This document shows, piece by piece, positions 1 to 64,000 of a stretch of DNA of 64,000 bases (its first letter is position 1; each line of letters begins with the position of its first letter). The position numbers and the translations under genes were made by a program. The stretch covers positions 70,786 through 134,785 of the forward strand of contig CAOKAE010000001.1 of NCBI GenBank assembly GCA_948466335.1. The letters are read 5' to 3'. Source of the DNA: an uncultured Coriobacteriia bacterium. Lineage in GTDB: Bacteria; Actinomycetota; Coriobacteriia; Coriobacteriales; QAMH01. Below the pieces are notes generated by a model. It saw nothing but the letters and a program-made list of their open reading frames with translations. It searched no databases and was not told the DNA's origin.

Positions 1-1056
1 CTTGTCGATGCCGCCACCGACGACCTGCGCTAGAATCTCGCCGCCACGCTGGGCGACGGGGATGAAGTACTTGAGCTGCGCCATGACGTCGGCCGGAATG
101 CGCGCGGCGTTCACAGCCGTAGCAACGGTCTTGCCCTCGAGACCGGCGATGACGTACTCGGCAATCTGCGTTGCGGCGCGAATCTGGGCCTCCTTGGTGG
201 ACGCGCCCAGGTGCGGGGTGATGACAGCGTTGTCGAACTTGTGGATGGGCGAATCGGAAACGGGCTCGTTCTCCCACACGTCGATGCCGGCACCGGCCAG
301 ATGGCCGTTCTCGAGCGCGTCGGCGAGCGCGTCGAGGTCGACCAGGCCACCGCGAGCCACGTTGAGGACGATGGCACCCTCGGGCATCTCGGCCAGCTGC
401 TTGGCGCCGATCATGCCCGTGGTCTCGGGAGTCTTGGGCATGTGCAGGGTGATGAAGTCGGACTGCTTGCACACCTCGTCGATGTCATCGAGCAGCGTGA
501 TGCCGTAGTGAGCCGCACGCTCGGGCGGGCAGTACGGATCGTAGCCAATGAGCTTCATGCCAAAGGCGGCGGCACGCTCGGCGACCAGAAGGCCCACGTG
601 ACCGGTACCGAAGATGCCGAGCGTCTTGTCCTGGAGCTCCTTGCCCGTGAACTTGGAGCGATCCCACTTGCCCTCCTTCATCGAAGCACTCGCGGCCGCG
701 GTGTTGCGCGCGGTGGCGAGCATGAGGGCCATGGTTTGCTCGGCGGCAGACACGACGTTGGACAGCGGGGCATTGCACACGATGATGCCGCGCTCGGTCG
801 CCGCCTCGCGATCGATGTTGTCGACGCCCACGCCAGCGCGTCCGATGATCTTGAGGTTCTTCCCGGCCTCGATGACCTCGCGCGTGACCGTCGTGGCCGA
901 GCGCACGATGAGCGCATCGTACTCGGGAATCAGCTCGACAAGCTCCTCGGGGGTGGTGTCGGGCTTGAACGTGACTTCGTAGCCGGCATCTTCGAGGACG
1001 GCGATGCCCGCTGCGTTAAACTTTTCCGGAATGAGGACCTTCACGGTGGACTCCAT
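1..1056 (-). CDS. serA: D-3-phosphoglycerate dehydrogenase (3' end runs off window)
   Basis: Manual translation from ATG at 1056: MESTVKVLIPEKF...YDALIVRSATTVT...IIGRAGVGVDNID...GIFGTGHVG; not listed in the ORF track because it is open at the window edge. Confidence 0.9.
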   Translation of the reverse strand, partial: MESTVKVLIPEKFNAAGIAVLEDAGYEVTFKPDTTPEELVELIPEYDALIVRSATTVTREVIEAGKNLKIIGRAGVGVDNIDREAATERGIIVCNAPLSNVVSAAEQTMALMLATARNTAAASASMKEGKWDRSKFTGKELQDKTLGIFGTGHVGLLVAERAAAFGMKLIGYDPYCPPERAAHYGITLLDDIDEVCKQSDFITLHMPKTPETTGMIGAKQLAEMPEGAIVLNVARGGLVDLDALADALENGHLAGAGIDVWENEPVSDSPIHKFDNAVITPHLGASTKEAQIRAATQIAEYVIAGLEGKTVATAVNAARIPADVMAQLKYFIPVAQRGGEILAQVVGGGIDK

Positions 1057-1182
1057 TTCTCCTGCCGATATTGACCGAGTAATATAGCACACTAAAGTGC
1101 CGTATGCTGTATACATATATAGTTACATTACCGCGCATCGAATGTATCAAATGCTACATCTGAACACTTGAAAGGACGATTC

Positions 1183-1539
1183 ATGGCCTCATCATACGAC
1201 GTCATCGTCGATACTCCCAAGTACCACCTTCAGGGGAAGGCGAAGCTCGAGCTCAAGGGCGATGCTGCCTGGGCACAGCTCGACATCACCGACTGGGGTT
1301 CGCTCGAGGGCGAGGGCACACGTGACGGCAAAAACTTCGTCGTATCCGGTGTCGCGCATATCGAAGGCAAGGACATCGAGTTCACCGCGCATGGCGCCAC
1401 GTGGGCGAACAGCATCGACGTCAAGGCCCAGACGAGCATTGGCGAAGTCGTCATCTACGGCACGATGACCGGGTACTCCGCCGGTGACGTGGTAGGCAAC
1501 GACGCCGGCTTCGCGGGACGTTGGGCCGACGTCCAGTAA
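1183..1539 (+). CDS. hypothetical protein
   Basis: AAGGA RBS before ATG 1183; host-like codon usage; no recognised motif. Confidence 0.65.
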   Translation: MASSYDVIVDTPKYHLQGKAKLELKGDAAWAQLDITDWGSLEGEGTRDGKNFVVSGVAHIEGKDIEFTAHGATWANSIDVKAQTSIGEVVIYGTMTGYSAGDVVGNDAGFAGRWADVQ

Positions 1540-1648
1540 GCGCAGGTTCCCGTAAGCCATAACCTGCGCAAACACGGGCGTTTTGCTTGCATAGCACACG
1601 GTCACGATATATCCTCAACAGCAATTCCGCTCCAGAGAAAGGTCGATC

Positions 1649-2200
1649 ATGTCAACTGATTTCATCGCCATCGGGCAGCGCATCCAGGGCATTCGCGAGG
1701 CCTGCGACGTCACGCGCGAGGATATGGCAGCCGACCTCGACGTCGATCTGGAGACCTACACCAAGTGGGAGGAGACCGGCGCCGACGTGCCCATCTCGGC
1801 CATCTATCACATGGCCAACCGCTTCGGCATCGAGTTCACCGAGATCCTGACGGGCAAGTCGGGACACCTCGACACCTTCCATCTCATCAAGGCGGGCGAG
1901 GGTCGCGAGGTCGACCGTATCCCCGGCTACCACTTCGAGGACCTGGCCTGGCGCTTCACGCAAAAGGACTTCCAGCCGCTGCTCGTCACGCTCGACCCCC
2001 ACGACGAGCCCGCTGAGCTCGTCGACCACCGCGGCCAAGAATTCAACTACATCCTCGAGGGCTCCATCGTCTTCACCTTCGACGACCGCGAAATCATCCT
2101 CGATGCGGGCGATTCCATCTTCTTCAATCCGGAGCACATGCACGGGCAGCGCTGCAACGGCGACGTACCCGCCAAGTTCCTCACCATCATCAGCGAATGA
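1649..2200 (+). CDS. XRE-family HTH plus cupin transcriptional regulator
   Basis: N-terminal HTH (IGQRIQGIREACDVTREDMA...YTKWEE); cupin (HRGQEFNYILEG...GDSIFFNPEHMHG); stop TGA lies inside a REP copy. Confidence 0.9.
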   Translation: MSTDFIAIGQRIQGIREACDVTREDMAADLDVDLETYTKWEETGADVPISAIYHMANRFGIEFTEILTGKSGHLDTFHLIKAGEGREVDRIPGYHFEDLAWRFTQKDFQPLLVTLDPHDEPAELVDHRGQEFNYILEGSIVFTFDDREIILDAGDSIFFNPEHMHGQRCNGDVPAKFLTIISE

Positions 2201-2230
2201 GACAAATGTGTCTGACCAATTTGTCTCATT
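2196..2230. repeat. 35-bp REP-like palindrome (family A)
   Basis: aatgagacaaatgtgtctgaccaatttgtctcatt; TGA 2198-2200 is the regulator's stop codon. Confidence 0.95.
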
Positions 2231-2267
2231 AACGACAGGAACCAGCAAGGAAAGAACAGGAAAGACC

Positions 2268-3941
2268 GTGGACTACATACTCAAGAAATACTGCCCCCGC
2301 ATCGAGTTCGACTCCTACGAGGACTTCTATGAGAACTTCCGGATAGAGGTGCCCGAGAACTTCAACTTCGCCTACGACGTCGTTGACGAGTGGGCGCGCG
2401 TCGAACCCGAGAAGAAGGCCCTCGTGTGGATCAACGACGCCGGCGAGGAACGTACCTTCACGTTCACGGACATCTCGCGTCTCTCGAACCGCGCGGCCAA
2501 CGCGTTTTGGCAGCTCGGCATCCGCAAGGGCGACGTCGTCATGATGATGCTGCGCCGCCGCTGGGAATACTGGGTGTGCGCGGTGGCGCTCGCCAAGATC
2601 GGTGCCTCGATCATCCCCGCGACCATCCAACTCACCTCGAAGGACATCGCCTACCGCGCGAATTCCGCCGACGTGAAGATGGTGATTTGCGTTGACGACG
2701 ACTACGTGGTCGAGCAGGTGGAAGGCGCGCTGCCCAACGCCGCGAGCATCAAGGACAAGGTGCTCGTCGCCGGCACGCACGAGGGTTGGCTGTCCTTCGA
2801 CGAGCTCATCGAGGGTGCGAGCGACGAGTGGGAGCGCCCCACGGGAGACGCCGCCACGTCCATCGACGACATAATGCTCATCTACTTCACGAGCGGCACG
2901 ACCGGCAACGCCAAGGCCGTCGAGCACAGCTTCAAGCACCCGCTGGGCCACATCCTCACCGCCAAGTACTGGCAGCAGGTGCGCGAGAATCACCTGCATA
3001 TGTCCGTGACCGACAGCGGTTGGGCCAAGTTTGGCTGGGGCAAGATCTACGGCCAGTGGATCGCCGGCGCGACGATCTTCTGCTACGACATGGACAAGTT
3101 CATACCTGCCAAGCTGCTGCAGGTCATGCAGGACTACGACCTCGCGACGTTTTGCGCGCCGCCCACCATGTATCGCTTCATGCTGCAGGAAGACGTCTCG
3201 GCCTACGACCTCTCGTCCATCGAGAACTTCGCGACCGCGGGCGAACCCCTCAACGGCGAGGTGACCATCCAATGGGAGAAGCTCACGGGTAAGAAGATCC
3301 GCGAGGGCTTTGGCCAGACGGAAGGACCCGTGCTGCTAGCCACCTATCCGTGGATCGAGCCACGCCCCGGTTCCATGGGCAAGCCGAGCCCGCTGCTCAA
3401 CATCAAGCTCCTCGATGATGACGGCCGCGAAGTCGACGATGGTAGCGAAGGTGCTATCTGCGTCACGGGCCTCAAGGAAGCCTATCCGCCGGGCCTGTTC
3501 GTGGGCTACTACAACGAGCCCGAGCGCACGGCTGAGGCCGTGGGTGGCGAGTACTACAACCTGCACGACATGGCGTGGCGCGACACCGATGGGTACTGCT
3601 TCTTCGTGGGTCGCAACGACGACGTCATCAAGTGCTCCGGCTACCGCATCGGCCCCTTCGAGGTGGAAAGCGCGCTCGTGGCGCATCCGGCTGTCGTCGA
3701 GTGTGCCGTCACCGCCGCTCCCGACCCGGTGCGCGGCAAGGTCGTGAAGGCGTCCATCATCCTCGCGAAGGGCTACGAGCCGAGCGACGAACTCACCAAG
3801 GAGCTGCAAGACCACGTCAAGCACACGACGGCGCCGTACAAGTACCCGCGCATCGTGGAATATGTCGATGACCTGCCCAAGACCATCGGTGGCAAGATCA
3901 AGCGCAAGATGATCCGCAACGCCGACGGGGTTACGGACTAA
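2268..3941 (+). CDS. acyl-/acetyl-CoA synthetase (AMP-forming)
   Basis: YFTSGTTGNAK, EGFGQTE, GRNDDVIKCSGYRIGPFEVES, LPKTIGGKI; GTG 2268 preferred because the upstream extension is REP-derived. Confidence 0.9.
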   Translation: MDYILKKYCPRIEFDSYEDFYENFRIEVPENFNFAYDVVDEWARVEPEKKALVWINDAGEERTFTFTDISRLSNRAANAFWQLGIRKGDVVMMMLRRRWEYWVCAVALAKIGASIIPATIQLTSKDIAYRANSADVKMVICVDDDYVVEQVEGALPNAASIKDKVLVAGTHEGWLSFDELIEGASDEWERPTGDAATSIDDIMLIYFTSGTTGNAKAVEHSFKHPLGHILTAKYWQQVRENHLHMSVTDSGWAKFGWGKIYGQWIAGATIFCYDMDKFIPAKLLQVMQDYDLATFCAPPTMYRFMLQEDVSAYDLSSIENFATAGEPLNGEVTIQWEKLTGKKIREGFGQTEGPVLLATYPWIEPRPGSMGKPSPLLNIKLLDDDGREVDDGSEGAICVTGLKEAYPPGLFVGYYNEPERTAEAVGGEYYNLHDMAWRDTDGYCFFVGRNDDVIKCSGYRIGPFEVESALVAHPAVVECAVTAAPDPVRGKVVKASIILAKGYEPSDELTKELQDHVKHTTAPYKYPRIVEYVDDLPKTIGGKIKRKMIRNADGVTD

Positions 3942-3975
3942 GCTCAGATTGAGGGCTGGCTCTCAATCTGAGCTT
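3940..3975. terminator. hairpin between convergent genes, probable bidirectional terminator
   Basis: aagctcagattgag-N8-ctcaatctgagctt, 14-bp perfect stem. Confidence 0.6.
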
Positions 3976-3995
3976 GTCCTCCACGGTTAAATTGG

Positions 3996-4469
3996 CTAGT
4001 CGTTCGCCAGAGCGATCTTGCCGGTGCGGATCATTTCCCTGATGCCGTAAGGGCTCAGAAGCGTCTCGAAGGCCTCGAGCCTTCCGGCTGTCTCGGTCAG
4101 CTCGATGATGAGCGAGTCGCTTGCTCCACCGTCGATCTTGGCCCCGAAGTTCTTCGCAAGCTCGATGATCTCACCGCGCTTCTCGGGAGGCACATCCACC
4201 TTGAAGAGCACGAGTTCGCGCTCGATGTGGTCCATGTCGGTGAGGTCGGTCACCTTGTACACGTTGATGAGCTTGTGGAGCTGCTTGGTCACCTGCTCGA
4301 CGATATGCTCGTCGGCGTCGACCACCATGGTCACGCGGCTACGCACGTCTTCCTCGGTATTGCTGACGGCCAGCGATTCGATGTTGAAGCCACGGCGTGA
4401 GACGAGGCCGGCGATGCGGGCCAGCACGCCCGGCTTGTTGTCGACCCATACCGAAAGAACACGCGACAT
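3996..4469 (-). CDS. ilvN: acetolactate synthase small subunit
   Basis: MSRVLSVWVDNKPGVLARIAGLVSRRGFNIESLAV ACT domain; directly follows ilvB. Confidence 0.93.
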   Translation of the reverse strand: MSRVLSVWVDNKPGVLARIAGLVSRRGFNIESLAVSNTEEDVRSRVTMVVDADEHIVEQVTKQLHKLINVYKVTDLTDMDHIERELVLFKVDVPPEKRGEIIELAKNFGAKIDGGASDSLIIELTETAGRLEAFETLLSPYGIREMIRTGKIALAND

Positions 4470-4471
4470 GG

Positions 4472-6190
4472 CTACTCCTCGTCTCGCAGGTCTGAAACGC
4501 CCTTGGCCGAGCCGTCGCACGCGTCCTTGGGATACACGTCCTCGTCGCTCGTGATGGGAATCCACAGAAGCGACGGCTCTTCGTCCGCAAGCCATTGCCG
4601 CATGGTCGCCTCGAGCTCCGACGGGGTTTCGGCCTTGCGCCCGCTCCACCCATAGGCGCAAGCCAGCGCGACGAAATCGGGATTACCGGTGAACAGCGTC
4701 TGGCTATAGCGCTCGTCGTGGAACTGTTCCTGCATCTGGCGCACCATGCCCAGGCAGCTATTATCGAGCAACAACACCTTGACCGGCAGGTCGTTCTCGC
4801 GAATCGTGGCCATCTCCTGGATGTTCATCTGGATGGAGCCATCGCCCGTGATGCAGATGACGCGGCTGCGGGGCAATCCGAGCTGGGCACCCATGGCCGC
4901 CGGCAGACCGAACCCCATGGTTCCCGCACCGCCGCTTGACGCGAAGCTGCGCGGCCTCGTGGTGTGGATGAGCTGGCTCGCCCACATCTGGTGCTGGCCC
5001 ACGTCGGTGGTGAAGATGGTGTCGCGATCCTTCGTGAGCTCGTCCAGGAGCATCATCACCTGCTCGGGGCGAATCGTCTGCTCGTCGCGCATGATGCGAT
5101 GGGGCTGCTCGCGCTTCCATTGCGCGATGCTCTCGAGCCATGCGGTGGTTTGCGGTTGCGCGCCATCCTTGCGCAGCTCCTCGATGAGGGAGCCGAGCAC
5201 CGTCTTCACATCGCCCACGATGGGGATGTCGGCGTGGTGGTTCTTGCCTATCTCGGCGGGGTCGATGTCGATGTGTATCACGCGCGCATGCGGCGCGAAG
5301 GCCTCCGCATCGCCTGTCGAGCGATTCGCGAAGCGCGTGCCCACGGCTAGCACGAGGTCGCTTTGATGCATCGTCTCGTTGGCGGCCGGCAGACCATACA
5401 TGCCGAGCATTCCCAGGTTGAGCGGGCTATCCTCGGGAAAGCCGCCCTTGCCGGTGAGGGTGGTGGCGACGGGAATCTGCATGGATTCGGCAAGCTGCGC
5501 GAGTTCGGGCGTGGCACCCGAGGCGATGACACCGCCTCCCGCGTAAATGACGGGACGCTTCGCCTGCTCGATGGCATGGGCCGCCTGCTTCACCTGCCTG
5601 CTATTACCCTTGTAGGTGGGCTTGTAGGATTGGAGCCTGACCTCGGCGGGATAGCTATAGGCAACGTCGAGCTCGCGGGCGAGATTGCTCGGGATATCGA
5701 TGACCACGGGACCCGGACGGCCCGTCGAGGCGATGTGATAGGCCTGGGCGACGGTGGCGGGGATTTCCGCCGCGCTCTTGACGAGATAGCTGTGCTTGAC
5801 GATGGGGAGCGTGATGCCCGTCATGTCCGACTCCTGGAACGCGTCGCTGCCCAGCGCGTCGGTGGGCACCTGACCGGTGATGACGACGAGCGGGATGGAG
5901 TCCATGTAGGCGGTGGCGATGCCCGTGACGGTGTTGGTGGCACCGGGGCCGCTCGTGACGATGACGGTACCCGGCTTGCCGGTAGCCCGCGCGTAACCAT
6001 CGGCTGCATGCACGGCGCCCTGCTCGTGACGCACGAGGACGTGGTCGAGCTTGCTGCTATCGTAGAGCGCGTCGTAGATGTCGAGGGCATGGCCGCCGGG
6101 GTAGCCGAAGACGGTTTCGACGCCGGCATCCTCGAGTGCGCGAATGAGGCACTGGGCTCCGTTCATCTTCGTTTCGTTGCGCTTGCTCAT
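4472..6190 (-). CDS. ilvB: acetolactate synthase large subunit
   Basis: VFGYPGG, VRHEQGAVHAADGYARATG, TPP-binding GDGSIQMNIQE...LLDN. Confidence 0.95.
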   Translation of the reverse strand: MSKRNETKMNGAQCLIRALEDAGVETVFGYPGGHALDIYDALYDSSKLDHVLVRHEQGAVHAADGYARATGKPGTVIVTSGPGATNTVTGIATAYMDSIPLVVITGQVPTDALGSDAFQESDMTGITLPIVKHSYLVKSAAEIPATVAQAYHIASTGRPGPVVIDIPSNLARELDVAYSYPAEVRLQSYKPTYKGNSRQVKQAAHAIEQAKRPVIYAGGGVIASGATPELAQLAESMQIPVATTLTGKGGFPEDSPLNLGMLGMYGLPAANETMHQSDLVLAVGTRFANRSTGDAEAFAPHARVIHIDIDPAEIGKNHHADIPIVGDVKTVLGSLIEELRKDGAQPQTTAWLESIAQWKREQPHRIMRDEQTIRPEQVMMLLDELTKDRDTIFTTDVGQHQMWASQLIHTTRPRSFASSGGAGTMGFGLPAAMGAQLGLPRSRVICITGDGSIQMNIQEMATIRENDLPVKVLLLDNSCLGMVRQMQEQFHDERYSQTLFTGNPDFVALACAYGWSGRKAETPSELEATMRQWLADEEPSLLWIPITSDEDVYPKDACDGSAKGVSDLRDEE

Positions 6191-6243
6191 CGCGATACCG
6201 TCGTTTCCCTCGTCATTGGGCTTTGATAGCGTAATTACCTATT

Positions 6244-7125
6244 CTACGCGAGGAAGAGCTCGTTGACGACGAGCATCACGGCCGCCACGGCGAGCAAACC
6301 CGAGAAGATGAAGCGCAGCGTGCGTTCGGGCACGCGCGAAACGAGCTTCGCGCCCAGCACGGCGCCGGGAATCGCACCCACGCATAGCATGATACCCGCC
6401 AGGTAATCGATATGGCCGAGCATGGCCTGCTGGATGACGCCCGGGATTGCCAGGATGATGATGGCGATGAGCGAGGTGCCCGAGGTGTTCTTCATGGGGA
6501 TGCCGAGCCACGCCGTCATGAGCGGCACCATGATGAAGCCGCCGCCCACACCCACGTAGCCCGAGGCGAAGCCCGCTATCAGGCCGATGACGATGCCAAG
6601 GGCGACGTTGCGTGCCGCGAGCGCGGGGGCCGCGGGGCATGATACGCGAGGGTCTGTCCCCTCATTGTCGGGCGGCGTTGAGTCGGGGGTCTGTCCCCTC
6701 ATTGTCGCCTGCGCTGAAGTGCGGGGGTCTGTCCCCCTCTTATTGCCGCCCATGCGAAGCGCTTTGCTGAGCATGGTGAACGCCGAATACGCGATGATAA
6801 CCGCCGCCACGAGCATGATGAGCCACGCCGGTGATATCGATCCCAGATACACGCCAGCAGACGAGGTGATAGCGCCCGCCACGCCAAGGATGATGCCGAG
6901 CTTGGGAATGCAGGTACGCGAGCGAATGTGCGCAACGGCACCCGCAAGCGAGATGGGGATGATCGCGAAGAGCGAGGTCGCCGTGGCCATGAAGGCGTCA
7001 AGTCCGTAGCCCAGGCGCAGGACGGGAATGATGATGGTGCCGCCACCGATACCGAGCAATCCCGACAGCACGCCGATGCCGAGGCCCACGACGATGAGCA
7101 CAATGGATGTGATTACGAGCTCCAT
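6244..7125 (-). CDS. TSUP/TauE-SafE family membrane transporter
   Basis: Duplicated SGLLGIGGG / SGYVGVGGG motifs, multiple TM segments; central loop encoded by repeats. Confidence 0.88.
   Translation of the reverse strand: MELVITSIVLIVVGLGIGVLSGLLGIGGGTIIIPVLRLGYGLDAFMATATSLFAIIPISLAGAVAHIRSRTCIPKLGIILGVAGAITSSAGVYLGSISPAWLIMLVAAVIIAYSAFTMLSKALRMGGNKRGTDPRTSAQATMRGQTPDSTPPDNEGTDPRVSCPAAPALAARNVALGIVIGLIAGFASGYVGVGGGFIMVPLMTAWLGIPMKNTSGTSLIAIIILAIPGVIQQAMLGHIDYLAGIMLCVGAIPGAVLGAKLVSRVPERTLRFIFSGLLAVAAVMLVVNELFLA
6648..6748. repeat. three tandem GGGGTCTGTCCCC(TCATTGTCG) units (family B) inside the TSUP gene
   Basis: Copies start at 6648, 6685 and 6723 (37-38 bp period). Confidence 0.85.
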
Positions 7126-7137
7126 GTCACCATGATA

Positions 7138-7172
7138 AATGAGACAGATTTGTCTGACCAATCTGTCTCATT
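7138..7172. repeat. 35-bp REP-like palindrome (family A)
   Basis: aatgagacagatttgtctgaccaatctgtctcatt, intergenic. Confidence 0.95.
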
Positions 7173-7199
7173 ATTTGACGGTACTTGTCAAACCCTGCA

Positions 7200-8261
7200 T
7201 TAGATGAGGGCCATTTGCTCCGCACAGGTGCTATACCAATGGCCGGCGTTGGAGGGACAGTACGTAGCAGCGGCCTCGCGCGTGAGATAGCCGCCGTACA
7301 ACGACCCGCCGAGCGCGGAAACGACCCTGTTGATGCCCTCTTCCCATGAGCCGAAGCTGTAGCTGCCGTATCCCCATGCGTTGTGCGAGCGGAAGCACGC
7401 AGCACCCTTGCTGCTCTCGACATAGGAGATGGCCGGTGCCCAGCGCGGGTCGACGCCGTTATCCCAGGCGGCAGCCGCGTAGTACTCGCCCGTGCCGGCC
7501 ATGGGCGAACCCGAGAGGTACGCGTCGATGCGCGGTGCCCAGCTATCGACGAAATCGGCCTTGTCAGCCGACCATCCCACATGGGAGGCGCTTGCCGACG
7601 ATGCCGCGCTGCTTGCCGCGCTTGCAGCCTGCTTTTCCTCGGCGCTGGCCGAGGAGGAGTTGATGACGTACTGGTTTGCCTGCTGCTCGGCGGCCTGCGC
7701 CGCGGCGGCCCGTGCCGCCACGCGCTCGCGAGCCTCGCGGGCCTGCTGCAGCGACGCGAGTGCGTCCTGCGCCGCCTGGTCCGCGCCCGCCTTGTCGCTT
7801 TCGAGCTGCTGCCTGGCGTTCTTGAGCTCGGATTCCATCTGGATGGCGTTCTGGATTTCCGCCGTGTTGTACTCGAGGATCCAATTGTAGGAATCGACGA
7901 TGGCCAACATGTCGGTGACGCTCGTGGACTCGAGCAGCATCATGAGGATGCTCGACGAATCGTACTCGTACTTGTAGAGCGCCCGCACGCTCTCGTCGGA
8001 GCGCTCGCGCTGTGCGGGGAGCTTGGCTTCGAGCTCGGCAATGCGGGCGTCGAGCTGCGCTATCTCGGACGCAAGCTCCTCCTGGCGCGAGATGGCGTCG
8101 TTATAGGCATCGGCGCTCGACTTGACCTGCGCCTCGAGCTCTTCTGCTTCTTCGTCTGCGATGGATGTCTGCACAAACCCGCTGCCGACAAGGCCGAACA
8201 CCAGCGCGATTAGGGATGCAAGCGCCAGGACGATGCCTCGGTTGAGTGCGTGTTGCAGCAA
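7200..8261 (-). CDS. secreted coiled-coil protein with C-terminal lysozyme/glucosaminidase-like domain (putative cell-wall hydrolase)
   Basis: Signal peptide, PcsB/CwlO-like coiled coil, then GVDPRWAPAISYVESSKG...HNAWG. Confidence 0.7.
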   Translation of the reverse strand: MLQHALNRGIVLALASLIALVFGLVGSGFVQTSIADEEAEELEAQVKSSADAYNDAISRQEELASEIAQLDARIAELEAKLPAQRERSDESVRALYKYEYDSSSILMMLLESTSVTDMLAIVDSYNWILEYNTAEIQNAIQMESELKNARQQLESDKAGADQAAQDALASLQQAREARERVAARAAAAQAAEQQANQYVINSSSASAEEKQAASAASSAASSASASHVGWSADKADFVDSWAPRIDAYLSGSPMAGTGEYYAAAAWDNGVDPRWAPAISYVESSKGAACFRSHNAWGYGSYSFGSWEEGINRVVSALGGSLYGGYLTREAAATYCPSNAGHWYSTCAEQMALI

Positions 8262-8493
8262 AAGGTGACCTCATTTACGCTTCGTTTACGTGCATGTGGC
8301 ATATCACTTTAGCGTAAGCCCGTGACATGCTCAAAAGCCATCACATTCCCTACATATCCCCTTCACAACTGCTGTTAAGGTGTTCGCGAACATTCCCGTC
8401 CCACTAGAAGGCGCTTCGTCGATAGTTTTGTCATTTCGGTCGAAATGGCAGGTGAGAACAAAAAGGCGCCCGCGCAATGCGGACGCCCCTCGT

Positions 8494-8526
8494 GATGTGT
8501 CAGGGGGTCAGGCACCGTGACACATC
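8494..8526. repeat. REP-like hairpin with GGGGTCAGGCACC core
   Basis: gatgtgtca-gggggtcaggcaccg-tgacacatc, just downstream of serC. Confidence 0.55.
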
Positions 8527-8542
8527 GCCTCCTTACCTGTGC

Positions 8543-9622
8543 TTATTTGTTGTTGGCCTCGAACTCGCTCATGAAGTCGACGAGAGCCTGGACGCCCTCG
8601 ATGGGCATGGCGTTGTAGATGCTGGCGCGCATGCCACCCACGCTGCGATGGCCCTTGATGTTGGCGAAACCAGCCTCGGTCGCCTCGGCGATGAACTTCT
8701 TGTCGAGCTCCGCATCGCCGGTGACAAAGGGGACGTTCATGATGGAGCGGTCCTCGGGCACGACGGTGCCCTTGAAGAGCTCACTCTGGTCGAGGAAATC
8801 GTAGAGCAGCTTGGCCTTGGCCTCGTTGCGCTCCTTCATGGCCTCGAGGCCGCCGAGCTCCTTGATCCACTTGAACACGAGGCCGCACACGTAGATGCCA
8901 TAGCACGGCGGCGTGTTGTAGAGGCTGCCGGCATCGGCCTGCGTCTTGAGGCGCAGCATGGTGGGCACGCCGGGAAGGTCGTCCGGGATGAGGTCCTCGC
9001 GCACGATGACGATCTGCACGCCGGAGGGGCCGACGTTCTTCTGCGCGCCTGCGTGGATGAGGCCGTACTTGCTCACGTCCACGGGCTCGGACAGGAACAT
9101 CGAGCTCTGGTCGGCCACGAGGACGTGGCCCTTGGTGTTGGGCAGCTCGTGGATGCGGTTGCCGTGGATGGTCTCGTTCTCGCACATATAGACGAAGGAG
9201 GCATCGTCGCGGATGTCGAGATCGGAGAGGTCGGGGATGCGCGAGAAGTTATCATCCTCGCCGCTGGCCACGACCTTGACGTCGCCCAAAATCTGGCCTT
9301 CCTTGAGGGCCTTCTTCGACCAGCTACCGGTGACGATGTAATCGGCCTTGCCGTTGGTAGCAAGGTTCTGAAACAGCGACGCGAAGATGAGCGAATCGCC
9401 GCCCTGCAGAAAGAGCACCTTGTAGTTATCGGGGATGTCGAGCAAATCGCGCAGGTCTTGCTCGGCCTCGGTGATGATCTTGGTGAATTCGGGAGAGCGA
9501 TGACTCATCTCCATGACGGACATGCCGCAACCCTCGTAATCGAGCATCTCGTTTGCGGCCTGTTGCAGGACCTCCTCGGGGAGTACCGCCGGACCGGCGG
9601 AAAAGTTGTACACGCGTGCCAT
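8543..9622 (-). CDS. serC: phosphoserine aminotransferase
   Basis: YNFSAGPAVLP, EMSHRS, AGAQKNVGPSG, GHRSVGGMRASIYNA. Confidence 0.96.
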   Translation of the reverse strand: MARVYNFSAGPAVLPEEVLQQAANEMLDYEGCGMSVMEMSHRSPEFTKIITEAEQDLRDLLDIPDNYKVLFLQGGDSLIFASLFQNLATNGKADYIVTGSWSKKALKEGQILGDVKVVASGEDDNFSRIPDLSDLDIRDDASFVYMCENETIHGNRIHELPNTKGHVLVADQSSMFLSEPVDVSKYGLIHAGAQKNVGPSGVQIVIVREDLIPDDLPGVPTMLRLKTQADAGSLYNTPPCYGIYVCGLVFKWIKELGGLEAMKERNEAKAKLLYDFLDQSELFKGTVVPEDRSIMNVPFVTGDAELDKKFIAEATEAGFANIKGHRSVGGMRASIYNAMPIEGVQALVDFMSEFEANNK

Positions 9623-9799
9623 GTGAGTCAGCTTCCTTTCAACCTGAATATGCGAGCGGACTTGCAGTTTAAGCAAGTCCGCTTTCACATCATAGCAGGT
9701 TGTGACTGGCGCGAATGTAGCATTACGCACAAATGGCCAGATGGGCACCCGCGCGAATACCATGGGACGCGATCACTCGCGCCCCATGCCGCGCTACCT

Positions 9800-10375
9800 C
9801 TAGGCGTTGACGATGGGCCTGATGATGCCGTAGCCGCCGTTCTTGCGATGGTAGATGACCTGGACCTGATGGGCATCCTGGTCGAAGTAGACGAAGAAGT
9901 CATGGCCGAGCAGGTCGGTCTGCACGAGGGCGTGCTCCTCGGTCATGGGCTCCATCTCGACTTCCTTCAGGCGTACGAGCAGATCATCGTCTTCCTCGGG
10001 CTCGGTGGGAATGACATCGGGGATGTCGAGCTCTTCGGGCTGGAGGTGACGGATGGTGCTCCTGCCGCCGCGACGCTCGACGAGACGCGTCTTGTACTTG
10101 CGCAGCTGGCGGGCGACCTTGTCGGAGGCCAGGTCGATGGCCGCGTACATGTCCTCGGCGGATTCTGCCACGCGGATGACGGCGCCCTTGGCGTTGACCG
10201 TGACCTCGCAGATGGCGTTGAGCGAGATGGCCGGGTTCTTCTCGGTGCGCAGGACGACTTCGGCGTCCATGGCGGCGCTATCGAAGACCTCGAGCGAGCG
10301 GGCGATCTTCTCGTCGACGTAATCCTTGATGGCAGGGGTGACGTTCATCTTTCGCCCTGAAACTGTAATAGCCAT
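9800..10375 (-). CDS. hpf: ribosome hibernation factor (long HPF/RaiA)
   Basis: ITVSGRKMNVTPAIKDYV, DMYAAID...RQLRKYK, C-terminal LLGHDFFVY...YHRKNGGYGII. Confidence 0.94.
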   Translation of the reverse strand: MAITVSGRKMNVTPAIKDYVDEKIARSLEVFDSAAMDAEVVLRTEKNPAISLNAICEVTVNAKGAVIRVAESAEDMYAAIDLASDKVARQLRKYKTRLVERRGGRSTIRHLQPEELDIPDVIPTEPEEDDDLLVRLKEVEMEPMTEEHALVQTDLLGHDFFVYFDQDAHQVQVIYHRKNGGYGIIRPIVNA

Positions 10376-10407
10376 GATAAACCTCCTTGATCGTGGGCTG
10401 ACTCGTT

Positions 10408-11409
10408 CTACTCGTCGCCGGATTGCTGGCCCGCATCCTCCTCACCTGGGTCTTCCGGCGTGTCGGGATTGGGTTCGTCCGGGTTTTCGGGAGCGGGTTG
10501 CTCGCCAACGCCGAAGGCCTTCGCCGGCAGGGCTGCCAGGTCGGTCTTGCCCGCAAGCAGCGTGTCTCCGTCGGAGCCCAGCCACTTGGTCGCGATGACG
10601 CGCATGACGCCGTTCTCGTTGATGGTCTTGATGGCGGCGTTGACGCCGCTCGAAAGCGCGGAGCTCTGCGTGAGGGTCACCGCGTAGATGGGCGTGACGC
10701 AATCTGCGCCGAGGAAGCCCATGCGGATGACGTTCTCGTAGTTGCGCGCGAAGTAGTCGCCGATGACCGCATCGGTCACGAGGAACTTCTGCTCGCCGTT
10801 GCTGAGCGCGTCGAACGCGGCCTGCATGGTGGGCATGGCGACGACCTTGTCGATGCCCAGGAGCTCCTGCACCTTGCTTGCGGCGGTGGTTTCGGCCTGG
10901 ACGAGGATCTTGGCGGTACCGGCGTTGGCCTGCGCCGCGACGTCCTCGATGGAGACGGGGCGATTGGTGCTCAGGCAGAACAGCGAGAGGCCGTCGGTCA
11001 AGTAGGGATCGCTGTAGGTGACGAGGTCGCCCGTGCCGGACTTGGTGAGCCCGAGCGCGACGTCGACCTGCTTGTTGCTGAGCGCGAAGCGGCCACTCGA
11101 ACCCACGTCGATGATCTGCATGCGCAAGCCCAGCTCCTGGGCCACGGCCGCGGCGACGTCAACGTCGATGCCCACGGTCTGGTTGCTAGAGTTGGTGCCA
11201 CCGTAGGGGGAGTTGCTCGTGTTGATGCCGACAGTGAGCACGCCCTCGGTGATGGTTGCCGAGGCATCCAGCTTGGGCGTGAGGTTGCTCTCGACCTGGG
11301 TTTTGGTCTGAAGCTGGCATGCGGACAGCCCGATCACGGCGAGCATGCAGGCGACGAGCGCCATGGCGATTGCGGATATTCCCTTGTGCTTGATTTGCTT
11401 TGCGAACAT
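10408..11409 (-). CDS. ABC-type substrate-binding lipoprotein (family 3)
   Basis: Lipobox LSAC; GVLTVG...PY...GIDVDVAAAVAQELG; acidic Pro-rich tail. Confidence 0.8.
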   Translation of the reverse strand: MFAKQIKHKGISAIAMALVACMLAVIGLSACQLQTKTQVESNLTPKLDASATITEGVLTVGINTSNSPYGGTNSSNQTVGIDVDVAAAVAQELGLRMQIIDVGSSGRFALSNKQVDVALGLTKSGTGDLVTYSDPYLTDGLSLFCLSTNRPVSIEDVAAQANAGTAKILVQAETTAASKVQELLGIDKVVAMPTMQAAFDALSNGEQKFLVTDAVIGDYFARNYENVIRMGFLGADCVTPIYAVTLTQSSALSSGVNAAIKTINENGVMRVIATKWLGSDGDTLLAGKTDLAALPAKAFGVGEQPAPENPDEPNPDTPEDPGEEDAGQQSGDE

Positions 11410-11438
11410 CTTGCTCCGTTTGTCATGGGCCAGTGGAA

Positions 11439-11688
11439 GCGCTCCTCCCAACTGACCTGGTTTTTGACCCCACACTCGCATACAGAAACTTTTGCCTGAT
11501 ACTATCTCACTACTCATTTTCTCGCCCGGGCCACCGTATGTGACCTTAACGGACGGTACGTCTTACCCCTAAGATGCGCCATGCTCACGTCCGGGAAACC
11601 CCGTACGCTTACGTGGATCCTTTCGACCGCATCTGCCTTGGACTAGAGCCGTTTTACCAGCTCGCAACCACAGACTTGGGAGGAGCAC
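11439..11688 (-). ncRNA. raiA motif structured RNA
   Basis: Closing stem GTGCTCCTCCCAA/TTGGGAGGAGCGC. Blocks UGUGGUUG, GAUCCACGUAAG, UGAGCAUGG, CUUAGNNGUAAG, GGCGAGA, AGUAGUGAGA and GCGAGUGUGGGGUCAAANACCAGGUCA occur in the order I recall for raiA RNAs. Lies upstream of the binding protein and hpf/raiA. Confidence 0.85.
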
Positions 11689-11722
11689 ATCTAGTGTATC
11701 ACGCAGCAGATAAACGCGTGCG

Positions 11723-13939
11723 CTAGATTCTCCGCAAAACAAAACAATGATGGACCTTGGCGTGACGCTCGAAATCCAACGGTATGGTCTTGTCGGTGAT
11801 GTCCACAACCTGCACGCCCGCGCGCTCGATCGTCTCACGATCGAGCTTGAATCCACGCAGATTACACGAGAAGACAGCGGCACCGCCACGGGTCAACAGT
11901 CGGCTCACGCCGATGAGCAGTTCCGCATGGTCGCGTTGCACGTCCCATCCGCGTTGGCGCATCTTCGCGGAATTCGAGAAGGTGGGAGGGTCGACGAAGA
12001 TGAGGTCCCAACGCATCTTGGTGTGCCGCGTCTGGGTGACCCATTCGACGCAATCGGCGCGGATGAACTCCTGATGGCCGTTCATGAGGCCGTTGAGCTC
12101 CATGTTGCGCTCGCCCCATTGCAGGTAAGTGTTCGAGAGGTCGACGCTCGTCGTGAACTTCGCCCCGCGTGCGGCGGCATAGACGCTGGCCGTGCAGGTG
12201 TAGGCGAAGAGGTTGAGGAAGCTCTTGCCCGCGGCGAGCTTGCCGACCAGCTCGCGCGTGTCGCGATGGTCGAGAAACAGGCCCGTGTCGAGATAGCTCG
12301 CGAGGTCCACCTCGAAGAGCAGTCCGTTCTCCTGCGTGACGAGTGCCCCTGACCGGGCAAATGAGACAGATGTGTCTGACCAAACTGTCTCATTTCTTGC
12401 GTACTGCGAGCCGCCCTTGGCCCGAACGCGGCGCTTCACGAAGATGTCGTCCGCGGGAACGTCGAGCACGACGCTCGCGATGTTGAGGGCGTCGGCCATG
12501 CGGCGCGCGGCCTTGCCGACATCGATGTTCTTGGGGGGCGCGTACTCGGCAACGTGCACGAGGCGTCTGCCCGCATCTGCGCCCGCGCCCTCGTAGAGGT
12601 CGATGGCCATGTTGTAGTCGGGTAGATCGGCATCGTAGACGCGAAAGGCCGAGACCTTGTTCTTGGTCGCCCATTTGCGGCGCTGCTTGAAGACCTTGTT
12701 GAGACGGTCGGCAAATTGCTGGGCACCCGCGTCGTAAACCGCGATGTCGCAATCGCGCACGTTCGCCTGCGTCCGTTGCCCCGCACTCGCATGCAGGTCG
12801 AAGAGCGCGATATCGCAGGGAGCAGAGCCGTTCATGCACGCAAAGCCCTCGCTGCGCTCCATGCCCAGGTAGGCATCGGCATCTTGGCTGCCCACGAGCA
12901 TGACGGCCGCATCGAGCTGCGTGTAGCCGAGGAGTTGACGCGCGAGCTGCGCATAGCATGCGGGCAGCGTCGCCTCGGGAACCTCGGCGGTGACGAAGAG
13001 GCAGCTCGCGAACACGCCGCGAACATCATGGTGCCGCGCGAGCGCGGCGTCCAGCGCGTTTTCGTCCGCCAGAAACTCGATGAGGGGTGCCACGGCGGCG
13101 GCCTTGGCTCGGGCTTGCGCGCAGGCTATCTCTCGTTTGCGCGGGTCCGTCGCGTATATCGCGATCGCGCGCCGTCCCTCTTGCGCACGGACGTCGGCTG
13201 CGTCGAGAGCGGCTTCCCAAAGCCCCTCGTCGTGACCGGACCATCCGGTAAAGCCCCAGTTGGAGCGCGTGATACCCGGAGCTATGTCGGCTGCTATCAA
13301 GGCGGCCTCGATGGCGAGGGTGCCGGCAGCGCTCATGCTATCCACGAGCAATTCGCCACGGCGCGCGCGTTCGGGCCAGCCAATCGCAAGCAGCATGCCC
13401 GCCGCAAGCGTCTCGTGCACGAATGGGGAGGTGCTTCGCGCGGCATCGCGATAGCCGCGATCCTCCAGCGACGTGCCCGACAGGTCGAGGTAGATGGTCG
13501 CGCGGTTGCCACGCAGGTTCACCTGGATGCGCAGGTCGGGGTGCTGGGCGTCAACGTCCGGACGTTCGCCGCGCACGTCACGCAGCCGGTCGCAGATAGC
13601 GTCCTTCACGCGCAACGCCGTATAGCGGGTGTCGCGCAACTGGTCGTTGGTGCCACGGGCGCTTACGGCGATGGTCGCCCCCGCGGCAACGTGATCCTCC
13701 CAGGCAAGCCCGTGCACGCCCGCGTAGATGCTATCGGAATCCGACGCCTTGACGCGTTCGACCACCAGGAGGATGCGACTCGCGACGCGCGACCACAGCA
13801 AGGCGGTGTAGACCTGCTCCAAGCTCGCCGCAAACGCGACGCCGCCGGTCAGGGGGCGAACCTCGTCCATTCCGAGGTCACGCAGCTCCTGACCGAGAAT
13901 CGGCTCGAGCCCGCTGCCGCATGTCGCGAAGAGCTCCAT
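11723..13939 (-). CDS. rlmL: bifunctional 23S rRNA methyltransferase RlmKL
   Basis: THUMP-containing N-terminal half (LWSRVASRIL); C-terminal FRVYDADLPDY, YLDTGLFLDHR, LNLFAYT, DPPTFSNS. Confidence 0.9.
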   Translation of the reverse strand: MELFATCGSGLEPILGQELRDLGMDEVRPLTGGVAFAASLEQVYTALLWSRVASRILLVVERVKASDSDSIYAGVHGLAWEDHVAAGATIAVSARGTNDQLRDTRYTALRVKDAICDRLRDVRGERPDVDAQHPDLRIQVNLRGNRATIYLDLSGTSLEDRGYRDAARSTSPFVHETLAAGMLLAIGWPERARRGELLVDSMSAAGTLAIEAALIAADIAPGITRSNWGFTGWSGHDEGLWEAALDAADVRAQEGRRAIAIYATDPRKREIACAQARAKAAAVAPLIEFLADENALDAALARHHDVRGVFASCLFVTAEVPEATLPACYAQLARQLLGYTQLDAAVMLVGSQDADAYLGMERSEGFACMNGSAPCDIALFDLHASAGQRTQANVRDCDIAVYDAGAQQFADRLNKVFKQRRKWATKNKVSAFRVYDADLPDYNMAIDLYEGAGADAGRRLVHVAEYAPPKNIDVGKAARRMADALNIASVVLDVPADDIFVKRRVRAKGGSQYARNETVWSDTSVSFARSGALVTQENGLLFEVDLASYLDTGLFLDHRDTRELVGKLAAGKSFLNLFAYTCTASVYAAARGAKFTTSVDLSNTYLQWGERNMELNGLMNGHQEFIRADCVEWVTQTRHTKMRWDLIFVDPPTFSNSAKMRQRGWDVQRDHAELLIGVSRLLTRGGAAVFSCNLRGFKLDRETIERAGVQVVDITDKTIPLDFERHAKVHHCFVLRRI
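12360..12394. repeat. 35-bp REP-like palindrome in frame within rlmKL
   Basis: aatgagacagatgtgtctgaccaaactgtctcatt encodes NETVWSDTSVSF on the minus strand. Confidence 0.95.
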
Positions 13940-13953
13940 GGCACCGTGCTCGT

Positions 13954-15009
13954 CTAGTTCTTCGAGAAGAAGCCGTCGATGGGCGGGGGAGCGCCGTGCG
14001 AACGGCCGGAAGACCCCGGCATGTCGTTGTCATCGAAGAGGTCCGAGCCGCCGAAGAGGTCGTCGAACCGCTCGCAGCGTTCGTTGAAGCCGTCGGCGAG
14101 CGCCCAATCCAGGCCGTAGTCGGCGCAGGTCTGCTCGTCTTCGTAAAGCAGCGCGAGCGCCTGGATGCTCATTTCCTCCCCGCCGACCACCTGCAGCAGT
14201 TCGTAGAGCTGATAGGCGGTTTCGGTCATGGGGATGGTCACCTCGAGCTCTTCGGCGACGTCCAGCGCCACGTCGAGCATGTCGAGGAAGCTCGCGATGT
14301 CGATGGCCCCCGTGTAGTCATGACCGAGCACCTGCGGGATGCAGTCGACGAGCGCGCGGGAGCCACCCGAAGTCGAGGCAAGCACGTTGAGCGCGTTCTT
14401 CTCGGGAAAGCCCGCGATGTGCGCGAGCGAAATGGCCTCGACGGCGCCCATGAGCGACCCGGCTAACGCGATGATGCTGATCATGGCCGCGAACTGTCCG
14501 TCGCCCGCCGCCTCCTGCGGCATGATGCGGGGCGCGAGGAACGGGAACAGCGGCGAAAGGGTCTCCTGCGCCTGCGGGTCGCCGCCCACAAAGGCCACGG
14601 GCTGCTCGTGCTCGCCCACGCAGACGATGGGGGCGTCGAGCACCTCGATGTCGGAGACGGCGGCAACCGCCTGGATCTCGCGGGCGAGACGCGGACTCGA
14701 TATGCTCAGGTCGATGCAGAAGGTACCCGGATCCATGAGTTCGAGCAGGCCCTCGTCGCCCAGGTACAGGTTCTCCACGTCGGCCGTGGTGCGCAACGAG
14801 GTGATGACGACCTGACTGCCGAGCAGGGCCTCCATGCGGTCATCGACGAAGACCACGCCCGCATCGCGCAGGGCCGGAGCCTCGCGCGGGTCGTGGCTCG
14901 CGACGACGACGTCGTAACCCGCCATCTTGAGCCTGACGATTGCCTCGACGGCGGCCGGCTGCGCCGCGCCGCCAAAGAACGTGATGCGCGTGTCGAGCGG
15001 ACTTAACAT
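13954..15009 (-). CDS. 3-hydroxyisobutyrate/6-phosphogluconate dehydrogenase-like protein (divergent)
   Basis: IDLSISSP, LDAPIV, FVGGD motifs; glycine-rich loop is degenerate. Confidence 0.7.
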   Translation of the reverse strand: MLSPLDTRITFFGGAAQPAAVEAIVRLKMAGYDVVVASHDPREAPALRDAGVVFVDDRMEALLGSQVVITSLRTTADVENLYLGDEGLLELMDPGTFCIDLSISSPRLAREIQAVAAVSDIEVLDAPIVCVGEHEQPVAFVGGDPQAQETLSPLFPFLAPRIMPQEAAGDGQFAAMISIIALAGSLMGAVEAISLAHIAGFPEKNALNVLASTSGGSRALVDCIPQVLGHDYTGAIDIASFLDMLDVALDVAEELEVTIPMTETAYQLYELLQVVGGEEMSIQALALLYEDEQTCADYGLDWALADGFNERCERFDDLFGGSDLFDDNDMPGSSGRSHGAPPPIDGFFSKN

Positions 15010-15012
15010 CGA

Positions 15013-15954
15013 CTACTCCCCACTGTTTATCTTGTTTGCGATGCGGTCGGCGATGGAAATCTTCTCGCGGCGGTCATCGCCCCAGAACACGACCGCGACC
15101 ATGCCCGGACCGACGTGCGAGCCGATGACGGGGCCAATCTGGCTGCGGATGGCGGGGATGGCGCCATCGGGACGGTCAAGGTGCTCCTCGACCCACTTGA
15201 CGTCGCCGTCGGCATCGGCCGAAGCCGTGAGCACGACGCCGTTTGACCCGTGCCCCTCGGCATGGTTCTCGTCATAGCACTTGACCAGGGCCTTGAGGGA
15301 CTTCTTGCGACCGCGGGCAACACCCGTGAGCGAGAGGGCTCCGTCGAGGTCGAAGGCGAGCAGCGGCTTGATGTTGAGCTTCGCGCCGATGGTGGCGGCT
15401 GCTGCCGGAATGCGACCGCCCCTGCGCAGGTACTCGAGCTCGTCGACGGTGAACAGGCAGTTCACGAACCAGCGCGCCTCCTCGGCCCATGCCGCGAGCT
15501 GCTTGGCCGAAAGGCCGCGGTTGCGCTGGTTGATGGCCTCGTAGGCGAGTAGGCCCTCGGCAATCGACGCGAGCTTGGTGTCGATCACGTATATCTCGAA
15601 GTCGGGGTACTGCTCCCTGATGTCTGCGACGACCTGCTCGACGAGGCCGAAGGTGCCGGAGAGCGCGGAGCTGAAGCCGAGGTACACCGTGGGCGTGCCT
15701 TCCTTGGCGTAGCCCTCGAAGCGCTCGGTGATCTCGGAGACGGGAACCTGCGCCGTGCCCGAGACCTCGCCCTTGCGCATGCGATCGTAGAACTCCTTGG
15801 CGGACATGCTCTTCCACATGTCGTCGAAGTGCTCGCCGTCGTTCATGTTAAACGGAAACTCCAGGAAGTCCACCTTGGCGTTCTCGAGTATCTCGAGGGG
15901 TAGGTCGCAACACGAGTCGAGAACCAAGCGGCACTGGATCTTATCTTCTGGCAT
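15013..15954 (-). CDS. DegV family fatty-acid-binding protein
   Basis: DSCCDL, SSALSGT, LEYLRRGGRI, LNIKPLL, IGSHVGPG. Confidence 0.92.
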   Translation of the reverse strand: MPEDKIQCRLVLDSCCDLPLEILENAKVDFLEFPFNMNDGEHFDDMWKSMSAKEFYDRMRKGEVSGTAQVPVSEITERFEGYAKEGTPTVYLGFSSALSGTFGLVEQVVADIREQYPDFEIYVIDTKLASIAEGLLAYEAINQRNRGLSAKQLAAWAEEARWFVNCLFTVDELEYLRRGGRIPAAAATIGAKLNIKPLLAFDLDGALSLTGVARGRKKSLKALVKCYDENHAEGHGSNGVVLTASADADGDVKWVEEHLDRPDGAIPAIRSQIGPVIGSHVGPGMVAVVFWGDDRREKISIADRIANKINSGE

Positions 15955-15981
15955 TACCTGTCTCCTTCTTCTGACCGGGCA

Positions 15982-16016
15982 AATGAGACAAATTGGTCAG
16001 ACAAGTTTGTCTCATT
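15982..16016. repeat. 35-bp REP-like palindrome (family A)
   Basis: aatgagacaaattggtcagacaagtttgtctcatt, 2 bp from the pncB stop. Confidence 0.95.
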
Positions 16017-16018
16017 AA

Positions 16019-17479
16019 CTAATCGTAAAGCGAGCTGTTTCTGCCCGTGGCGATTACCATGTCGTTGCGCCTCTGGAAAAGGCCGCGTTCGATGCCGCAG
16101 GGATATTCGTGCGGGTTCATGAAGCGCTTGATCGAATCGTCCAGAAGCGCGAGTTGCCCGACGCATCTCTCGCGCGCGCTTTGGGCCGAGATGTCGACGT
16201 CGTTGACCCTGCCGTTGCTCACGAGCGGCTTGAGCAGCGTCTCGAAGCGCCCCTCCACCTTCTTGCGGCGCGTCGCGTCGAGCGGGTCGACCATGACGGC
16301 GTCCGCGGGCACGTCGTCGTTCACGTCGATGATGAGGTCGCCGGCCAACCGTCCATCGGCATCGAAGTAGCGACGCACGTCGAGCACGCCGGGGATGGTG
16401 CGCTTGTAGAGCTGCTCGGAAATCTTGAGACGCGGGCTCCACGCGTCCTGCCCCGGCTCGCGGATGGCGGAAAGCTTGTAGACGCCACCGAGGGCCGGCT
16501 GCCCGTAGGCGGCCGCCAGGTGCGTTCCCACGCCGAGGGACGTGTACTGGGCTTTCTGATCGTTGAGCGACATGATCGTGTACTCGTCCAGGTCGTTGGA
16601 GAGCACGATGCCCACGTCGAAGAGCCCGGCCATGTCGAGCATGGACCGCGCCATCTTGGAGAGCCACGCGAGGTCACCGGAATCGATACGGATAGCCTGG
16701 AGCTTGTGGCCGCTCCGTTCCAGCTCGCGGGCGACGATGATGGCGTTTTTCACACCCTGCTCCACGTCGTAGGTGTCCACGAGCAGCGTGCAGTTGTCGG
16801 GCATCTCGGCCGCGTACGCCCTGAAGGCGGTGAGCTCGTCGGGAAACGACATGACCCACGAATGCGCATGGGTGCCGCCAACGGGAATGCCGTAGCGCTT
16901 GCCCGCGAGCACGTTGGCCACTGAAGCGCACCCGCCCACGTAGGCGGCGCGCGATGCCGACATCGCGCCATCGGGGCCTTGCGCGCGGCGCAGACCGAAC
17001 TCGGAGACGGGGCGTCCCTCGGCCGCCTTGCAGATGCGCGCGGCCTTGGTCGCGATGAGCGTCTGGAAGTTGATGCCGTTGAGGATGGCCGGCTCGAGCA
17101 GCTGGCATTGCAGCAGCGGGCCGGTCACGCGCACAAGCGGCTCGCGCGGGAAGACGGGGGAGCCCTCCGGCACGGTGCAGATGTCGACCGACAGCTCGAG
17201 CTGGCGCAACCAGGCGAGGAAGTCGGGATCGAACAGCGGCGTCTTTGCCGCGGTGGTCAGGGACGCGAGGTACTCGATGTCGTCATCGGTAAAGCCGAAG
17301 CCATCGACGAGCTCGGCGATCTGGTTGGCGCCGCAGAAGACGCCGTACCCTCCCCCGAAGGGGTTGTCGCGATAGAACGAGTAGAAGCACGCCTCGGTGT
17401 CGAGCTTGCCTTGCGACCAGTAGCCCTGGGCCATCGTGATCTCGTAGAGATCGGTCAGCAGCGTCATGTTGCGTGCCAT
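16019..17479 (-). CDS. pncB: nicotinate phosphoribosyltransferase
   Basis: LLTDLYEITM, EFGLRRAQG, GTHAHSWV, LVDTYD, IRIDSGDL, ALGGVYKL. Confidence 0.95.
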   Translation of the reverse strand: MARNMTLLTDLYEITMAQGYWSQGKLDTEACFYSFYRDNPFGGGYGVFCGANQIAELVDGFGFTDDDIEYLASLTTAAKTPLFDPDFLAWLRQLELSVDICTVPEGSPVFPREPLVRVTGPLLQCQLLEPAILNGINFQTLIATKAARICKAAEGRPVSEFGLRRAQGPDGAMSASRAAYVGGCASVANVLAGKRYGIPVGGTHAHSWVMSFPDELTAFRAYAAEMPDNCTLLVDTYDVEQGVKNAIIVARELERSGHKLQAIRIDSGDLAWLSKMARSMLDMAGLFDVGIVLSNDLDEYTIMSLNDQKAQYTSLGVGTHLAAAYGQPALGGVYKLSAIREPGQDAWSPRLKISEQLYKRTIPGVLDVRRYFDADGRLAGDLIIDVNDDVPADAVMVDPLDATRRKKVEGRFETLLKPLVSNGRVNDVDISAQSARERCVGQLALLDDSIKRFMNPHEYPCGIERGLFQRRNDMVIATGRNSSLYD

Positions 17480-17502
17480 GTGCTTCTCCTGCCCTGCGCG
17501 AA

Positions 17503-18981
17503 TTACTCGCTCGCCTTGCCCTCGCTCGGCTTGCCCGAACCATTGCCGTTGCCTGTGCCACCACGGCGTCTGCGACGGCGCGGCTTGCTACCCGAACCGT
17601 TCGAGCCGTTCGAGCCGTTGCCCTGGGACGCGTTTCCGCTCACGGTCGACGAATGCTGACCGGGACGCGGACGCGACGACCCCTGGCCCTTGCCTTGCGC
17701 GTTGTCCTTGTTCTGCGTGCCCTGCCCGCCCTGTCGCGGCTTGCCGCTCGAGCGCCTGCGACGGTTGCGCGAACGGCTGCCGTTGCCGGAGGACTGGCCG
17801 TCCTTGGAATCATCCGCCTTCTTTCGCGCGGAATCATCGTGCTTGATCTCGCTGCCGTCGGTCGCGGAGACGGAGCGGCGGCGCTTGCGCTCGTCACGGG
17901 GCTTGGGCTCCGACAACGAGGAGGCACCGCGCTTGCGCGGCTTGCGCCCCGAATCTCCCGACGATCCGCGGGACGAGGAACCCGAGGAACCGCGCTTGCG
18001 GCGATGGACGCGCTCGAGGGAGCCGCCCTCGGCCGTGGCGTCGGCAAGGTTGGGATCGTCCGAGAACAGCTTCTCGCCCATCATGGCAAGGTTGCTGTCG
18101 TTGCTCAGCTCCTCCATGATCTTGTCGAAGTTCTCCTGGGAGATGTGGCAGGGGCGAATGCGCTCGCCCTCGCGGGGAACCTTGTCGCCCGTATCGAGGG
18201 ACGAAACGGGAAGGATGAGGCTCGAGCCGTCCTCCATGCGCAAGCGCACGGTCTCGCGTGGCGTGTCGAACTCGACGACCTTGCCCATGCCGGCCGGCGT
18301 GTCGATGAGGGCGTTCTTCTTGGGAGCGCGTCCCTTGAAGTCCTTGTAGGCCTCGTACTCGTAGCGCAGGCAGCACATGAGCCTACCGCACAGGCCCGAG
18401 ATCTTGGTGGGGTTGAGCGGAAGGTCTTGCTCCTTGGCCATGCGTATGCTCACCGGCTGGAACTCCCCGCCCAGACGCGCGCAGCACAGCTCCTCGCCGC
18501 AATGGCCCAGGCCGCCGAGCATGCGGGCCTCATCGCGTGGGCCTATCTGACGCATGTCCACGCGCGTGTGGAACTCGGCTGCGAGGTCGCGCACGAGACC
18601 GCGGAAGTCCACGCGCTCGTCCGAGGTGAAGTAGAACGTCGCATGGGACTCGTCGAACGAGAACTCGACCGCCGAGGGGCTCATGTCGAGGTGGTTCTTC
18701 TCGACGAGCTCATGGAAGATGGCAAGCGCCTCCTGGTCGCGCGCGGCTATCTCGTCGCTCTTCGCGAGGTCTTCCTCGGTCGCGATGCGCACGACCGGCT
18801 TGAGCGGTTTGGTGACCTCGGCTTCGTCGACCTCGGTGACGTCATGGGTACACAAGCCGATTTCGGTACCCTTGCTCGTCTCGACCAGCACGTGGTCACC
18901 CGCCTTCAACTCGAGGCCGGCGGGATCGAACCAATAGTCCTGGGACGCGTAGCGAAGTCGAACGGACGCTACTAATGGCAT
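17503..18981 (-). CDS. PSP1/RicT (YaaT) family protein with long Arg/Ser/Gly-rich tail
   Basis: RVDFRGLVRDLA, GLGHCGEELCC, KISGLCGRLMCCLRYE; follows holB. Confidence 0.9.
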   Translation of the reverse strand: MPLVASVRLRYASQDYWFDPAGLELKAGDHVLVETSKGTEIGLCTHDVTEVDEAEVTKPLKPVVRIATEEDLAKSDEIAARDQEALAIFHELVEKNHLDMSPSAVEFSFDESHATFYFTSDERVDFRGLVRDLAAEFHTRVDMRQIGPRDEARMLGGLGHCGEELCCARLGGEFQPVSIRMAKEQDLPLNPTKISGLCGRLMCCLRYEYEAYKDFKGRAPKKNALIDTPAGMGKVVEFDTPRETVRLRMEDGSSLILPVSSLDTGDKVPREGERIRPCHISQENFDKIMEELSNDSNLAMMGEKLFSDDPNLADATAEGGSLERVHRRKRGSSGSSSRGSSGDSGRKPRKRGASSLSEPKPRDERKRRRSVSATDGSEIKHDDSARKKADDSKDGQSSGNGSRSRNRRRRSSGKPRQGGQGTQNKDNAQGKGQGSSRPRPGQHSSTVSGNASQGNGSNGSNGSGSKPRRRRRRGGTGNGNGSGKPSEGKASE

Positions 18982-19967
18982 AAAGCCTCCCTGATTTCCA
19001 AGAACATTGCGTCAATGGCAAGTTGTGGTGTCACATTATACGAGATGCGCGCAGAGGCCCCCTTGACGGCATCGAGCGCATCTATCAGCCCGGATACGCG
19101 CGTGGTCTGCGCCACCCGGGAAGTCTGGTCGGCGCATTCGGGATACGAAAGCAGTTCCGAGCTTCCCTCGCGCGTGACGAGGCAGTCACGCAACCAAGCC
19201 CGCGAGAGCGCGCAGAACTCGAAGAGGGCCGCACGCTCGTGGGCAGTCGCCTCGCGCTTGCCCGCGAGCTCGATCTGCTTCTTGGCTCCCTGCGAGAGGT
19301 AGTCATCGTACTTCTCGATGTAGGCCTCGGCATCGAGCCCGTCGTCGTCCATGGCAGCGGCTCGTTCGCGCGCGAGCTCGACGAAGCGCTTGGAGTTACC
19401 CAGCAGGGTGCGGTTGTCGCAGTTGAGGGAAAGGGCGTAGAGCATGTCGAAGACCTGGGCGTTTCCGGCACGTACGCCGGAGGCCGCGTTGAGGACGAGC
19501 ACCTCGCAACGGCTACGAAGGGTCTCGAGCACGGCGGACTCGCTCTTGGCCACGAGTATGCAGGTGACGTTGAGCGGCGGTTCCTCGAGGGTCTTGAGAA
19601 ACGCATTGGCCGGAGCGCCCGACAGGCGATGGGCATCCTGGATGACGTAGACCTTGTTCGTGGCGCGAATGGGAGCGAGCTCGGCATCATGGGTGAGCTC
19701 GCGAACCTGCTCGACGAGGTAGCCATCGGTGCCGCCGGGCGTGTAGACGTGCAGGTCGGGATGGACTCGGCGCAGGGCCTCGTCGAGGACCTGCGCATCA
19801 TCGTAGGCGATGAGACCGGCCGCGAAGCGCAACGCGATGTCGGCACCCGTCCCATCGGCACCACCTGCGATGAGGTAGGCGTGCGTGGCACTGCCCGTGT
19901 CGTGCACGTGCTGCAGGTACGATGTGACCTGGTCCTGTCCGATGATTCCCTCGAAGAGACTACTCAT
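18972..19967 (-). CDS. holB: DNA polymerase III delta-prime subunit
   Basis: IIGQ, HAYL, HPDL, ANAFLKTLEEPP, TLRSRC; tmk-holB-yaaT synteny. Confidence 0.88.
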   Translation of the reverse strand: MSSLFEGIIGQDQVTSYLQHVHDTGSATHAYLIAGGADGTGADIALRFAAGLIAYDDAQVLDEALRRVHPDLHVYTPGGTDGYLVEQVRELTHDAELAPIRATNKVYVIQDAHRLSGAPANAFLKTLEEPPLNVTCILVAKSESAVLETLRSRCEVLVLNAASGVRAGNAQVFDMLYALSLNCDNRTLLGNSKRFVELARERAAAMDDDGLDAEAYIEKYDDYLSQGAKKQIELAGKREATAHERAALFEFCALSRAWLRDCLVTREGSSELLSYPECADQTSRVAQTTRVSGLIDALDAVKGASARISYNVTPQLAIDAMFLEIREALCH

Positions 19968-20622
19968 CGCGACCACCCAGCAAGTCGGCGATGTCGGCGC
20001 AGATGCGCTCGTGCACCTGCGCGACGCTTCCGTTGGCGTCGATGACATGCACGCGCTGCGGCTCGGCAGCGGCTATCTCGTCGAAGCCCGCACGCAGGCG
20101 CGCGCGAAACGCATCGCCGGCGGATTCCATGCGATCGCCCGTGCCGTCAGTCGAGCGGTCCTCGACCCGTTCCCGTGCCACGCTCGGATCGAGCGCGAGC
20201 AGCAGGGTTCGCGTGGGATAACGGCCACCGCAGGCCAGATCGTTCGTCGCGCGGACGAGCTCTGCGCCCAGCTCGCGTCCGTAGCCCTGGTAGGCCAGAG
20301 TCGAATCGGTGAAGCGATCGCAGACGACGACCTCTCCGCGGGCGAGCGCCGGCTCGATGACCTCGCTCATCACCTGGGCGCGGGCCGCCTCGAAGAGCAG
20401 GAGCTCGGCGAGGGGCGCCATGGCGTCATCGTCCTTGTCCAGAAGCAGCGTGCGGATCTTCTCGCCCAGGCGCGTGCCGCCGGGCTCATGCACGCGCAAC
20501 ACCCCGTGGCCCCGCTTTTCGAGCCAGGCGGCGAGGAGGTCGGCCTGCGTCGACTTGCCGACGCCATCGTCACCTTCGAGCGTGAGGAACAGGCCCTCGT
20601 TGCTATCTGATTTGCCATCCAT
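19960..20622 (-). CDS. tmk: thymidylate kinase
   Basis: EGDDGVGKSTQ, HEPGGT, CDRFTDSTLAYQGYGR. Confidence 0.95.
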   Translation of the reverse strand: MDGKSDSNEGLFLTLEGDDGVGKSTQADLLAAWLEKRGHGVLRVHEPGGTRLGEKIRTLLLDKDDDAMAPLAELLLFEAARAQVMSEVIEPALARGEVVVCDRFTDSTLAYQGYGRELGAELVRATNDLACGGRYPTRTLLLALDPSVARERVEDRSTDGTGDRMESAGDAFRARLRAGFDEIAAAEPQRVHVIDANGSVAQVHERICADIADLLGGRDE

Positions 20623-20640
20623 GCGGATATGGTGCTCCGT

Positions 20641-23175
20641 CTACTTCTTGGCCGCGGTCTTCTTCTTTGCCGTGGACTTCTTCTTGGCCCCGCCGCTCGG
20701 CTTCTTGGCCTTCTCGGCCTTCTCCTTCTCGCGCTTGGGGCAGTTCATGTTCACGCAGATGCGCCACGGCCCGCGCGTCGTCGAGACGACGACCTCGGGA
20801 GCCCCGCATTCGTCGCAGACCTCGCCGGTGGCGGTGATGTCACCGCGCTGGGGCAGCGGATAGCTCACGTCGCACTGCTCGAAGTTCTCGCAGCGGATGA
20901 AGCGCTTGAGCGTGCGCGGGTTCTTCTGGGCGATGAGCTTGCCCTCGCGGCCGGCCTCCTTGCAGACCGCGCACTCTCCGACAACGATCTCCTCCATCTT
21001 GTTAGTGGGGCACTCGGGATCGAGGCAGTGGTTGTAGGCCTTCTGCCTGAAGGGCGTGACCTTGATCTGCGGGCCACCGCAGGTGGGGCACGGCTCCTCG
21101 AGGGCTTCGTAGCGGCCCTGGGGCAGCGGGTAGGTGACGTCGCAATCGGGCCAGTTGTTGCAGCCCACGAAGCTCGAACGCGTCTTGGCCGAGGTCTTCA
21201 CGCACAGGTCACCACCGCACTTGGGACAGGCGCCCACGCGGCTGTCGGCCGTGACGGCGTCGCTGATCATGTCCGCGATGGCGTCCTTCTCGGGAATGAG
21301 GGCCTCGATGATGCCGCCCAGCAGCTCACGCGAGTGCAGCACGACCTCGTCGCGCTGACGCTTGCCATCGGCGACCTGCGTCATCTCGCCTTCGAGCTCG
21401 GCGGTCATGTTGGGCGTGGTGATGGGCTCGGCGAACTTCTCGAGCGCGTCGATGATGGCGATGCCAAGCTGGGTGGGCTCGATGGGATCGTTCACGATGT
21501 AATGGCGGCTGTAGAGGCGCTCGATCATGTCGTGGCGCGTGGCCTTGGTGCCCAGGCCCTTGGCCTCCATCTCCTGCACGAGCTTGCCCGACGAGAAGCG
21601 CGCGGGCGGCTCGGTTTGCTTGCGAGCGCACTCGGCGTCCCAGAAGTCGAGCGTCTGACCCTCGGAAAGAGGCGGTATCTGCTCGTCCTTCTTGAGGCCG
21701 TAGGGGTACACGCTGCGATAGCCGGGCTCCACGAGCACGTCGCCGCGCGCGTTGAAGGGCTCGCCGGCGACATCGAGGCTGACCTTCGTCGACTCGAGGA
21801 CGGCGGGCTCGGACAGCGTCGCCATGAAGCGACGGCAGATGAGGCTGTAGAGCTTCCACTCCTCGGGGCGCAGCTTATCCGGATCGGCCGCACCTGTGGG
21901 ATAGATGGGCGGGTGGTCGGTCGTCTCCTGCTTGCCGCGGGTGGCGGTGAGCTTGTCCTTGGCCAGCAACGACTCGGCTCCCTCGCGGAAGTCGGGGACC
22001 TTGGCGAGGATATCCAGGACCTCACGCAGGTCGAGATTGTCGGGGTACACCGTGTTGTCAACGCGCGGGTACGAGGTGTAGCCGTTCATGTAGAGCGACT
22101 CGGCGATGCGCATGGTGCGCGCCGGCTTGATGCCGATGGAGCTTGCCGCTGCCATGAGCGAGGTGGTGTTGAACGGCGCGGGCGGATTGGACTTGCGGCG
22201 CTTCTTCTCGATGGCGCCGACCGTCGCCTCGCTCGTGCCGGATATGCGCGCCATGACGGCGTCGGCCTCGTCCTTGTCCTTGAAGCGCGCCGTGGCGTGC
22301 GTGGCGGTGAAGGCCTCGTCACGCGCGTCCTTGGGGGCGGCGTTGCCGGTGATGACCCAGTAGTCCTCGGGCACGAAGGCGTCGCGCTCCTTCTCGCGTT
22401 CGACCACGAGGGCAAGCGTCGGCGTCTGGACGCGGCCGGCGGAACGCGTGTTGCCGATGCCGCTGTACTTCACGCAGGTGAGGTAGCGCGTGAGCACGGC
22501 GCCCCAGATGAGGTCGATGTACTGGCGCGTCTCGCCCGCATGGGCGAGGTCATAGTCGAGCGTGGTGAGCTTGGCCGGCGAAAACGCGTCCTCGATCTCC
22601 TTCTTCACGAAGGCCGAATAGCGCGAACGCGTGATGGGGGCGGTCTCGTTCACCTCGCGCACCACCGAGATGGCGTCAAGGCCGATGAGCTCGCCTTCGC
22701 GGTCGAAGTCCGTGGCTATGACGATTTCGTCGGCCTTCTTGGCGAGGTTCTTGAGCGAGCGGATGATGTCCTTCTCGGCGGGAAGCTTGATGATGGGCGC
22801 GTAGGTGAGGTAGGGCAGCGACGGGATCTTCCAGCCCTTGAGGTTGATGCCCTCGGGCATGTAGGGGCGACGCTTGGACTTCCACGGCGGCGTGGGGAGG
22901 TCCTTGGGGACGTCCGGCGCGTCGATGGTCTCGCCGCTTTCCTCGAGGCCCATCCACCCGTTCTTCTTCTTGTAGACGAGCTCCTGCGGGAAGTCGAGGC
23001 CGAGGATGTGGCCCTTGAGACCGATGGCGACGCATTCGTGGCCATCGCGGTTAAAACGATATACGGGGGTGTTGTAGACCTTGTCCGTCTCGGGCTTGCC
23101 GCCTTGGGCGAGAAGACGGGAGATCTGCTGGGCTGCGATGTTCTTCTCGGTAATGATCAGTTCCATGTTGTCCAT
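20641..23175 (-). CDS. topA: type IA DNA topoisomerase with C-terminal Zn ribbons
   Basis: LIITEK TOPRIM, ATDFDREGE, SAGRVQTP, GYTSYPR, GLGTKATR, CxxC repeats. Confidence 0.92.
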   Translation of the reverse strand: MDNMELIITEKNIAAQQISRLLAQGGKPETDKVYNTPVYRFNRDGHECVAIGLKGHILGLDFPQELVYKKKNGWMGLEESGETIDAPDVPKDLPTPPWKSKRRPYMPEGINLKGWKIPSLPYLTYAPIIKLPAEKDIIRSLKNLAKKADEIVIATDFDREGELIGLDAISVVREVNETAPITRSRYSAFVKKEIEDAFSPAKLTTLDYDLAHAGETRQYIDLIWGAVLTRYLTCVKYSGIGNTRSAGRVQTPTLALVVEREKERDAFVPEDYWVITGNAAPKDARDEAFTATHATARFKDKDEADAVMARISGTSEATVGAIEKKRRKSNPPAPFNTTSLMAAASSIGIKPARTMRIAESLYMNGYTSYPRVDNTVYPDNLDLREVLDILAKVPDFREGAESLLAKDKLTATRGKQETTDHPPIYPTGAADPDKLRPEEWKLYSLICRRFMATLSEPAVLESTKVSLDVAGEPFNARGDVLVEPGYRSVYPYGLKKDEQIPPLSEGQTLDFWDAECARKQTEPPARFSSGKLVQEMEAKGLGTKATRHDMIERLYSRHYIVNDPIEPTQLGIAIIDALEKFAEPITTPNMTAELEGEMTQVADGKRQRDEVVLHSRELLGGIIEALIPEKDAIADMISDAVTADSRVGACPKCGGDLCVKTSAKTRSSFVGCNNWPDCDVTYPLPQGRYEALEEPCPTCGGPQIKVTPFRQKAYNHCLDPECPTNKMEEIVVGECAVCKEAGREGKLIAQKNPRTLKRFIRCENFEQCDVSYPLPQRGDITATGEVCDECGAPEVVVSTTRGPWRICVNMNCPKREKEKAEKAKKPSGGAKKKSTAKKKTAAKK

Positions 23176-23211
23176 CACTCACTCATTTTTGCTGCGTATC
23201 TGAAGACAGCT

Positions 23212-24114
23212 ATGGCTTACAATTACCCGCGGAGACAAGCGGGCGGGGCCGGAAGGCCTCAGTTGCACGATTTTAACCATATATATAAGGTTCTGGCTAC
23301 CTCCATTTTGGAAACGATTAGCCCCACGCGCTGTGTCGCGTGCGACGTTCCCGGCGACGTGCTTTGCCCGAGCTGCGCCTCATCCCTCCCCTTCATCGAC
23401 CTGTCGCTTGCGTGCCCCCGTTGCGGGGCGCCCTACGGCCGCGCACTGTGTACCGAATGCCCCATGCCCGGCAGCGAAGAGGCATTGCTGCATCCCGAGG
23501 AGGCGTTCCCGTTTGCGCGGGCGCGGGCGACGCTGTCGTTCGAAGGTGGTGCGAAGAAGATCATCCGCACATACAAGGACGGCGACGAGCTGCGCCTCGA
23601 TGCCGTGATCGCGTCGCTGCTGTGCGCCGCCATCCGGGGGAGAATGAGACAATTTGGTCAGACACATTTGTCTCATTTTCTAACTGTGCCAGTTGATAAT
23701 GAGACAGATTGGTCAGACACATCTGTCTCATCATCAGCGCTCGAGGACTGGTCGCACTGGGCCAGCGCACTCGCGTACGTTCCGGCATCGCCCGAGGCGG
23801 TGCGGCGGCGTGACTTCGACCACATGGAGCGCGTGGCGATACGCGTGGCCGCACGCACGGGGTTGCCGCTGGCACACCTGCTCACGAGCGAGCGCAAGAC
23901 TCACGACCAACGGGAACTCGGCCGCGGCGAGCGCTTTGCGAATCGAAACGGGTCATTTTCGCTGGCAGTGGATACGACGGGCCCGATACCGCGGCGAATC
24001 ATCCTCATCGACGACGTCTTCACGACGGGAGCAACGCTCTCGGCGGCATCGCGGGTGCTCCTCGACGGCGGAGCCGAGGAGGTGAGGGCGGTGACGTGCT
24101 GCAGAGTTTGGTGA
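23212..24114 (+). CDS. comF: ComF/ComFC family phosphoribosyltransferase-like protein
   Basis: CVAC...LCPSC, CPRCG...LCTEC, RRRDFDH, ILIDDVFTTGATL; start codon uncertain; contains an in-frame REP doublet. Confidence 0.85.
   Translation: MAYNYPRRQAGGAGRPQLHDFNHIYKVLATSILETISPTRCVACDVPGDVLCPSCASSLPFIDLSLACPRCGAPYGRALCTECPMPGSEEALLHPEEAFPFARARATLSFEGGAKKIIRTYKDGDELRLDAVIASLLCAAIRGRMRQFGQTHLSHFLTVPVDNETDWSDTSVSSSALEDWSHWASALAYVPASPEAVRRRDFDHMERVAIRVAARTGLPLAHLLTSERKTHDQRELGRGERFANRNGSFSLAVDTTGPIPRRIILIDDVFTTGATLSAASRVLLDGGAEEVRAVTCCRVW
23643..23732. repeat. REP doublet in frame within comF
   Basis: Copies 23643-23677 and 23698-23732 with a 20-bp linker. Confidence 0.95.
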
Positions 24115-24196
24115 CTAGACAATGACTTGACAGACGAATGGCTGTCTCATTCCGCGACACCTGCCAGCAAACGAGACAGCTGTTTGTCTGACCAAT
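24114..24196. repeat. decayed REP pair upstream of the RAYT gene
   Basis: actagaca...gacagac...tgtctcatt (24114-24151) and aacgagaca...tgtctgaccaa (24170-24196). Confidence 0.7.
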
Positions 24197-24217
24197 CGAA
24201 AAGAGAAAGGAAGGAAC

Positions 24218-24967
24218 ATGGGTAGAGTCAGATTGAAATGCGAAGGTGACGTTTACCATATCGTCTCTCGCGGCAATGGACGGCAGATTATCTTCGAAGA
24301 TGACGAGGACCGCCGATTCTTTATCCGCACGCTACATGATTATTGGGACGAGGCACACCTGGAGCTTTACGCCTGGTGCCTTATGGAAAACCACTTCCAC
24401 CTGCTTGTTCACGGGAACACAGAAGACATCTCCATAGGCATGAAAAAACTGTGCAGCGTCTATGCACGCCGATTCAACAAAAGGACTGGTCGGGTTGGGC
24501 ATCTGTTCCAGGACAGATACGACAGCGAGCCAATTGATAGCGAGGCCTATCTACTTTCGGTCATCCGCTATATACACAAGAATCCGGAGAAAGGCGGCAT
24601 CGCGCCCATGAGCACCTATGGCTGGTCAAGCTATCAGGAATATCTCGGACGTCCGACAATCTGCAAGACGGATTTCGCCCTAGATGTTTTTGGCGGAAGG
24701 GAGCAGTTTCTGCTCTTTCACGAGGAAAGACGTATGGAGGAACGTGCGGGATGCGTCCGGATAATCGAAGGCGGTAGCAGTGTTGAAGATGACCGAAGAA
24801 AGCAAGCCGAGGAGATACTAGGGGATATACGGCTAGCGGATCTGAAGACACTTCCAAGATCCAACCGAAACAAGCACCTCAGACTACTCAAAGAGACGGG
24901 GCTTTCGATTCGTGAAATAGAACGCTACACGGGCATAGGCAGAAACATAATCTCACGTGCGCAATGA
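24218..24967 (+). mobile_element. REP-associated tyrosine transposase (RAYT; HUH Y1 family) with C-terminal HTH
   Basis: YHIVSRGN, CLMENHFHLLV (HUH), GHLFQDRY, YIHKNP (catalytic Tyr), WSSY; HTH GLSIREIERYTGIGRNIIS; visibly lower GC than neighbours; REP copies on both sides. Confidence 0.92.
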
Positions 24968-25052
24968 GACAAACTTGTCTGACCAATTTGTCTCATTATC
25001 TGCCTGTACCTACTGGAAATGAGACAAGTGTGTCTGACCAAACTGTCTCATT
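24963..25052. repeat. REP doublet carrying the stop codons of both convergent genes
   Basis: Copies 24963-24997 (RAYT TGA 24965-67) and 25018-25052 (NhaC stop 25048-50). Confidence 0.95.
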
Positions 25053-26355
25053 TCTTCTTGCGGCCGCTGAAGGCGATGCTCACGAGCACGCAGGCGAGCA
25101 ATAGGAACTGGTAGAACAAAAACGGCATGATCTCGACGCTTGCGATGCCGGCGAGGCTCGCTGCGACGAGAAGCTGCGCGCCGTAGGGGATGAGACCCTG
25201 GCCGATGCAGCTGAAGATGTCGATGAGGCTCGCCACGCGCACGGGCTCGATGCCGTACTTCTCGCCGATGTGTTTGGCGATGGGGCCCGCCACGACGATG
25301 GCGACCGTGTTGTTCGCGCAGGCGACGTCGAGCAGCAGCGTGAGCAGACCGCAGCCGAGCTCCCCGCCGCGCTTGCCCGTGAAGTGACGCTTGATGAAGG
25401 CGAGCACCGAGGCGAATCCGCCGTACTCGTCCATGAGGGCGCTGATCGAAGCCACCAGAATCGTGACGATCATCGTCTCGAACATGCCGCTCGTGCCCGT
25501 TCCCATCGCCGAGAACGCGGTCGCGAAATCGAGCGTCCCGGTCGCGACGCCCACGATGGCGAAGAGCACGATGCCTCCGCCCAGCACGACGAAGACGTTG
25601 ATGCCGCACAACGCGGCGATGAGCACGGCGAAATAGGGAATCGCCTGCCAGACGTTGTAGTCGAAGTCCTCGAGCGTCGGTTCGCCGGCCATGAGCGCCA
25701 TCACGATGAGGATGCCGAGCGTGATGAGCGCCGCAGGCAGCGCGATGCGGAAGTTGTTGAAGAACTTGTCCTTCATCGCAACGCCCTGCGTGCGCGTCGC
25801 CGCGATGGTGGTATCCGAGATGAACGAGAGGTTGTCGCCGAACATCGCGCCACCCACGACAGTGCCCACGCACAGCGGCAGGTTGAATCCGGCGCTCGTC
25901 GCGACCGTGACCGCGATCGGCGTCAGCACCGTGATGGTGCCCACGCTCGTGCCCATGGCCAACGAGATGACGCAGGCGATGACGAAGAGGCCGGGTATGG
26001 CGACCTGCGCCGGCAGGATGTCGAGGAAGAGGTTCGCCGTGCTCTCGGCACCGCCCGCCGCGCTCGCGATGCCCGAGAACGCGCCGGCCATGAGGAAGAT
26101 GAAGAGCATGATGACGATGTTATCGTCACCTATGCCGCGCGCGCAGACGTGTATTTTCTCGTCAAAGGAAAGCGAGCGGTTCTGCAGCAGTGCGACGATG
26201 AGCGCGATGACGAACGCCACGACGACGCTCACCACGTAAAAGCCCATCTGGCCCTCGGCGGGCGCGATGTACTCGAAGTAGATGCCGCATCCGAGGTACA
26301 GCACCAGGAAGACGGCGATGGGCAATAGGGCCCTTGCATTTGGCTTCTTATCCAT
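25048..26355 (-). CDS. NhaC-family transporter (possibly a methionine/amino-acid transporter)
   Basis: SLAMGTSVGT, GGAMFGDNLSFISDTTI, IPYGAQ; divergent from mtnA; substrate is inference. Confidence 0.85.
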   Translation of the reverse strand: MDKKPNARALLPIAVFLVLYLGCGIYFEYIAPAEGQMGFYVVSVVVAFVIALIVALLQNRSLSFDEKIHVCARGIGDDNIVIMLFIFLMAGAFSGIASAAGGAESTANLFLDILPAQVAIPGLFVIACVISLAMGTSVGTITVLTPIAVTVATSAGFNLPLCVGTVVGGAMFGDNLSFISDTTIAATRTQGVAMKDKFFNNFRIALPAALITLGILIVMALMAGEPTLEDFDYNVWQAIPYFAVLIAALCGINVFVVLGGGIVLFAIVGVATGTLDFATAFSAMGTGTSGMFETMIVTILVASISALMDEYGGFASVLAFIKRHFTGKRGGELGCGLLTLLLDVACANNTVAIVVAGPIAKHIGEKYGIEPVRVASLIDIFSCIGQGLIPYGAQLLVAASLAGIASVEIMPFLFYQFLLLACVLVSIAFSGRKKK

Positions 26356-26461
26356 GCCGCACATGATAGACAAACTATCGTCTGGCGTGAACCCGCCGTA
26401 TACGGGCGCTTGGTGGTATCATCCGCCTAAGTGTTTTTACGTGAAGGCGGTGCGAACTAGC

Positions 26462-27625
26462 ATGGTGGGAGAGAATCTTCCGCGTTCCCTGAAATGGCAA
26501 CCGGCGCTCGAGGGATGGGTTCCCAGTGCGCTGACCACGGCAAATCTCGACGATGCGGCGGCAAGGCTGACGGTGCTCGACCAGCGCCTGCTTCCCTATT
26601 CGATCGAGTACATCGACTGCTTCACCTCCAAGCAGGTATGCGATGCGATCGAGGAGCTTGCCGTGCGCGGCGCTCCGGCCATCGGCATCGCCGGCGCATT
26701 CGCCCTCGTGCTCTGGGCCAAGAACGAGTGGCCCGTCATTCGCGAGGCAAAGCGCCAGGCCAACCCCAAGAGCGACGTCGATTCCGTCACGGTGTTCGCG
26801 AGCAAGCTCGAGCAACGCGGACGCGAGATCGCGGCGGTGCGCCCGACGGCGGTCAACCTCGCCTGGGCGATCAACGAGCTCGTGGCACCGGCGCGCATGG
26901 CGGCCTACCAGGGCGGTAGCGTCGACAAGATTACCGAGGACCTCGAGGAGCAGGCCTGCCAGCTCATGGAGGACGAAATCTACTCCTGCAAGCTCATCGG
27001 CGAAAACGGTGCCGTCATCATCTCCACGCTCGCGCAGCGCCTCGGGCGCCCCCTGCGCATCGAGACGCACTGCAACGCCGGTGCGCTCGCCACCGCCGCC
27101 TGGGGAACGGCGACATCGATCATCTACCACGCCTTCGAGAACGGCGACATCGAGAAGGTCTGGGTTGACGAGACCCGTCCCGTCGAGCAGGGCTCGCGAC
27201 TCACGGCCTGGGAACTCGAGCAGGCGGGCGTGCCCTACACGCTCATCTGCGACAACATGGCCGGGTCCATCATGGGCCAGGGACTCGTGGACGCCGTCAT
27301 CGTCGGAGCCGACCGCGTCTGCGCCAACGGTGACGTGGCGAACAAGATCGGCACCTATCCGCTGGCCGTCGTCTCGAGCTATCACGGCGTGCCGTTCTTC
27401 GTCGCGGCGCCCCATTCGACCTTCGACAAATCGCTGGTCACGGGTGATGAGGTCGTTATAGAGCAACGCGACGAGACCGAGGTGCGCTGCATGCCCTACG
27501 GCCATCAGTGGCTCCCCATCGCCCCGACCGAATGCGACGTCTTCAACCCCGCCTTCGACATCACGCCCAACGAGCTCATCACCGGCGTCATCACCGAGAC
27601 CGGCATCGAATTCGCCGGCGAATGA
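26462..27625 (+). CDS. mtnA: methylthioribose-1-phosphate isomerase
   Basis: LDQRLLP, VRGAPAIG, RPTAVNL, THCNAGALAT, DETRP, NGDVANKIGTY, NPAFDITP. Confidence 0.93.
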   Translation: MVGENLPRSLKWQPALEGWVPSALTTANLDDAAARLTVLDQRLLPYSIEYIDCFTSKQVCDAIEELAVRGAPAIGIAGAFALVLWAKNEWPVIREAKRQANPKSDVDSVTVFASKLEQRGREIAAVRPTAVNLAWAINELVAPARMAAYQGGSVDKITEDLEEQACQLMEDEIYSCKLIGENGAVIISTLAQRLGRPLRIETHCNAGALATAAWGTATSIIYHAFENGDIEKVWVDETRPVEQGSRLTAWELEQAGVPYTLICDNMAGSIMGQGLVDAVIVGADRVCANGDVANKIGTYPLAVVSSYHGVPFFVAAPHSTFDKSLVTGDEVVIEQRDETEVRCMPYGHQWLPIAPTECDVFNPAFDITPNELITGVITETGIEFAGE

Positions 27626-27710
27626 GACAGTTTCGTCTGACCAACCTGTCTCATTATCTACATGTTCCTGCTAGAAATGAGACAAATTGGTCAGACGTGT
27701 TTGTCTCATT
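27621..27710. repeat. REP doublet (first copy supplies the mtnA stop)
   Basis: Copies 27621-27655 and 27676-27710; extra arm tttgtctcat at 27721-27730. Confidence 0.95.
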
Positions 27711-27825
27711 CTGCAGGGCATTTGTCTCATGCCGCTTGCCCACGGTGGGTCGTTTCCCCAGTTCGCATGTGATAAAGTAGCGAGCTTGCAGGGAAATCGG
27801 ACGTTGTCATGCAAAGGATGTCTTC

Positions 27826-28392
27826 GTGTTCGGAATCAGTGGCACGGAACTGGTGATTATCCTGTTCTTCGGTTTCCTCATCTTCGGACCGGAGAAGCTG
27901 CCCCAGATGGGGCGCACCGTGGGACGGGCAATCAGGCAGTTCAGGAACGCCTCCGAGGCGGCCAACAAGAAGTTCAAGGAAGAGGTCGCCGACCCCTTCC
28001 AGGAGGCCATCGCGCCCTATAAGGACCAGGTCGAGGAATCGACCAAGCCCATCCAGGAAGACATCTCCGCCATCACCGACACCCTCAACGAGACGAAGAG
28101 CATGTTCACCGACCCGTTCAAGGACATGTTCGGTACCTCGACGAACGCTCCCGCGAGCAAGCCCGGTGCCGCCATCTCCGGCGGCGTGCCCGGCGAGCCT
28201 CCCGCTCCCGTGACCACGTCCGCGGCAAAGCCCGCCGCGGCCGTTCCCGAAGACCCCTTCGCAGCGGTGCTCGATGACGCGCCCGCCCCCCAACCCGAGG
28301 GCAAGCCCATTCCCGAGGCTGGCGGCGCCGTCAAGAAGCAGAGCATGGCCGCAAGCCTCTATGACCTCGATGACGAGAAGGGTGGTGAGTGA
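27826..28392 (+). CDS. twin-arginine translocase TatA/TatB subunit
   Basis: MFGISGTELVIILFFGFLIFGPEKLPQMGRTVGRAIRQF. Confidence 0.88.
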   Translation: MFGISGTELVIILFFGFLIFGPEKLPQMGRTVGRAIRQFRNASEAANKKFKEEVADPFQEAIAPYKDQVEESTKPIQEDISAITDTLNETKSMFTDPFKDMFGTSTNAPASKPGAAISGGVPGEPPAPVTTSAAKPAAAVPEDPFAAVLDDAPAPQPEGKPIPEAGGAVKKQSMAASLYDLDDEKGGE

Positions 28393-29155
28393 CGTGCCCA
28401 TCGGACCCGCGCGCATGCCGCTCATGGACCACATCGGCGAACTGCGCCGCCGCATCGTCATCATCGTCGTCGCCCTGGCGGTCACGGTGTGCTTCATGTA
28501 CCTGCTCGCGCCGTACCTCATTGACTTCCTCATCTTGCCCGTGAGCGATTACGTGCAGGAAGTCTACGTGACCGGTGCGTTCGAGGGCTTTTCGCTGAAG
28601 TTTCGCGTCGCGCTCTTCATGGCCGTGCTCGTGTGCAGCCCGCTCATCTTCTGGGAACTGCTCGCGTTCTTCCTGCCGGCCTTGCGCCCCAACGAGCGTC
28701 GCTACGTGCTGCCGACCTTCTTCATCGCCGTCGCGCTCTACGTCCTGGGCATGGTCTTCTGCTACTGCTTCTGCCTGAACCCCGCATTCCAGTTCCTCAC
28801 GACCGAGAGCATGTCCATCGGCCAGATTCTGCCGCAGGCCACCGATTACCTGCATTACATCATCCTGTTCGAGCTCGCCTTTGGCCTGGCCTTCGAGCTG
28901 CCCCTCGTGGTGTTCTTCCTCATCCTGTTCAACATCGTCCCGTACAAGAAGATGCGCGCCAGCTGGCGTGGCATCTACGTCGGCTTGCTCGTGGTTTCCG
29001 CCGTCGTGACGCCGGATGCGTCACCGGTGACGATGGGCATCATGTTCGCCGCGCTGCTCGCCCTCTACGAGCTGTCGCTTGCGGCCGCGCGCATCGCGCT
29101 TGCGCGCAAGATCAAGCGCCAGCGTGCCGAGGAAGAAGCGGAGATGGCCGCATAA
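28385..29155 (+). CDS. tatC: twin-arginine translocase TatC
   Basis: MPLMDHIGELRRR, FFLPALRPNE, FGLAFELP, VVTPDASP. Confidence 0.93.
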   Translation: MSDVPIGPARMPLMDHIGELRRRIVIIVVALAVTVCFMYLLAPYLIDFLILPVSDYVQEVYVTGAFEGFSLKFRVALFMAVLVCSPLIFWELLAFFLPALRPNERRYVLPTFFIAVALYVLGMVFCYCFCLNPAFQFLTTESMSIGQILPQATDYLHYIILFELAFGLAFELPLVVFFLILFNIVPYKKMRASWRGIYVGLLVVSAVVTPDASPVTMGIMFAALLALYELSLAAARIALARKIKRQRAEEEAEMAA

Positions 29156-29490
29156 TGCACGAGCTCTCACTGGTCCAGGGCATATTCGAGTCCGTCGTGC
29201 CCGTCGCGCGGGAAAACGGCGCCATCAAGATCACGGGCATCAAGCTCACCATCGGGGAGATGACCATGGTCGTTCCCGAGGCCATGGAGTTCGCCTTCGG
29301 CGCGCTTTCCGAGGATGACCCGCTGTTGGACGGCTGCGTGCTCGAAATGGACTTCGTGAGGCCGAAGTCGCGTTGCCTCGACTGTGACGAGGAGTTCGAG
29401 CACGACCGGTTCCACAACCACTGCCCCGCCTGCGACTCGGCGGCGACCATGCTCATAGGGGTCCGCGAGCTGGTGGTCGCGTCATTGTAA
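29155..29490 (+). CDS. hypA: hydrogenase maturation nickel metallochaperone HypA (C-terminus possibly cut short)
   Basis: MHELSL, CLDC, CPAC, RELVVASL; adjacent to hypB. Confidence 0.9.
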   Translation: MHELSLVQGIFESVVPVARENGAIKITGIKLTIGEMTMVVPEAMEFAFGALSEDDPLLDGCVLEMDFVRPKSRCLDCDEEFEHDRFHNHCPACDSAATMLIGVRELVVASL

Positions 29491-29512
29491 AGCGACCCGC
29501 CCTATTACGACT

Positions 29513-29602
29513 ATTGAGAAATGTTGGTCAGACACGTTTGTCTAATTAATTACGGGTACTGGTAAATAATGAGACAAACGTGTCTGACCAACTTGTCTCA
29601 CT
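29513..29602. repeat. REP doublet (first copy degenerate)
   Basis: Copies 29513-29547 and 29568-29602 with a 20-bp linker. Confidence 0.88.
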
Positions 29603-29621
29603 TCACAAAAGGAGGTCCGAG

Positions 29622-30272
29622 ATGGCACATATCGACCTGGAAACGAAGATCCTGAACAAGAACGACGAGGGTGCTGCGGCGAATCGCGCCCTGCTCGACG
29701 AGAAGGGCGTTTACATGGTCAACGTGCTGGCCAGTCCCGGCTCGGGCAAGACCTCGACCATCGTGGCGACCATCAATGCCCTGCGCGACAAGTACAACAT
29801 CGCCGTCATCGAGGGTGACATCGCGAGCGATGTCGATTCGCAGACCATCAAGGCCATGGGCATTCCCGCCGTCCAGATCAACACGGCCGGCGCCTGTCAC
29901 CTCGAAAGCGATATGCTGCGCCGCGCGCTCGACGTGCTCGATCTGGACGATATCGACCTCATCTTCATCGAGAACGTGGGCAACCTCGTGTGCCCCGCCG
30001 ACTTCTACCTGGGCGAGAACATCAAGATGATGATTCTTTCGGTGCCTGAGGGCGACGACAAGCCGCTCAAGTACCCGGGCATGTTCCAGGTGGCCGACGC
30101 CATCATCCTCAACAAGGTTGACGTGATGCCGGCCTTCACCTTCGACAAGGCGCTCTTCGATGAGCATATCGCGCGGCTCAATCCCAGCGCTCCGAGCTTC
30201 CCCATCGCCGCCACCAAGGGCGACGGCGTCGACGAGTGGGCCAACTGGCTCTCCGAGCAAATCGAGAAATGA
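29622..30272 (+). CDS. hypB: hydrogenase nickel incorporation GTPase HypB
   Basis: SPGSGKT, CHLE, ENVGNLVCPA, EGDDKPLKYP, NKVD. Confidence 0.95.
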   Translation: MAHIDLETKILNKNDEGAAANRALLDEKGVYMVNVLASPGSGKTSTIVATINALRDKYNIAVIEGDIASDVDSQTIKAMGIPAVQINTAGACHLESDMLRRALDVLDLDDIDLIFIENVGNLVCPADFYLGENIKMMILSVPEGDDKPLKYPGMFQVADAIILNKVDVMPAFTFDKALFDEHIARLNPSAPSFPIAATKGDGVDEWANWLSEQIEK

Positions 30273-30357
30273 GACAAATTGGTCTGACCAGTTTGTCTCA
30301 TTTTTTCATGGTACCAGTTGATAATGAGACAATTTGGTCTGACACGTTTGTCTCATT
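30268..30357. repeat. REP doublet between convergent hypB and ahcY
   Basis: Copies 30268-30302 (hypB TGA 30270-72) and 30323-30357 (overlaps the ahcY TAA). Confidence 0.95.
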
Positions 30358-31615
30358 ACACCGTGCCGAGGGTCCAGGAGTTGAGGTAGGCCTCCTGCTC
30401 GGGCGTGAGCGTGTCGATTTCGATGCCGAGCGTGCCGAGCTTGACACGGGCGATTTCGTCGTCGATCTCTGCCGGAATGTTGTAGCACTGCGGTAGCAGC
30501 TCGTCGCGATGCTTGAGCACGTACTCGGCGGCCAACACCTGGTTGGCGAAGCTCATATCCATGACCTCGGCGGGATGCCCCTCGGCAGCAGACAGGTTCA
30601 CGAGACGGCCGTCGGCTAGCAGGATGATCGTGCGGCCATCGGGCAGCGTGTACTCGTCGACGAGCGGCTTGAGCGTCTCCTTGCTCACCGCATGCTCCTC
30701 GAGCCACGGGATGTTGATCTCGCTGTTGAAGTGGCCGGAGTTGCAGATGATGGCGCCATCTTTCATGTTCTCGAACGCCGGCGCATCGATGACGTTGAGG
30801 TCGCCGGTGACGGTAACCCACACGTCGGCGAACTTCGCGGCCTCGGCGCACGGCATCACGCGGTAGCCCTCCATGTGCGCCTCGAGGGCCTTGAGCGGGT
30901 CGACCTCGCAGATGATGACGGACATGCCCATACCAGCGGCGCGCTGCGCCAGACCACGGCCGCAGAAACCGTAGCCGCTCACGACGAGCGTACGGCCCGC
31001 GAGCAGGCGGTTGGTCGCACGCACGATGCCGTCGAGCGTGGACTGGCCCGTGCCGTAGCGGTTGTCGAAGAAGTGCTTGGTGTTGGCGTCATTGACGTTG
31101 AAGGAGGGGTACTTGAGCGCACCGGCGGCGGCCATGGCGGCCAGGCGAATGACACCGGTGGTGGTCTCCTCGGTACCGCCGATCACGTACTGGAGCGCAT
31201 CCTGGCGATCGCCGTGAATGCGGTCGCAAAGGTCCGCGCCGTCGTCCATCGTGATCTGGGGCTTGGTGTCGATGACGGCATCAAGGTGCTTGTAGTAGGT
31301 CTCGGTGTCCTCGCCGCAGCGGGCGAAGACCTCGGCGCCGTAGTACTTCACGAGCGCGGCCGCCGTGTCGTCCTGGGTGGACAGCGGGTTGCTCGCGCAC
31401 AGGGCCACCTGGGCACCACCCTCGATCATGGTGCGCACGAGGTTGGCGGTCTCGGTGGTGACGTGCAGACACGCACCGACACGCACGCCCTCGAAGGGAC
31501 GCTCCTTGGCGAAACGCTCGCGAATCTTCGCGAGCACGGGCATATCGCGGTCTGCCCACAGGATACGCGCGCGGCCCTCGTCGGCAAGGTTGATGTCGGT
31601 GATGTCGTAGCTCAT
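30356..31615 (-). CDS. ahcY: adenosylhomocysteinase
   Basis: [49 protein letters not shown]. Confidence 0.96.
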
Positions 31616-31681
31616 GGCTTCCTCCTCGGTAAATAGCTGTGGCACATACTACCACGCGGCAAAATTGACGATAGCATGACA

Positions 31682-31716
31682 AATGAGACAGATTTGTCTG
31701 ACAAGATTGTCTCATT
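31682..31716. repeat. 35-bp REP-like palindrome (family A)
   Basis: aatgagacagatttgtctgacaagattgtctcatt. Confidence 0.93.
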
Positions 31717-31717
31717 T

Positions 31718-31733
31718 GTTAGCAACTGTTAAC
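31718..31733. promoter_or_regulatory. candidate DtxR/MntR-family operator GTTAG-N6-(C/T)TAAC
   Basis: gttagcaactgttaac; the same motif occurs before feoA and feoB. Confidence 0.6.
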
Positions 31734-31741
31734 ATCGAGCC

Positions 31742-31993
31742 ATGAATCTTGCGAGTTGGATCATACTCATCATCGTGGCCCTGTGGGCCATCATCGCCAT
31801 CAAGGTCGCGTTCTTCGGTGGCTTTGGCAAGAAGCGCTCCTGCCATGGTGCCATGCTGCCAAGTGACGAGGAGCGCAAGCTTCCGAGCGCCTGCATGGGC
31901 TGCAGCAAGGGCAGCTGCGCCGGCTGCGCGAGCGCTGCAGGCAAGCACGACATCCCCACGCCCACCATCCGAGAATCCCACGAACAGAAGTAA
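31742..31993 (+). CDS. FeoB-associated Cys-rich membrane protein
   Basis: Single N-terminal TM followed by CMGCSKGSCAGC. Confidence 0.7.
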   Translation: MNLASWIILIIVALWAIIAIKVAFFGGFGKKRSCHGAMLPSDEERKLPSACMGCSKGSCAGCASAAGKHDIPTPTIRESHEQK

Positions 31994-32009
31994 TCTCTCT
32001 GACCTGCGG

Positions 32010-32042
32010 AATGAGACAAATACCCTGTGTATTTGTCTCATT
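32010..32042. repeat. REP variant with 14-bp perfect stem and no TGTCTGACC core
   Basis: aatgagacaaatac-cctgt-gtatttgtctcatt. Confidence 0.85.
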
Positions 32043-32217
32043 ATGCAGACGCGACCGACGGGAATATCGGTCGCGTCTGCACGAGAGAGAAGAGAGCGCC
32101 GTTCAGCATAGCCGTTTGCGGCTATATTATTCTACGTCATAATTATTCTTCTTGTAAAATATTCTTTTGTTGGTATATTTCACTTGTCAAATTCGCTTCG
32201 CGAAGGAGGAGGATCCA

Positions 32218-33027
32218 ATGGAGTGTGCCAAGAAGAGAGTCTGGGGAAGTCTGGGAATCGCGCTTGTCGCCGTCATGGTCGCGTTTGCCGGCATTTTGCT
32301 GACAGGCTGCGGTTCGTCAACCACGGAATCGCAGTCCCAAGCAGCCAATCTCGAGGGACACCAGCTCGATATCTATTGTGGTGCGGGCATGACCGACCCG
32401 TTCCAGGAGATCGCCGATCTCTTCACCGAAGAAACCGGTTGTGTGATGAACGTGACCTATGCCAACGCGGCTCAGATTCAGACGCAAATCAACACGACCG
32501 GTGAGGGCGACTTCTTCATCGCCGGCTCGAAGGAGGAGCTCAAGCCCATCGAGGCAGCCGTCTCCTCGAGTGAGGACCTCGTGAAGCACATCCCCGTGCT
32601 CGCCGTACCGGCCTCGAACCCCGCCAACATCACGGGCATCGCCAGTCTCGCCGGCGCCCAGCGCGTGCTCGTGGGCGACCCGGACGCAACCCCCATCGGC
32701 AAGATCGCGAAAAAGGCGCTTTCCGACGCTGGCCTATGGGATGCGCTCATGACCGAGGGCGCCATCACCACCACGACGACCGCTCCGCAAATCACCACGG
32801 CCCTGGCCAACGGCGAGGGCGATGCCGGCATCGTCTGGAAGGAGAACGTGAAGGGCAACAACGTCACCATCGTCGACACGACCGACCTCGACGGCCTCGT
32901 CAAGGTGATTCCCGCAGCGCAGCTCACCAGTGCGCAGGACGTCGCCGCGGTCAACGCCTTCAAGGAGTTCCTGCAGAGCGACGCCGTGTGGGACATCTGG
33001 GCTTCCTACGGCTACGAGCGTGCCTAG
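32218..33027 (+). CDS. modA: molybdate ABC transporter substrate-binding lipoprotein
   Basis: Lipobox LTGC; YCGAGM; GDPDATPIG; operon with permease and ATPase. Confidence 0.85.
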   Translation: MECAKKRVWGSLGIALVAVMVAFAGILLTGCGSSTTESQSQAANLEGHQLDIYCGAGMTDPFQEIADLFTEETGCVMNVTYANAAQIQTQINTTGEGDFFIAGSKEELKPIEAAVSSSEDLVKHIPVLAVPASNPANITGIASLAGAQRVLVGDPDATPIGKIAKKALSDAGLWDALMTEGAITTTTTAPQITTALANGEGDAGIVWKENVKGNNVTIVDTTDLDGLVKVIPAAQLTSAQDVAAVNAFKEFLQSDAVWDIWASYGYERA

Positions 33028-33973
33028 CATCGCGCATCGCGCAGACGAGCCGCGCAAGCACAGCGGACGCATCCGGGAGCTTTTCCCGACGCTCACCATC
33101 ATCATCGCGACTGTGGCGCTCCTGTTCATCGGGAGCGCCATCGCCGCCATCGTGACGGGTGGCCTGACGCACTTCCACGAGGCCATCACCTCGGCCGAAG
33201 TGCTGTTCTCGCTGCGCATGAGCGTGGTCACGTCCGTCATCTCGACTGCCATCTGCCTCGTGCTCGCACTGCCCACCGCCTACGCGCTCTCGCACACGAA
33301 CATGCCGTGCAAGCGCATCGCGAGCATTCTCATGGAGCTCACGCTGTCGCTGCCCTACATCTTGCTTGGCTTCGCGCTGCTGCTCATCTTCTCGTCACCC
33401 TTTGGCAAGGCGCTCAAGGACATGGGGCTTGCCGTCGTCTTTCAACCGGCGGGCATCGTGTTCGCGCAGCTCATCGTCAATTTGCCCTTTGCCATACGCA
33501 TGACGCGCACGGCTCTCGAGGAGATTAATCCCCGCATGGAATTCGTCGCCAAGACGCTCGGGGCGAGCTCGTGGCAGGTGTTTCGCAGTATCATCTTGCC
33601 GCAGGCGCGCAACTCCATCATCTCGTGCGCGGTGCTCACCTGGGCGCGCGCCATGGGGGAGTTCGGCGCCACGCTCATGCTCGTGGGCGTCACGCGCATG
33701 AAGACCGAAACCCTGCCGGGAAGCATCTACCTCAGCATCTCGACGGGAAATAACGACGTCGCCATGGCAACGGCCATGATCATGCTTATCGTCTCGGCTC
33801 TGACGCTCGTGCTGGCAGGCGTCTTGAACCGCCCGGTAGGGGCGACGAGGGTGAGCGGTGCAACTCCGCACGGACGTTTCGGGCGCTGCGGGGCCAAGCA
33901 ATGCGACAGACCCGCCAATAGCCTCGATGACCTGGCCACGACCCCCTTCGAAGAGGAATCCTATGGCCGGTAG
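33020..33973 (+). CDS. modB: molybdate ABC transporter permease
   Basis: AQLIVNLPF, AKTLGAS, WARAMGEFGAT. Confidence 0.88.
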   Translation: MPSIAHRADEPRKHSGRIRELFPTLTIIIATVALLFIGSAIAAIVTGGLTHFHEAITSAEVLFSLRMSVVTSVISTAICLVLALPTAYALSHTNMPCKRIASILMELTLSLPYILLGFALLLIFSSPFGKALKDMGLAVVFQPAGIVFAQLIVNLPFAIRMTRTALEEINPRMEFVAKTLGASSWQVFRSIILPQARNSIISCAVLTWARAMGEFGATLMLVGVTRMKTETLPGSIYLSISTGNNDVAMATAMIMLIVSALTLVLAGVLNRPVGATRVSGATPHGRFGRCGAKQCDRPANSLDDLATTPFEEESYGR

Positions 33974-34694
33974 CATCGAAGTGCGCGAGCTCGAGGTCGA
34001 GCGGGGGTCGTTCACCCTGCACGTGTCGTCTCTCGACGTGCGACCACGTGAAATCTTCGCCATCCTCGGCTCGACGGGGTCGGGAAAGACCGTGCTCATG
34101 GAAGCCGTCGCCGGTGCGTGTCCATGGAAATCCGGCACGATCCTGCTTGACGGCAAACGCGCCGACAGCCTTCCCGTCCAACAACGCCACCTGGGCATCC
34201 TCTACCAGGACTACGCGCTGTTTCCTCACATGACCGTGCGCGAGAACATCGGCTACGGCCTCAAGGTGCGCAAGGCACCTCCCGGCGTGATACGCCGGCG
34301 GACGGACGATCTGCTCGAGCGCTTCGGGATTGCCGATATCGCCGACCGGTATCCCGGCGTCATCAGCGGCGGGGAGGCGCAACGCACCGCACTGGCACGG
34401 GCGCTCGTGCTCGAGCCGGAGATACTGCTCCTCGACGAGCCGTTTTCGGCGCTCGACCCGGCGACCAAACGCAAGATGTACGCGGTCATGCGCGAGGTAC
34501 ACGAACGTTTCGACTGCACCATCGTGTTCGTCACCCACGACTTCCACGAGGCGCACGTGTTGGCCGACAGGGTCGGCATCGTGCTGGGCGGGGAGCTGCG
34601 CGCCGTACGAGATGCGGACGACCTCTTCAACCCCGCCGGTCTCGATGACGATGTGCTGGCGTTTCTCGACATCGGCTGCGATAAGATCCAATGA
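33963..34694 (+). CDS. modC: molybdate/tungstate ABC transporter ATPase
   Basis: GSTGSGKT, QDYALFPHM, ISGGE, LLLDEPFSALD. Confidence 0.85.
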   Translation: MAGSIEVRELEVERGSFTLHVSSLDVRPREIFAILGSTGSGKTVLMEAVAGACPWKSGTILLDGKRADSLPVQQRHLGILYQDYALFPHMTVRENIGYGLKVRKAPPGVIRRRTDDLLERFGIADIADRYPGVISGGEAQRTALARALVLEPEILLLDEPFSALDPATKRKMYAVMREVHERFDCTIVFVTHDFHEAHVLADRVGIVLGGELRAVRDADDLFNPAGLDDDVLAFLDIGCDKIQ

Positions 34695-34882
34695 GGACGC
34701 CCCGCGTCAAGCTGCGGCAAAAGACCGGGTTTTTCTACTTCGGCGCTTCGCGCTTCGGTCGAAATGACAGGAAAAGCAAGCGTTCTGTCTCATTATCTGC
34801 AAATTCAGATAAAGAACACGCCATGATTATCTGAACGTAGTAGAATAGGGGCATCCCATTCATCGACCGAGCGGAGCTCATC

Positions 34883-35302
34883 GTGGCAATTGGCGATCTC
34901 ACCCCATCTTACGAGGACTACATAGAGGCAATCTACGACCTCGCCCTGCACGGCAGCGGCTCGGTGCGATCCACCGACGTTGCCGACGCCTTGGGCTTCT
35001 CCAAGGCCAGCGTCGCGCGCGCGACCAAGAACCTGCGCGAGATGGGTTACATCGAGCAGGAGCGCTACGGAGAGATCACGCTCACGCAAGCTGGCCGGGA
35101 GTACGGCGAGCACATCCTCACCCGCCACCGCATGCTACGCGCCTTCCTCATCGACGCGCTTGGCGTGGACGAGGAGGCGGCGAACCAGGAGGCATGCATG
35201 ATGGAGCACACCATCAGCGAAGACACGATGGCCAAATGGATCGCGTGGTACGAGAAGAACTACGGCCCTGTCTCGGCGACGCCCACGAGCAGGGCGATGT
35301 AG
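34883..35302 (+). CDS. DtxR/MntR-family metal-dependent repressor
   Basis: EDYIEAIY, DVADALGFSKASV, RHRML, EACMMEH. Confidence 0.9.
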   Translation: MAIGDLTPSYEDYIEAIYDLALHGSGSVRSTDVADALGFSKASVARATKNLREMGYIEQERYGEITLTQAGREYGEHILTRHRMLRAFLIDALGVDEEAANQEACMMEHTISEDTMAKWIAWYEKNYGPVSATPTSRAM

Positions 35303-35354
35303 GGACGCATCACTCAAAACCCCGCGACTCACGATCAACCCCCCCCCGAACGCA

Positions 35355-35380
35355 GGAAACGCCCCCGAAGGGGCGCTTCC
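35355..35380. terminator. hairpin between the convergent regulator and feoB
   Basis: ggaaacgcccc-cgaa-ggggcgcttcc. Confidence 0.5.
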
Positions 35381-35402
35381 CGGAGAGAGGGAGGTCTGTT
35401 TG

Positions 35403-35419
35403 ATGAGACAGTGTCTCAT
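35403..35419. repeat. collapsed REP (arms only) supplying the feoB stop
   Basis: atgagaca-g-tgtctcat; TCA at 35416-35418. Confidence 0.8.
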
Positions 35420-37623
35420 GCGGCGGCCTTCACCGCCTTGCGCACTTGCTCGGGCGCGGCAGGCTTGCTTGCCGGGCGAAAGAGCATCCAGAACAGGGCT
35501 GCCAAAAAGACGACGGCGACGATGGTGCCGAGCGTGAACGCGCCGGTCACTACCCATGCGCCAATTTGGAAGATGATGAGCGCGACAACGTAGGCGAATC
35601 CGCATTCCCAGCCGATGGCGGCCCAGAACCACTTGTTGAAGCCGCCCATCTCGCCCTTGATGGCGCCCATGGCCGCGAAGCACGGCGCGCAGAGCAGCTG
35701 GAAGGTCATGAAGGCGAAAGCCGCGACGGGAATGAGCGCGGCCGAGCCGGCACTCGCCGCAAGCGACGCCAGATAGGCGCTTTCCCAGGCCACGCCTGCG
35801 TCGCCACCATAGACGATGGCCAGCGTGGAGATGACGTTCTCCTTCGCGATGAGGCCAGTCACGACGGTGGAAGCGCACTCCCAATTGCCGAAGCCGAGCG
35901 GCGCGAAGACCCACGCGAAGGCGTTGCCGAAGTACGCGAGGAACGAATGGTCCATGAGCTCCTCGCCCACCCACATGAATTGGCCTTCGTAGATGCCGTA
36001 GCCCGAGAGGAACCACACGACGATGGTGGCGAGCAGGATGATGGTGCCGGCCTTCTTGATGAACGCCCAGGCGCGATCCCACATGCTGCGCAGCAGGTCG
36101 ACGAAACGCGGAAGACGGTACTCGGGGAGCTCCATGACATAGGGCGTGACTTTGCCCATGAAGGGCCTGGTCTTGTGCAGGATGACGCCCGATACGATGA
36201 TGGCCGCGATGCCCATGAAGTACGCGAGCGGGGCGACCCACCACACGCCGCCAAAGACCGCCGTCGCGATGAGCGCGATGATGGGAAGCTTGGCGGAGCA
36301 GGGCATGAAGGTCGTGGTCATGACCGTGAGGCGGCGGGCGCTCTCGGATTCGATAGTGCGCGATGCCATGATGCCCGGCACGCCGCATCCCGTGCCCACG
36401 ATCATGGGCACGAAGGTCTTGCCGGACAGCCCGAAGCGCCGGAAGAGACGGTCGAGGATGAAGGTGACGCGCGCCATGTAACCGCACGACTCGAGGATGG
36501 CGAGCAAGAAGAAGAGGATCATGATCTGCGGCACGAAACCGAGCACGGCACCCACGCCGGCAACGATACCGTCCATGATGAGGTCGTAGAGCCAGTCGAC
36601 GCAACCCACGGCCTCGAGCGCGGCCCCGATGATGGCGGGGATACCGGGAATCCACAGACCGCTTTCCTCGGCACCAAGCCACCATCCATCACCGAAGACG
36701 CCGTCGTTGGCCCAGTCGGTTGCGTAGGTGCCGACCGTGGAAATGGAGATGTAGTAGATGAGCGTGATGATCACGACGAAGATGGGCAGTGCCAGGATGC
36801 GGTTGGTGAGGACGCTGTCGACCTTCTCGGAAACGGTCGCGCCCGAGATGGCCCGCTTGTGCACGCGCTTGATGAAGCTCTCGATATAGCGGTAGCGTTC
36901 GTTGGTGATAATGGCGTCGGAGGAGTCGTCGAAAAGGCTCTCGGTCTCGAGGATGAGGTCGTCGCAGTTGACCTTGGTTCCCAGCTCGGCGATGGCGTCC
37001 TGATCGCGCTCGAAGAGCTTGATGGCGTAGTAGCGGCGCATCTCTGCCGGCATGACGCTCGGAAGCTTGTCCTCGATCTTGGCAAGGGCAGCTTCGAGCT
37101 CGGAGGCAAACTGGACCGGTTGCGGCATGATGCCATCGCGGGTCGCCTTGACCGTGGTGGCCACGAGGTCTTCGAGGCCGTCACCCCTGAGCGCCGATAT
37201 CTCGACGACGGGAACCTGCAGCTGCTCGGAGAGCTCCTTGGACTTGATGGTGTAGCCGCGCTTCTTCACGATATCCATGAGGTTGAGCGCGACCACGACA
37301 GGAATGCCGAACTCCATGAGCTGCGTGGTCAGGTAGAGATTGCGCTCCAGATTGGACGCGTCCACGATGTTGATGATGACGTCGGGGTGGCCGTCGGTCA
37401 GGTAGTTGCGGGAGATGACCTCCTCGCTCGAATAGGGCGACAGCGAATAGATGCCCGGAAGGTCGACGAACTTGATGCTCTTGTCGTTCTTCAGATGCCC
37501 CGTCTTGCGCTCGACGGTGACGCCGGGCCAATTGCCGACGTACTGATGATTGCCCGTGAGCTGGTTGAACAGCGTCGTCTTTCCTGAATTGGGGTTGCCC
37601 ACCAGCGCGATGGTCGTTTCCAT
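35416..37623 (-). CDS. feoB: ferrous iron transport protein B
   Basis: GNPNSGKT, GNWPGVTVE, DLPGIYSL, SCGYMAR, GCGVPG, PCFAA. Confidence 0.96.
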   Translation of the reverse strand: METTIALVGNPNSGKTTLFNQLTGNHQYVGNWPGVTVERKTGHLKNDKSIKFVDLPGIYSLSPYSSEEVISRNYLTDGHPDVIINIVDASNLERNLYLTTQLMEFGIPVVVALNLMDIVKKRGYTIKSKELSEQLQVPVVEISALRGDGLEDLVATTVKATRDGIMPQPVQFASELEAALAKIEDKLPSVMPAEMRRYYAIKLFERDQDAIAELGTKVNCDDLILETESLFDDSSDAIITNERYRYIESFIKRVHKRAISGATVSEKVDSVLTNRILALPIFVVIITLIYYISISTVGTYATDWANDGVFGDGWWLGAEESGLWIPGIPAIIGAALEAVGCVDWLYDLIMDGIVAGVGAVLGFVPQIMILFFLLAILESCGYMARVTFILDRLFRRFGLSGKTFVPMIVGTGCGVPGIMASRTIESESARRLTVMTTTFMPCSAKLPIIALIATAVFGGVWWVAPLAYFMGIAAIIVSGVILHKTRPFMGKVTPYVMELPEYRLPRFVDLLRSMWDRAWAFIKKAGTIILLATIVVWFLSGYGIYEGQFMWVGEELMDHSFLAYFGNAFAWVFAPLGFGNWECASTVVTGLIAKENVISTLAIVYGGDAGVAWESAYLASLAASAGSAALIPVAAFAFMTFQLLCAPCFAAMGAIKGEMGGFNKWFWAAIGWECGFAYVVALIIFQIGAWVVTGAFTLGTIVAVVFLAALFWMLFRPASKPAAPEQVRKAVKAAA

Positions 37624-37661
37624 ATCGTGCTTCGTTCCTCTCCTTGTTGGTACCTGTTGCT

Positions 37662-37707
37662 CATGAGACAGTTTTGTCTGACCAATTTGTCTCAAATTTG
37701 TCTCATT
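37662..37707. repeat. REP with tandem-duplicated right arm
   Basis: catgagacagttttgtctgacc followed by aatttgtctca twice and tt. Confidence 0.88.
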
Positions 37708-37708
37708 T

Positions 37709-37724
37709 GTTAGCGTCTGCTAAC
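37709..37724. promoter_or_regulatory. candidate DtxR-family operator upstream of feoB
   Basis: gttagcgtctgctaac (perfect GTTAG/CTAAC arms). Confidence 0.6.
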
Positions 37725-37784
37725 AGAAGGTCAAAAGAATGAGCCGGGTATGGAAACAGCCGGCCCATTCGCCTTACCGCGTGT

Positions 37785-38009
37785 TTATATCGCCGCGACC
37801 TCGATCTTGCCGAGGTCTTCCTTACGCAGGGACAGATGATAGCCGCGCACCGTGAGATCGACGGGGTCGCCCAGCGGGGCGACTTTGTCGACCGTAATCT
37901 GGGCGCCCTTGGTGATGCCCATATCCATGATGCGGCGGCGCGTGGCACCCGAGTCGCGCAGCTTGAGAACCGTATAGCTCTTGCCTGGTTTGACGTCCGA
38001 AAGAGTCAT
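37785..38009 (-). CDS. feoA: ferrous iron transport protein A
   Basis: RRRIMDMGITKG...APLGDP...VRGYHLSLRK. Confidence 0.94.
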   Translation of the reverse strand: MTLSDVKPGKSYTVLKLRDSGATRRRIMDMGITKGAQITVDKVAPLGDPVDLTVRGYHLSLRKEDLGKIEVAAI

Positions 38010-38022
38010 GTCTTCCTCCAAA

Positions 38023-38059
38023 GTTAGCTTTGTTTAACTGCATATTAGACATTGCTAAC
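38023..38059. promoter_or_regulatory. two tandem candidate DtxR-family operators upstream of feoA
   Basis: gttagctttgtttaac (38023-38038) and attagacattgctaac (38044-38059), starts 21 bp apart. Confidence 0.6.
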
Positions 38060-38124
38060 TTATTGTCAAGAAAGAGGGTTGGAATTTTTTCGCGAGCGGG
38101 AGTGGAACGTCCGTTACGCCCGCA

Positions 38125-38140
38125 TTTGTTGCGCAACAAA
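38125..38140. promoter_or_regulatory. perfect 16-bp palindrome TTTGTTGCGCAACAAA
   Basis: Near-identical copy at 44105-44120. Confidence 0.55.
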
Positions 38141-38246
38141 AAGAGAGAACGGCGAAATATAATACTTGCGCAACTTTTCGTTTGACGCAGCTTACGCGCA
38201 TCACAACCGCGGCGTATTCGCACGATGCACCATCGAGGGAGGGAAC

Positions 38247-39188
38247 TTGGCTTCGAGATCGTCTTCGGGAATAGTCGCCATTCTGAAGCGCCTCCCCAAG
38301 GCCCACAGCATCACGATGGGCGCGACTGCGCTCTTGGCCGCCTGTTCCCTCGCGTTCTTCGCCTTCGCAATTCCTCCCATGTTAAGCAGCCAAGCCATTG
38401 GTTCTGCCGAGGGAATAACCCCCGTTACTGAGGAAGCCAGCACCGCCTTTGTTGAGGATGCGGACGATGTCTCCGGAGGGTTCAGCATCTTGTCGGGCTC
38501 TCTTGCTCCCATTGGCGCAAGCAGCTTTGGCGGAGCGAATGGCGGTGGAAGCCCCAACGTGACGGACGCCACCGACAGCGCAGGGCCCTCGTCGGTATTC
38601 GCGGGTACGGACCCTTCCTCTCCTGGTCAAACAGAGCCATCGACTCCGCAAGCGCCCGGCGAGCAAGGTTCGACATCCACACCATCCGTTACCCCGGGTA
38701 AAACGGATGAGGAGATTAACGCAGCCAGGATAAAGATACAAGACAGCTGCTACAACAATGCCCAGAACTACTATGCCGAGCTCTCAAATCTCGTAGCCGG
38801 CTCCCCCATCTTCTGGGAATACGACCCGAGATTCGGTAATCAAAATGCAGAGAATTGGGTTGACCTGCAAAAGGCATACGCCGTCTGTTCCGATGCCCAG
38901 CGCGCCGCCAGCCAACAAGACCACGAACTGAATCTGCTCGCCGCAGAGTACCCGGAGCTCGCACGCGAATGCCAGACGGTTCGACAGATGTGGTCGAACA
39001 TATCCAGCGCGGCAAATCTGTTCTCGCGCTTTCTCGGCACGATGCAAGCGTGCCCCGACCCATCGACTCATTCGGATTGCTTCATGTCTCTCGTTCGGCC
39101 GCACATCGTTGCGGTCAAATCGGGCTATGACACCGTCTATACCCTCGATTATCTCGAAAACGCCCGCCAAAACATGTCCAGCCTCTAG
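38247..39188 (+). CDS. membrane-anchored/secreted hypothetical protein
   Basis: GGAGG before TTG 38247; N-terminal TM, Ser/Pro/Thr linker, Cys-containing helical C-domain. Confidence 0.7.
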   Translation: MASRSSSGIVAILKRLPKAHSITMGATALLAACSLAFFAFAIPPMLSSQAIGSAEGITPVTEEASTAFVEDADDVSGGFSILSGSLAPIGASSFGGANGGGSPNVTDATDSAGPSSVFAGTDPSSPGQTEPSTPQAPGEQGSTSTPSVTPGKTDEEINAARIKIQDSCYNNAQNYYAELSNLVAGSPIFWEYDPRFGNQNAENWVDLQKAYAVCSDAQRAASQQDHELNLLAAEYPELARECQTVRQMWSNISSAANLFSRFLGTMQACPDPSTHSDCFMSLVRPHIVAVKSGYDTVYTLDYLENARQNMSSL

Positions 39189-39219
39189 AAGTCCTCAGCA
39201 GAAAATCACGTGACACATC

Positions 39220-40911
39220 ATGGAAACCACTCAACGTATCGACACACCCCACGCGCACGACAAGGCGAACATGCGCGTTGTCAACCTCACCAGCTTCACC
39301 GCTCCGCGTACCTTGCCCGCAGACGAGCAGGAAAGAAACGCACGGCGCTTCTCCACCCTCTTCATTGACGAGAGGCGTCGCAGGAAAGGTGGCCTCGGGC
39401 AGGTCCTCTATGGCGAGGACACGTGGGGCGAACCTCTTGCCGTGAAGCTCGTGGGCGAGGTCCACAACGAGGAGCAAGATGACTCTCCCTCGCAAGCCTT
39501 TGCCCGTGAAGCGTTCAGGCGCGAGTACGAGACCATGCGCACGTTATCGGGCATCAAGGGGTTTCCGCGCCTGTACGGCGCCGGCAAGCTCGACGGCTGC
39601 GATGCCATCCTCATGGAATGGGTCGAAGGCGAGACGCTTGCAATGGCGATTCGCCACCTCTCCATCGATGACGAGGGAAGGCTCTCTCCCCTGACCGCGG
39701 CGCAGATGGGACGTGACCTCTTCGCCTTGCTCGCCCGCATGGAGATTCTCGAGAACTGCATCGTGCATCGGGATATCTCGACTTCGAACATCATGGTCGA
39801 CACGTCAATCCGTTCGCTTGACGACCAGGTTGCAGCGGGAAGCTTCGACCTGAAACTCGTGGACTTTGGCTCGGCGATGCTTCCCGGTCGTTCCTCCTCG
39901 CTCACGCAGAAGTACGGAACGCCGCGTGGCGCCACGCCGGATTTCGCCCCGCCCGAAATGCTATCCGAGGACATCAAGGGTGCTGCGACCATGCGCAAGA
40001 ACCCGGCAGTGGACGTCTACGCCGCGGCAAGCGTGCTGTACCTGCTGCTAGCCGGACACACGCCGTTCCTGCTCGAGAAGGGTGACAATCGCTCGTACTA
40101 CCTGCAGAAGACTGAGCAGTTGCCCCGCGCCCTGGCCGGCGCCCATGCGGCGACGACCGATATCGACATAACGCTCACGCGAGAGCCGCACACCGCCGCC
40201 TTCGTCGAGAAGGCGGCCTCGGAAAGCGACGGCAGGCCATCGTCGGAGAAGCTGGCTGGTGTTTTGACGGCCGTTGATTCCCAACTCGACGACGTCATCT
40301 TCGCCTGCCTGGATCCCGTTCAGGAGCATCGTCCCCTCGCAAGCGAGGTGCAGGACACGCTTGCGGAATTCGTTGACTCTTACGAGGACAACATCGCGAA
40401 CGGCTTGGCCGAGCGCCCCTTGAGCCAGTGTGCCGGCGATGCCTTCGAGCGCAGGGCGGCAAACGTTCGGAGGCGACGGGCGCGCCATCTGGGAATGGGC
40501 GTGGTGATAGCATGCGCTGTCCTGCTTTTTGCGGGCTCGTGTGCGACGGGGTTCCTGCTGGACGGAGAGTTGGCCAAGCTCGCGCTTGGACCCATGCGCT
40601 GGGGTGGCGCCCTGAGCGGATGGGTTGTGGGAGTGCTTCTATGGCTGCCCGCAATTCTCGGCTACGCCACGCGCTTCGTCGCACGACGCAATCCCCACGT
40701 CTTGGCCTGGACAATCGCCGCGGTGGGTGCCGGAGCGCTCGTGCTGCTGGGAATAATGGCCTGCACGATCTTCTTCTCGGCGCAAAGCCTCGTGTTGGCG
40801 CTCGCCGCCTTAGCCGTTTCCGCAACGCTTCCCTGGTGTGCGCTGTCGTTCGATGTTGCCCTAGGAATAACGTTCGCGAAACCGAGCGAAGAGGCGCAGG
40901 TCGATGCCTGA
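39220..40911 (+). CDS. Hanks-type Ser/Thr protein kinase with C-terminal TM segments
   Basis: KGGLGQV, LAVK, HRDISTSNIM, DFG, APPE, DVYA; about 4 hydrophobic C-terminal helices. Confidence 0.9.
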   Translation: METTQRIDTPHAHDKANMRVVNLTSFTAPRTLPADEQERNARRFSTLFIDERRRRKGGLGQVLYGEDTWGEPLAVKLVGEVHNEEQDDSPSQAFAREAFRREYETMRTLSGIKGFPRLYGAGKLDGCDAILMEWVEGETLAMAIRHLSIDDEGRLSPLTAAQMGRDLFALLARMEILENCIVHRDISTSNIMVDTSIRSLDDQVAAGSFDLKLVDFGSAMLPGRSSSLTQKYGTPRGATPDFAPPEMLSEDIKGAATMRKNPAVDVYAAASVLYLLLAGHTPFLLEKGDNRSYYLQKTEQLPRALAGAHAATTDIDITLTREPHTAAFVEKAASESDGRPSSEKLAGVLTAVDSQLDDVIFACLDPVQEHRPLASEVQDTLAEFVDSYEDNIANGLAERPLSQCAGDAFERRAANVRRRRARHLGMGVVIACAVLLFAGSCATGFLLDGELAKLALGPMRWGGALSGWVVGVLLWLPAILGYATRFVARRNPHVLAWTIAAVGAGALVLLGIMACTIFFSAQSLVLALAALAVSATLPWCALSFDVALGITFAKPSEEAQVDA

Positions 40912-41902
40912 GATGACGAAAACGGAAGGAAGCGACGAGATGGCGAGAACGGCCTCGGCTCCGCTTGGCGCATTGTTCTTCATCATGAAGAGATACGGGA
41001 AGATCAGCTACAAGGACCTTGCAACGTGCATCCTCTCGGAAAAGCCGCTAGCCGGTGGCGTGAGTCCCGCAAGCCGTGTGAATGATCGCACGTGGATTTC
41101 GCGCTATCTCGTTCACGCGCCTGTCGAATCCGTCAAGGAAGACTACTTCGTGAGCCATGAGAAGGCCGCCATGCGCATCATCTCGCGGCTCAAGAAGCGC
41201 ATGGGCAACCAGGAAATACTCGACATGATCGCGGGGCAGCCGGGCGTGGTGATAGTGGGGGCGCTGGCAAATTGCGGCCAGGACACCGCTCCCTATCGCA
41301 ACATGCTATCGCGGCTAGCAGGAGAAGACGCGTTCAAGATCGAGGAACGCGTCGAGATTGCCATGGTGCTCCTCGTGACGGCGGCTCTGAGTGGAAATGT
41401 TGCACGTGCAACTGCTCGAGCTCTCGAATTCACCGACGAGATTCACGGTGCGTCAGTGCGTACACCCCTCGTGACGCCCCAATCGGAAGGGGCACCCGGC
41501 GACACGCCCGCTGACATTGACGAGCGCGTGAACCTGGGACTCTTGCGCATCGTAGACGGTTACGTGATGGGCTCGCCGTTCTGGCTCGACGCAACGAACC
41601 CCGATGGCATCGAGGTGGGCGCCTTCGCGACGGGAGCGGGAGCTATCAGCGACGTCGCGCCTGACGTATCCGGACACCATGCACGCATCTGGCATGACGA
41701 GAGTGATATCTGGTACGTCGAGGGGTTGGGCTCGAAGAACGGTACGGTGCTGGTAAGCGGCGTGGACAAGAGCGAAGCTGTCGTGGAGCCGCCGGCAGAC
41801 GAGCGCACCGGGTGGACGGGCGCACCCGTGGCCTTGCAACCCGGCGACGAGCTCGTGTTCGGGAAAAGCACGCGGTACGTGGTGATTGCCGGTGTAAAGT
41901 GA
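40904..41902 (+). CDS. FHA domain-containing protein
   Basis: C-terminal VSGHHARI...GSKNGT...LQPGDELVFG; start overlaps the kinase stop. Confidence 0.8.
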   Translation: MPEMTKTEGSDEMARTASAPLGALFFIMKRYGKISYKDLATCILSEKPLAGGVSPASRVNDRTWISRYLVHAPVESVKEDYFVSHEKAAMRIISRLKKRMGNQEILDMIAGQPGVVIVGALANCGQDTAPYRNMLSRLAGEDAFKIEERVEIAMVLLVTAALSGNVARATARALEFTDEIHGASVRTPLVTPQSEGAPGDTPADIDERVNLGLLRIVDGYVMGSPFWLDATNPDGIEVGAFATGAGAISDVAPDVSGHHARIWHDESDIWYVEGLGSKNGTVLVSGVDKSEAVVEPPADERTGWTGAPVALQPGDELVFGKSTRYVVIAGVK

Positions 41903-41942
41903 AAAAGCGAGGCCGCCCGCGAATGATGCGAGCGGCCATCAA

Positions 41943-42032
41943 AATGGACACCGGCGGTCTACTGCTGCTGTCACATTATCGACATGTGCCGGCAGCAAAT
42001 GAGACAAATGTGTCTGACCAATTTGTCTCATT
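41943..42032. repeat. REP doublet (first copy strongly decayed)
   Basis: aatggaca...tgtcacatt 41943-41977, 20-bp linker, intact copy 41998-42032. Confidence 0.85.
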
Positions 42033-42053
42033 CCGCAGGTCAGAAGGCGGGTG

Positions 42054-44021
42054 CTACTTCACGCCATGCCAGCCGACGCCCTCGTCCTTCCAGCCTATGG
42101 ATAGCAGCGTCTGGAACTCGCCCCAGTCGAGCGTGTAGTGGTGGTTGTTGGCGAACGCGTTGGGGTTGTAGGCGCGGTACAGGGGCACGGCCTCGTTGGG
42201 GTCGGAGTACCAGCCTCCCTCCTCCCAGGTCCAGCCCACGCCCACGAGCATGTCGCGCTCGGCCTCGCTGGAGGTGTAGTGGTGCTCTCCGGCAAACGAG
42301 TTGTAGAGGCGGTAGACCTTGATGCCCTCGGTCGGCGCCGTCCAGCCCACGCCCTCGTCGTTCCAACCGGCCGCGATCACGGCGTCTCGCTCGACGGGAC
42401 TCGAGGTGTAGAAGTGCTCGCCGGAGTTGGGGTTGTAGAGGCGATACATGGTCTCGGTGCCCACGGGTTGCGGGTCGGTGGGGGTGGGATCCGGATTCGA
42501 CGGTTGCGATGGCGTGCTCGGATTCGAGGGGTTGCTCGGCTGCGAAGGATTGGAAGGGTTGCTGGGGGCGTCGGGGTCGTAAATCCTATATGTCGCCTTT
42601 AGCGTTCCGGTGTAGTTGCCTCTGCCCTGCGCAGTAATTTCATAGGTTCCGGCAGGACCGGCATTTGCAGGAAAAACAACGCTTATGTCTTCGTCACCCG
42701 CGCTGAAACTGTAATATGTTCCAATTTTCTCTGCTCCAGAATATACGTAAACTGTTGGGTACCGCGCCGCCTGGTGAGACCACATCTCAAACGAATCTTG
42801 ACTAAGCTCAATGCGAGTCAGGGCCTTGGGCTTGATTGTATACGTTGCCTGCACGGTGCCCGACAAATCGCCCTTTCCTTGAACGGTTATCGTATACGTC
42901 CCTGCATCCTTCTTATATTTATCACCGCTGATTGTCACGTATCTTGACGAGCCAGTTAATGAGAGGTCCTTCTCGATGAGAGTATTTCCTGCATAAACGG
43001 AAACGGTCGGCTCGCATCGTGAACCGGAGTACTCGTACTCTGTCTGGCTCAGCTCTACTCGAGTGATTTCAGTTGGGGTGGCTGAGACTGTAAAGATGTA
43101 GTGATCTCGCCAGACGCTCCCAGACTGCATAACAAAGTAATAGGTTCCGGCTTCAAGACGACCGCAGTTTACAGTGGTCCTATTCTCACCTGAAAGTGTG
43201 TTTCCCTGCTTGAATGCCACCTGAGACGTGCTCTTTGTCACCTCGTAATGCATCTTTCCGCGAGTAAGCAAATCAACATTTACCAAACTTGGCGAATCAA
43301 TATGAAAAGAGTAGATGTCGATATCGGACAGACCCATCGGTTTGCCATTCAGGAAGACTTCGCCATCGGGATCGTATGCCATTCCCGTGTAGACCTGCCC
43401 TAGCTTAACGGGCGTGGCGGTGCTCATGGTGTCATTGGGCTCTATCTCAATTTCTGCGTCCAGGTCTGCAGATGGACACGAGATACCCGCACGCAAAGTG
43501 GCCTCACATTGGGCTTGTAGCCTGAAACTATACTTTCCCGTGCCGAGGATAAACGGACCAAATGATGCCGTAGCGGTGTTATGGGCAATATCCCAATCTG
43601 CAATTACCTTGCCGGCACCATCCTCCAAAATCGCGTGGAAAGAATTGCCGCTACTTAGAGAATTTGTCTGCTGGAACACAAGACCCGAGAAGGACGTTCC
43701 CTGGACGCTAAAGTTTACCTTCACCTCTTGTCCTTGAGACAGGTTATAAGGGCCTGCGGTTTCCCCGTCCTTTAGGGTGATATCTTTCACGGTTGAGCGT
43801 GCCTCAATCGCAAATGCGCTAATGGAATTATCATCAGGCGTAAACGACAAGCTATCGGGTGAATATTGATATGTAATATCATCCAAGACATGCGACGTGT
43901 TTGTCATTGCTTCTGTTTCGCTGCTTGAATCTGAAGAATCCCCTGCAGCCGCAAACGCCGTGATGGGCATCATGCCGAGGGCAAGCGCCAATGACAGGGA
44001 CACTAACGAGAGTTTCCGCAT
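42054..44021 (-). CDS. secreted surface protein with beta-rich domains, Pro/Ser linker and three C-terminal RLYNPN repeats (DUF5648-like)
   Basis: Signal peptide; EIEPNDT; GTYTITVQGKG / GTYEITAQGRG repeats; YRLYNPNSGEHFYT, YRLYNSFAGEHHYT, YRAYNPNAFANNHHYT. Confidence 0.85.
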   Translation of the reverse strand: MRKLSLVSLSLALALGMMPITAFAAAGDSSDSSSETEAMTNTSHVLDDITYQYSPDSLSFTPDDNSISAFAIEARSTVKDITLKDGETAGPYNLSQGQEVKVNFSVQGTSFSGLVFQQTNSLSSGNSFHAILEDGAGKVIADWDIAHNTATASFGPFILGTGKYSFRLQAQCEATLRAGISCPSADLDAEIEIEPNDTMSTATPVKLGQVYTGMAYDPDGEVFLNGKPMGLSDIDIYSFHIDSPSLVNVDLLTRGKMHYEVTKSTSQVAFKQGNTLSGENRTTVNCGRLEAGTYYFVMQSGSVWRDHYIFTVSATPTEITRVELSQTEYEYSGSRCEPTVSVYAGNTLIEKDLSLTGSSRYVTISGDKYKKDAGTYTITVQGKGDLSGTVQATYTIKPKALTRIELSQDSFEMWSHQAARYPTVYVYSGAEKIGTYYSFSAGDEDISVVFPANAGPAGTYEITAQGRGNYTGTLKATYRIYDPDAPSNPSNPSQPSNPSNPSTPSQPSNPDPTPTDPQPVGTETMYRLYNPNSGEHFYTSSPVERDAVIAAGWNDEGVGWTAPTEGIKVYRLYNSFAGEHHYTSSEAERDMLVGVGWTWEEGGWYSDPNEAVPLYRAYNPNAFANNHHYTLDWGEFQTLLSIGWKDEGVGWHGVK

Positions 44022-44100
44022 AATCGGCTCCTTTCCATGAGGTGATGCATTGCCGTACGTGCAATGCGAGTCGATATGCTCACCCTACAGGCGTTTTTCA

Positions 44101-44418
44101 TTATTCTGTTGCGCAACAAATTTTGCGGCGGCAAGCGGTGAGGAGGGGGCTATCTCGCCGAGCGCTGGTGGATAGTGCTTCGATGTGCACCAGATCTTTT
44201 TCGGGATACCACGTGTATATAAGATCGAAAGGGTTCACCGCCACGAAGCGCACGCCGTCACCGAACTCTTCTGTGATTGACGTGGGAACCTGTGACGAGC
44301 CGAAACCGCCAAAAAGCTCAATGCTATCCACGATGTTGAGAATGCGCTGTTCTAGCTTCTTGGTTTCGATTGCGGCCAAATCGTCTGCAAAACGATTGGA
44401 GAACTCCAGCCTAGGCAT
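44101..44418 (-). CDS. RelE/ParE-family toxin (possible C-terminal frameshift)
   Basis: MPRLEFSNRFADDL...IELFGGFGS...PFDLIY; overlaps the antitoxin stop. Confidence 0.75.
   Translation of the reverse strand: MPRLEFSNRFADDLAAIETKKLEQRILNIVDSIELFGGFGSSQVPTSITEEFGDGVRFVAVNPFDLIYTWYPEKDLVHIEALSTSARRDSPLLTACRRKICCATE
44105..44120. promoter_or_regulatory. second copy of the TTTGTTGCGCAACAAA palindrome
   Basis: tctgttgcgcaacaaa (one mismatch), 84 bp upstream of the surface-protein start. Confidence 0.55.
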
Positions 44419-44701
44419 GAACGCTGCGCTTCTGTTCCACCGCCGCGAGCAGTTCCTCGCGCGAGGAATAATAGCGGCCCTCTTCAAAATCGCGCCGTGA
44501 CTCATCGAGGGCTTCCCTCATGCGCTGCTCGTAGAGCGCCTGCTCAACTGCCTCTTCGATTTGACGTTGGAGGACGTCCTGTGACATGAAGGCGTACTTG
44601 CCGCGCCCGTTCTCGGTAATGTAGACGACCTCGTTGTCCGCAATTGCCTTGATTTCACGTTGCTGATTCTTCAAGGCCGTAGAAGGGTATATCGCCGGCA
44701 T
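44411..44701 (-). CDS. Phd/YefM-family antitoxin
   Basis: IYPSTALKN...VYITENGRGKYAFMS. Confidence 0.85.
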   Translation of the reverse strand: MPAIYPSTALKNQQREIKAIADNEVVYITENGRGKYAFMSQDVLQRQIEEAVEQALYEQRMREALDESRRDFEEGRYYSSREELLAAVEQKRSVHA

Positions 44702-44731
44702 GGTCGCTCCTAATGAAGGTACTAATAAAGA

Positions 44732-44753
44732 CCGTAATTACGGACTTATTATA
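44732..44753 (-). promoter_or_regulatory. toxin-antitoxin promoter -10 (TATAAT) and palindromic operator
   Basis: ccgtaattacgg at 44732-44743; attata at 44748-44753. Confidence 0.55.
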
Positions 44754-44803
44754 GTCCATTTCACCGTTCCGTGCGATGAGGCGCGAGGCAAACGCTAACG
44801 CCC

Positions 44804-45049
44804 CTACTCCTCCTCGGCCAGGCGCAGCACCATCTCGTAAATCCCCTGGGCGCTGTTGAAGTTGGCCGGGACGACTTCCTTGGCGGGCACGGCGATGTCA
44901 AATTCGTCATCGATGGCGTTGATGATCGCAAGGATGTCGAAGGAATCGAGGAAGCGCTCGTCCACCAACGCGGTGCAGTTCTCGTAGTCGACGTTTTCCT
45001 CAACGTCCTTGAGCAGGTCGATGATGGCCTCGAGCGTGATGTCGTCCAT
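44804..45049 (-). CDS. carrier protein (ACP/DltC-like)
   Basis: Acidic 81 aa; LDSFDI phosphopantetheine site; PANFNS. Confidence 0.88.
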   Translation of the reverse strand: MDDITLEAIIDLLKDVEENVDYENCTALVDERFLDSFDILAIINAIDDEFDIAVPAKEVVPANFNSAQGIYEMVLRLAEEE

Positions 45050-45090
45050 GGTGCTTCCTCTCGCCAGTTCTTATACCGGTACCAGTTGTA

Positions 45091-45125
45091 AATGAGACAA
45101 TTTGGTCAGACAAACTTGTCTCATT
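45091..45125. repeat. 35-bp REP supplying the stop of the PLP decarboxylase gene
   Basis: aatgagacaatttggtcagacaaacttgtctcatt; TCA at 45121-45123. Confidence 0.95.
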
Positions 45126-46305
45126 TTCGTGGTGTGTTGAGCGTGCTCGTCTCGATGAAGTCGCGGGCAAGCTCGCTGCCGCCATCATAGCGCAAGACCA
45201 CGCGTGGCATCGTGCGGCTCAGGAACAGGTGCACGCCTTCGGTCACGGAATACGCGCCGGCGTTGGCAAACGCGAGCACGTCATCGAGCTGCAAGCTGTC
45301 GAGCTCGACCTCGCGCACGAGCACGTCGTTGACGGTGCAGAGGCTGCCGCAAAGCGTCCAGGCACGCGCGTCTTGCTCGCGCATCTGGTCGGCAAGCGCC
45401 GAGAGATTGACAAGCGCAGGCACCTTGAGGCCCATGATCTGCCCCGCATAGGTGAGGTGGTTGATGCCACCGTCGAGGATGCAGTAGCTCGTGCCCTCGT
45501 TCTCCTTGAGGTCGGCGACGCGGGTGAGGTAGGTGCCGCAGGACGCGGCAAAGAAGCGGCCCATCTCGACCGTGAGCTCCACCTCCTTCGCAAGCTCGCG
45601 AAGGTGCGGAGCCAACTCGCGGGCCGGGGCGAGGTCGTCCGTGAAGTCGTCGTCGGCGAAGTACGGCACGGCCAAGCCGGGACCGTACTCGAGACGCTGC
45701 ACCTCGAAGCCATGCTCGAGCTCGATGTCGGCAATGAGGGCGCGGAGCTTCTCGAGCTCGCGTGCCTGATGCTTGAGCTTCTTGCGCTGCGTGCCCACGA
45801 AATAGTGCAGGCCTACGATGTCGAGGTGCGGGTACTTCGTGCGGCGGTCGATGATGGCGAGGAGATCATCTTTCGACATGCCAAACTGGCTGCCGGCGTT
45901 CAGGCGTAGCAGCACCTCGACCTTCGTGTTCGCCCGTGCGGCGCACTGCTCGATAATCTCGACGTGGCGCACGCTCTCGGCTGTGAGCACGCCAACGCGA
46001 TAGGCAATGGCACGGCTCACGTCCTCGACCTGCTTGTTCACGCCCGAATACACGATCTGGTGCGCGGAGATGCCCACGTCCTCGCAGATGGCGAGCTCGC
46101 CGGGGCTGCACACCTCAAGGCGAGTGCCGTGGTCGGCCGCTGCGGCCGCGAGAAAGGGGTTGGCCTTCATCGCGAAGCACAGGCGCACGTCCTCGCCGAA
46201 GATGTCGGCAATCTTGTCGAGACGCCGCCAGAACGCCTCCACATCGAGGACGAAGGCGGGAGTGCCATACTCCTTGGCTATTTCGAGCAGCTCACCCTGA
46301 TTCAT
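45121..46305 (-). CDS. PLP-dependent decarboxylase, fold III (LysA/ornithine decarboxylase-like)
   Basis: YGTP, FAMKAN (PLP Lys), EVCSPGE, HYFVGTQ, EMGRF, GSLCTVND, AGAYS. Confidence 0.85.
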   Translation of the reverse strand: MNQGELLEIAKEYGTPAFVLDVEAFWRRLDKIADIFGEDVRLCFAMKANPFLAAAAADHGTRLEVCSPGELAICEDVGISAHQIVYSGVNKQVEDVSRAIAYRVGVLTAESVRHVEIIEQCAARANTKVEVLLRLNAGSQFGMSKDDLLAIIDRRTKYPHLDIVGLHYFVGTQRKKLKHQARELEKLRALIADIELEHGFEVQRLEYGPGLAVPYFADDDFTDDLAPARELAPHLRELAKEVELTVEMGRFFAASCGTYLTRVADLKENEGTSYCILDGGINHLTYAGQIMGLKVPALVNLSALADQMREQDARAWTLCGSLCTVNDVLVREVELDSLQLDDVLAFANAGAYSVTEGVHLFLSRTMPRVVLRYDGGSELARDFIETSTLNTPRK

Positions 46306-46321
46306 GCTGGTACCTCCACAA

Positions 46322-46356
46322 AATGAGACAAATGTGTCTGACCAGATTGTCTCATT
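46322..46356. repeat. 35-bp REP abutting the adenylation-gene stop
   Basis: aatgagacaaatgtgtctgaccagattgtctcatt. Confidence 0.95.
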
Positions 46357-47856
46357 CTACATGTCGAGGAGGGCCTGGCGGTCGATCTTGCCGTTCTTGT
46401 TGAGCGGCATGGCGTCGAGCTTGCGAATCTTGTTGGGGACCATGTACTGCGGCAGAATCTCCTTGAGCGCGTCGGCCAGCGCGTCCTTCTCGCAGGGGCC
46501 CACGTAGAACAGGAGGATGCGCTTCTTGCGCGCGTCGTAGACCGTGCAGGCGCGCTTCACGCCGTCGACGCCATGAGCCGCCGCGTCGACCTCGCCGAGC
46601 TCGATGCGTTGCCCCAGGTGCTTGATCTGGTGGTCCTTGCGCCCACGATACACGAGACGTCCCGCCTCGTCGAACGTGGCCATGTCACCCGTGCGATACA
46701 TCGTCTCGGGAAACGCCGTCGTGAGCGGGTTTTGCACGAAGGACTCGGCAGTCTTCTCGGCGTCGTTGTAGTAGCCGAGGGCCAGACAGGTGCCGACCAC
46801 ACAGATTTCACCCTCGTCACCGGGCATGTCGACGAGCTGGTCGTCTTCGTCGAGCAGGAAGACGCGCTCGTTCGGGAAGGGACGGCCCATGGGTATGGTC
46901 TCGTCCTTGTCGTAATCGCGCACGATGATGTGATAGGTGCAGTTGCACGTGACCTCGGTGGGACCATACACGTTGACGAACATGGCATCGGGCAGGGCCG
47001 CGCGCCAGACGGCGAGCTGCTTGGGCGGCATGACCTCGCCGCTGAAGATGACCGCGCGAATGGTCGTGGGCACGCGATAGTCGAAGCCGCCCATCATCGA
47101 GACGAAGCACATGGCGCTCACGGCCCAGGTGCAGACCGTGACCTCGCGCTCCACGAGGAAGTCCATGAGGTTCACGGGGACGCTGAAGTACTCGCGCGGA
47201 ATCATCTGCACGGTCGCGCCGGTGGCAAGACCGCCGTAGATATCCTTGACCGACACGTCGAAGTCGAACGGAGCCTGGTTGGCGAGCACGTCCTCTTTCG
47301 TGATGTCGAAGATCGAAACGAACGAGCCGATGAAGTCGATGACGGAGCGATGGCTCACGGCAACGCCCTTGGGGACGCCCGTGGAGCCCGAGGTGAAGTT
47401 GATGTATAGCGGGTCTGTGTCGAGCGCGGCGGCGCGGCGGCGAGCAAGCAGGCCGCTATCAGAACGCGTATCGACGATATCCTCGAGGCATATAACCAGA
47501 TAGCCGTCGAAGGCCTCCCATGCGGCGTCGAAGTTCTTGGCGTCGGCTATCACGAGCGGAGCGGCGAGCTTGTCGACGATGGCGCGGGCGCGCGACGCGG
47601 GCTGGCGCACGTCGATGATCGAATAGCAGCAGCGTGCGTAGACGGCGCCGAACATGGCCGTGAGGGCGAGGGTGCTCTTCTCCATGTAGCAGGCGATGGG
47701 GCTGCGCTCGTCGACGATGCCGGCGAGGTAGGAACCGACGGAGTGGGCGCGGCGCATGAGGTCGAGAAACCCAATTTCGCCGTTCTCGTCCGCGAACGCG
47801 ACCTTATCCGGCAACTCCCGCGCCCGCGCTTCGAGCCACTCGAGTACGTTAGTCAT
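46357..47856 (-). CDS. stand-alone amino-acid adenylation enzyme (DltA/NRPS A-domain-like)
   Basis: YINFTSGSTGVPKG, FDFDVS, NVYGPTE, YRTGD, GRKDHQIKHLGQRIELGE, NKNGKIDR. Confidence 0.9.
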   Translation of the reverse strand: MTNVLEWLEARARELPDKVAFADENGEIGFLDLMRRAHSVGSYLAGIVDERSPIACYMEKSTLALTAMFGAVYARCCYSIIDVRQPASRARAIVDKLAAPLVIADAKNFDAAWEAFDGYLVICLEDIVDTRSDSGLLARRRAAALDTDPLYINFTSGSTGVPKGVAVSHRSVIDFIGSFVSIFDITKEDVLANQAPFDFDVSVKDIYGGLATGATVQMIPREYFSVPVNLMDFLVEREVTVCTWAVSAMCFVSMMGGFDYRVPTTIRAVIFSGEVMPPKQLAVWRAALPDAMFVNVYGPTEVTCNCTYHIIVRDYDKDETIPMGRPFPNERVFLLDEDDQLVDMPGDEGEICVVGTCLALGYYNDAEKTAESFVQNPLTTAFPETMYRTGDMATFDEAGRLVYRGRKDHQIKHLGQRIELGEVDAAAHGVDGVKRACTVYDARKKRILLFYVGPCEKDALADALKEILPQYMVPNKIRKLDAMPLNKNGKIDRQALLDM

Positions 47857-47913
47857 GAGAGACGCTTTCTCGTCAGACGGGTTTTTGCCTCATTTGCTGA
47901 CAGGTGTCTCATT
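47854..47913. repeat. decayed REP remnants; last arm supplies the NhaC stop
   Basis: catgagagac...gtcagac...tgcctcatt, plus tgtctcatt at 47905-47913. Confidence 0.6.
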
Positions 47914-49471
47914 GCTTCTGCACGACCCTCTTGCCGACGGTCTTGCGCAGGATGATGAGCGCCAGGACCACGAGAACGATGCCGATGGCGAGGGAAATCA
48001 GCCAGTTCTGCACGAAACCGGCGACGATGAAGCAGATGAACGAGATCACCGCGACCGTGAGCACGTAGGGCAGCTGGGTCGAGACGTGCACAATGTGGTT
48101 CACGTTCGCACCGGCCGAGGCCATGATCGTCGTATCCGAGATAGGCGAGCAATGGTCGCCGCAGACGGCGCCGGCCAGGCAAGCCGAGATGCCAATGGTG
48201 AGCAGTTCGGGCTGACCGGCGAAGATGGGCAGCACGATGGGGATGAGGATGCCAAAGGTGCCCCAGCTCGTGCCCGTGGCAAACGCGAGGCCCAGGGCGA
48301 CGAGGAAGATGATCGCGGGGAGCATGCTATACAGGCCGGCAGCCGCACCCTCCATGAGGCCGGCGACGAAGACATCGGCGCCGAGCGCGCTCGTCGCGAG
48401 CTTGAGGGTGAGCGCGAAGGTGAGGATGAGCATGGCCGGCACCATGGCCTTGAAGCCGTCGACGATGCAGACCGCGGCGTCACCGAAGCTCACGACGCGG
48501 CGGCACAGCAGGTAGATGAAGGTGATGACCAGGGCGATGATCGAGCCCCAGGGCAAGCCCACCGAGGCGCTCGTGTTACCGAAGGCCAGGGCCAAGTCGC
48601 CGAAGCCCTCGGCTTCCGGATCCCAGAAGCCGCCGACGTACATCATGCCGATGACGCAGCAGACGATGAGGATGATGACGGGAACGAGCATGTCGACGAG
48701 GCGGGCGCGGGGATTGTCGAGCTTCTCCTCGTCACCCAGGGAACCGAGCACGCCGTCACGATAGGCCTCGATTTCGGCGCGGGCCATGGGGCCGTAATCG
48801 AAGCCCATGACGACGATGGCGATGATGAACACGATGGTGAGCAGCGAGTAGAAGTTGTAGGGGATTGCCTGGATGAAGAGCTGGATGCCCGTGATGCCCG
48901 AGTCCAGGTCGCTGGCCGTGGCCGAGACGGCCGCCGCCCAGGACGAGATGGGGGCAATCATGCAGATGGGCGCCGCCGTCGCGTCGATGATGTAGGACAG
49001 CTTGGCGCGCGAGATCTTCTGCTCGTCGGTCACGGGACGCATGACCGCGCCCACGGTGAGGCAGTTGAAGTAGTCGTCGATGAAGATGAGCACACCGAGC
49101 GCGAAGGTCGCGAGCTGCGCCCCCACGCGGGTCTTGATGTGCTTGGCTGCCCAGGCGCCAAAGGCGGCCGAGGCGCCGGACTTGTTGATAAGGGCGACCA
49201 TGATGCCGAGCATCACGAGGAATATGAAGATGCCGGCATTAGCCGAGTCGCTGATGGCGTTGATGAACCCGACGGGCATGGCGTCCTCGCCGGTCCCGAC
49301 CTCGCCGGAGATGATGAAGTTGACGGTGTTAATAGGGTCGAAGCCCGCGAGCAGCAACGCGCCCACGACGATGCCGACGAACAGCGACGTGTAGGTTTCC
49401 TTGGTGATGAGCGCCAGGACGATGGCGACGATGGGCGGCACGAGCGCCCAGAAGGTTCCGACAAACTCCAT
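47909..49471 (-). CDS. NhaC-family amino-acid/cation transporter
   Basis: IFIDDYFNCL, IDATAAP, PISSW, FATGTSWGTF, GDHCSPISDTT. Confidence 0.88.
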   Translation of the reverse strand: MEFVGTFWALVPPIVAIVLALITKETYTSLFVGIVVGALLLAGFDPINTVNFIISGEVGTGEDAMPVGFINAISDSANAGIFIFLVMLGIMVALINKSGASAAFGAWAAKHIKTRVGAQLATFALGVLIFIDDYFNCLTVGAVMRPVTDEQKISRAKLSYIIDATAAPICMIAPISSWAAAVSATASDLDSGITGIQLFIQAIPYNFYSLLTIVFIIAIVVMGFDYGPMARAEIEAYRDGVLGSLGDEEKLDNPRARLVDMLVPVIILIVCCVIGMMYVGGFWDPEAEGFGDLALAFGNTSASVGLPWGSIIALVITFIYLLCRRVVSFGDAAVCIVDGFKAMVPAMLILTFALTLKLATSALGADVFVAGLMEGAAAGLYSMLPAIIFLVALGLAFATGTSWGTFGILIPIVLPIFAGQPELLTIGISACLAGAVCGDHCSPISDTTIMASAGANVNHIVHVSTQLPYVLTVAVISFICFIVAGFVQNWLISLAIGIVLVVLALIILRKTVGKRVVQKQ

Positions 49472-49533
49472 GATCTCCCCAATGCATGTCAGCGTGACAA
49501 TCGCGCATATTATAGGCATCTTTGCGAGACGGT

Positions 49534-49581
49534 GGGGACGGACCCTCAAAGTTGCAGGTGAGAAGAAGGGGACAGACCCTT
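49534..49581. repeat. two family-B units GGGGAC(A/G)GACCC
   Basis: ggggacggaccctc (49534) and aaggggacagaccctt (49566). Confidence 0.6.
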
Positions 49582-49648
49582 GTGCGGCAAGCGGTGGTAG
49601 AATGAGCATGTATTATTCTTTGCTACGAATCGTTTTCGAGGAGATGCC

Positions 49649-51166
49649 ATGTTTGAACAGGATCACATCTGGGTTGGACAGGGCGAGACTCCCTGTAACC
49701 TGCTACTCAACCAGGCAAATCGCCATGGTCTCATCGCCGGCGCATCCGGCACGGGCAAGACCGTCACCCTCAAGGTGCTCGCCGAGGGCTTCTCGAAGGC
49801 CGGTGTGCCCGTCTTCATGGCCGACGTGAAGGGCGACGTGACCGGCATCGCGCAGGCGGGTGACGATACCGAGAACATCGCCAAGCGCGTCGAGAAGTTT
49901 GGCATCGAGGGCTGGTCTCTCGAAGGTTGCCCCACGCGCTTGTGGGACATGCTCGGCTACCAGGGCATTCCCGTGCGCATCACCGTGTCCGACATGGGCC
50001 CCATCATGCTCTCGCGCCTGCTCGAACTCACCGAGGTGCAGGAGGGCGTGCTCAACATCGTCTTTCGCGTCGCCGATGACCAGCAGATGCTGCTCATCGA
50101 CCTCAAGGACCTGCGCGCGATGCTCAATTACGTCTCGGAGCACTCCAAGGAAATCGAGACGACCTACGGCAAGGTCTCGTCGCAGTCGGTCGGCGCGATT
50201 CTACGCGCCCTCATCGCCATCGAGGACCAGGGCGGCGACATCTTCTTCGGCGAGCCCAACCTCGACCTTGACGACTGGTTTGCCGTCGACGACAAGGGCC
50301 AGGGCTACGTCAATGTGCTCAACGCCGCCCGCCTCATCAACAGCCCGCAAATCTACGCGATGTTCCTGCTGTGGATGATGAGCGAGCTGTTCGAGACGCT
50401 GCCCGAGGTGGGCGATGCCGACAAACCGAAGTTCATCTTCTTCTTCGACGAGGCGCACCTGCTGTTCAACGGCATGCCGAAGGAACTGCTCGACAAGATC
50501 GTGCAGGTCGTGAAGCTCATCCGCTCCAAGGGGGTGGGCGTCTACTTCATCACGCAATCGCCATCCGACATCCCCGACGAGGTGCTTGCGCAGCTCTCGA
50601 ACCGCATCCAACACGGCTTGCGCGCCTACACACCGGCCGAGCAGAAGGCCGTGAAGGCCGCGGCGCAGTCGTTCCGCGAGAACCCCGCGTTCGACGCGAA
50701 GGAAAAGATTCTCGAACTTGGCACGGGCGAGGCGCTCGTCTCGTTCCTCGATGCCGACGGCAAGCCGTGCGTCGTCGAGTACGCGAAGATACTGCCGCCG
50801 CAGTGTCGCATGGCCGCAGCAGACCCCGAGGTCGTCGAGCAGATGCTTGCCGCGCAGGTATCGCTCATGGACAAGTACGGCGATGCCATCGACCGCGAGT
50901 CGGCCTACGAGATTATCAACCAGCAGGCCTCCGCACTCAGCGAGGAGGCCAAACAGGCTGCCGAGCAGGCGCAGGCCGACATCGAGGCAGCCGAGGCCGA
51001 GAAGCAGAAGGCCAAGGAAGCCGCCAAGGCCGCAGCCGCCGAGGAGAAGCGCGCGCAGAAGGCGCAGCAGGAGGCGGTGAAGCAGGTGGGCAGCGTGCTC
51101 GGACAGATTGGCCGCGAGGCATCACGTCAGATCATCCGCGGCATCTTCGGCGCCCTGAAGAAGTAA
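49649..51166 (+). CDS. HerA-like P-loop ATPase (DUF853/YjgR family)
   Basis: ANRHGLIAGASGTGKT, DVKGD, FFDEAHLLF, LIRSKGVG, QHGLRAYTP. Confidence 0.9.
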   Translation: MFEQDHIWVGQGETPCNLLLNQANRHGLIAGASGTGKTVTLKVLAEGFSKAGVPVFMADVKGDVTGIAQAGDDTENIAKRVEKFGIEGWSLEGCPTRLWDMLGYQGIPVRITVSDMGPIMLSRLLELTEVQEGVLNIVFRVADDQQMLLIDLKDLRAMLNYVSEHSKEIETTYGKVSSQSVGAILRALIAIEDQGGDIFFGEPNLDLDDWFAVDDKGQGYVNVLNAARLINSPQIYAMFLLWMMSELFETLPEVGDADKPKFIFFFDEAHLLFNGMPKELLDKIVQVVKLIRSKGVGVYFITQSPSDIPDEVLAQLSNRIQHGLRAYTPAEQKAVKAAAQSFRENPAFDAKEKILELGTGEALVSFLDADGKPCVVEYAKILPPQCRMAAADPEVVEQMLAAQVSLMDKYGDAIDRESAYEIINQQASALSEEAKQAAEQAQADIEAAEAEKQKAKEAAKAAAAEEKRAQKAQQEAVKQVGSVLGQIGREASRQIIRGIFGALKK

Positions 51167-51208
51167 CGGGGATGGCCCTCTGAGGCCGTTGTTCCAACCA
51201 CGTAGCAA

Positions 51209-51233
51209 AGGGGCGGCCTCGTTGGCCGCCCCT
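51209..51233. terminator. hairpin between convergent genes
   Basis: aggggcggcc-tcgtt-ggccgcccct. Confidence 0.55.
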
Positions 51234-51262
51234 CGTCATCTCATCATCGTCGTCCGTCCGCC

Positions 51263-53923
51263 TTAGGCTTCCTGCGAACGATGGGCCGTGCTGCGGCGCA
51301 TAGGACGCCTACCCATGACCTCGGCCTCGAGCTCGTCGACGGTCTGTATGTCCTTCCTGCGGTTGACGACGACGCCGATACCGTAGAAGAGGGTAATCAC
51401 GATGCCGATGAGCATGAGCCAGTGCACCCAGCACCGCGGAGCCAGCTCGAACGAGGCAAGCGGATTGCCGTCGTCATCGATGGTCTCTTCACCGGGGAAG
51501 GCGGCCAACGGGTTGCCGTCATCGGTGATGGTCTCGGTTGCGGCGGCTGCGGGAGCTGCAGCTGCGCCAGGCGCGGGAGCGGCGGCAAGCGGCGTCGCGT
51601 CATCGACGATGGTTTCGCCGGCGGGAGCCGTCACGGTACCCGCATCGGTGCCCGTACCGGTTCCAGTTCCGGTACCGGTGCCCTCGTCGCCGGGAACCGG
51701 GCCCGGAGTCGGATCGACGGGAGTGGGATCATCCGGCGTGGGCGTAGGATCGACCGGGGTCGGATCCACCGGAGTAGGATCAACCGGGGTGGGGTCGGCG
51801 GGAGTGGGGTCGACGGGCTTGGCCGTCGCGGTGTAGGTTGCCCTGTAGGCGATGATGTCATCGGTGCGGGTCATGTTCTCCCAGCCGCTGAAGGCGTAGG
51901 TGTTGTCGGCATCCTCGGCCTTGGTGGGAACCTCGCCTGCGAAGCTCGGCTCGACAGTGCCCTGGATATAGCGCATGGAGGCGAGCTCGGTGATGCCATC
52001 CTCGTCATACCAGGTGATGGTGGTGGCGGGAATCGCGGCAATGGCCCTTTCCTCGACATGGTTCACGTCATTAGCGCAGACGCGCTGCTCGAGACCTTCG
52101 CCGTCGATCGTGGCGGGGGTCACGACGGTCCACTCGCCATAGGCGTGGCCGATGGCGGGGATGACCTCGGTGTAGGTGTGAGTCGCGTCGTGCGAGCAGG
52201 TGAAGGTCCTTACGCCGTCGGCCTCGCAAGTGGCCTCGGTGATCACCGTGGCGACGTAGTCGTGGCCAGTGGCCTCGACGACTTCCTGGGCGACGAGGAC
52301 GGTGCCGCAGGTGGCGCAGTGGGATCCCTCGGTGAGACCCGTTTCGGTGCAGGTGGGAGCGACGGCAGCATCGACAACCTCGGTATGGCCGGTAGCGGGG
52401 ACGTCCCTACGCTGCTCGGTGGGGCACATGGAACAGCTCTTGGTCTCCTTGCCGGGTTCGGTGCAAGTGGGAGCAATGGTCACGACCCACTCGCCCCAGC
52501 TATGGTCGAATTGCGGGATTTCCTCCTGGGCAACGAGGATCTCGCCGCAGACAGAGCACTTCTTGCCGTCGGTCAGGCCGGGATAATAGCAGGTGGCCGC
52601 CTTGCCGGGGATTATCTCCTCGGTATGACCAAGGGGCTCAATGTCCTTGCGCTGGGCGCCCCCGCACCTCAAGCATTTCTGCTCTTCCTTACCCTTCTCG
52701 GTGCAGGTGGGGGCTTGGGTCACATACCACTCGGTCCAGTCATGGCCCAAGGAAGGAATAACCTTGAATCCCTCGGAATGATCACAACGCGAGCAGCGAC
52801 TGCCCGCCTCGATGCCGGGATTCGTACAATCCGGAGCGATAGCAGCAACTCCTACCATGTCATGGCCAAGAGCCGCGACATCCTCGGTCATGGTCGCATT
52901 GCAACCCTCACGCATGCAGGTGAAGGTCTTGACGCCCTCATCGGTGCAGGTGGGATCGGTGGTCACGACGCCCTTGTCCCAGTCGTGGCCAAGAACGGGC
53001 ACAACCTCCTGGGCAACGAGCACGGTGCCACAAACGCTGCAGTGGGAGCCCTCGGTGAGGCCCGTGGTCTCGCAGGTGGGGGCAATGGCCTCGTCGATGA
53101 CGATGGCATGACCGGTGGCGGGGATGACCTCCACGGTCGTCCTGTCGCAGGTCGTACACTTCTGGCCGGCGGTGTTGCCGGGCTCGGTGCAGGTGGGATC
53201 CTTGGCCTCGACATCGACCCAATTATGCTCGATGGTGATGTTGTAGGTCACTGTGTGGCGCTTGGTATATTCAAGGTTCCCAATAACCTCATGAACAACG
53301 GTTGCGGTGTCAACATTCCTCACGTTAATTGAAGCGCTGGCCTCCCACAGACTCATCTTTTCGTTGCTGATGATCACATTCGGATTAGACGACTTCCATG
53401 TGCTGTATGTGCCGTCAACATGATTGATAAGATCACCGGCGTCCGTATGACAAATCAGGGTGCTCTGTTCACCACACCTAACGGTTTGATCCCATTGTTT
53501 CGTTGCATTGGGCTTGATGTCATCAACATCCATCACCCCCATCGGCGCGATAGCGTACGCCTCGCTCATGACGACCTCTTCGGCAACCGTGAGCACCGAA
53601 ACGCCGTTATCCTCCTCGACAGCCGGGGTCTCGTCGTCGGTGGCGGACTCCTCCTCGTCTTCCTCGACCGCAGGCTCTTCCTCGTCCTCGGCGTCTTCAT
53701 CGACAGCGACAGGGGCCTCTTCCTCGAAAGCGGGCTGCACGTCGGCAGGCTCGACCTGATCCTGCATCTCCTCAGCGACCGGTTCCTCGTCGGTTGCCCA
53801 TGCATAGCTCGCGAAGAGCGAGACATTGCACATCGTGAGCACGAGCGCGATGGACGTGAGTGCGGCGATGAGCTTCGCCAGCGTGCTCCGCTTCACGTCG
53901 ACCATGTTCTCCAGATGGTTCAT
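51263..53923 (-). CDS. large surface protein with about 10 Cys/His-rich repeats, PTPVD linker and C-terminal membrane anchor
   Basis: Signal peptide; repeats GH...PTCT..G...C..CG; ETIxDDxxPLA three times; CWVHW-TM-RRK. Confidence 0.85.
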   Translation of the reverse strand: MNHLENMVDVKRSTLAKLIAALTSIALVLTMCNVSLFASYAWATDEEPVAEEMQDQVEPADVQPAFEEEAPVAVDEDAEDEEEPAVEEDEEESATDDETPAVEEDNGVSVLTVAEEVVMSEAYAIAPMGVMDVDDIKPNATKQWDQTVRCGEQSTLICHTDAGDLINHVDGTYSTWKSSNPNVIISNEKMSLWEASASINVRNVDTATVVHEVIGNLEYTKRHTVTYNITIEHNWVDVEAKDPTCTEPGNTAGQKCTTCDRTTVEVIPATGHAIVIDEAIAPTCETTGLTEGSHCSVCGTVLVAQEVVPVLGHDWDKGVVTTDPTCTDEGVKTFTCMREGCNATMTEDVAALGHDMVGVAAIAPDCTNPGIEAGSRCSRCDHSEGFKVIPSLGHDWTEWYVTQAPTCTEKGKEEQKCLRCGGAQRKDIEPLGHTEEIIPGKAATCYYPGLTDGKKCSVCGEILVAQEEIPQFDHSWGEWVVTIAPTCTEPGKETKSCSMCPTEQRRDVPATGHTEVVDAAVAPTCTETGLTEGSHCATCGTVLVAQEVVEATGHDYVATVITEATCEADGVRTFTCSHDATHTYTEVIPAIGHAYGEWTVVTPATIDGEGLEQRVCANDVNHVEERAIAAIPATTITWYDEDGITELASMRYIQGTVEPSFAGEVPTKAEDADNTYAFSGWENMTRTDDIIAYRATYTATAKPVDPTPADPTPVDPTPVDPTPVDPTPTPDDPTPVDPTPGPVPGDEGTGTGTGTGTGTDAGTVTAPAGETIVDDATPLAAAPAPGAAAAPAAAATETITDDGNPLAAFPGEETIDDDGNPLASFELAPRCWVHWLMLIGIVITLFYGIGVVVNRRKDIQTVDELEAEVMGRRPMRRSTAHRSQEA

Positions 53924-54180
53924 GTGTACCCCTTGTCCGTTCCCACCACGACAGCTTGCGTACGCTGCCGCGCATTGAGCCTCTGTCGTGGGATTTCTCC
54001 CCGTAGGAGGCGACATTTGATGCCCATGACTATATAGATGCCCTCGATTTCAACTTGCATTCTGACAGGGCATTGATAGGATATTGACATGATAATGACC
54101 GTCAAATGCCATTGAACGGTGCCTGATCAGAAACGAACGGCCGCATTGTTTTTGCCGTTTTCGAGCAAGGGGGGGGGCAC

Positions 54181-54924
54181 GTGCCCGATTCCGCCGGCAA
54201 GTTACGCGTGCAACGAGACTCATGGGAGCAGGGACATCTCACGCTCATATGCGGCATTGCCAATGCGGGTGGAGGGGTGTTGCTCGTCGACTCTGCCGGC
54301 AAGAACTACACGCGCGGCTTGACGCGCATGCGAAAGCCCTTCGAGCAGATACCCCGCATCACCCGCAAGGAGCTTGGCATCGCCTGCGTTACCGAACCCG
54401 TGCTTGACGGTGCGAATTTCTGCCTCGAGGTCATTGTTCCCGCTGTCGACCCGGCCTTTCCCGTCGAATACCAGGGCAGGTACTGGTACTACGATGGTGC
54501 GAGAGGTGAAAACCGTTCCGTACGACCGGAGGAGGTCATTGACCTTCGTCATGCCGTACTGCCGGCGCCGCTCATCGAGAAAACGGTCGAGGATTCCTCG
54601 GCAGACGAAGAGGGCGATGTTATGCCGGCACCCGTAAGAACTGGTATCTCGGTCTTCGAAGGTCTCGCCACCGGAGAGGACCTGCGCAGCGCTCCCTTCT
54701 CGCAGCGTTCCATAGCGGCGGCCAACGACCTTGACCTCACCTCGACCGATGAATTCGTGTTGCGGGCGTTGCGCGCGAACGGCCGTGCGACGGCACCCGG
54801 CATCGCCGAGCTGTTCGGCGTGAGCGAAAGCACCGTGCGGCGTTCCTTCAGAAAGCTGCGTGAACTGGGACTTATCGACCGCGTCGGGTCGAACAAGGCA
54901 GGATATTGGAGATTGCTCGGATAG
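54181..54924 (+). CDS. AlbA_2-like domain plus C-terminal winged HTH (putative regulator)
   Basis: ICGIANAGGGVLLV; IAELFGVSESTVRR...RVGSNKAGYW; start uncertain (G9 run just upstream). Confidence 0.65.
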   Translation: MPDSAGKLRVQRDSWEQGHLTLICGIANAGGGVLLVDSAGKNYTRGLTRMRKPFEQIPRITRKELGIACVTEPVLDGANFCLEVIVPAVDPAFPVEYQGRYWYYDGARGENRSVRPEEVIDLRHAVLPAPLIEKTVEDSSADEEGDVMPAPVRTGISVFEGLATGEDLRSAPFSQRSIAAANDLDLTSTDEFVLRALRANGRATAPGIAELFGVSESTVRRSFRKLRELGLIDRVGSNKAGYWRLLG

Positions 54925-54933
54925 GTTTCCGGC

Positions 54934-55440
54934 CTACAAGACACCTGCGTCGAAAATCTGCATGAGCTCGTTGACGCTCGCGAAGGGCTTGTTGTCCTGC
55001 GGATTTCTCACGTTGACAAGCTCGCCCGTCCACACGCGGCCGCCATCCGAGAACTTCTTCGAACGCACGATGTACCTGAAGTGCAGGCGAGGTTGATTTT
55101 TGCTGAGCTTTGCCTCGGCCCCGTAATCAAGACCGTTGAGCGCATGGCGGATCATCTTGACGTAATCCTTGGCATCGCGTTCGTCACCAAGGCGAATGAG
55201 ACCCGTCTCGCAGTTGTAGAGCACGCCGTCCGCAACGAAAACGGACCTGATGCGCTCGCGACGGCGCTTTTCGACCAGCACGATCGCGACGGCCACCCCG
55301 ATGATGACGAGCCACCAGACGATGGTGATGGCAAGGTCGGCCGGGTCGGTCAGGGAAAAGCCGAAGTGGTTCCAAAGCCAGAGAAACTCGAGGGAAAGCA
55401 GCACGAGAATCACGAGGACGATGATGTTGCTCTTGCGCAA
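54934..55440 (-). CDS. hypothetical membrane protein
   Basis: Two TM helices; TTG start after AAAGAGG. Confidence 0.65.
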   Translation of the reverse strand: MRKSNIIVLVILVLLSLEFLWLWNHFGFSLTDPADLAITIVWWLVIIGVAVAIVLVEKRRRERIRSVFVADGVLYNCETGLIRLGDERDAKDYVKMIRHALNGLDYGAEAKLSKNQPRLHFRYIVRSKKFSDGGRVWTGELVNVRNPQDNKPFASVNELMQIFDAGVL

Positions 55441-55486
55441 GGGTGCCTCTTTTATTGGTCTTAGTCCTGTATGAGGCACGAGCGCA

Positions 55487-55513
55487 TAAAAAACGGGGCC
55501 CTGATGGCCCCGG
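55487..55513 (-). terminator. intrinsic terminator after the tRNA pair
   Basis: Minus strand cggggcc-atcag-ggccccg followed by a T run. Confidence 0.7.
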
Positions 55514-55519
55514 TGCTTG

Positions 55520-55595
<76 letters not shown>

Positions 55596-55683
55596 GTCTG
55601 ATGCGCTGTGCGGATTTACCCCCTGGTATCAATAAACGCCCCGGCGGCGACTCGGCCCACGCCGGGGCGTTTATTACCAAAGA

Positions 55684-55760
55684 TGGTGGGCCTTACAAGA
55701 TTCGAACTTGTGACCTCACGATTATCAGTCGTGCGCTCTAGCCAACTGAGCTAAAGGCCC
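55684..55760 (-). tRNA. tRNA-Ile (GAT)
   Basis: GGGCCTTTAGCTCAGTTGGCTAGAGCG...CTGATAA...GTTCGAATCTTGTAAGGCCCACCA. Confidence 0.97.
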
Positions 55761-55877
55761 GCGCAAATACGCGAGCATGTATACTGCCACAATCATAGTT
55801 CCGTGTGAAGCAAAATCCCCAGAAAGTTCGGGTTTCATCCGCAAGCGTGCTTTGGCATGTGTGCCAGCGGAGCTGAA

Positions 55878-55967
55878 AATGAGACAGTTTGGTCAGGCAC
55901 CTCTGTCTCATTTTCTTCTGGTGCCTGTGAAGGATGAGACAGAGGTGCCTGATCAAGCTGTCTCATC
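55878..55967. repeat. REP doublet with variant core (GGTCAGGCACC)
   Basis: Copies 55878-55912 and 55933-55967, cores in opposite orientation, 20-bp linker. Confidence 0.9.
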
Positions 55968-55983
55968 CTTCGTGTTCGTCCCT

Positions 55984-58713
<2,730 letters not shown>

Positions 58714-58729
58714 GTGATTTCATCCCTCC

Positions 58730-60760
<2,031 letters not shown>

Positions 60761-60771
60761 TTACTCTAAAA

Positions 60772-60816
60772 CACAATATTTTGTGTTTTGAGGGACTTTT
60801 GGCTCCATGTGTGGGG
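60772..60816. promoter_or_regulatory. tandem NrdR-like boxes upstream of gyrB
   Basis: cacaatattttgtg (60772-60785) and weaker ctccatgtgtgggg (60803-60816), starts 31 bp apart. Confidence 0.55.
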
Positions 60817-60885
60817 GTGACTACCACTGAAGGGCTTACAAGGGCTTAAATCGCCTATTTATTCGCGAAATAATGTCCTTCGACA

Positions 60886-61452
60886 TCACGCGCCGATTTT
60901 CTCGATTCCCTTCTGGAGTTCGAGGTTCGCCTTGGCGGCGGCGTAGGCGATGTCGCGGAGCTGATCGTTCTCTATGTGGGCAAAGGCCTCCTCGAGACCG
61001 GAGAGCTCGTCCTCGCTGAGAGCGATGGGCTGGACCTTGCGGTACTCCTCTTCCTCGGCTTCGAGGAGCTGCAGCGTGGTAAGGCGACGGTCGCGGGCGA
61101 CATACTGGTCCTTCGAAACCTTGAAGGTAAGCTTCTCGACCTGTTCGGCCTTTCTCACGGCACCGGGAGCGCCGGCTTCGTCATTGTTGAGCTCTATGTT
61201 GAGGTTGAGGCGCAGGAGCTCGGATTGCATGCTCAGCTCGGTCGCCCAGATCGAGCTGTCGACGTATACGATGACCTCGCTCGCGGCGGTGTTGGGAACG
61301 ACGAACACGGCAGTGACATGTTCCGCGATGCGCTTGTCCACGGACAGGTTCCAGGCCCTCTTCACACGAGCGCTTGCGGAAAGGTCCGGATTATCACGCT
61401 GGAGCGAACGTACGACTCCCTGAATCTCTGATCCCACGTCGTACCCTGTCAT
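60886..61452 (-). CDS. DUF721/DciA-like protein
   Basis: W...IAEHV...VYVDSSIWATEL; position between recF and gyrB. Confidence 0.75.
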   Translation of the reverse strand: MTGYDVGSEIQGVVRSLQRDNPDLSASARVKRAWNLSVDKRIAEHVTAVFVVPNTAASEVIVYVDSSIWATELSMQSELLRLNLNIELNNDEAGAPGAVRKAEQVEKLTFKVSKDQYVARDRRLTTLQLLEAEEEEYRKVQPIALSEDELSGLEEAFAHIENDQLRDIAYAAAKANLELQKGIEKIGA

Positions 61453-61543
61453 CACACACCCCCATGCAGCATTGAGTTTTCATTCAGGTGCTTTACGCAT
61501 AATACCACGTCATGTTCTGCCAGCAGCGCAGCGTTGTGTCAGC

Positions 61544-61606
61544 GCAACAAAGGGACGGTCCTAACGTCGCGCAAAAAGCGCGACGTTAGGACCGTCCCTT
61601 TGTTGC
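61544..61606. repeat. perfect 29-bp-stem inverted repeat (REPIN-like) downstream of recF
   Basis: gcaacaaagggacggtcctaacgtcgcgc-aaaaa-exact reverse complement. Confidence 0.85.
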
Positions 61607-61622
61607 TTTTCCGCGTTCTTTG

Positions 61623-62819
61623 TTAAATCGGACAGCTGTAGTCGTAGCGCGTGCCCTCGATAGGCACGCGCACGACGGTGGCGCGGTCGATGGTCTCGGC
61701 GGAGAAGTAGTCGAGGTTGGTCGTGGTGATGAAGGTCTGGGCGTTCTTCTCGATGAACGCCGTGAGGGCGTCGCGGTGCCTCTCGTCGAGTTCGGACATG
61801 ACGTCGTCGAGAAGGAGGACGGGTTCCGTCCCGACTATCTCGTTCACGAGCTCGACGGAGGCGAGCTTCATCACGAGCACGATGGTGCGCTGTTGTCCCT
61901 GGGAGGCGAAGAGCCGCGCGTTTCTTCCGTTGATGAAGAAAGCGATTTCGTCTTTGTGGGGGCCTATGAGGGATACGCCGCGGCGTAGTTCCACGTTGGC
62001 CAGCTCACGTGACTTCCCGATGAGCCTGTCCTGTATCTCTTCGAGCGTCAGCTCGGATGACGGGGGATTTGCATCCCCGTTTTGAAGAGGCTCCTCGATT
62101 GAGGGTACGTCCCCCCTCTGGCGGCCATCGGGGTCATGGCGGTCCCAGGAGGGAATGTAGCGGGCATGGAGGTGTTCGCCGGGGACGATATCACTATAGA
62201 TGGAAGTCATGTGGGAAAGGAGCCGGTCGAAGAGCCTCCACCGGGCAAGGCAAAGGCGCGCGCCGTGTACGGCGAGGGATTCATCCCAGGATTCGAAGAG
62301 CGCTCCCTCGTGGATGCCCTCCTTGATGAGGAGGTTTCGCTGCTTGAGCGCCTGCTGGTATTCGCTCTTGAGCGACGAGTAGTTCTTCGAGAGCTGCACG
62401 GCGAGGGCGTCGATGGCATCGCGTCTGCGCGTGGAGGACGCCTTGATGAGTTGAAGATCATCGGGGGTGAACAGCACGCAGGGAAGGACGCCGCGGATGG
62501 AGGACGGTGACTTCTTCTTGCCGTTGACCTCGTAGGAGCGCTCGTTTCCCGCCAACACGATGCGTTGCTCTATACGGCGCTTGTCCTCCTCGAGCCTGAT
62601 GAGGGCATGTCCCCGTTCCTGCCCCCAGGAGATGACCTCCGTCCACGATGGCTTGCGAAACGAGCTTCCCGCGGTCAGGAGCTGTATGGCCTCGACGATG
62701 TTGGTCTTTCCGACGGCGTTTGGTCCCACGACGATGACGAGATTGCCGAGGTCGTCGAGGGAGAGGCGATCGTATCCCCTAAAGTTGTCGAGGATGACGC
62801 TTTTGATCTTGAGGGTCAT
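61623..62819 (-). CDS. recF: DNA replication/repair protein RecF
   Basis: NFRGY, GPNAVGKTN, GPHKD, SQGQQR, LLLDDVMSELD. Confidence 0.95.
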   Translation of the reverse strand: MTLKIKSVILDNFRGYDRLSLDDLGNLVIVVGPNAVGKTNIVEAIQLLTAGSSFRKPSWTEVISWGQERGHALIRLEEDKRRIEQRIVLAGNERSYEVNGKKKSPSSIRGVLPCVLFTPDDLQLIKASSTRRRDAIDALAVQLSKNYSSLKSEYQQALKQRNLLIKEGIHEGALFESWDESLAVHGARLCLARWRLFDRLLSHMTSIYSDIVPGEHLHARYIPSWDRHDPDGRQRGDVPSIEEPLQNGDANPPSSELTLEEIQDRLIGKSRELANVELRRGVSLIGPHKDEIAFFINGRNARLFASQGQQRTIVLVMKLASVELVNEIVGTEPVLLLDDVMSELDERHRDALTAFIEKNAQTFITTTNLDYFSAETIDRATVVRVPIEGTRYDYSCPI

Positions 62820-62840
62820 CGCATGAAGGTATAGCGGCCG

Positions 62841-63941
62841 CTAGTTGAGGCGGACGGGCATGGCAAGGTAGAGGAAATCATCCTTGTCGACGTTCTTCAG
62901 GATTCCGGGCTTGAGGGAGGACTGCAGCTCGATGAGCACGTCTCCCTTGATCATGTTGAGTCCGTCGAGGATGTACTGGTGGTTGAACGCTATCTCCATG
63001 CTGGGGCCGTCGACTTCGGCGGAGACGACCTCGGATGCACCGCCGACATCGGCGGTGTTGGCGGAGATGGTGACGTTCTGGCTTTCGGCGGAGAACTGGA
63101 ACCTGATGGGCGTGTGCGATTGCGCGAGAATCGCGACGCGCTTGATGGAGGTGATGAGGGCTTGGGTGTCCATCTGGATGGATACCTCGTGGTCGGCGGG
63201 AATGAGCTGCTTGTAGTTGGGGTAGGTTCCCTCGATCTTGCGGCTCACGAAGATGGTCTCGCCGAAGGTGATGAGGACTTGGTTCTCGGAGAACCCGACC
63301 GAGACCGACTCGCTCGAGAGGGCGAGGCGGCAGACCTCGTCGAAGGTCTTGCCGGGGATGATTGCGGAGAAGTCGTTGACGTCGGAGTTCGGGACGGGAA
63401 TCTCGGCTACGGCGAGGCGGTAGGAATCCGTTGCGGCCAGTGTCACGACACCGTCTTTGACGGCAAAAAAGATGCCGGTCAGGATGATGCGCGACTCGTC
63501 GCGCGACACGGCCTTGCCCACGCAGCGCACGGCGTCGGCGAGTTCGGCCGGGGGAAGCACGATGGTCGTCGAGGGGTCAACCTGCGGGAAGTAGGGGAAG
63601 TCCGCGGGGTTGAGGGCGGAGAGGGTAAACGACGAGTCGAGGCAGGTGATGTGCGCCTGCTCGTCTGCGGTGCTGATCTCGATGGAGGCGTCGGGCAGGC
63701 TCTTCACGATATCAGCGAGAAGCTTGCCGGGGATGACGCAACGGCCGGGCTCGTCGATGTTCGCGTTGGTGGCGTGTTTGATGGATATCTCGAGGTCCGT
63801 CGTCTGGAACACGAGCTTTCCCTGGTCGGTGGTCTCGAGGAGAATGCCCGAGAGGATGGGAAGGGTCGATCGTGACGACATGCCCTTGGATACGGTGTTG
63901 ATGGCGCTCAGAAGGCCGTCTTTTGAGATTCTGAATTTCAC
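62841..63941 (-). CDS. dnaN: DNA polymerase III beta sliding clamp
   Basis: LPILSGIL, TDLEISI, ATDSYRL, GTYPNY, LAMPVR. Confidence 0.96.
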   Translation of the reverse strand: MKFRISKDGLLSAINTVSKGMSSRSTLPILSGILLETTDQGKLVFQTTDLEISIKHATNANIDEPGRCVIPGKLLADIVKSLPDASIEISTADEQAHITCLDSSFTLSALNPADFPYFPQVDPSTTIVLPPAELADAVRCVGKAVSRDESRIILTGIFFAVKDGVVTLAATDSYRLAVAEIPVPNSDVNDFSAIIPGKTFDEVCRLALSSESVSVGFSENQVLITFGETIFVSRKIEGTYPNYKQLIPADHEVSIQMDTQALITSIKRVAILAQSHTPIRFQFSAESQNVTISANTADVGGASEVVSAEVDGPSMEIAFNHQYILDGLNMIKGDVLIELQSSLKPGILKNVDKDDFLYLAMPVRLN

Positions 63942-63953
63942 GTTGTCGCTCCC

Positions 63954-64000
63954 CTATTATTACTAGTTCTTATTTATATATATCTAATAATCTTAATAAG
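63954..64000. other. AT-rich stretch upstream of dnaN, probable edge of oriC
   Basis: Very AT-rich in a high-GC genome; actinobacterial oriC lies between dnaA and dnaN; no DnaA boxes visible in the window. Confidence 0.45.

Follow-up and report, generated by a model that had tools for sequence, protein, structure and literature searches.

Genes in the window, a stretch of 64,000 nt from the genome of an uncultured Coriobacteriia bacterium of the gut, are interspersed with copies of a short palindrome (Table 1). The repeat unit is 35 nt long, has the form A-ATGAGACA-loop-TGTCTCAT-T, and is present either as a singlet or in doublets with a spacing of 55 nt. A search of the 1.89-Mb genome with the pattern ATGAGACA-N0-24-TGTCTCAT, allowing at most one mismatch per arm, found 127 copies in 106 clusters (85 singlet and 21 doublet), and the same search of the reversed genome, used as a control, found none. 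The window makes up 3.4% of the genome and holds 23 of the 127 copies. The repeat is a palindromic family of the REP/REPIN type. A singlet is predicted to form a stem of 12 bp, and the doublet at 27621-27710 is predicted to fold as one long hairpin (-59.2 kcal/mol, z -9.9). Both arms terminate in AATGA. In one of the three frames, a gene entering an arm from either side reads NAA-TGA, that is, K, E or Q as the last residue and then a stop, and when a T precedes the arm the stop reads TAA. Used as a stop, the arm TGA lies within the predicted hairpin stem.

Associated with this family is a gene for a RAYT-like Y1 transposase, which matches Pfam Y1_Tnp at 55.1 bits (cut-off 23) and NCBIfam REP_Tyr_transpos at 64.5 bits, below the cut-off of 80. 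The protein has 249 aa, a C-terminal extension, and HFH and YIHKNP motifs. Its gene has copies of the repeat on both sides, one of them overlapping its own stop codon, and is found at one locus throughout the genus. A second Y1 homologue, 33% identical, is encoded at C1:208002-208388.

A preliminary description of the window had noticed that the arm TGA terminates eight genes. From the sequence and the list of ORFs, each of these TGAs lies inside the arm A-ATGAGACA and is the first stop that a long ORF meets in its frame, and all eight genes have Pfam matches. Six of the sites are full copies, whereas that of feoB is an arms-only remnant and that of NhaC-2 a solo arm. It had also been stated that the TAA of ahcY (30356-30358, minus strand) overlaps the repeat by 2 nt, which is correct, and that the stops of an adenylation gene, pncB and comF lie within 0-2 nt of a copy. 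The latter stands for the AMP-binding (adenylation) gene, at 0 nt, and for pncB, at 2 nt, but comF could not be identified: there is no ComF-type match among the 27 window ORFs scanned. The doublet 24963-25052 closes two convergent genes, as had been described, and the doublet 30268-30357 does likewise, hypB ending by TGA and ahcY by TAA. For comparison we used 12 genomes of the same genus, the studied genome being labelled G000. The copy inside the methyltransferase gene falls in an interdomain linker, and the same copy is present in G001.

Table 1. Repeat copies in the window and the genes that they terminate.
Feature	Positions	Strand	Relation or evidence
HTH/cupin gene (XRE-cupin in the preliminary description)	1649-2200	+	Pfam
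Full 35-nt unit	2196-2230		Left-arm TGA 2198-2200 is the HTH/cupin stop
Full unit	7138-7172		Between TauE gene start and stop of ORF 7200-8261 (29 nt off); identical in G001
Unit within RlmKL-like methyltransferase gene (11723-13939, -)	12360-12394		Open frame AAT-GAG-ACA
Full unit	15982-16016		2 nt past pncB stop (16019-16021, TAG)
Doublet, 55-nt spacing	23643-23732		~490 nt upstream of RAYT-like gene
RAYT-like Y1_Tnp gene	24218-24967	+	Stop 24965-24967 is arm TGA of next doublet
Doublet	24963-25052		RAYT TGA 24965-24967; NhaC-1 TGA 25048-25050, minus strand
NhaC-1, Na_H_antiporter	25048-26373	-	Pfam
IF-2B family gene (mtnA in the preliminary description)	26282-27625	+	Pfam
Doublet, loops in opposite orientations	27621-27710		Left-arm TGA 27623-27625 is the mtnA stop
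Degenerate plus full copy	29514-29602		Upstream of hypB ribosome-binding site
hypB, CobW/HypB	29580-30272	+	Pfam
Doublet forming the entire hypB-ahcY intergenic region	30268-30357		hypB stop is arm TGA 30270-30272
Full unit	31682-31716		Between two gene starts
Second loop type, 31-nt core, loop such as AATACCCTGTGTATT	32010-32042		
17-nt arms-only remnant ATGAGACA-G-TGTCTCAT	35403-35419		TGA 35416-35418, minus strand, is the feoB stop
feoB, FeoB	35416-37695	-	Pfam
Unit plus extra partial arm	37662-37708		Adjoins feoB start
Full unit, CATTCCGCAGGTCA tail	41998-42032		23 nt from DUF5648 gene stop
Full unit	45091-45125		Arm TGA 45121-45123, minus strand, is the PLP decarboxylase stop
PLP decarboxylase gene, Orn/DAP/Arg decarboxylase	45121-46305	-	Pfam
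Full unit	46322-46356		Abuts TAG stop of AMP-binding gene (46357-46359)
Degenerate 39-nt copy plus solo arm (47905-47913)	47855-47913		Solo-arm TGA 47909-47911, minus strand, is the NhaC-2 stop
NhaC-2, Na_H_antiporter	47909-49609	-	Pfam
Diverged doublet	55878-55967		18 nt past gyrA stop (TAG)

How often do arms provide stop codons in the whole genome? Genes were called with our own codon-usage caller, by which about 88% of the genome is coding. Among the 118 cluster sides that face gene 3′ ends, the arm TGA is the stop at 29, and at six more the stop is a TAA that shares 2 nt with the arm, so that about 35 genes end in the repeat; the other 83 sides show no stop overlap. At 35 other offsets, from -6 to +30, a mean of 1.46 sides and a maximum of 7 were counted (Poisson P 1.5e-27 for 29), and uniform placement within gaps, taken as the null, gives an expectation of 2.8 to 7.6. 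The stop overlap first seen in the window thus exceeds random placement genome-wide. GAC follows the stop in 36 of 368 genes ending in TGA, 4 of 371 ending in TAA and 21 of 841 ending in TAG.

It might be thought that short intergenic regions together with loose ORF calling make arms coincide with stops. The genome is compact, an ORF will stop on reaching an arm in the TGA frame whether it is genuine or spurious, and one of the 29 genes, C16:3-713 (coding score 16, no Pfam match), is probably spurious. This explanation is nevertheless extremely improbable, as it is contradicted by the counts just given; moreover, 23 of the 29 genes lie outside the window and 18 of the 20 of these that were scanned have Pfam matches, as have all eight window genes, and in orthologues the end is at the same codon or close by.

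The repeats are located mainly just 3′ of gene ends, the median distance of a cluster being 11 nt from a 3′ end and 64 nt from a 5′ end, and 82 cluster sides face gene starts. Even a single copy of 31 nt (C33:5213-5243) closes two convergent genes. Five copies are intragenic, all of them in the open frame AAT-GAG-ACA inside long genes, each adding about 12 residues of the form NETxVSDxxVS[F/L]. At gene 3′ ends, no called gene in the genome reads through a copy in either open frame.

Did the stop exist before the repeat arrived, or has the C-terminus changed? Both are seen among the orthologues. TAG and TAA predominate among the native stops, and of 15 genes compared in G000, six keep the protein end, the arm TGA having replaced TAG or TAA, while in nine the tip differs from that of REP-free orthologues, from a longer tail in the REP-free relative to one residue added or the last residue changed. 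The swap occurs at the same codon in mtnA, the HTH/cupin gene, feoB, a methyltransferase gene of 748 aa on C2 and the AIRC gene on C16; orthologues of the HTH/cupin protein retain ...TIISE*, for which REP-free G009 has GAG TAG. In hypB the tip has gone from ...QIEAAK* to ...QIEK*, and it also differs in NhaC-1, NhaC-2 and five others. Sister species show the repeat at varying distances from the same stop. gyrA has TAG, a spacer of 17-21 nt and then the repeat in G000, G004 and G010, whereas in G001 the spacer is lost and a TAA overlaps the arm, reading TA-ATGAGACA. The AMP-binding gene ends in ...LLDM*, with a TAG abutting the repeat, in G000 and G001, and in ...LLDIK*, with the arm TGA as stop, in G004 and G005.

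These comparisons point to a model in which repeats settle at gene ends, the native stop is then lost and the arm TGA serves as a backstop. We assign it a probability of about 0.6, the direction of change being inferred from few species in an unrooted comparison. Once a copy adjoins or lies inside the last codons, the native stop and spacer would be lost by small deletions or by overwriting, favourably where the native end, an E or K codon plus stop, resembles the end of the arm. Only fusions in the TGA frame would survive at gene ends, so that this state would accumulate as the end point, with the protein usually unchanged or altered at its last residues only. Of 13 REP-stop genes, 8 have a native last codon for E or K, as against a baseline of 20.3% (P 0.0014, a post hoc test on a small sample), and by this resemblance to the arm end microhomology may guide where fusion happens. 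Two observations fit the model less simply: feoB in G002, G004, G005, G007 and G012 has a copy followed by a second copy of the last 9-10 nt of the gene plus stop, which simple deletion does not explain, and with 29 fusions in the TGA frame and none that read through, the bias goes further than a selective filter alone would have to produce.

The preliminary description had offered two interpretations, namely that the element targets stop codons at an ATGA-like site, or that it takes the place of gene 3′ ends and brings a stop in each arm. The second fits, as arms on either side stop genes and tips differ as described; the pair as a whole is partly supported. In its fuller form, the first would have a Y1 transposase or a host pathway insert the repeat site-specifically at an ATGA-like or AAT-R-type target, with the arm TGA partly derived from the target and stops after an A-rich last codon being the commonest harmless targets. 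Y1 transposases of the IS200/IS605 family insert adjacent to a specific target of 4-5 nt, and the lack of systematic flanking direct repeats is as expected for such an enzyme. Also in line with it, the native TGA of REP-free relatives is set in sequence resembling the arm at C33:6168 (AAATGAGA), where the native AATGAG persists downstream of the inserted copy, at C33:5214 (AACTGAGAC in G010) and at C2:154462 (GAGTGAG); these three could reflect targeting of such sites or be scars of older copies. As a general rule, however, stop targeting is unlikely in view of the preponderance of TAG and TAA among native stops, the many sides off stops or at gene starts, the nine clusters in divergent gaps, the intragenic copies and the differing stop distances of orthologous repeats in sister species. 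Furthermore, 9 of 15 sites collinear between G000 and G001 differ by loop with their junctions unchanged, which suggests that existing copies were replaced, and not that stops were targeted afresh. The excess of native ends in E or K means that a weaker form of targeting survives. Among the compared genomes we saw no recent insertion paired with a clean empty site, and insertion at the stop is therefore not separable from insertion nearby followed by loss of the spacer.

Alternatively, the arrangement might be selected for a function: a stop within the stem could couple termination to protection of the mRNA 3′ end or tune expression by stalling, or stops in both arms could allow harmless inversions and replacements mediated by the repeats. 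The predicted position of the stop in the stem would suit such a reading, as would the preference for convergent gaps (27 of 169 contain a repeat, compared with 63 of 1217 unidirectional gaps and 9 of 161 divergent ones), and in E. coli, as Liang, Rudd and Deutscher reportedly found (Mol Cell, 2015), expression is lowered, via ribosome stalling and tmRNA, by REPs that lie no more than about 15 nt from a stop. In the cupin gene of G005 the arm TGA has become TAA, which keeps the stop at the cost of a stem base pair. Relative to G000, G004, G006 and G010, the segment that runs from NhaC-1 to hypB has the opposite orientation in G001, G002 and G005, the inversion lying between two repeat junctions and leaving all four bordering genes intact, and repeats of other families in sister species supply stops too, arms with the sequence AATGTGTAA in G002 giving '...NV*' on both NhaC-1 and hypB. 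On the other hand, among 51 cases of a copy 1-30 nt downstream of a native stop, the frame of the arm TGA matches that of the gene in 13, not above one third, and hence selection for a tandem backup stop is not apparent. The families AACCAGACA and AATGGGACA of the genus, whose arm ends contain no stop, occupy the same gene ends, and the free variation of protein tips is what neutral change would give. A selected function is rather doubtful. As consequences of the model of settling and stop loss, a terminating ribosome would have to open the predicted stem, a protective hairpin beginning at the stop could be present at the 3′ end of the transcript, and gene ends bounded by copies could be exchanged by recombination with their stops kept.

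The REP/BIME-RAYT (TnpA_REP) and REPIN systems, reportedly described by Ton-Hoang and colleagues in 2012 and by Bertels and Rainey in 2011, appear to share with the present repeats a Y1 HUH transposase-like gene that is flanked by copies and stays at one locus, doublets forming long hairpins, and enrichment near the transposase gene. As in the E. coli REPs of the stalling study by Liang and colleagues, a stable hairpin is predicted here to begin a few nucleotides from the stop; there the gene's own stop reportedly lies upstream of the REP, whereas here the stop is part of the predicted stem. The 249-aa protein, with its C-terminal extension and a score below the NCBIfam cut-off for REP-associated tyrosine transposases, differs from those of REP/BIME-RAYT systems. 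By length and extension alone it resembles subclass 2.1, for which the usual flanking REP structures are described as missing (Quentin et al., 2018; PMC6006769). REPs immediately 3′ of a rayt stop, and copies enriched near the transposase gene in Thauera, have been reported earlier (Nunvar et al., 2010; PMC2817692).

That REP ends can supply a stop is already reported: termini of GTAG-tagged REPs provide the TAG stop of flanking ORFs, an effect given one sentence, without counts in the main-text passages (Di Nocera, De Gregorio and Rocco, 2013, BMC Genomics 14:522; PMC3733652). As those passages describe them, GTAG REPs are likewise short, high-copy extragenic palindromes occurring as singles and dimers, mostly in convergent or unidirectional gaps within 20 bp of 3′ ends, with some in-frame intragenic copies and a link to Y1 transposase genes. 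In-frame copies inside genes are also shared with the Rickettsia RPEs and intragenic REPs treated there (Di Nocera et al., 2013), but here they are a minority, 5 of 106 clusters, and the main effect is at the stop. In comparison with the GTAG REPs, the repeats described here end in AATGA instead of GTAG/CGTC, give TGA, or TAA after T, as the stop, carry it in both arms so that genes from either side are closed, and reside in a Coriobacteriaceae-like genome; they represent a two-sided TGA variant, in Coriobacteriaceae, of an effect already on record.

About 35 genes of the source genome, or approximately 9% of its TGA-terminated genes, take their stop codon from a palindromic repeat that is dense in the window. 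The repeat unit is a 35-nt palindrome, A-ATGAGACA-N17-TGTCTCAT-T, with TGA at both arm ends. In the genome (1.89 Mb, 35 contigs, 61% GC) 127 copies were found with at most one mismatch per arm, as compared with none in a reversed-genome control; the window makes up 3.4% of the genome, yet it holds 23 of the 127. The core is 33 nt long in 81 copies, 31 nt in 37 and of another length in nine, and there are two loop types, the 33-nt core having GTCTGAC or its complement and the 31-nt core having loops such as AATACACAGGGTATT. Some copies carry longer complementary tails, written as TGACCTGC-NN-...-NN-GCAGGTCA or as ...CATT-NN-GCAGGTCA. The copies fall into 106 clusters, 85 singlets and 21 doublets, the latter with a spacing of 55 nt and a linker centred on GGTACC. 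A singlet is predicted to fold into a 12-bp stem (-13.7 to -17.6 kcal/mol), and the doublet at 27621-27710, the loops of which are opposite, into a single long hairpin (-59.2 kcal/mol, z -9.9). In other doublets, such as 23644/23699 and 24964/25019, the orientation of both loops is the same. Two contigs carry a copy near their start, in the first 90 nt. The assembly is probably broken by the repeats, and thus 127 is a lower bound. A search of the window against Rfam at gathering thresholds matched a raiA RNA and two tRNAs only, with no match on the repeats.

We file this family as REP/REPIN-like with a RAYT-like gene. Like REP, BIME and REPIN elements it is a short (20-40 nt) imperfect palindrome in high copy number, it is mostly extragenic (101 of the 106 clusters lie outside called genes), and a RAYT (Y1 HUH transposase) gene with flanking repeats is present. 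The product of this gene matches Pfam Y1_Tnp with 55.1 bits against a cut-off of 23 and carries the motifs HFH and YIHKNP. Its score with NCBIfam NF047646, the equivalog model of REP-associated tyrosine transposases, is 64.5 bits (E 9e-18), which is below the curated cut-off of 80, and it is regarded as a relative and not as a certified equivalog. The closest homologues in named records, from Collinsella, other Coriobacteriaceae and several Firmicutes, are 38-47% identical, and a second Y1 homologue is encoded elsewhere in the genome. In eight of the 12 same-genus genomes used for comparison (G001-G012), namely G001, G002, G004-G007, G010 and G012, the RAYT-like gene occupies a fixed locus; its protein is 38-58% identical across the genus, as against 91-100% for the neighbouring proteins, and the sister species also carry other repeat families or loop types.

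Position-by-position counts in the flanks of 68 oriented copies gave the conserved ends A-ATGAGACA ... TGTCTCAT-T, with neither a GTAG nor a CGTC tag. The target-site duplications expected for a DDE-mobilised MITE left no systematic signal in the cluster flanks: the longest word common to the 20-nt left and right flanks averaged 4.10 nt, as compared with 3.83 nt in mismatched pairs, and a direct repeat of at least 7 nt was common to both flanks in three of 105 clusters. In a single case a 9-nt direct repeat lies on both sides. Nor are the repeats standard intrinsic (Rho-independent) terminators, since only 10 of 254 copy sides have at least four T within 9 nt after the arm.

Positions of repeats and associated features (window numbering, the window being C1:70786-134785, unless a contig of the source genome, C, is named)
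Feature	Position	Remark
RAYT-like gene	24218-24967	Y1 transposase-like product of 249 residues
Doublet flanking RAYT-like gene	23644-23731	
Doublet flanking RAYT-like gene	24964-25051	overlaps RAYT stop
Degenerate copies near RAYT-like gene	24125-24196	
Second Y1 homologue	C1:208002-208388	
Intragenic copy	12361-12393	in gene 11723-13939; linker between methyltransferase halves of an RlmKL-like protein; present in G001
Intragenic copy	C4:71194	
Intragenic copy	C4:99871	
Intragenic copy	C9:17653	
Intragenic copy	C18:23877	
Copy near contig start	C5:12-44	
Copy near contig start	C23:54-86	
Site with 9-nt direct repeat	C11:37331	
DUF5648 (C-terminal) gene	42054-44021	repeat at or near stop
DUF5648 (C-terminal) gene	C1:6293-9112	repeat at or near stop
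raiA RNA match	11443-11684, minus strand	Rfam, 157 bits; upstream of S30AE-family gene
S30AE-family ribosome hibernation factor gene	9800-10375	

The preliminary description, made from the sequence of the window, had named eight genes whose stop codon is the TGA of an arm. All eight TGAs are indeed the first in-frame stops of Pfam-supported ORFs and lie inside an arm, six of them in full copies, that of feoB in a 17-nt arms-only remnant and that of NhaC-2, one of two Na_H_antiporter genes, in a solo arm. The 2-nt overlap of the ahcY TAA with an arm was likewise found, and a unit lies 0 nt from the AMP-binding stop and 2 nt from that of pncB; a comF stop near a copy had also been claimed, and no such ORF was found among the window ORFs scanned.

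How far does this exceed chance? Genes were called with a codon-usage model trained on this genome, in its best-start version, which gave 1582 genes, with TAG as the stop codon of 843, TAA of 371 and TGA of 368; the predominance of TAG is unusual for a genome of 61% GC. The 101 intergenic clusters have 200 sides, 118 facing gene 3′ ends and 82 facing 5′ ends. Flanking ORFs end in frame on the last triplet of the repeat far more often than chance would give: the arm TGA is the stop at 29 of the 118 3′-facing sides, and at six more a TAA overlaps the arm by 2 nt. The next most frequent offset scores 7, and the 35 other offsets (-6 to +30) average 1.46, against which 29 has a Poisson P of 1.5e-27. 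Uniform placement of the copies within each gap predicts 2.8 to 7.6; an overlap no higher than expected for short intergenic regions, the outcome that would have spoken against the preliminary description, was therefore not what was obtained. The 29 do not include NhaC-2, where the arm is solo, or RAYT, because the gene caller does not call it, and solo or degenerate arms supply five further stops. Twenty of the 23 genes among the 29 that lie outside the window were scanned and 18 have Pfam matches, the remaining three, on contig C33, having conserved orthologues; one of the 29, C16:3-713, is probably spurious. The trinucleotide GAC directly follows the stop in 36 of 368 TGA, 4 of 371 TAA and 21 of 841 TAG genes. 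Two other explanations of the in-frame TGA were discarded: a tandem backup stop was rejected, as only 13 of the 51 arm TGAs located 1-30 nt past native stops are in frame, not more than one third; reassignment of TGA was rejected because the TGA aligns with the TAG or TAA stops of orthologues.

Clusters are unevenly distributed among gaps, occurring in 27 of 169 convergent, 63 of 1217 unidirectional and 9 of 161 divergent ones (chi-square P 5e-7); the median distance to the neighbouring gene is 11 nt at 3′ ends and 64 nt at 5′ ends. Read-through of a copy at a 3′ end, in either open frame, was not seen among called genes. The five intragenic clusters of the 106 are all in the frame AAT-GAG-ACA, with coding signal on both sides, and each inserts about 12 residues, NETxVSDxxVS[F/L]. 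Two genes with a repeat at or near the stop encode a DUF5648 domain, of which G001, G004 and G005 contain many paralogous copies.

Did the stop precede the repeat, or did the repeat change the protein? All 12 same-genus genomes show synteny to the window, with 83-97% DNA identity, and repeats are absent from one of them (G009) in the 9-kb stretch scanned and at the gene ends compared. Fifteen arm-TGA genes of the source genome, from the window and contigs C2, C16 and C33, were aligned with their orthologues, and both of the outcomes anticipated in the preliminary description were found: in six the protein end is kept, and in nine the tip differs. The end is unchanged in mtnA (an IF-2B family gene), the HTH/cupin gene, feoB, the 748-aa methyltransferase gene and the AIRC-family gene, for which the corresponding codon in REP-free relatives is a native TAG or TAA, and in a LysR gene, for which such relatives have a native TGA. 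Among the changed tips, that of hypB goes from ...QIEAAK* to ...QIEK* and that of a PucR-like gene from ...QPE* to ...QPAK*; RAYT gains one residue, four small C33 genes differ by -1 to +1 residue or in the last residue, and the tails of NhaC-1 and NhaC-2 are cut at a point that varies by species. In the PLP decarboxylase gene the arm TGA ends the gene in all five relatives with a match. Intermediates are also present: the TAG of gyrA is separated from the repeat by 17-21 nt in the source genome, G004 and G010, whereas the end reads TA-ATGAGACA in G001, and the AMP-binding gene ends in ...LLDM* with TAG adjoining the repeat in the source genome and G001 and in ...LLDIK* with the arm TGA as stop in G004 and G005.

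These gene ends are best explained, with a probability that we put at roughly 60%, by copies settling at gene ends, where the native stop is lost or overwritten and fusions in the TGA frame persist. The arm end AATGA reads NAA-TGA in one frame, from either side; after a copy has settled at a gene end, the native stop and the spacer would disappear or be overwritten, with least difficulty at native ends that resemble the arm end to begin with, and TGA-frame fusions alone would persist there. This accounts for the spike at a single offset, the TAA overlaps and the intermediates in sister species, as well as for the mixture of unchanged and rewritten tips, the lack of read-through fusions and the scars that consist of a solo arm or of arms only. 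Thirteen native last codons could be defined (12 genes of the source genome and the AMP-binding case, with NhaC-1, NhaC-2 and RAYT omitted), and eight of them encode E or K, as compared with 20.3% of 1552 other genes, a post hoc comparison of small size (P 0.0014). Sequence-specific targeting of ATGA-like or stop sites would instead place the copy at the stop from the outset, and three arm-like native contexts are in its favour, as is the doubling of the feoB end in five relatives; it is unlikely, as the native stops are mostly TAG or TAA, many copies lie away from stops and the spacing varies among sister species. At the feoB end in G002, G004, G005, G007 and G012, a copy stands right after the stop and is followed by the last 9-10 nt of the gene and the stop again, and its loop resembles the reverse complement of the flank.

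The contents of the sites have changed since they were first occupied. For 15 of the 18 clusters in the window the flanks are collinear with those of G001 (loci L013, L014 and L124-L126). Four of these sites share their loop type between the two genomes, and nine have the 33-nt type in the source genome where G001 has the 31-nt type, in several cases with junctions that are identical; one carries another family and one, at feoB, is empty. The sites therefore predate the split of these species and their contents were replaced in place; the loops seem to have been swapped in place. In addition, the block from NhaC-1 to hypB has one orientation in the source genome, G004, G006 and G010 (with partial data for G007, G011 and G012) and the opposite one in G001, G002 and G005, where the inversion breaks at the two repeat junctions (window 24218-31645 compared with loci L013, L015, L016, L017, L019 and L020). 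RAYT, NhaC-1, hypB and ahcY all have their ends in or at arms and for that reason remain intact despite the inversion. Repeat families named in the genus are AATGAGACA, TGAGACAG, AATGTGTAA, AACCAGACA and AATGGGACA. At the ends of NhaC-1, hypB and ahcY in G002 (L020) lies a separate palindromic family, AATGTGTAAAAGGG...CCCTTTTACACATT, which provides two genes with a TAA stop and with '...NV' as residues, the AATGTGTAA arms giving '...NV*' to NhaC-1 and hypB; families with AACCAGACA and AATGGGACA arms sit at those gene ends in other species.

Such turnover could be taken further, to a family built to overwrite gene ends, with the stop in the stem as a selected, translation-coupled 3′-end module of about 2% of genes. 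With a stop in each arm, a copy or doublet could take the place of the stop, spacer and terminator native to one gene or to two convergent genes; new loop variants would home into existing copies at fixed arms (loop type is the sole difference at 9 of the 15 sites collinear with G001); recombination between copies would invert whole gene blocks harmlessly, such as NhaC-1 to hypB; and the fast-diverging RAYT at its fixed locus would change along with the repeat family. We consider this reading quite improbable. A putative selected role for the stop inside the stem, taken by itself, is likewise considered unlikely; in the cupin gene of G005 the arm TGA has become TAA, by which the stop is kept and a stem pair is lost.

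In several genes this mobile-type repeat has altered the final residues. As stops are owed to the repeat and tips are rewritten, annotation and comparison of gut Coriobacteriaceae should expect C-termini and stop usage to shift with repeat turnover. The genus also provides a natural series, in which the repeat is absent, 17-21 nt away, abutting or fused to the stop and in which loop types are exchanged as well. It could be used to test the effect of a hairpin at the stop on termination, mRNA decay and tmRNA tagging, and could show how REPs spread, the mode of which is still unsettled for RAYT systems. REPs near stops in E. coli reportedly affect translation, a result attributed to Liang, Rudd and Deutscher in 2015.

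REPs within 20 bp of 3′ ends, some REPs in frame inside genes and a link between REPs and Y1 transposase genes have been described, and one sentence is given to GTAG REP termini that supply stop codons (Di Nocera et al., 2013; PMC3733652). The principle is therefore already known. REPs are reported to occur directly after the rayt stop and to be concentrated near rayt (Nunvar et al., 2010; PMC2817692). The TnpA_REP proteins of subclass 2.1 are long, are extended at the C-terminus and usually lack flanking REPs of the typical kind (Quentin et al., 2018; PMC6006769); the RAYT-like protein may belong to this subclass. No report of REPs in Coriobacteriia or of a TGA-supplying REP was found in the literature searched, which left most subscription journals outside. 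In contrast to the GTAG- and CGTC-tagged REP superfamilies, the repeat described here has neither tag. What is new is a TGA-bearing, two-sided arm in such an untagged family, together with the host lineage, the genome-wide counts, the orthologue series and the in-place replacement of loops; as the effect was published in 2013, the present case adds no new principle, and its value comes from the counts, from the orthologue series and from the two-sided design.
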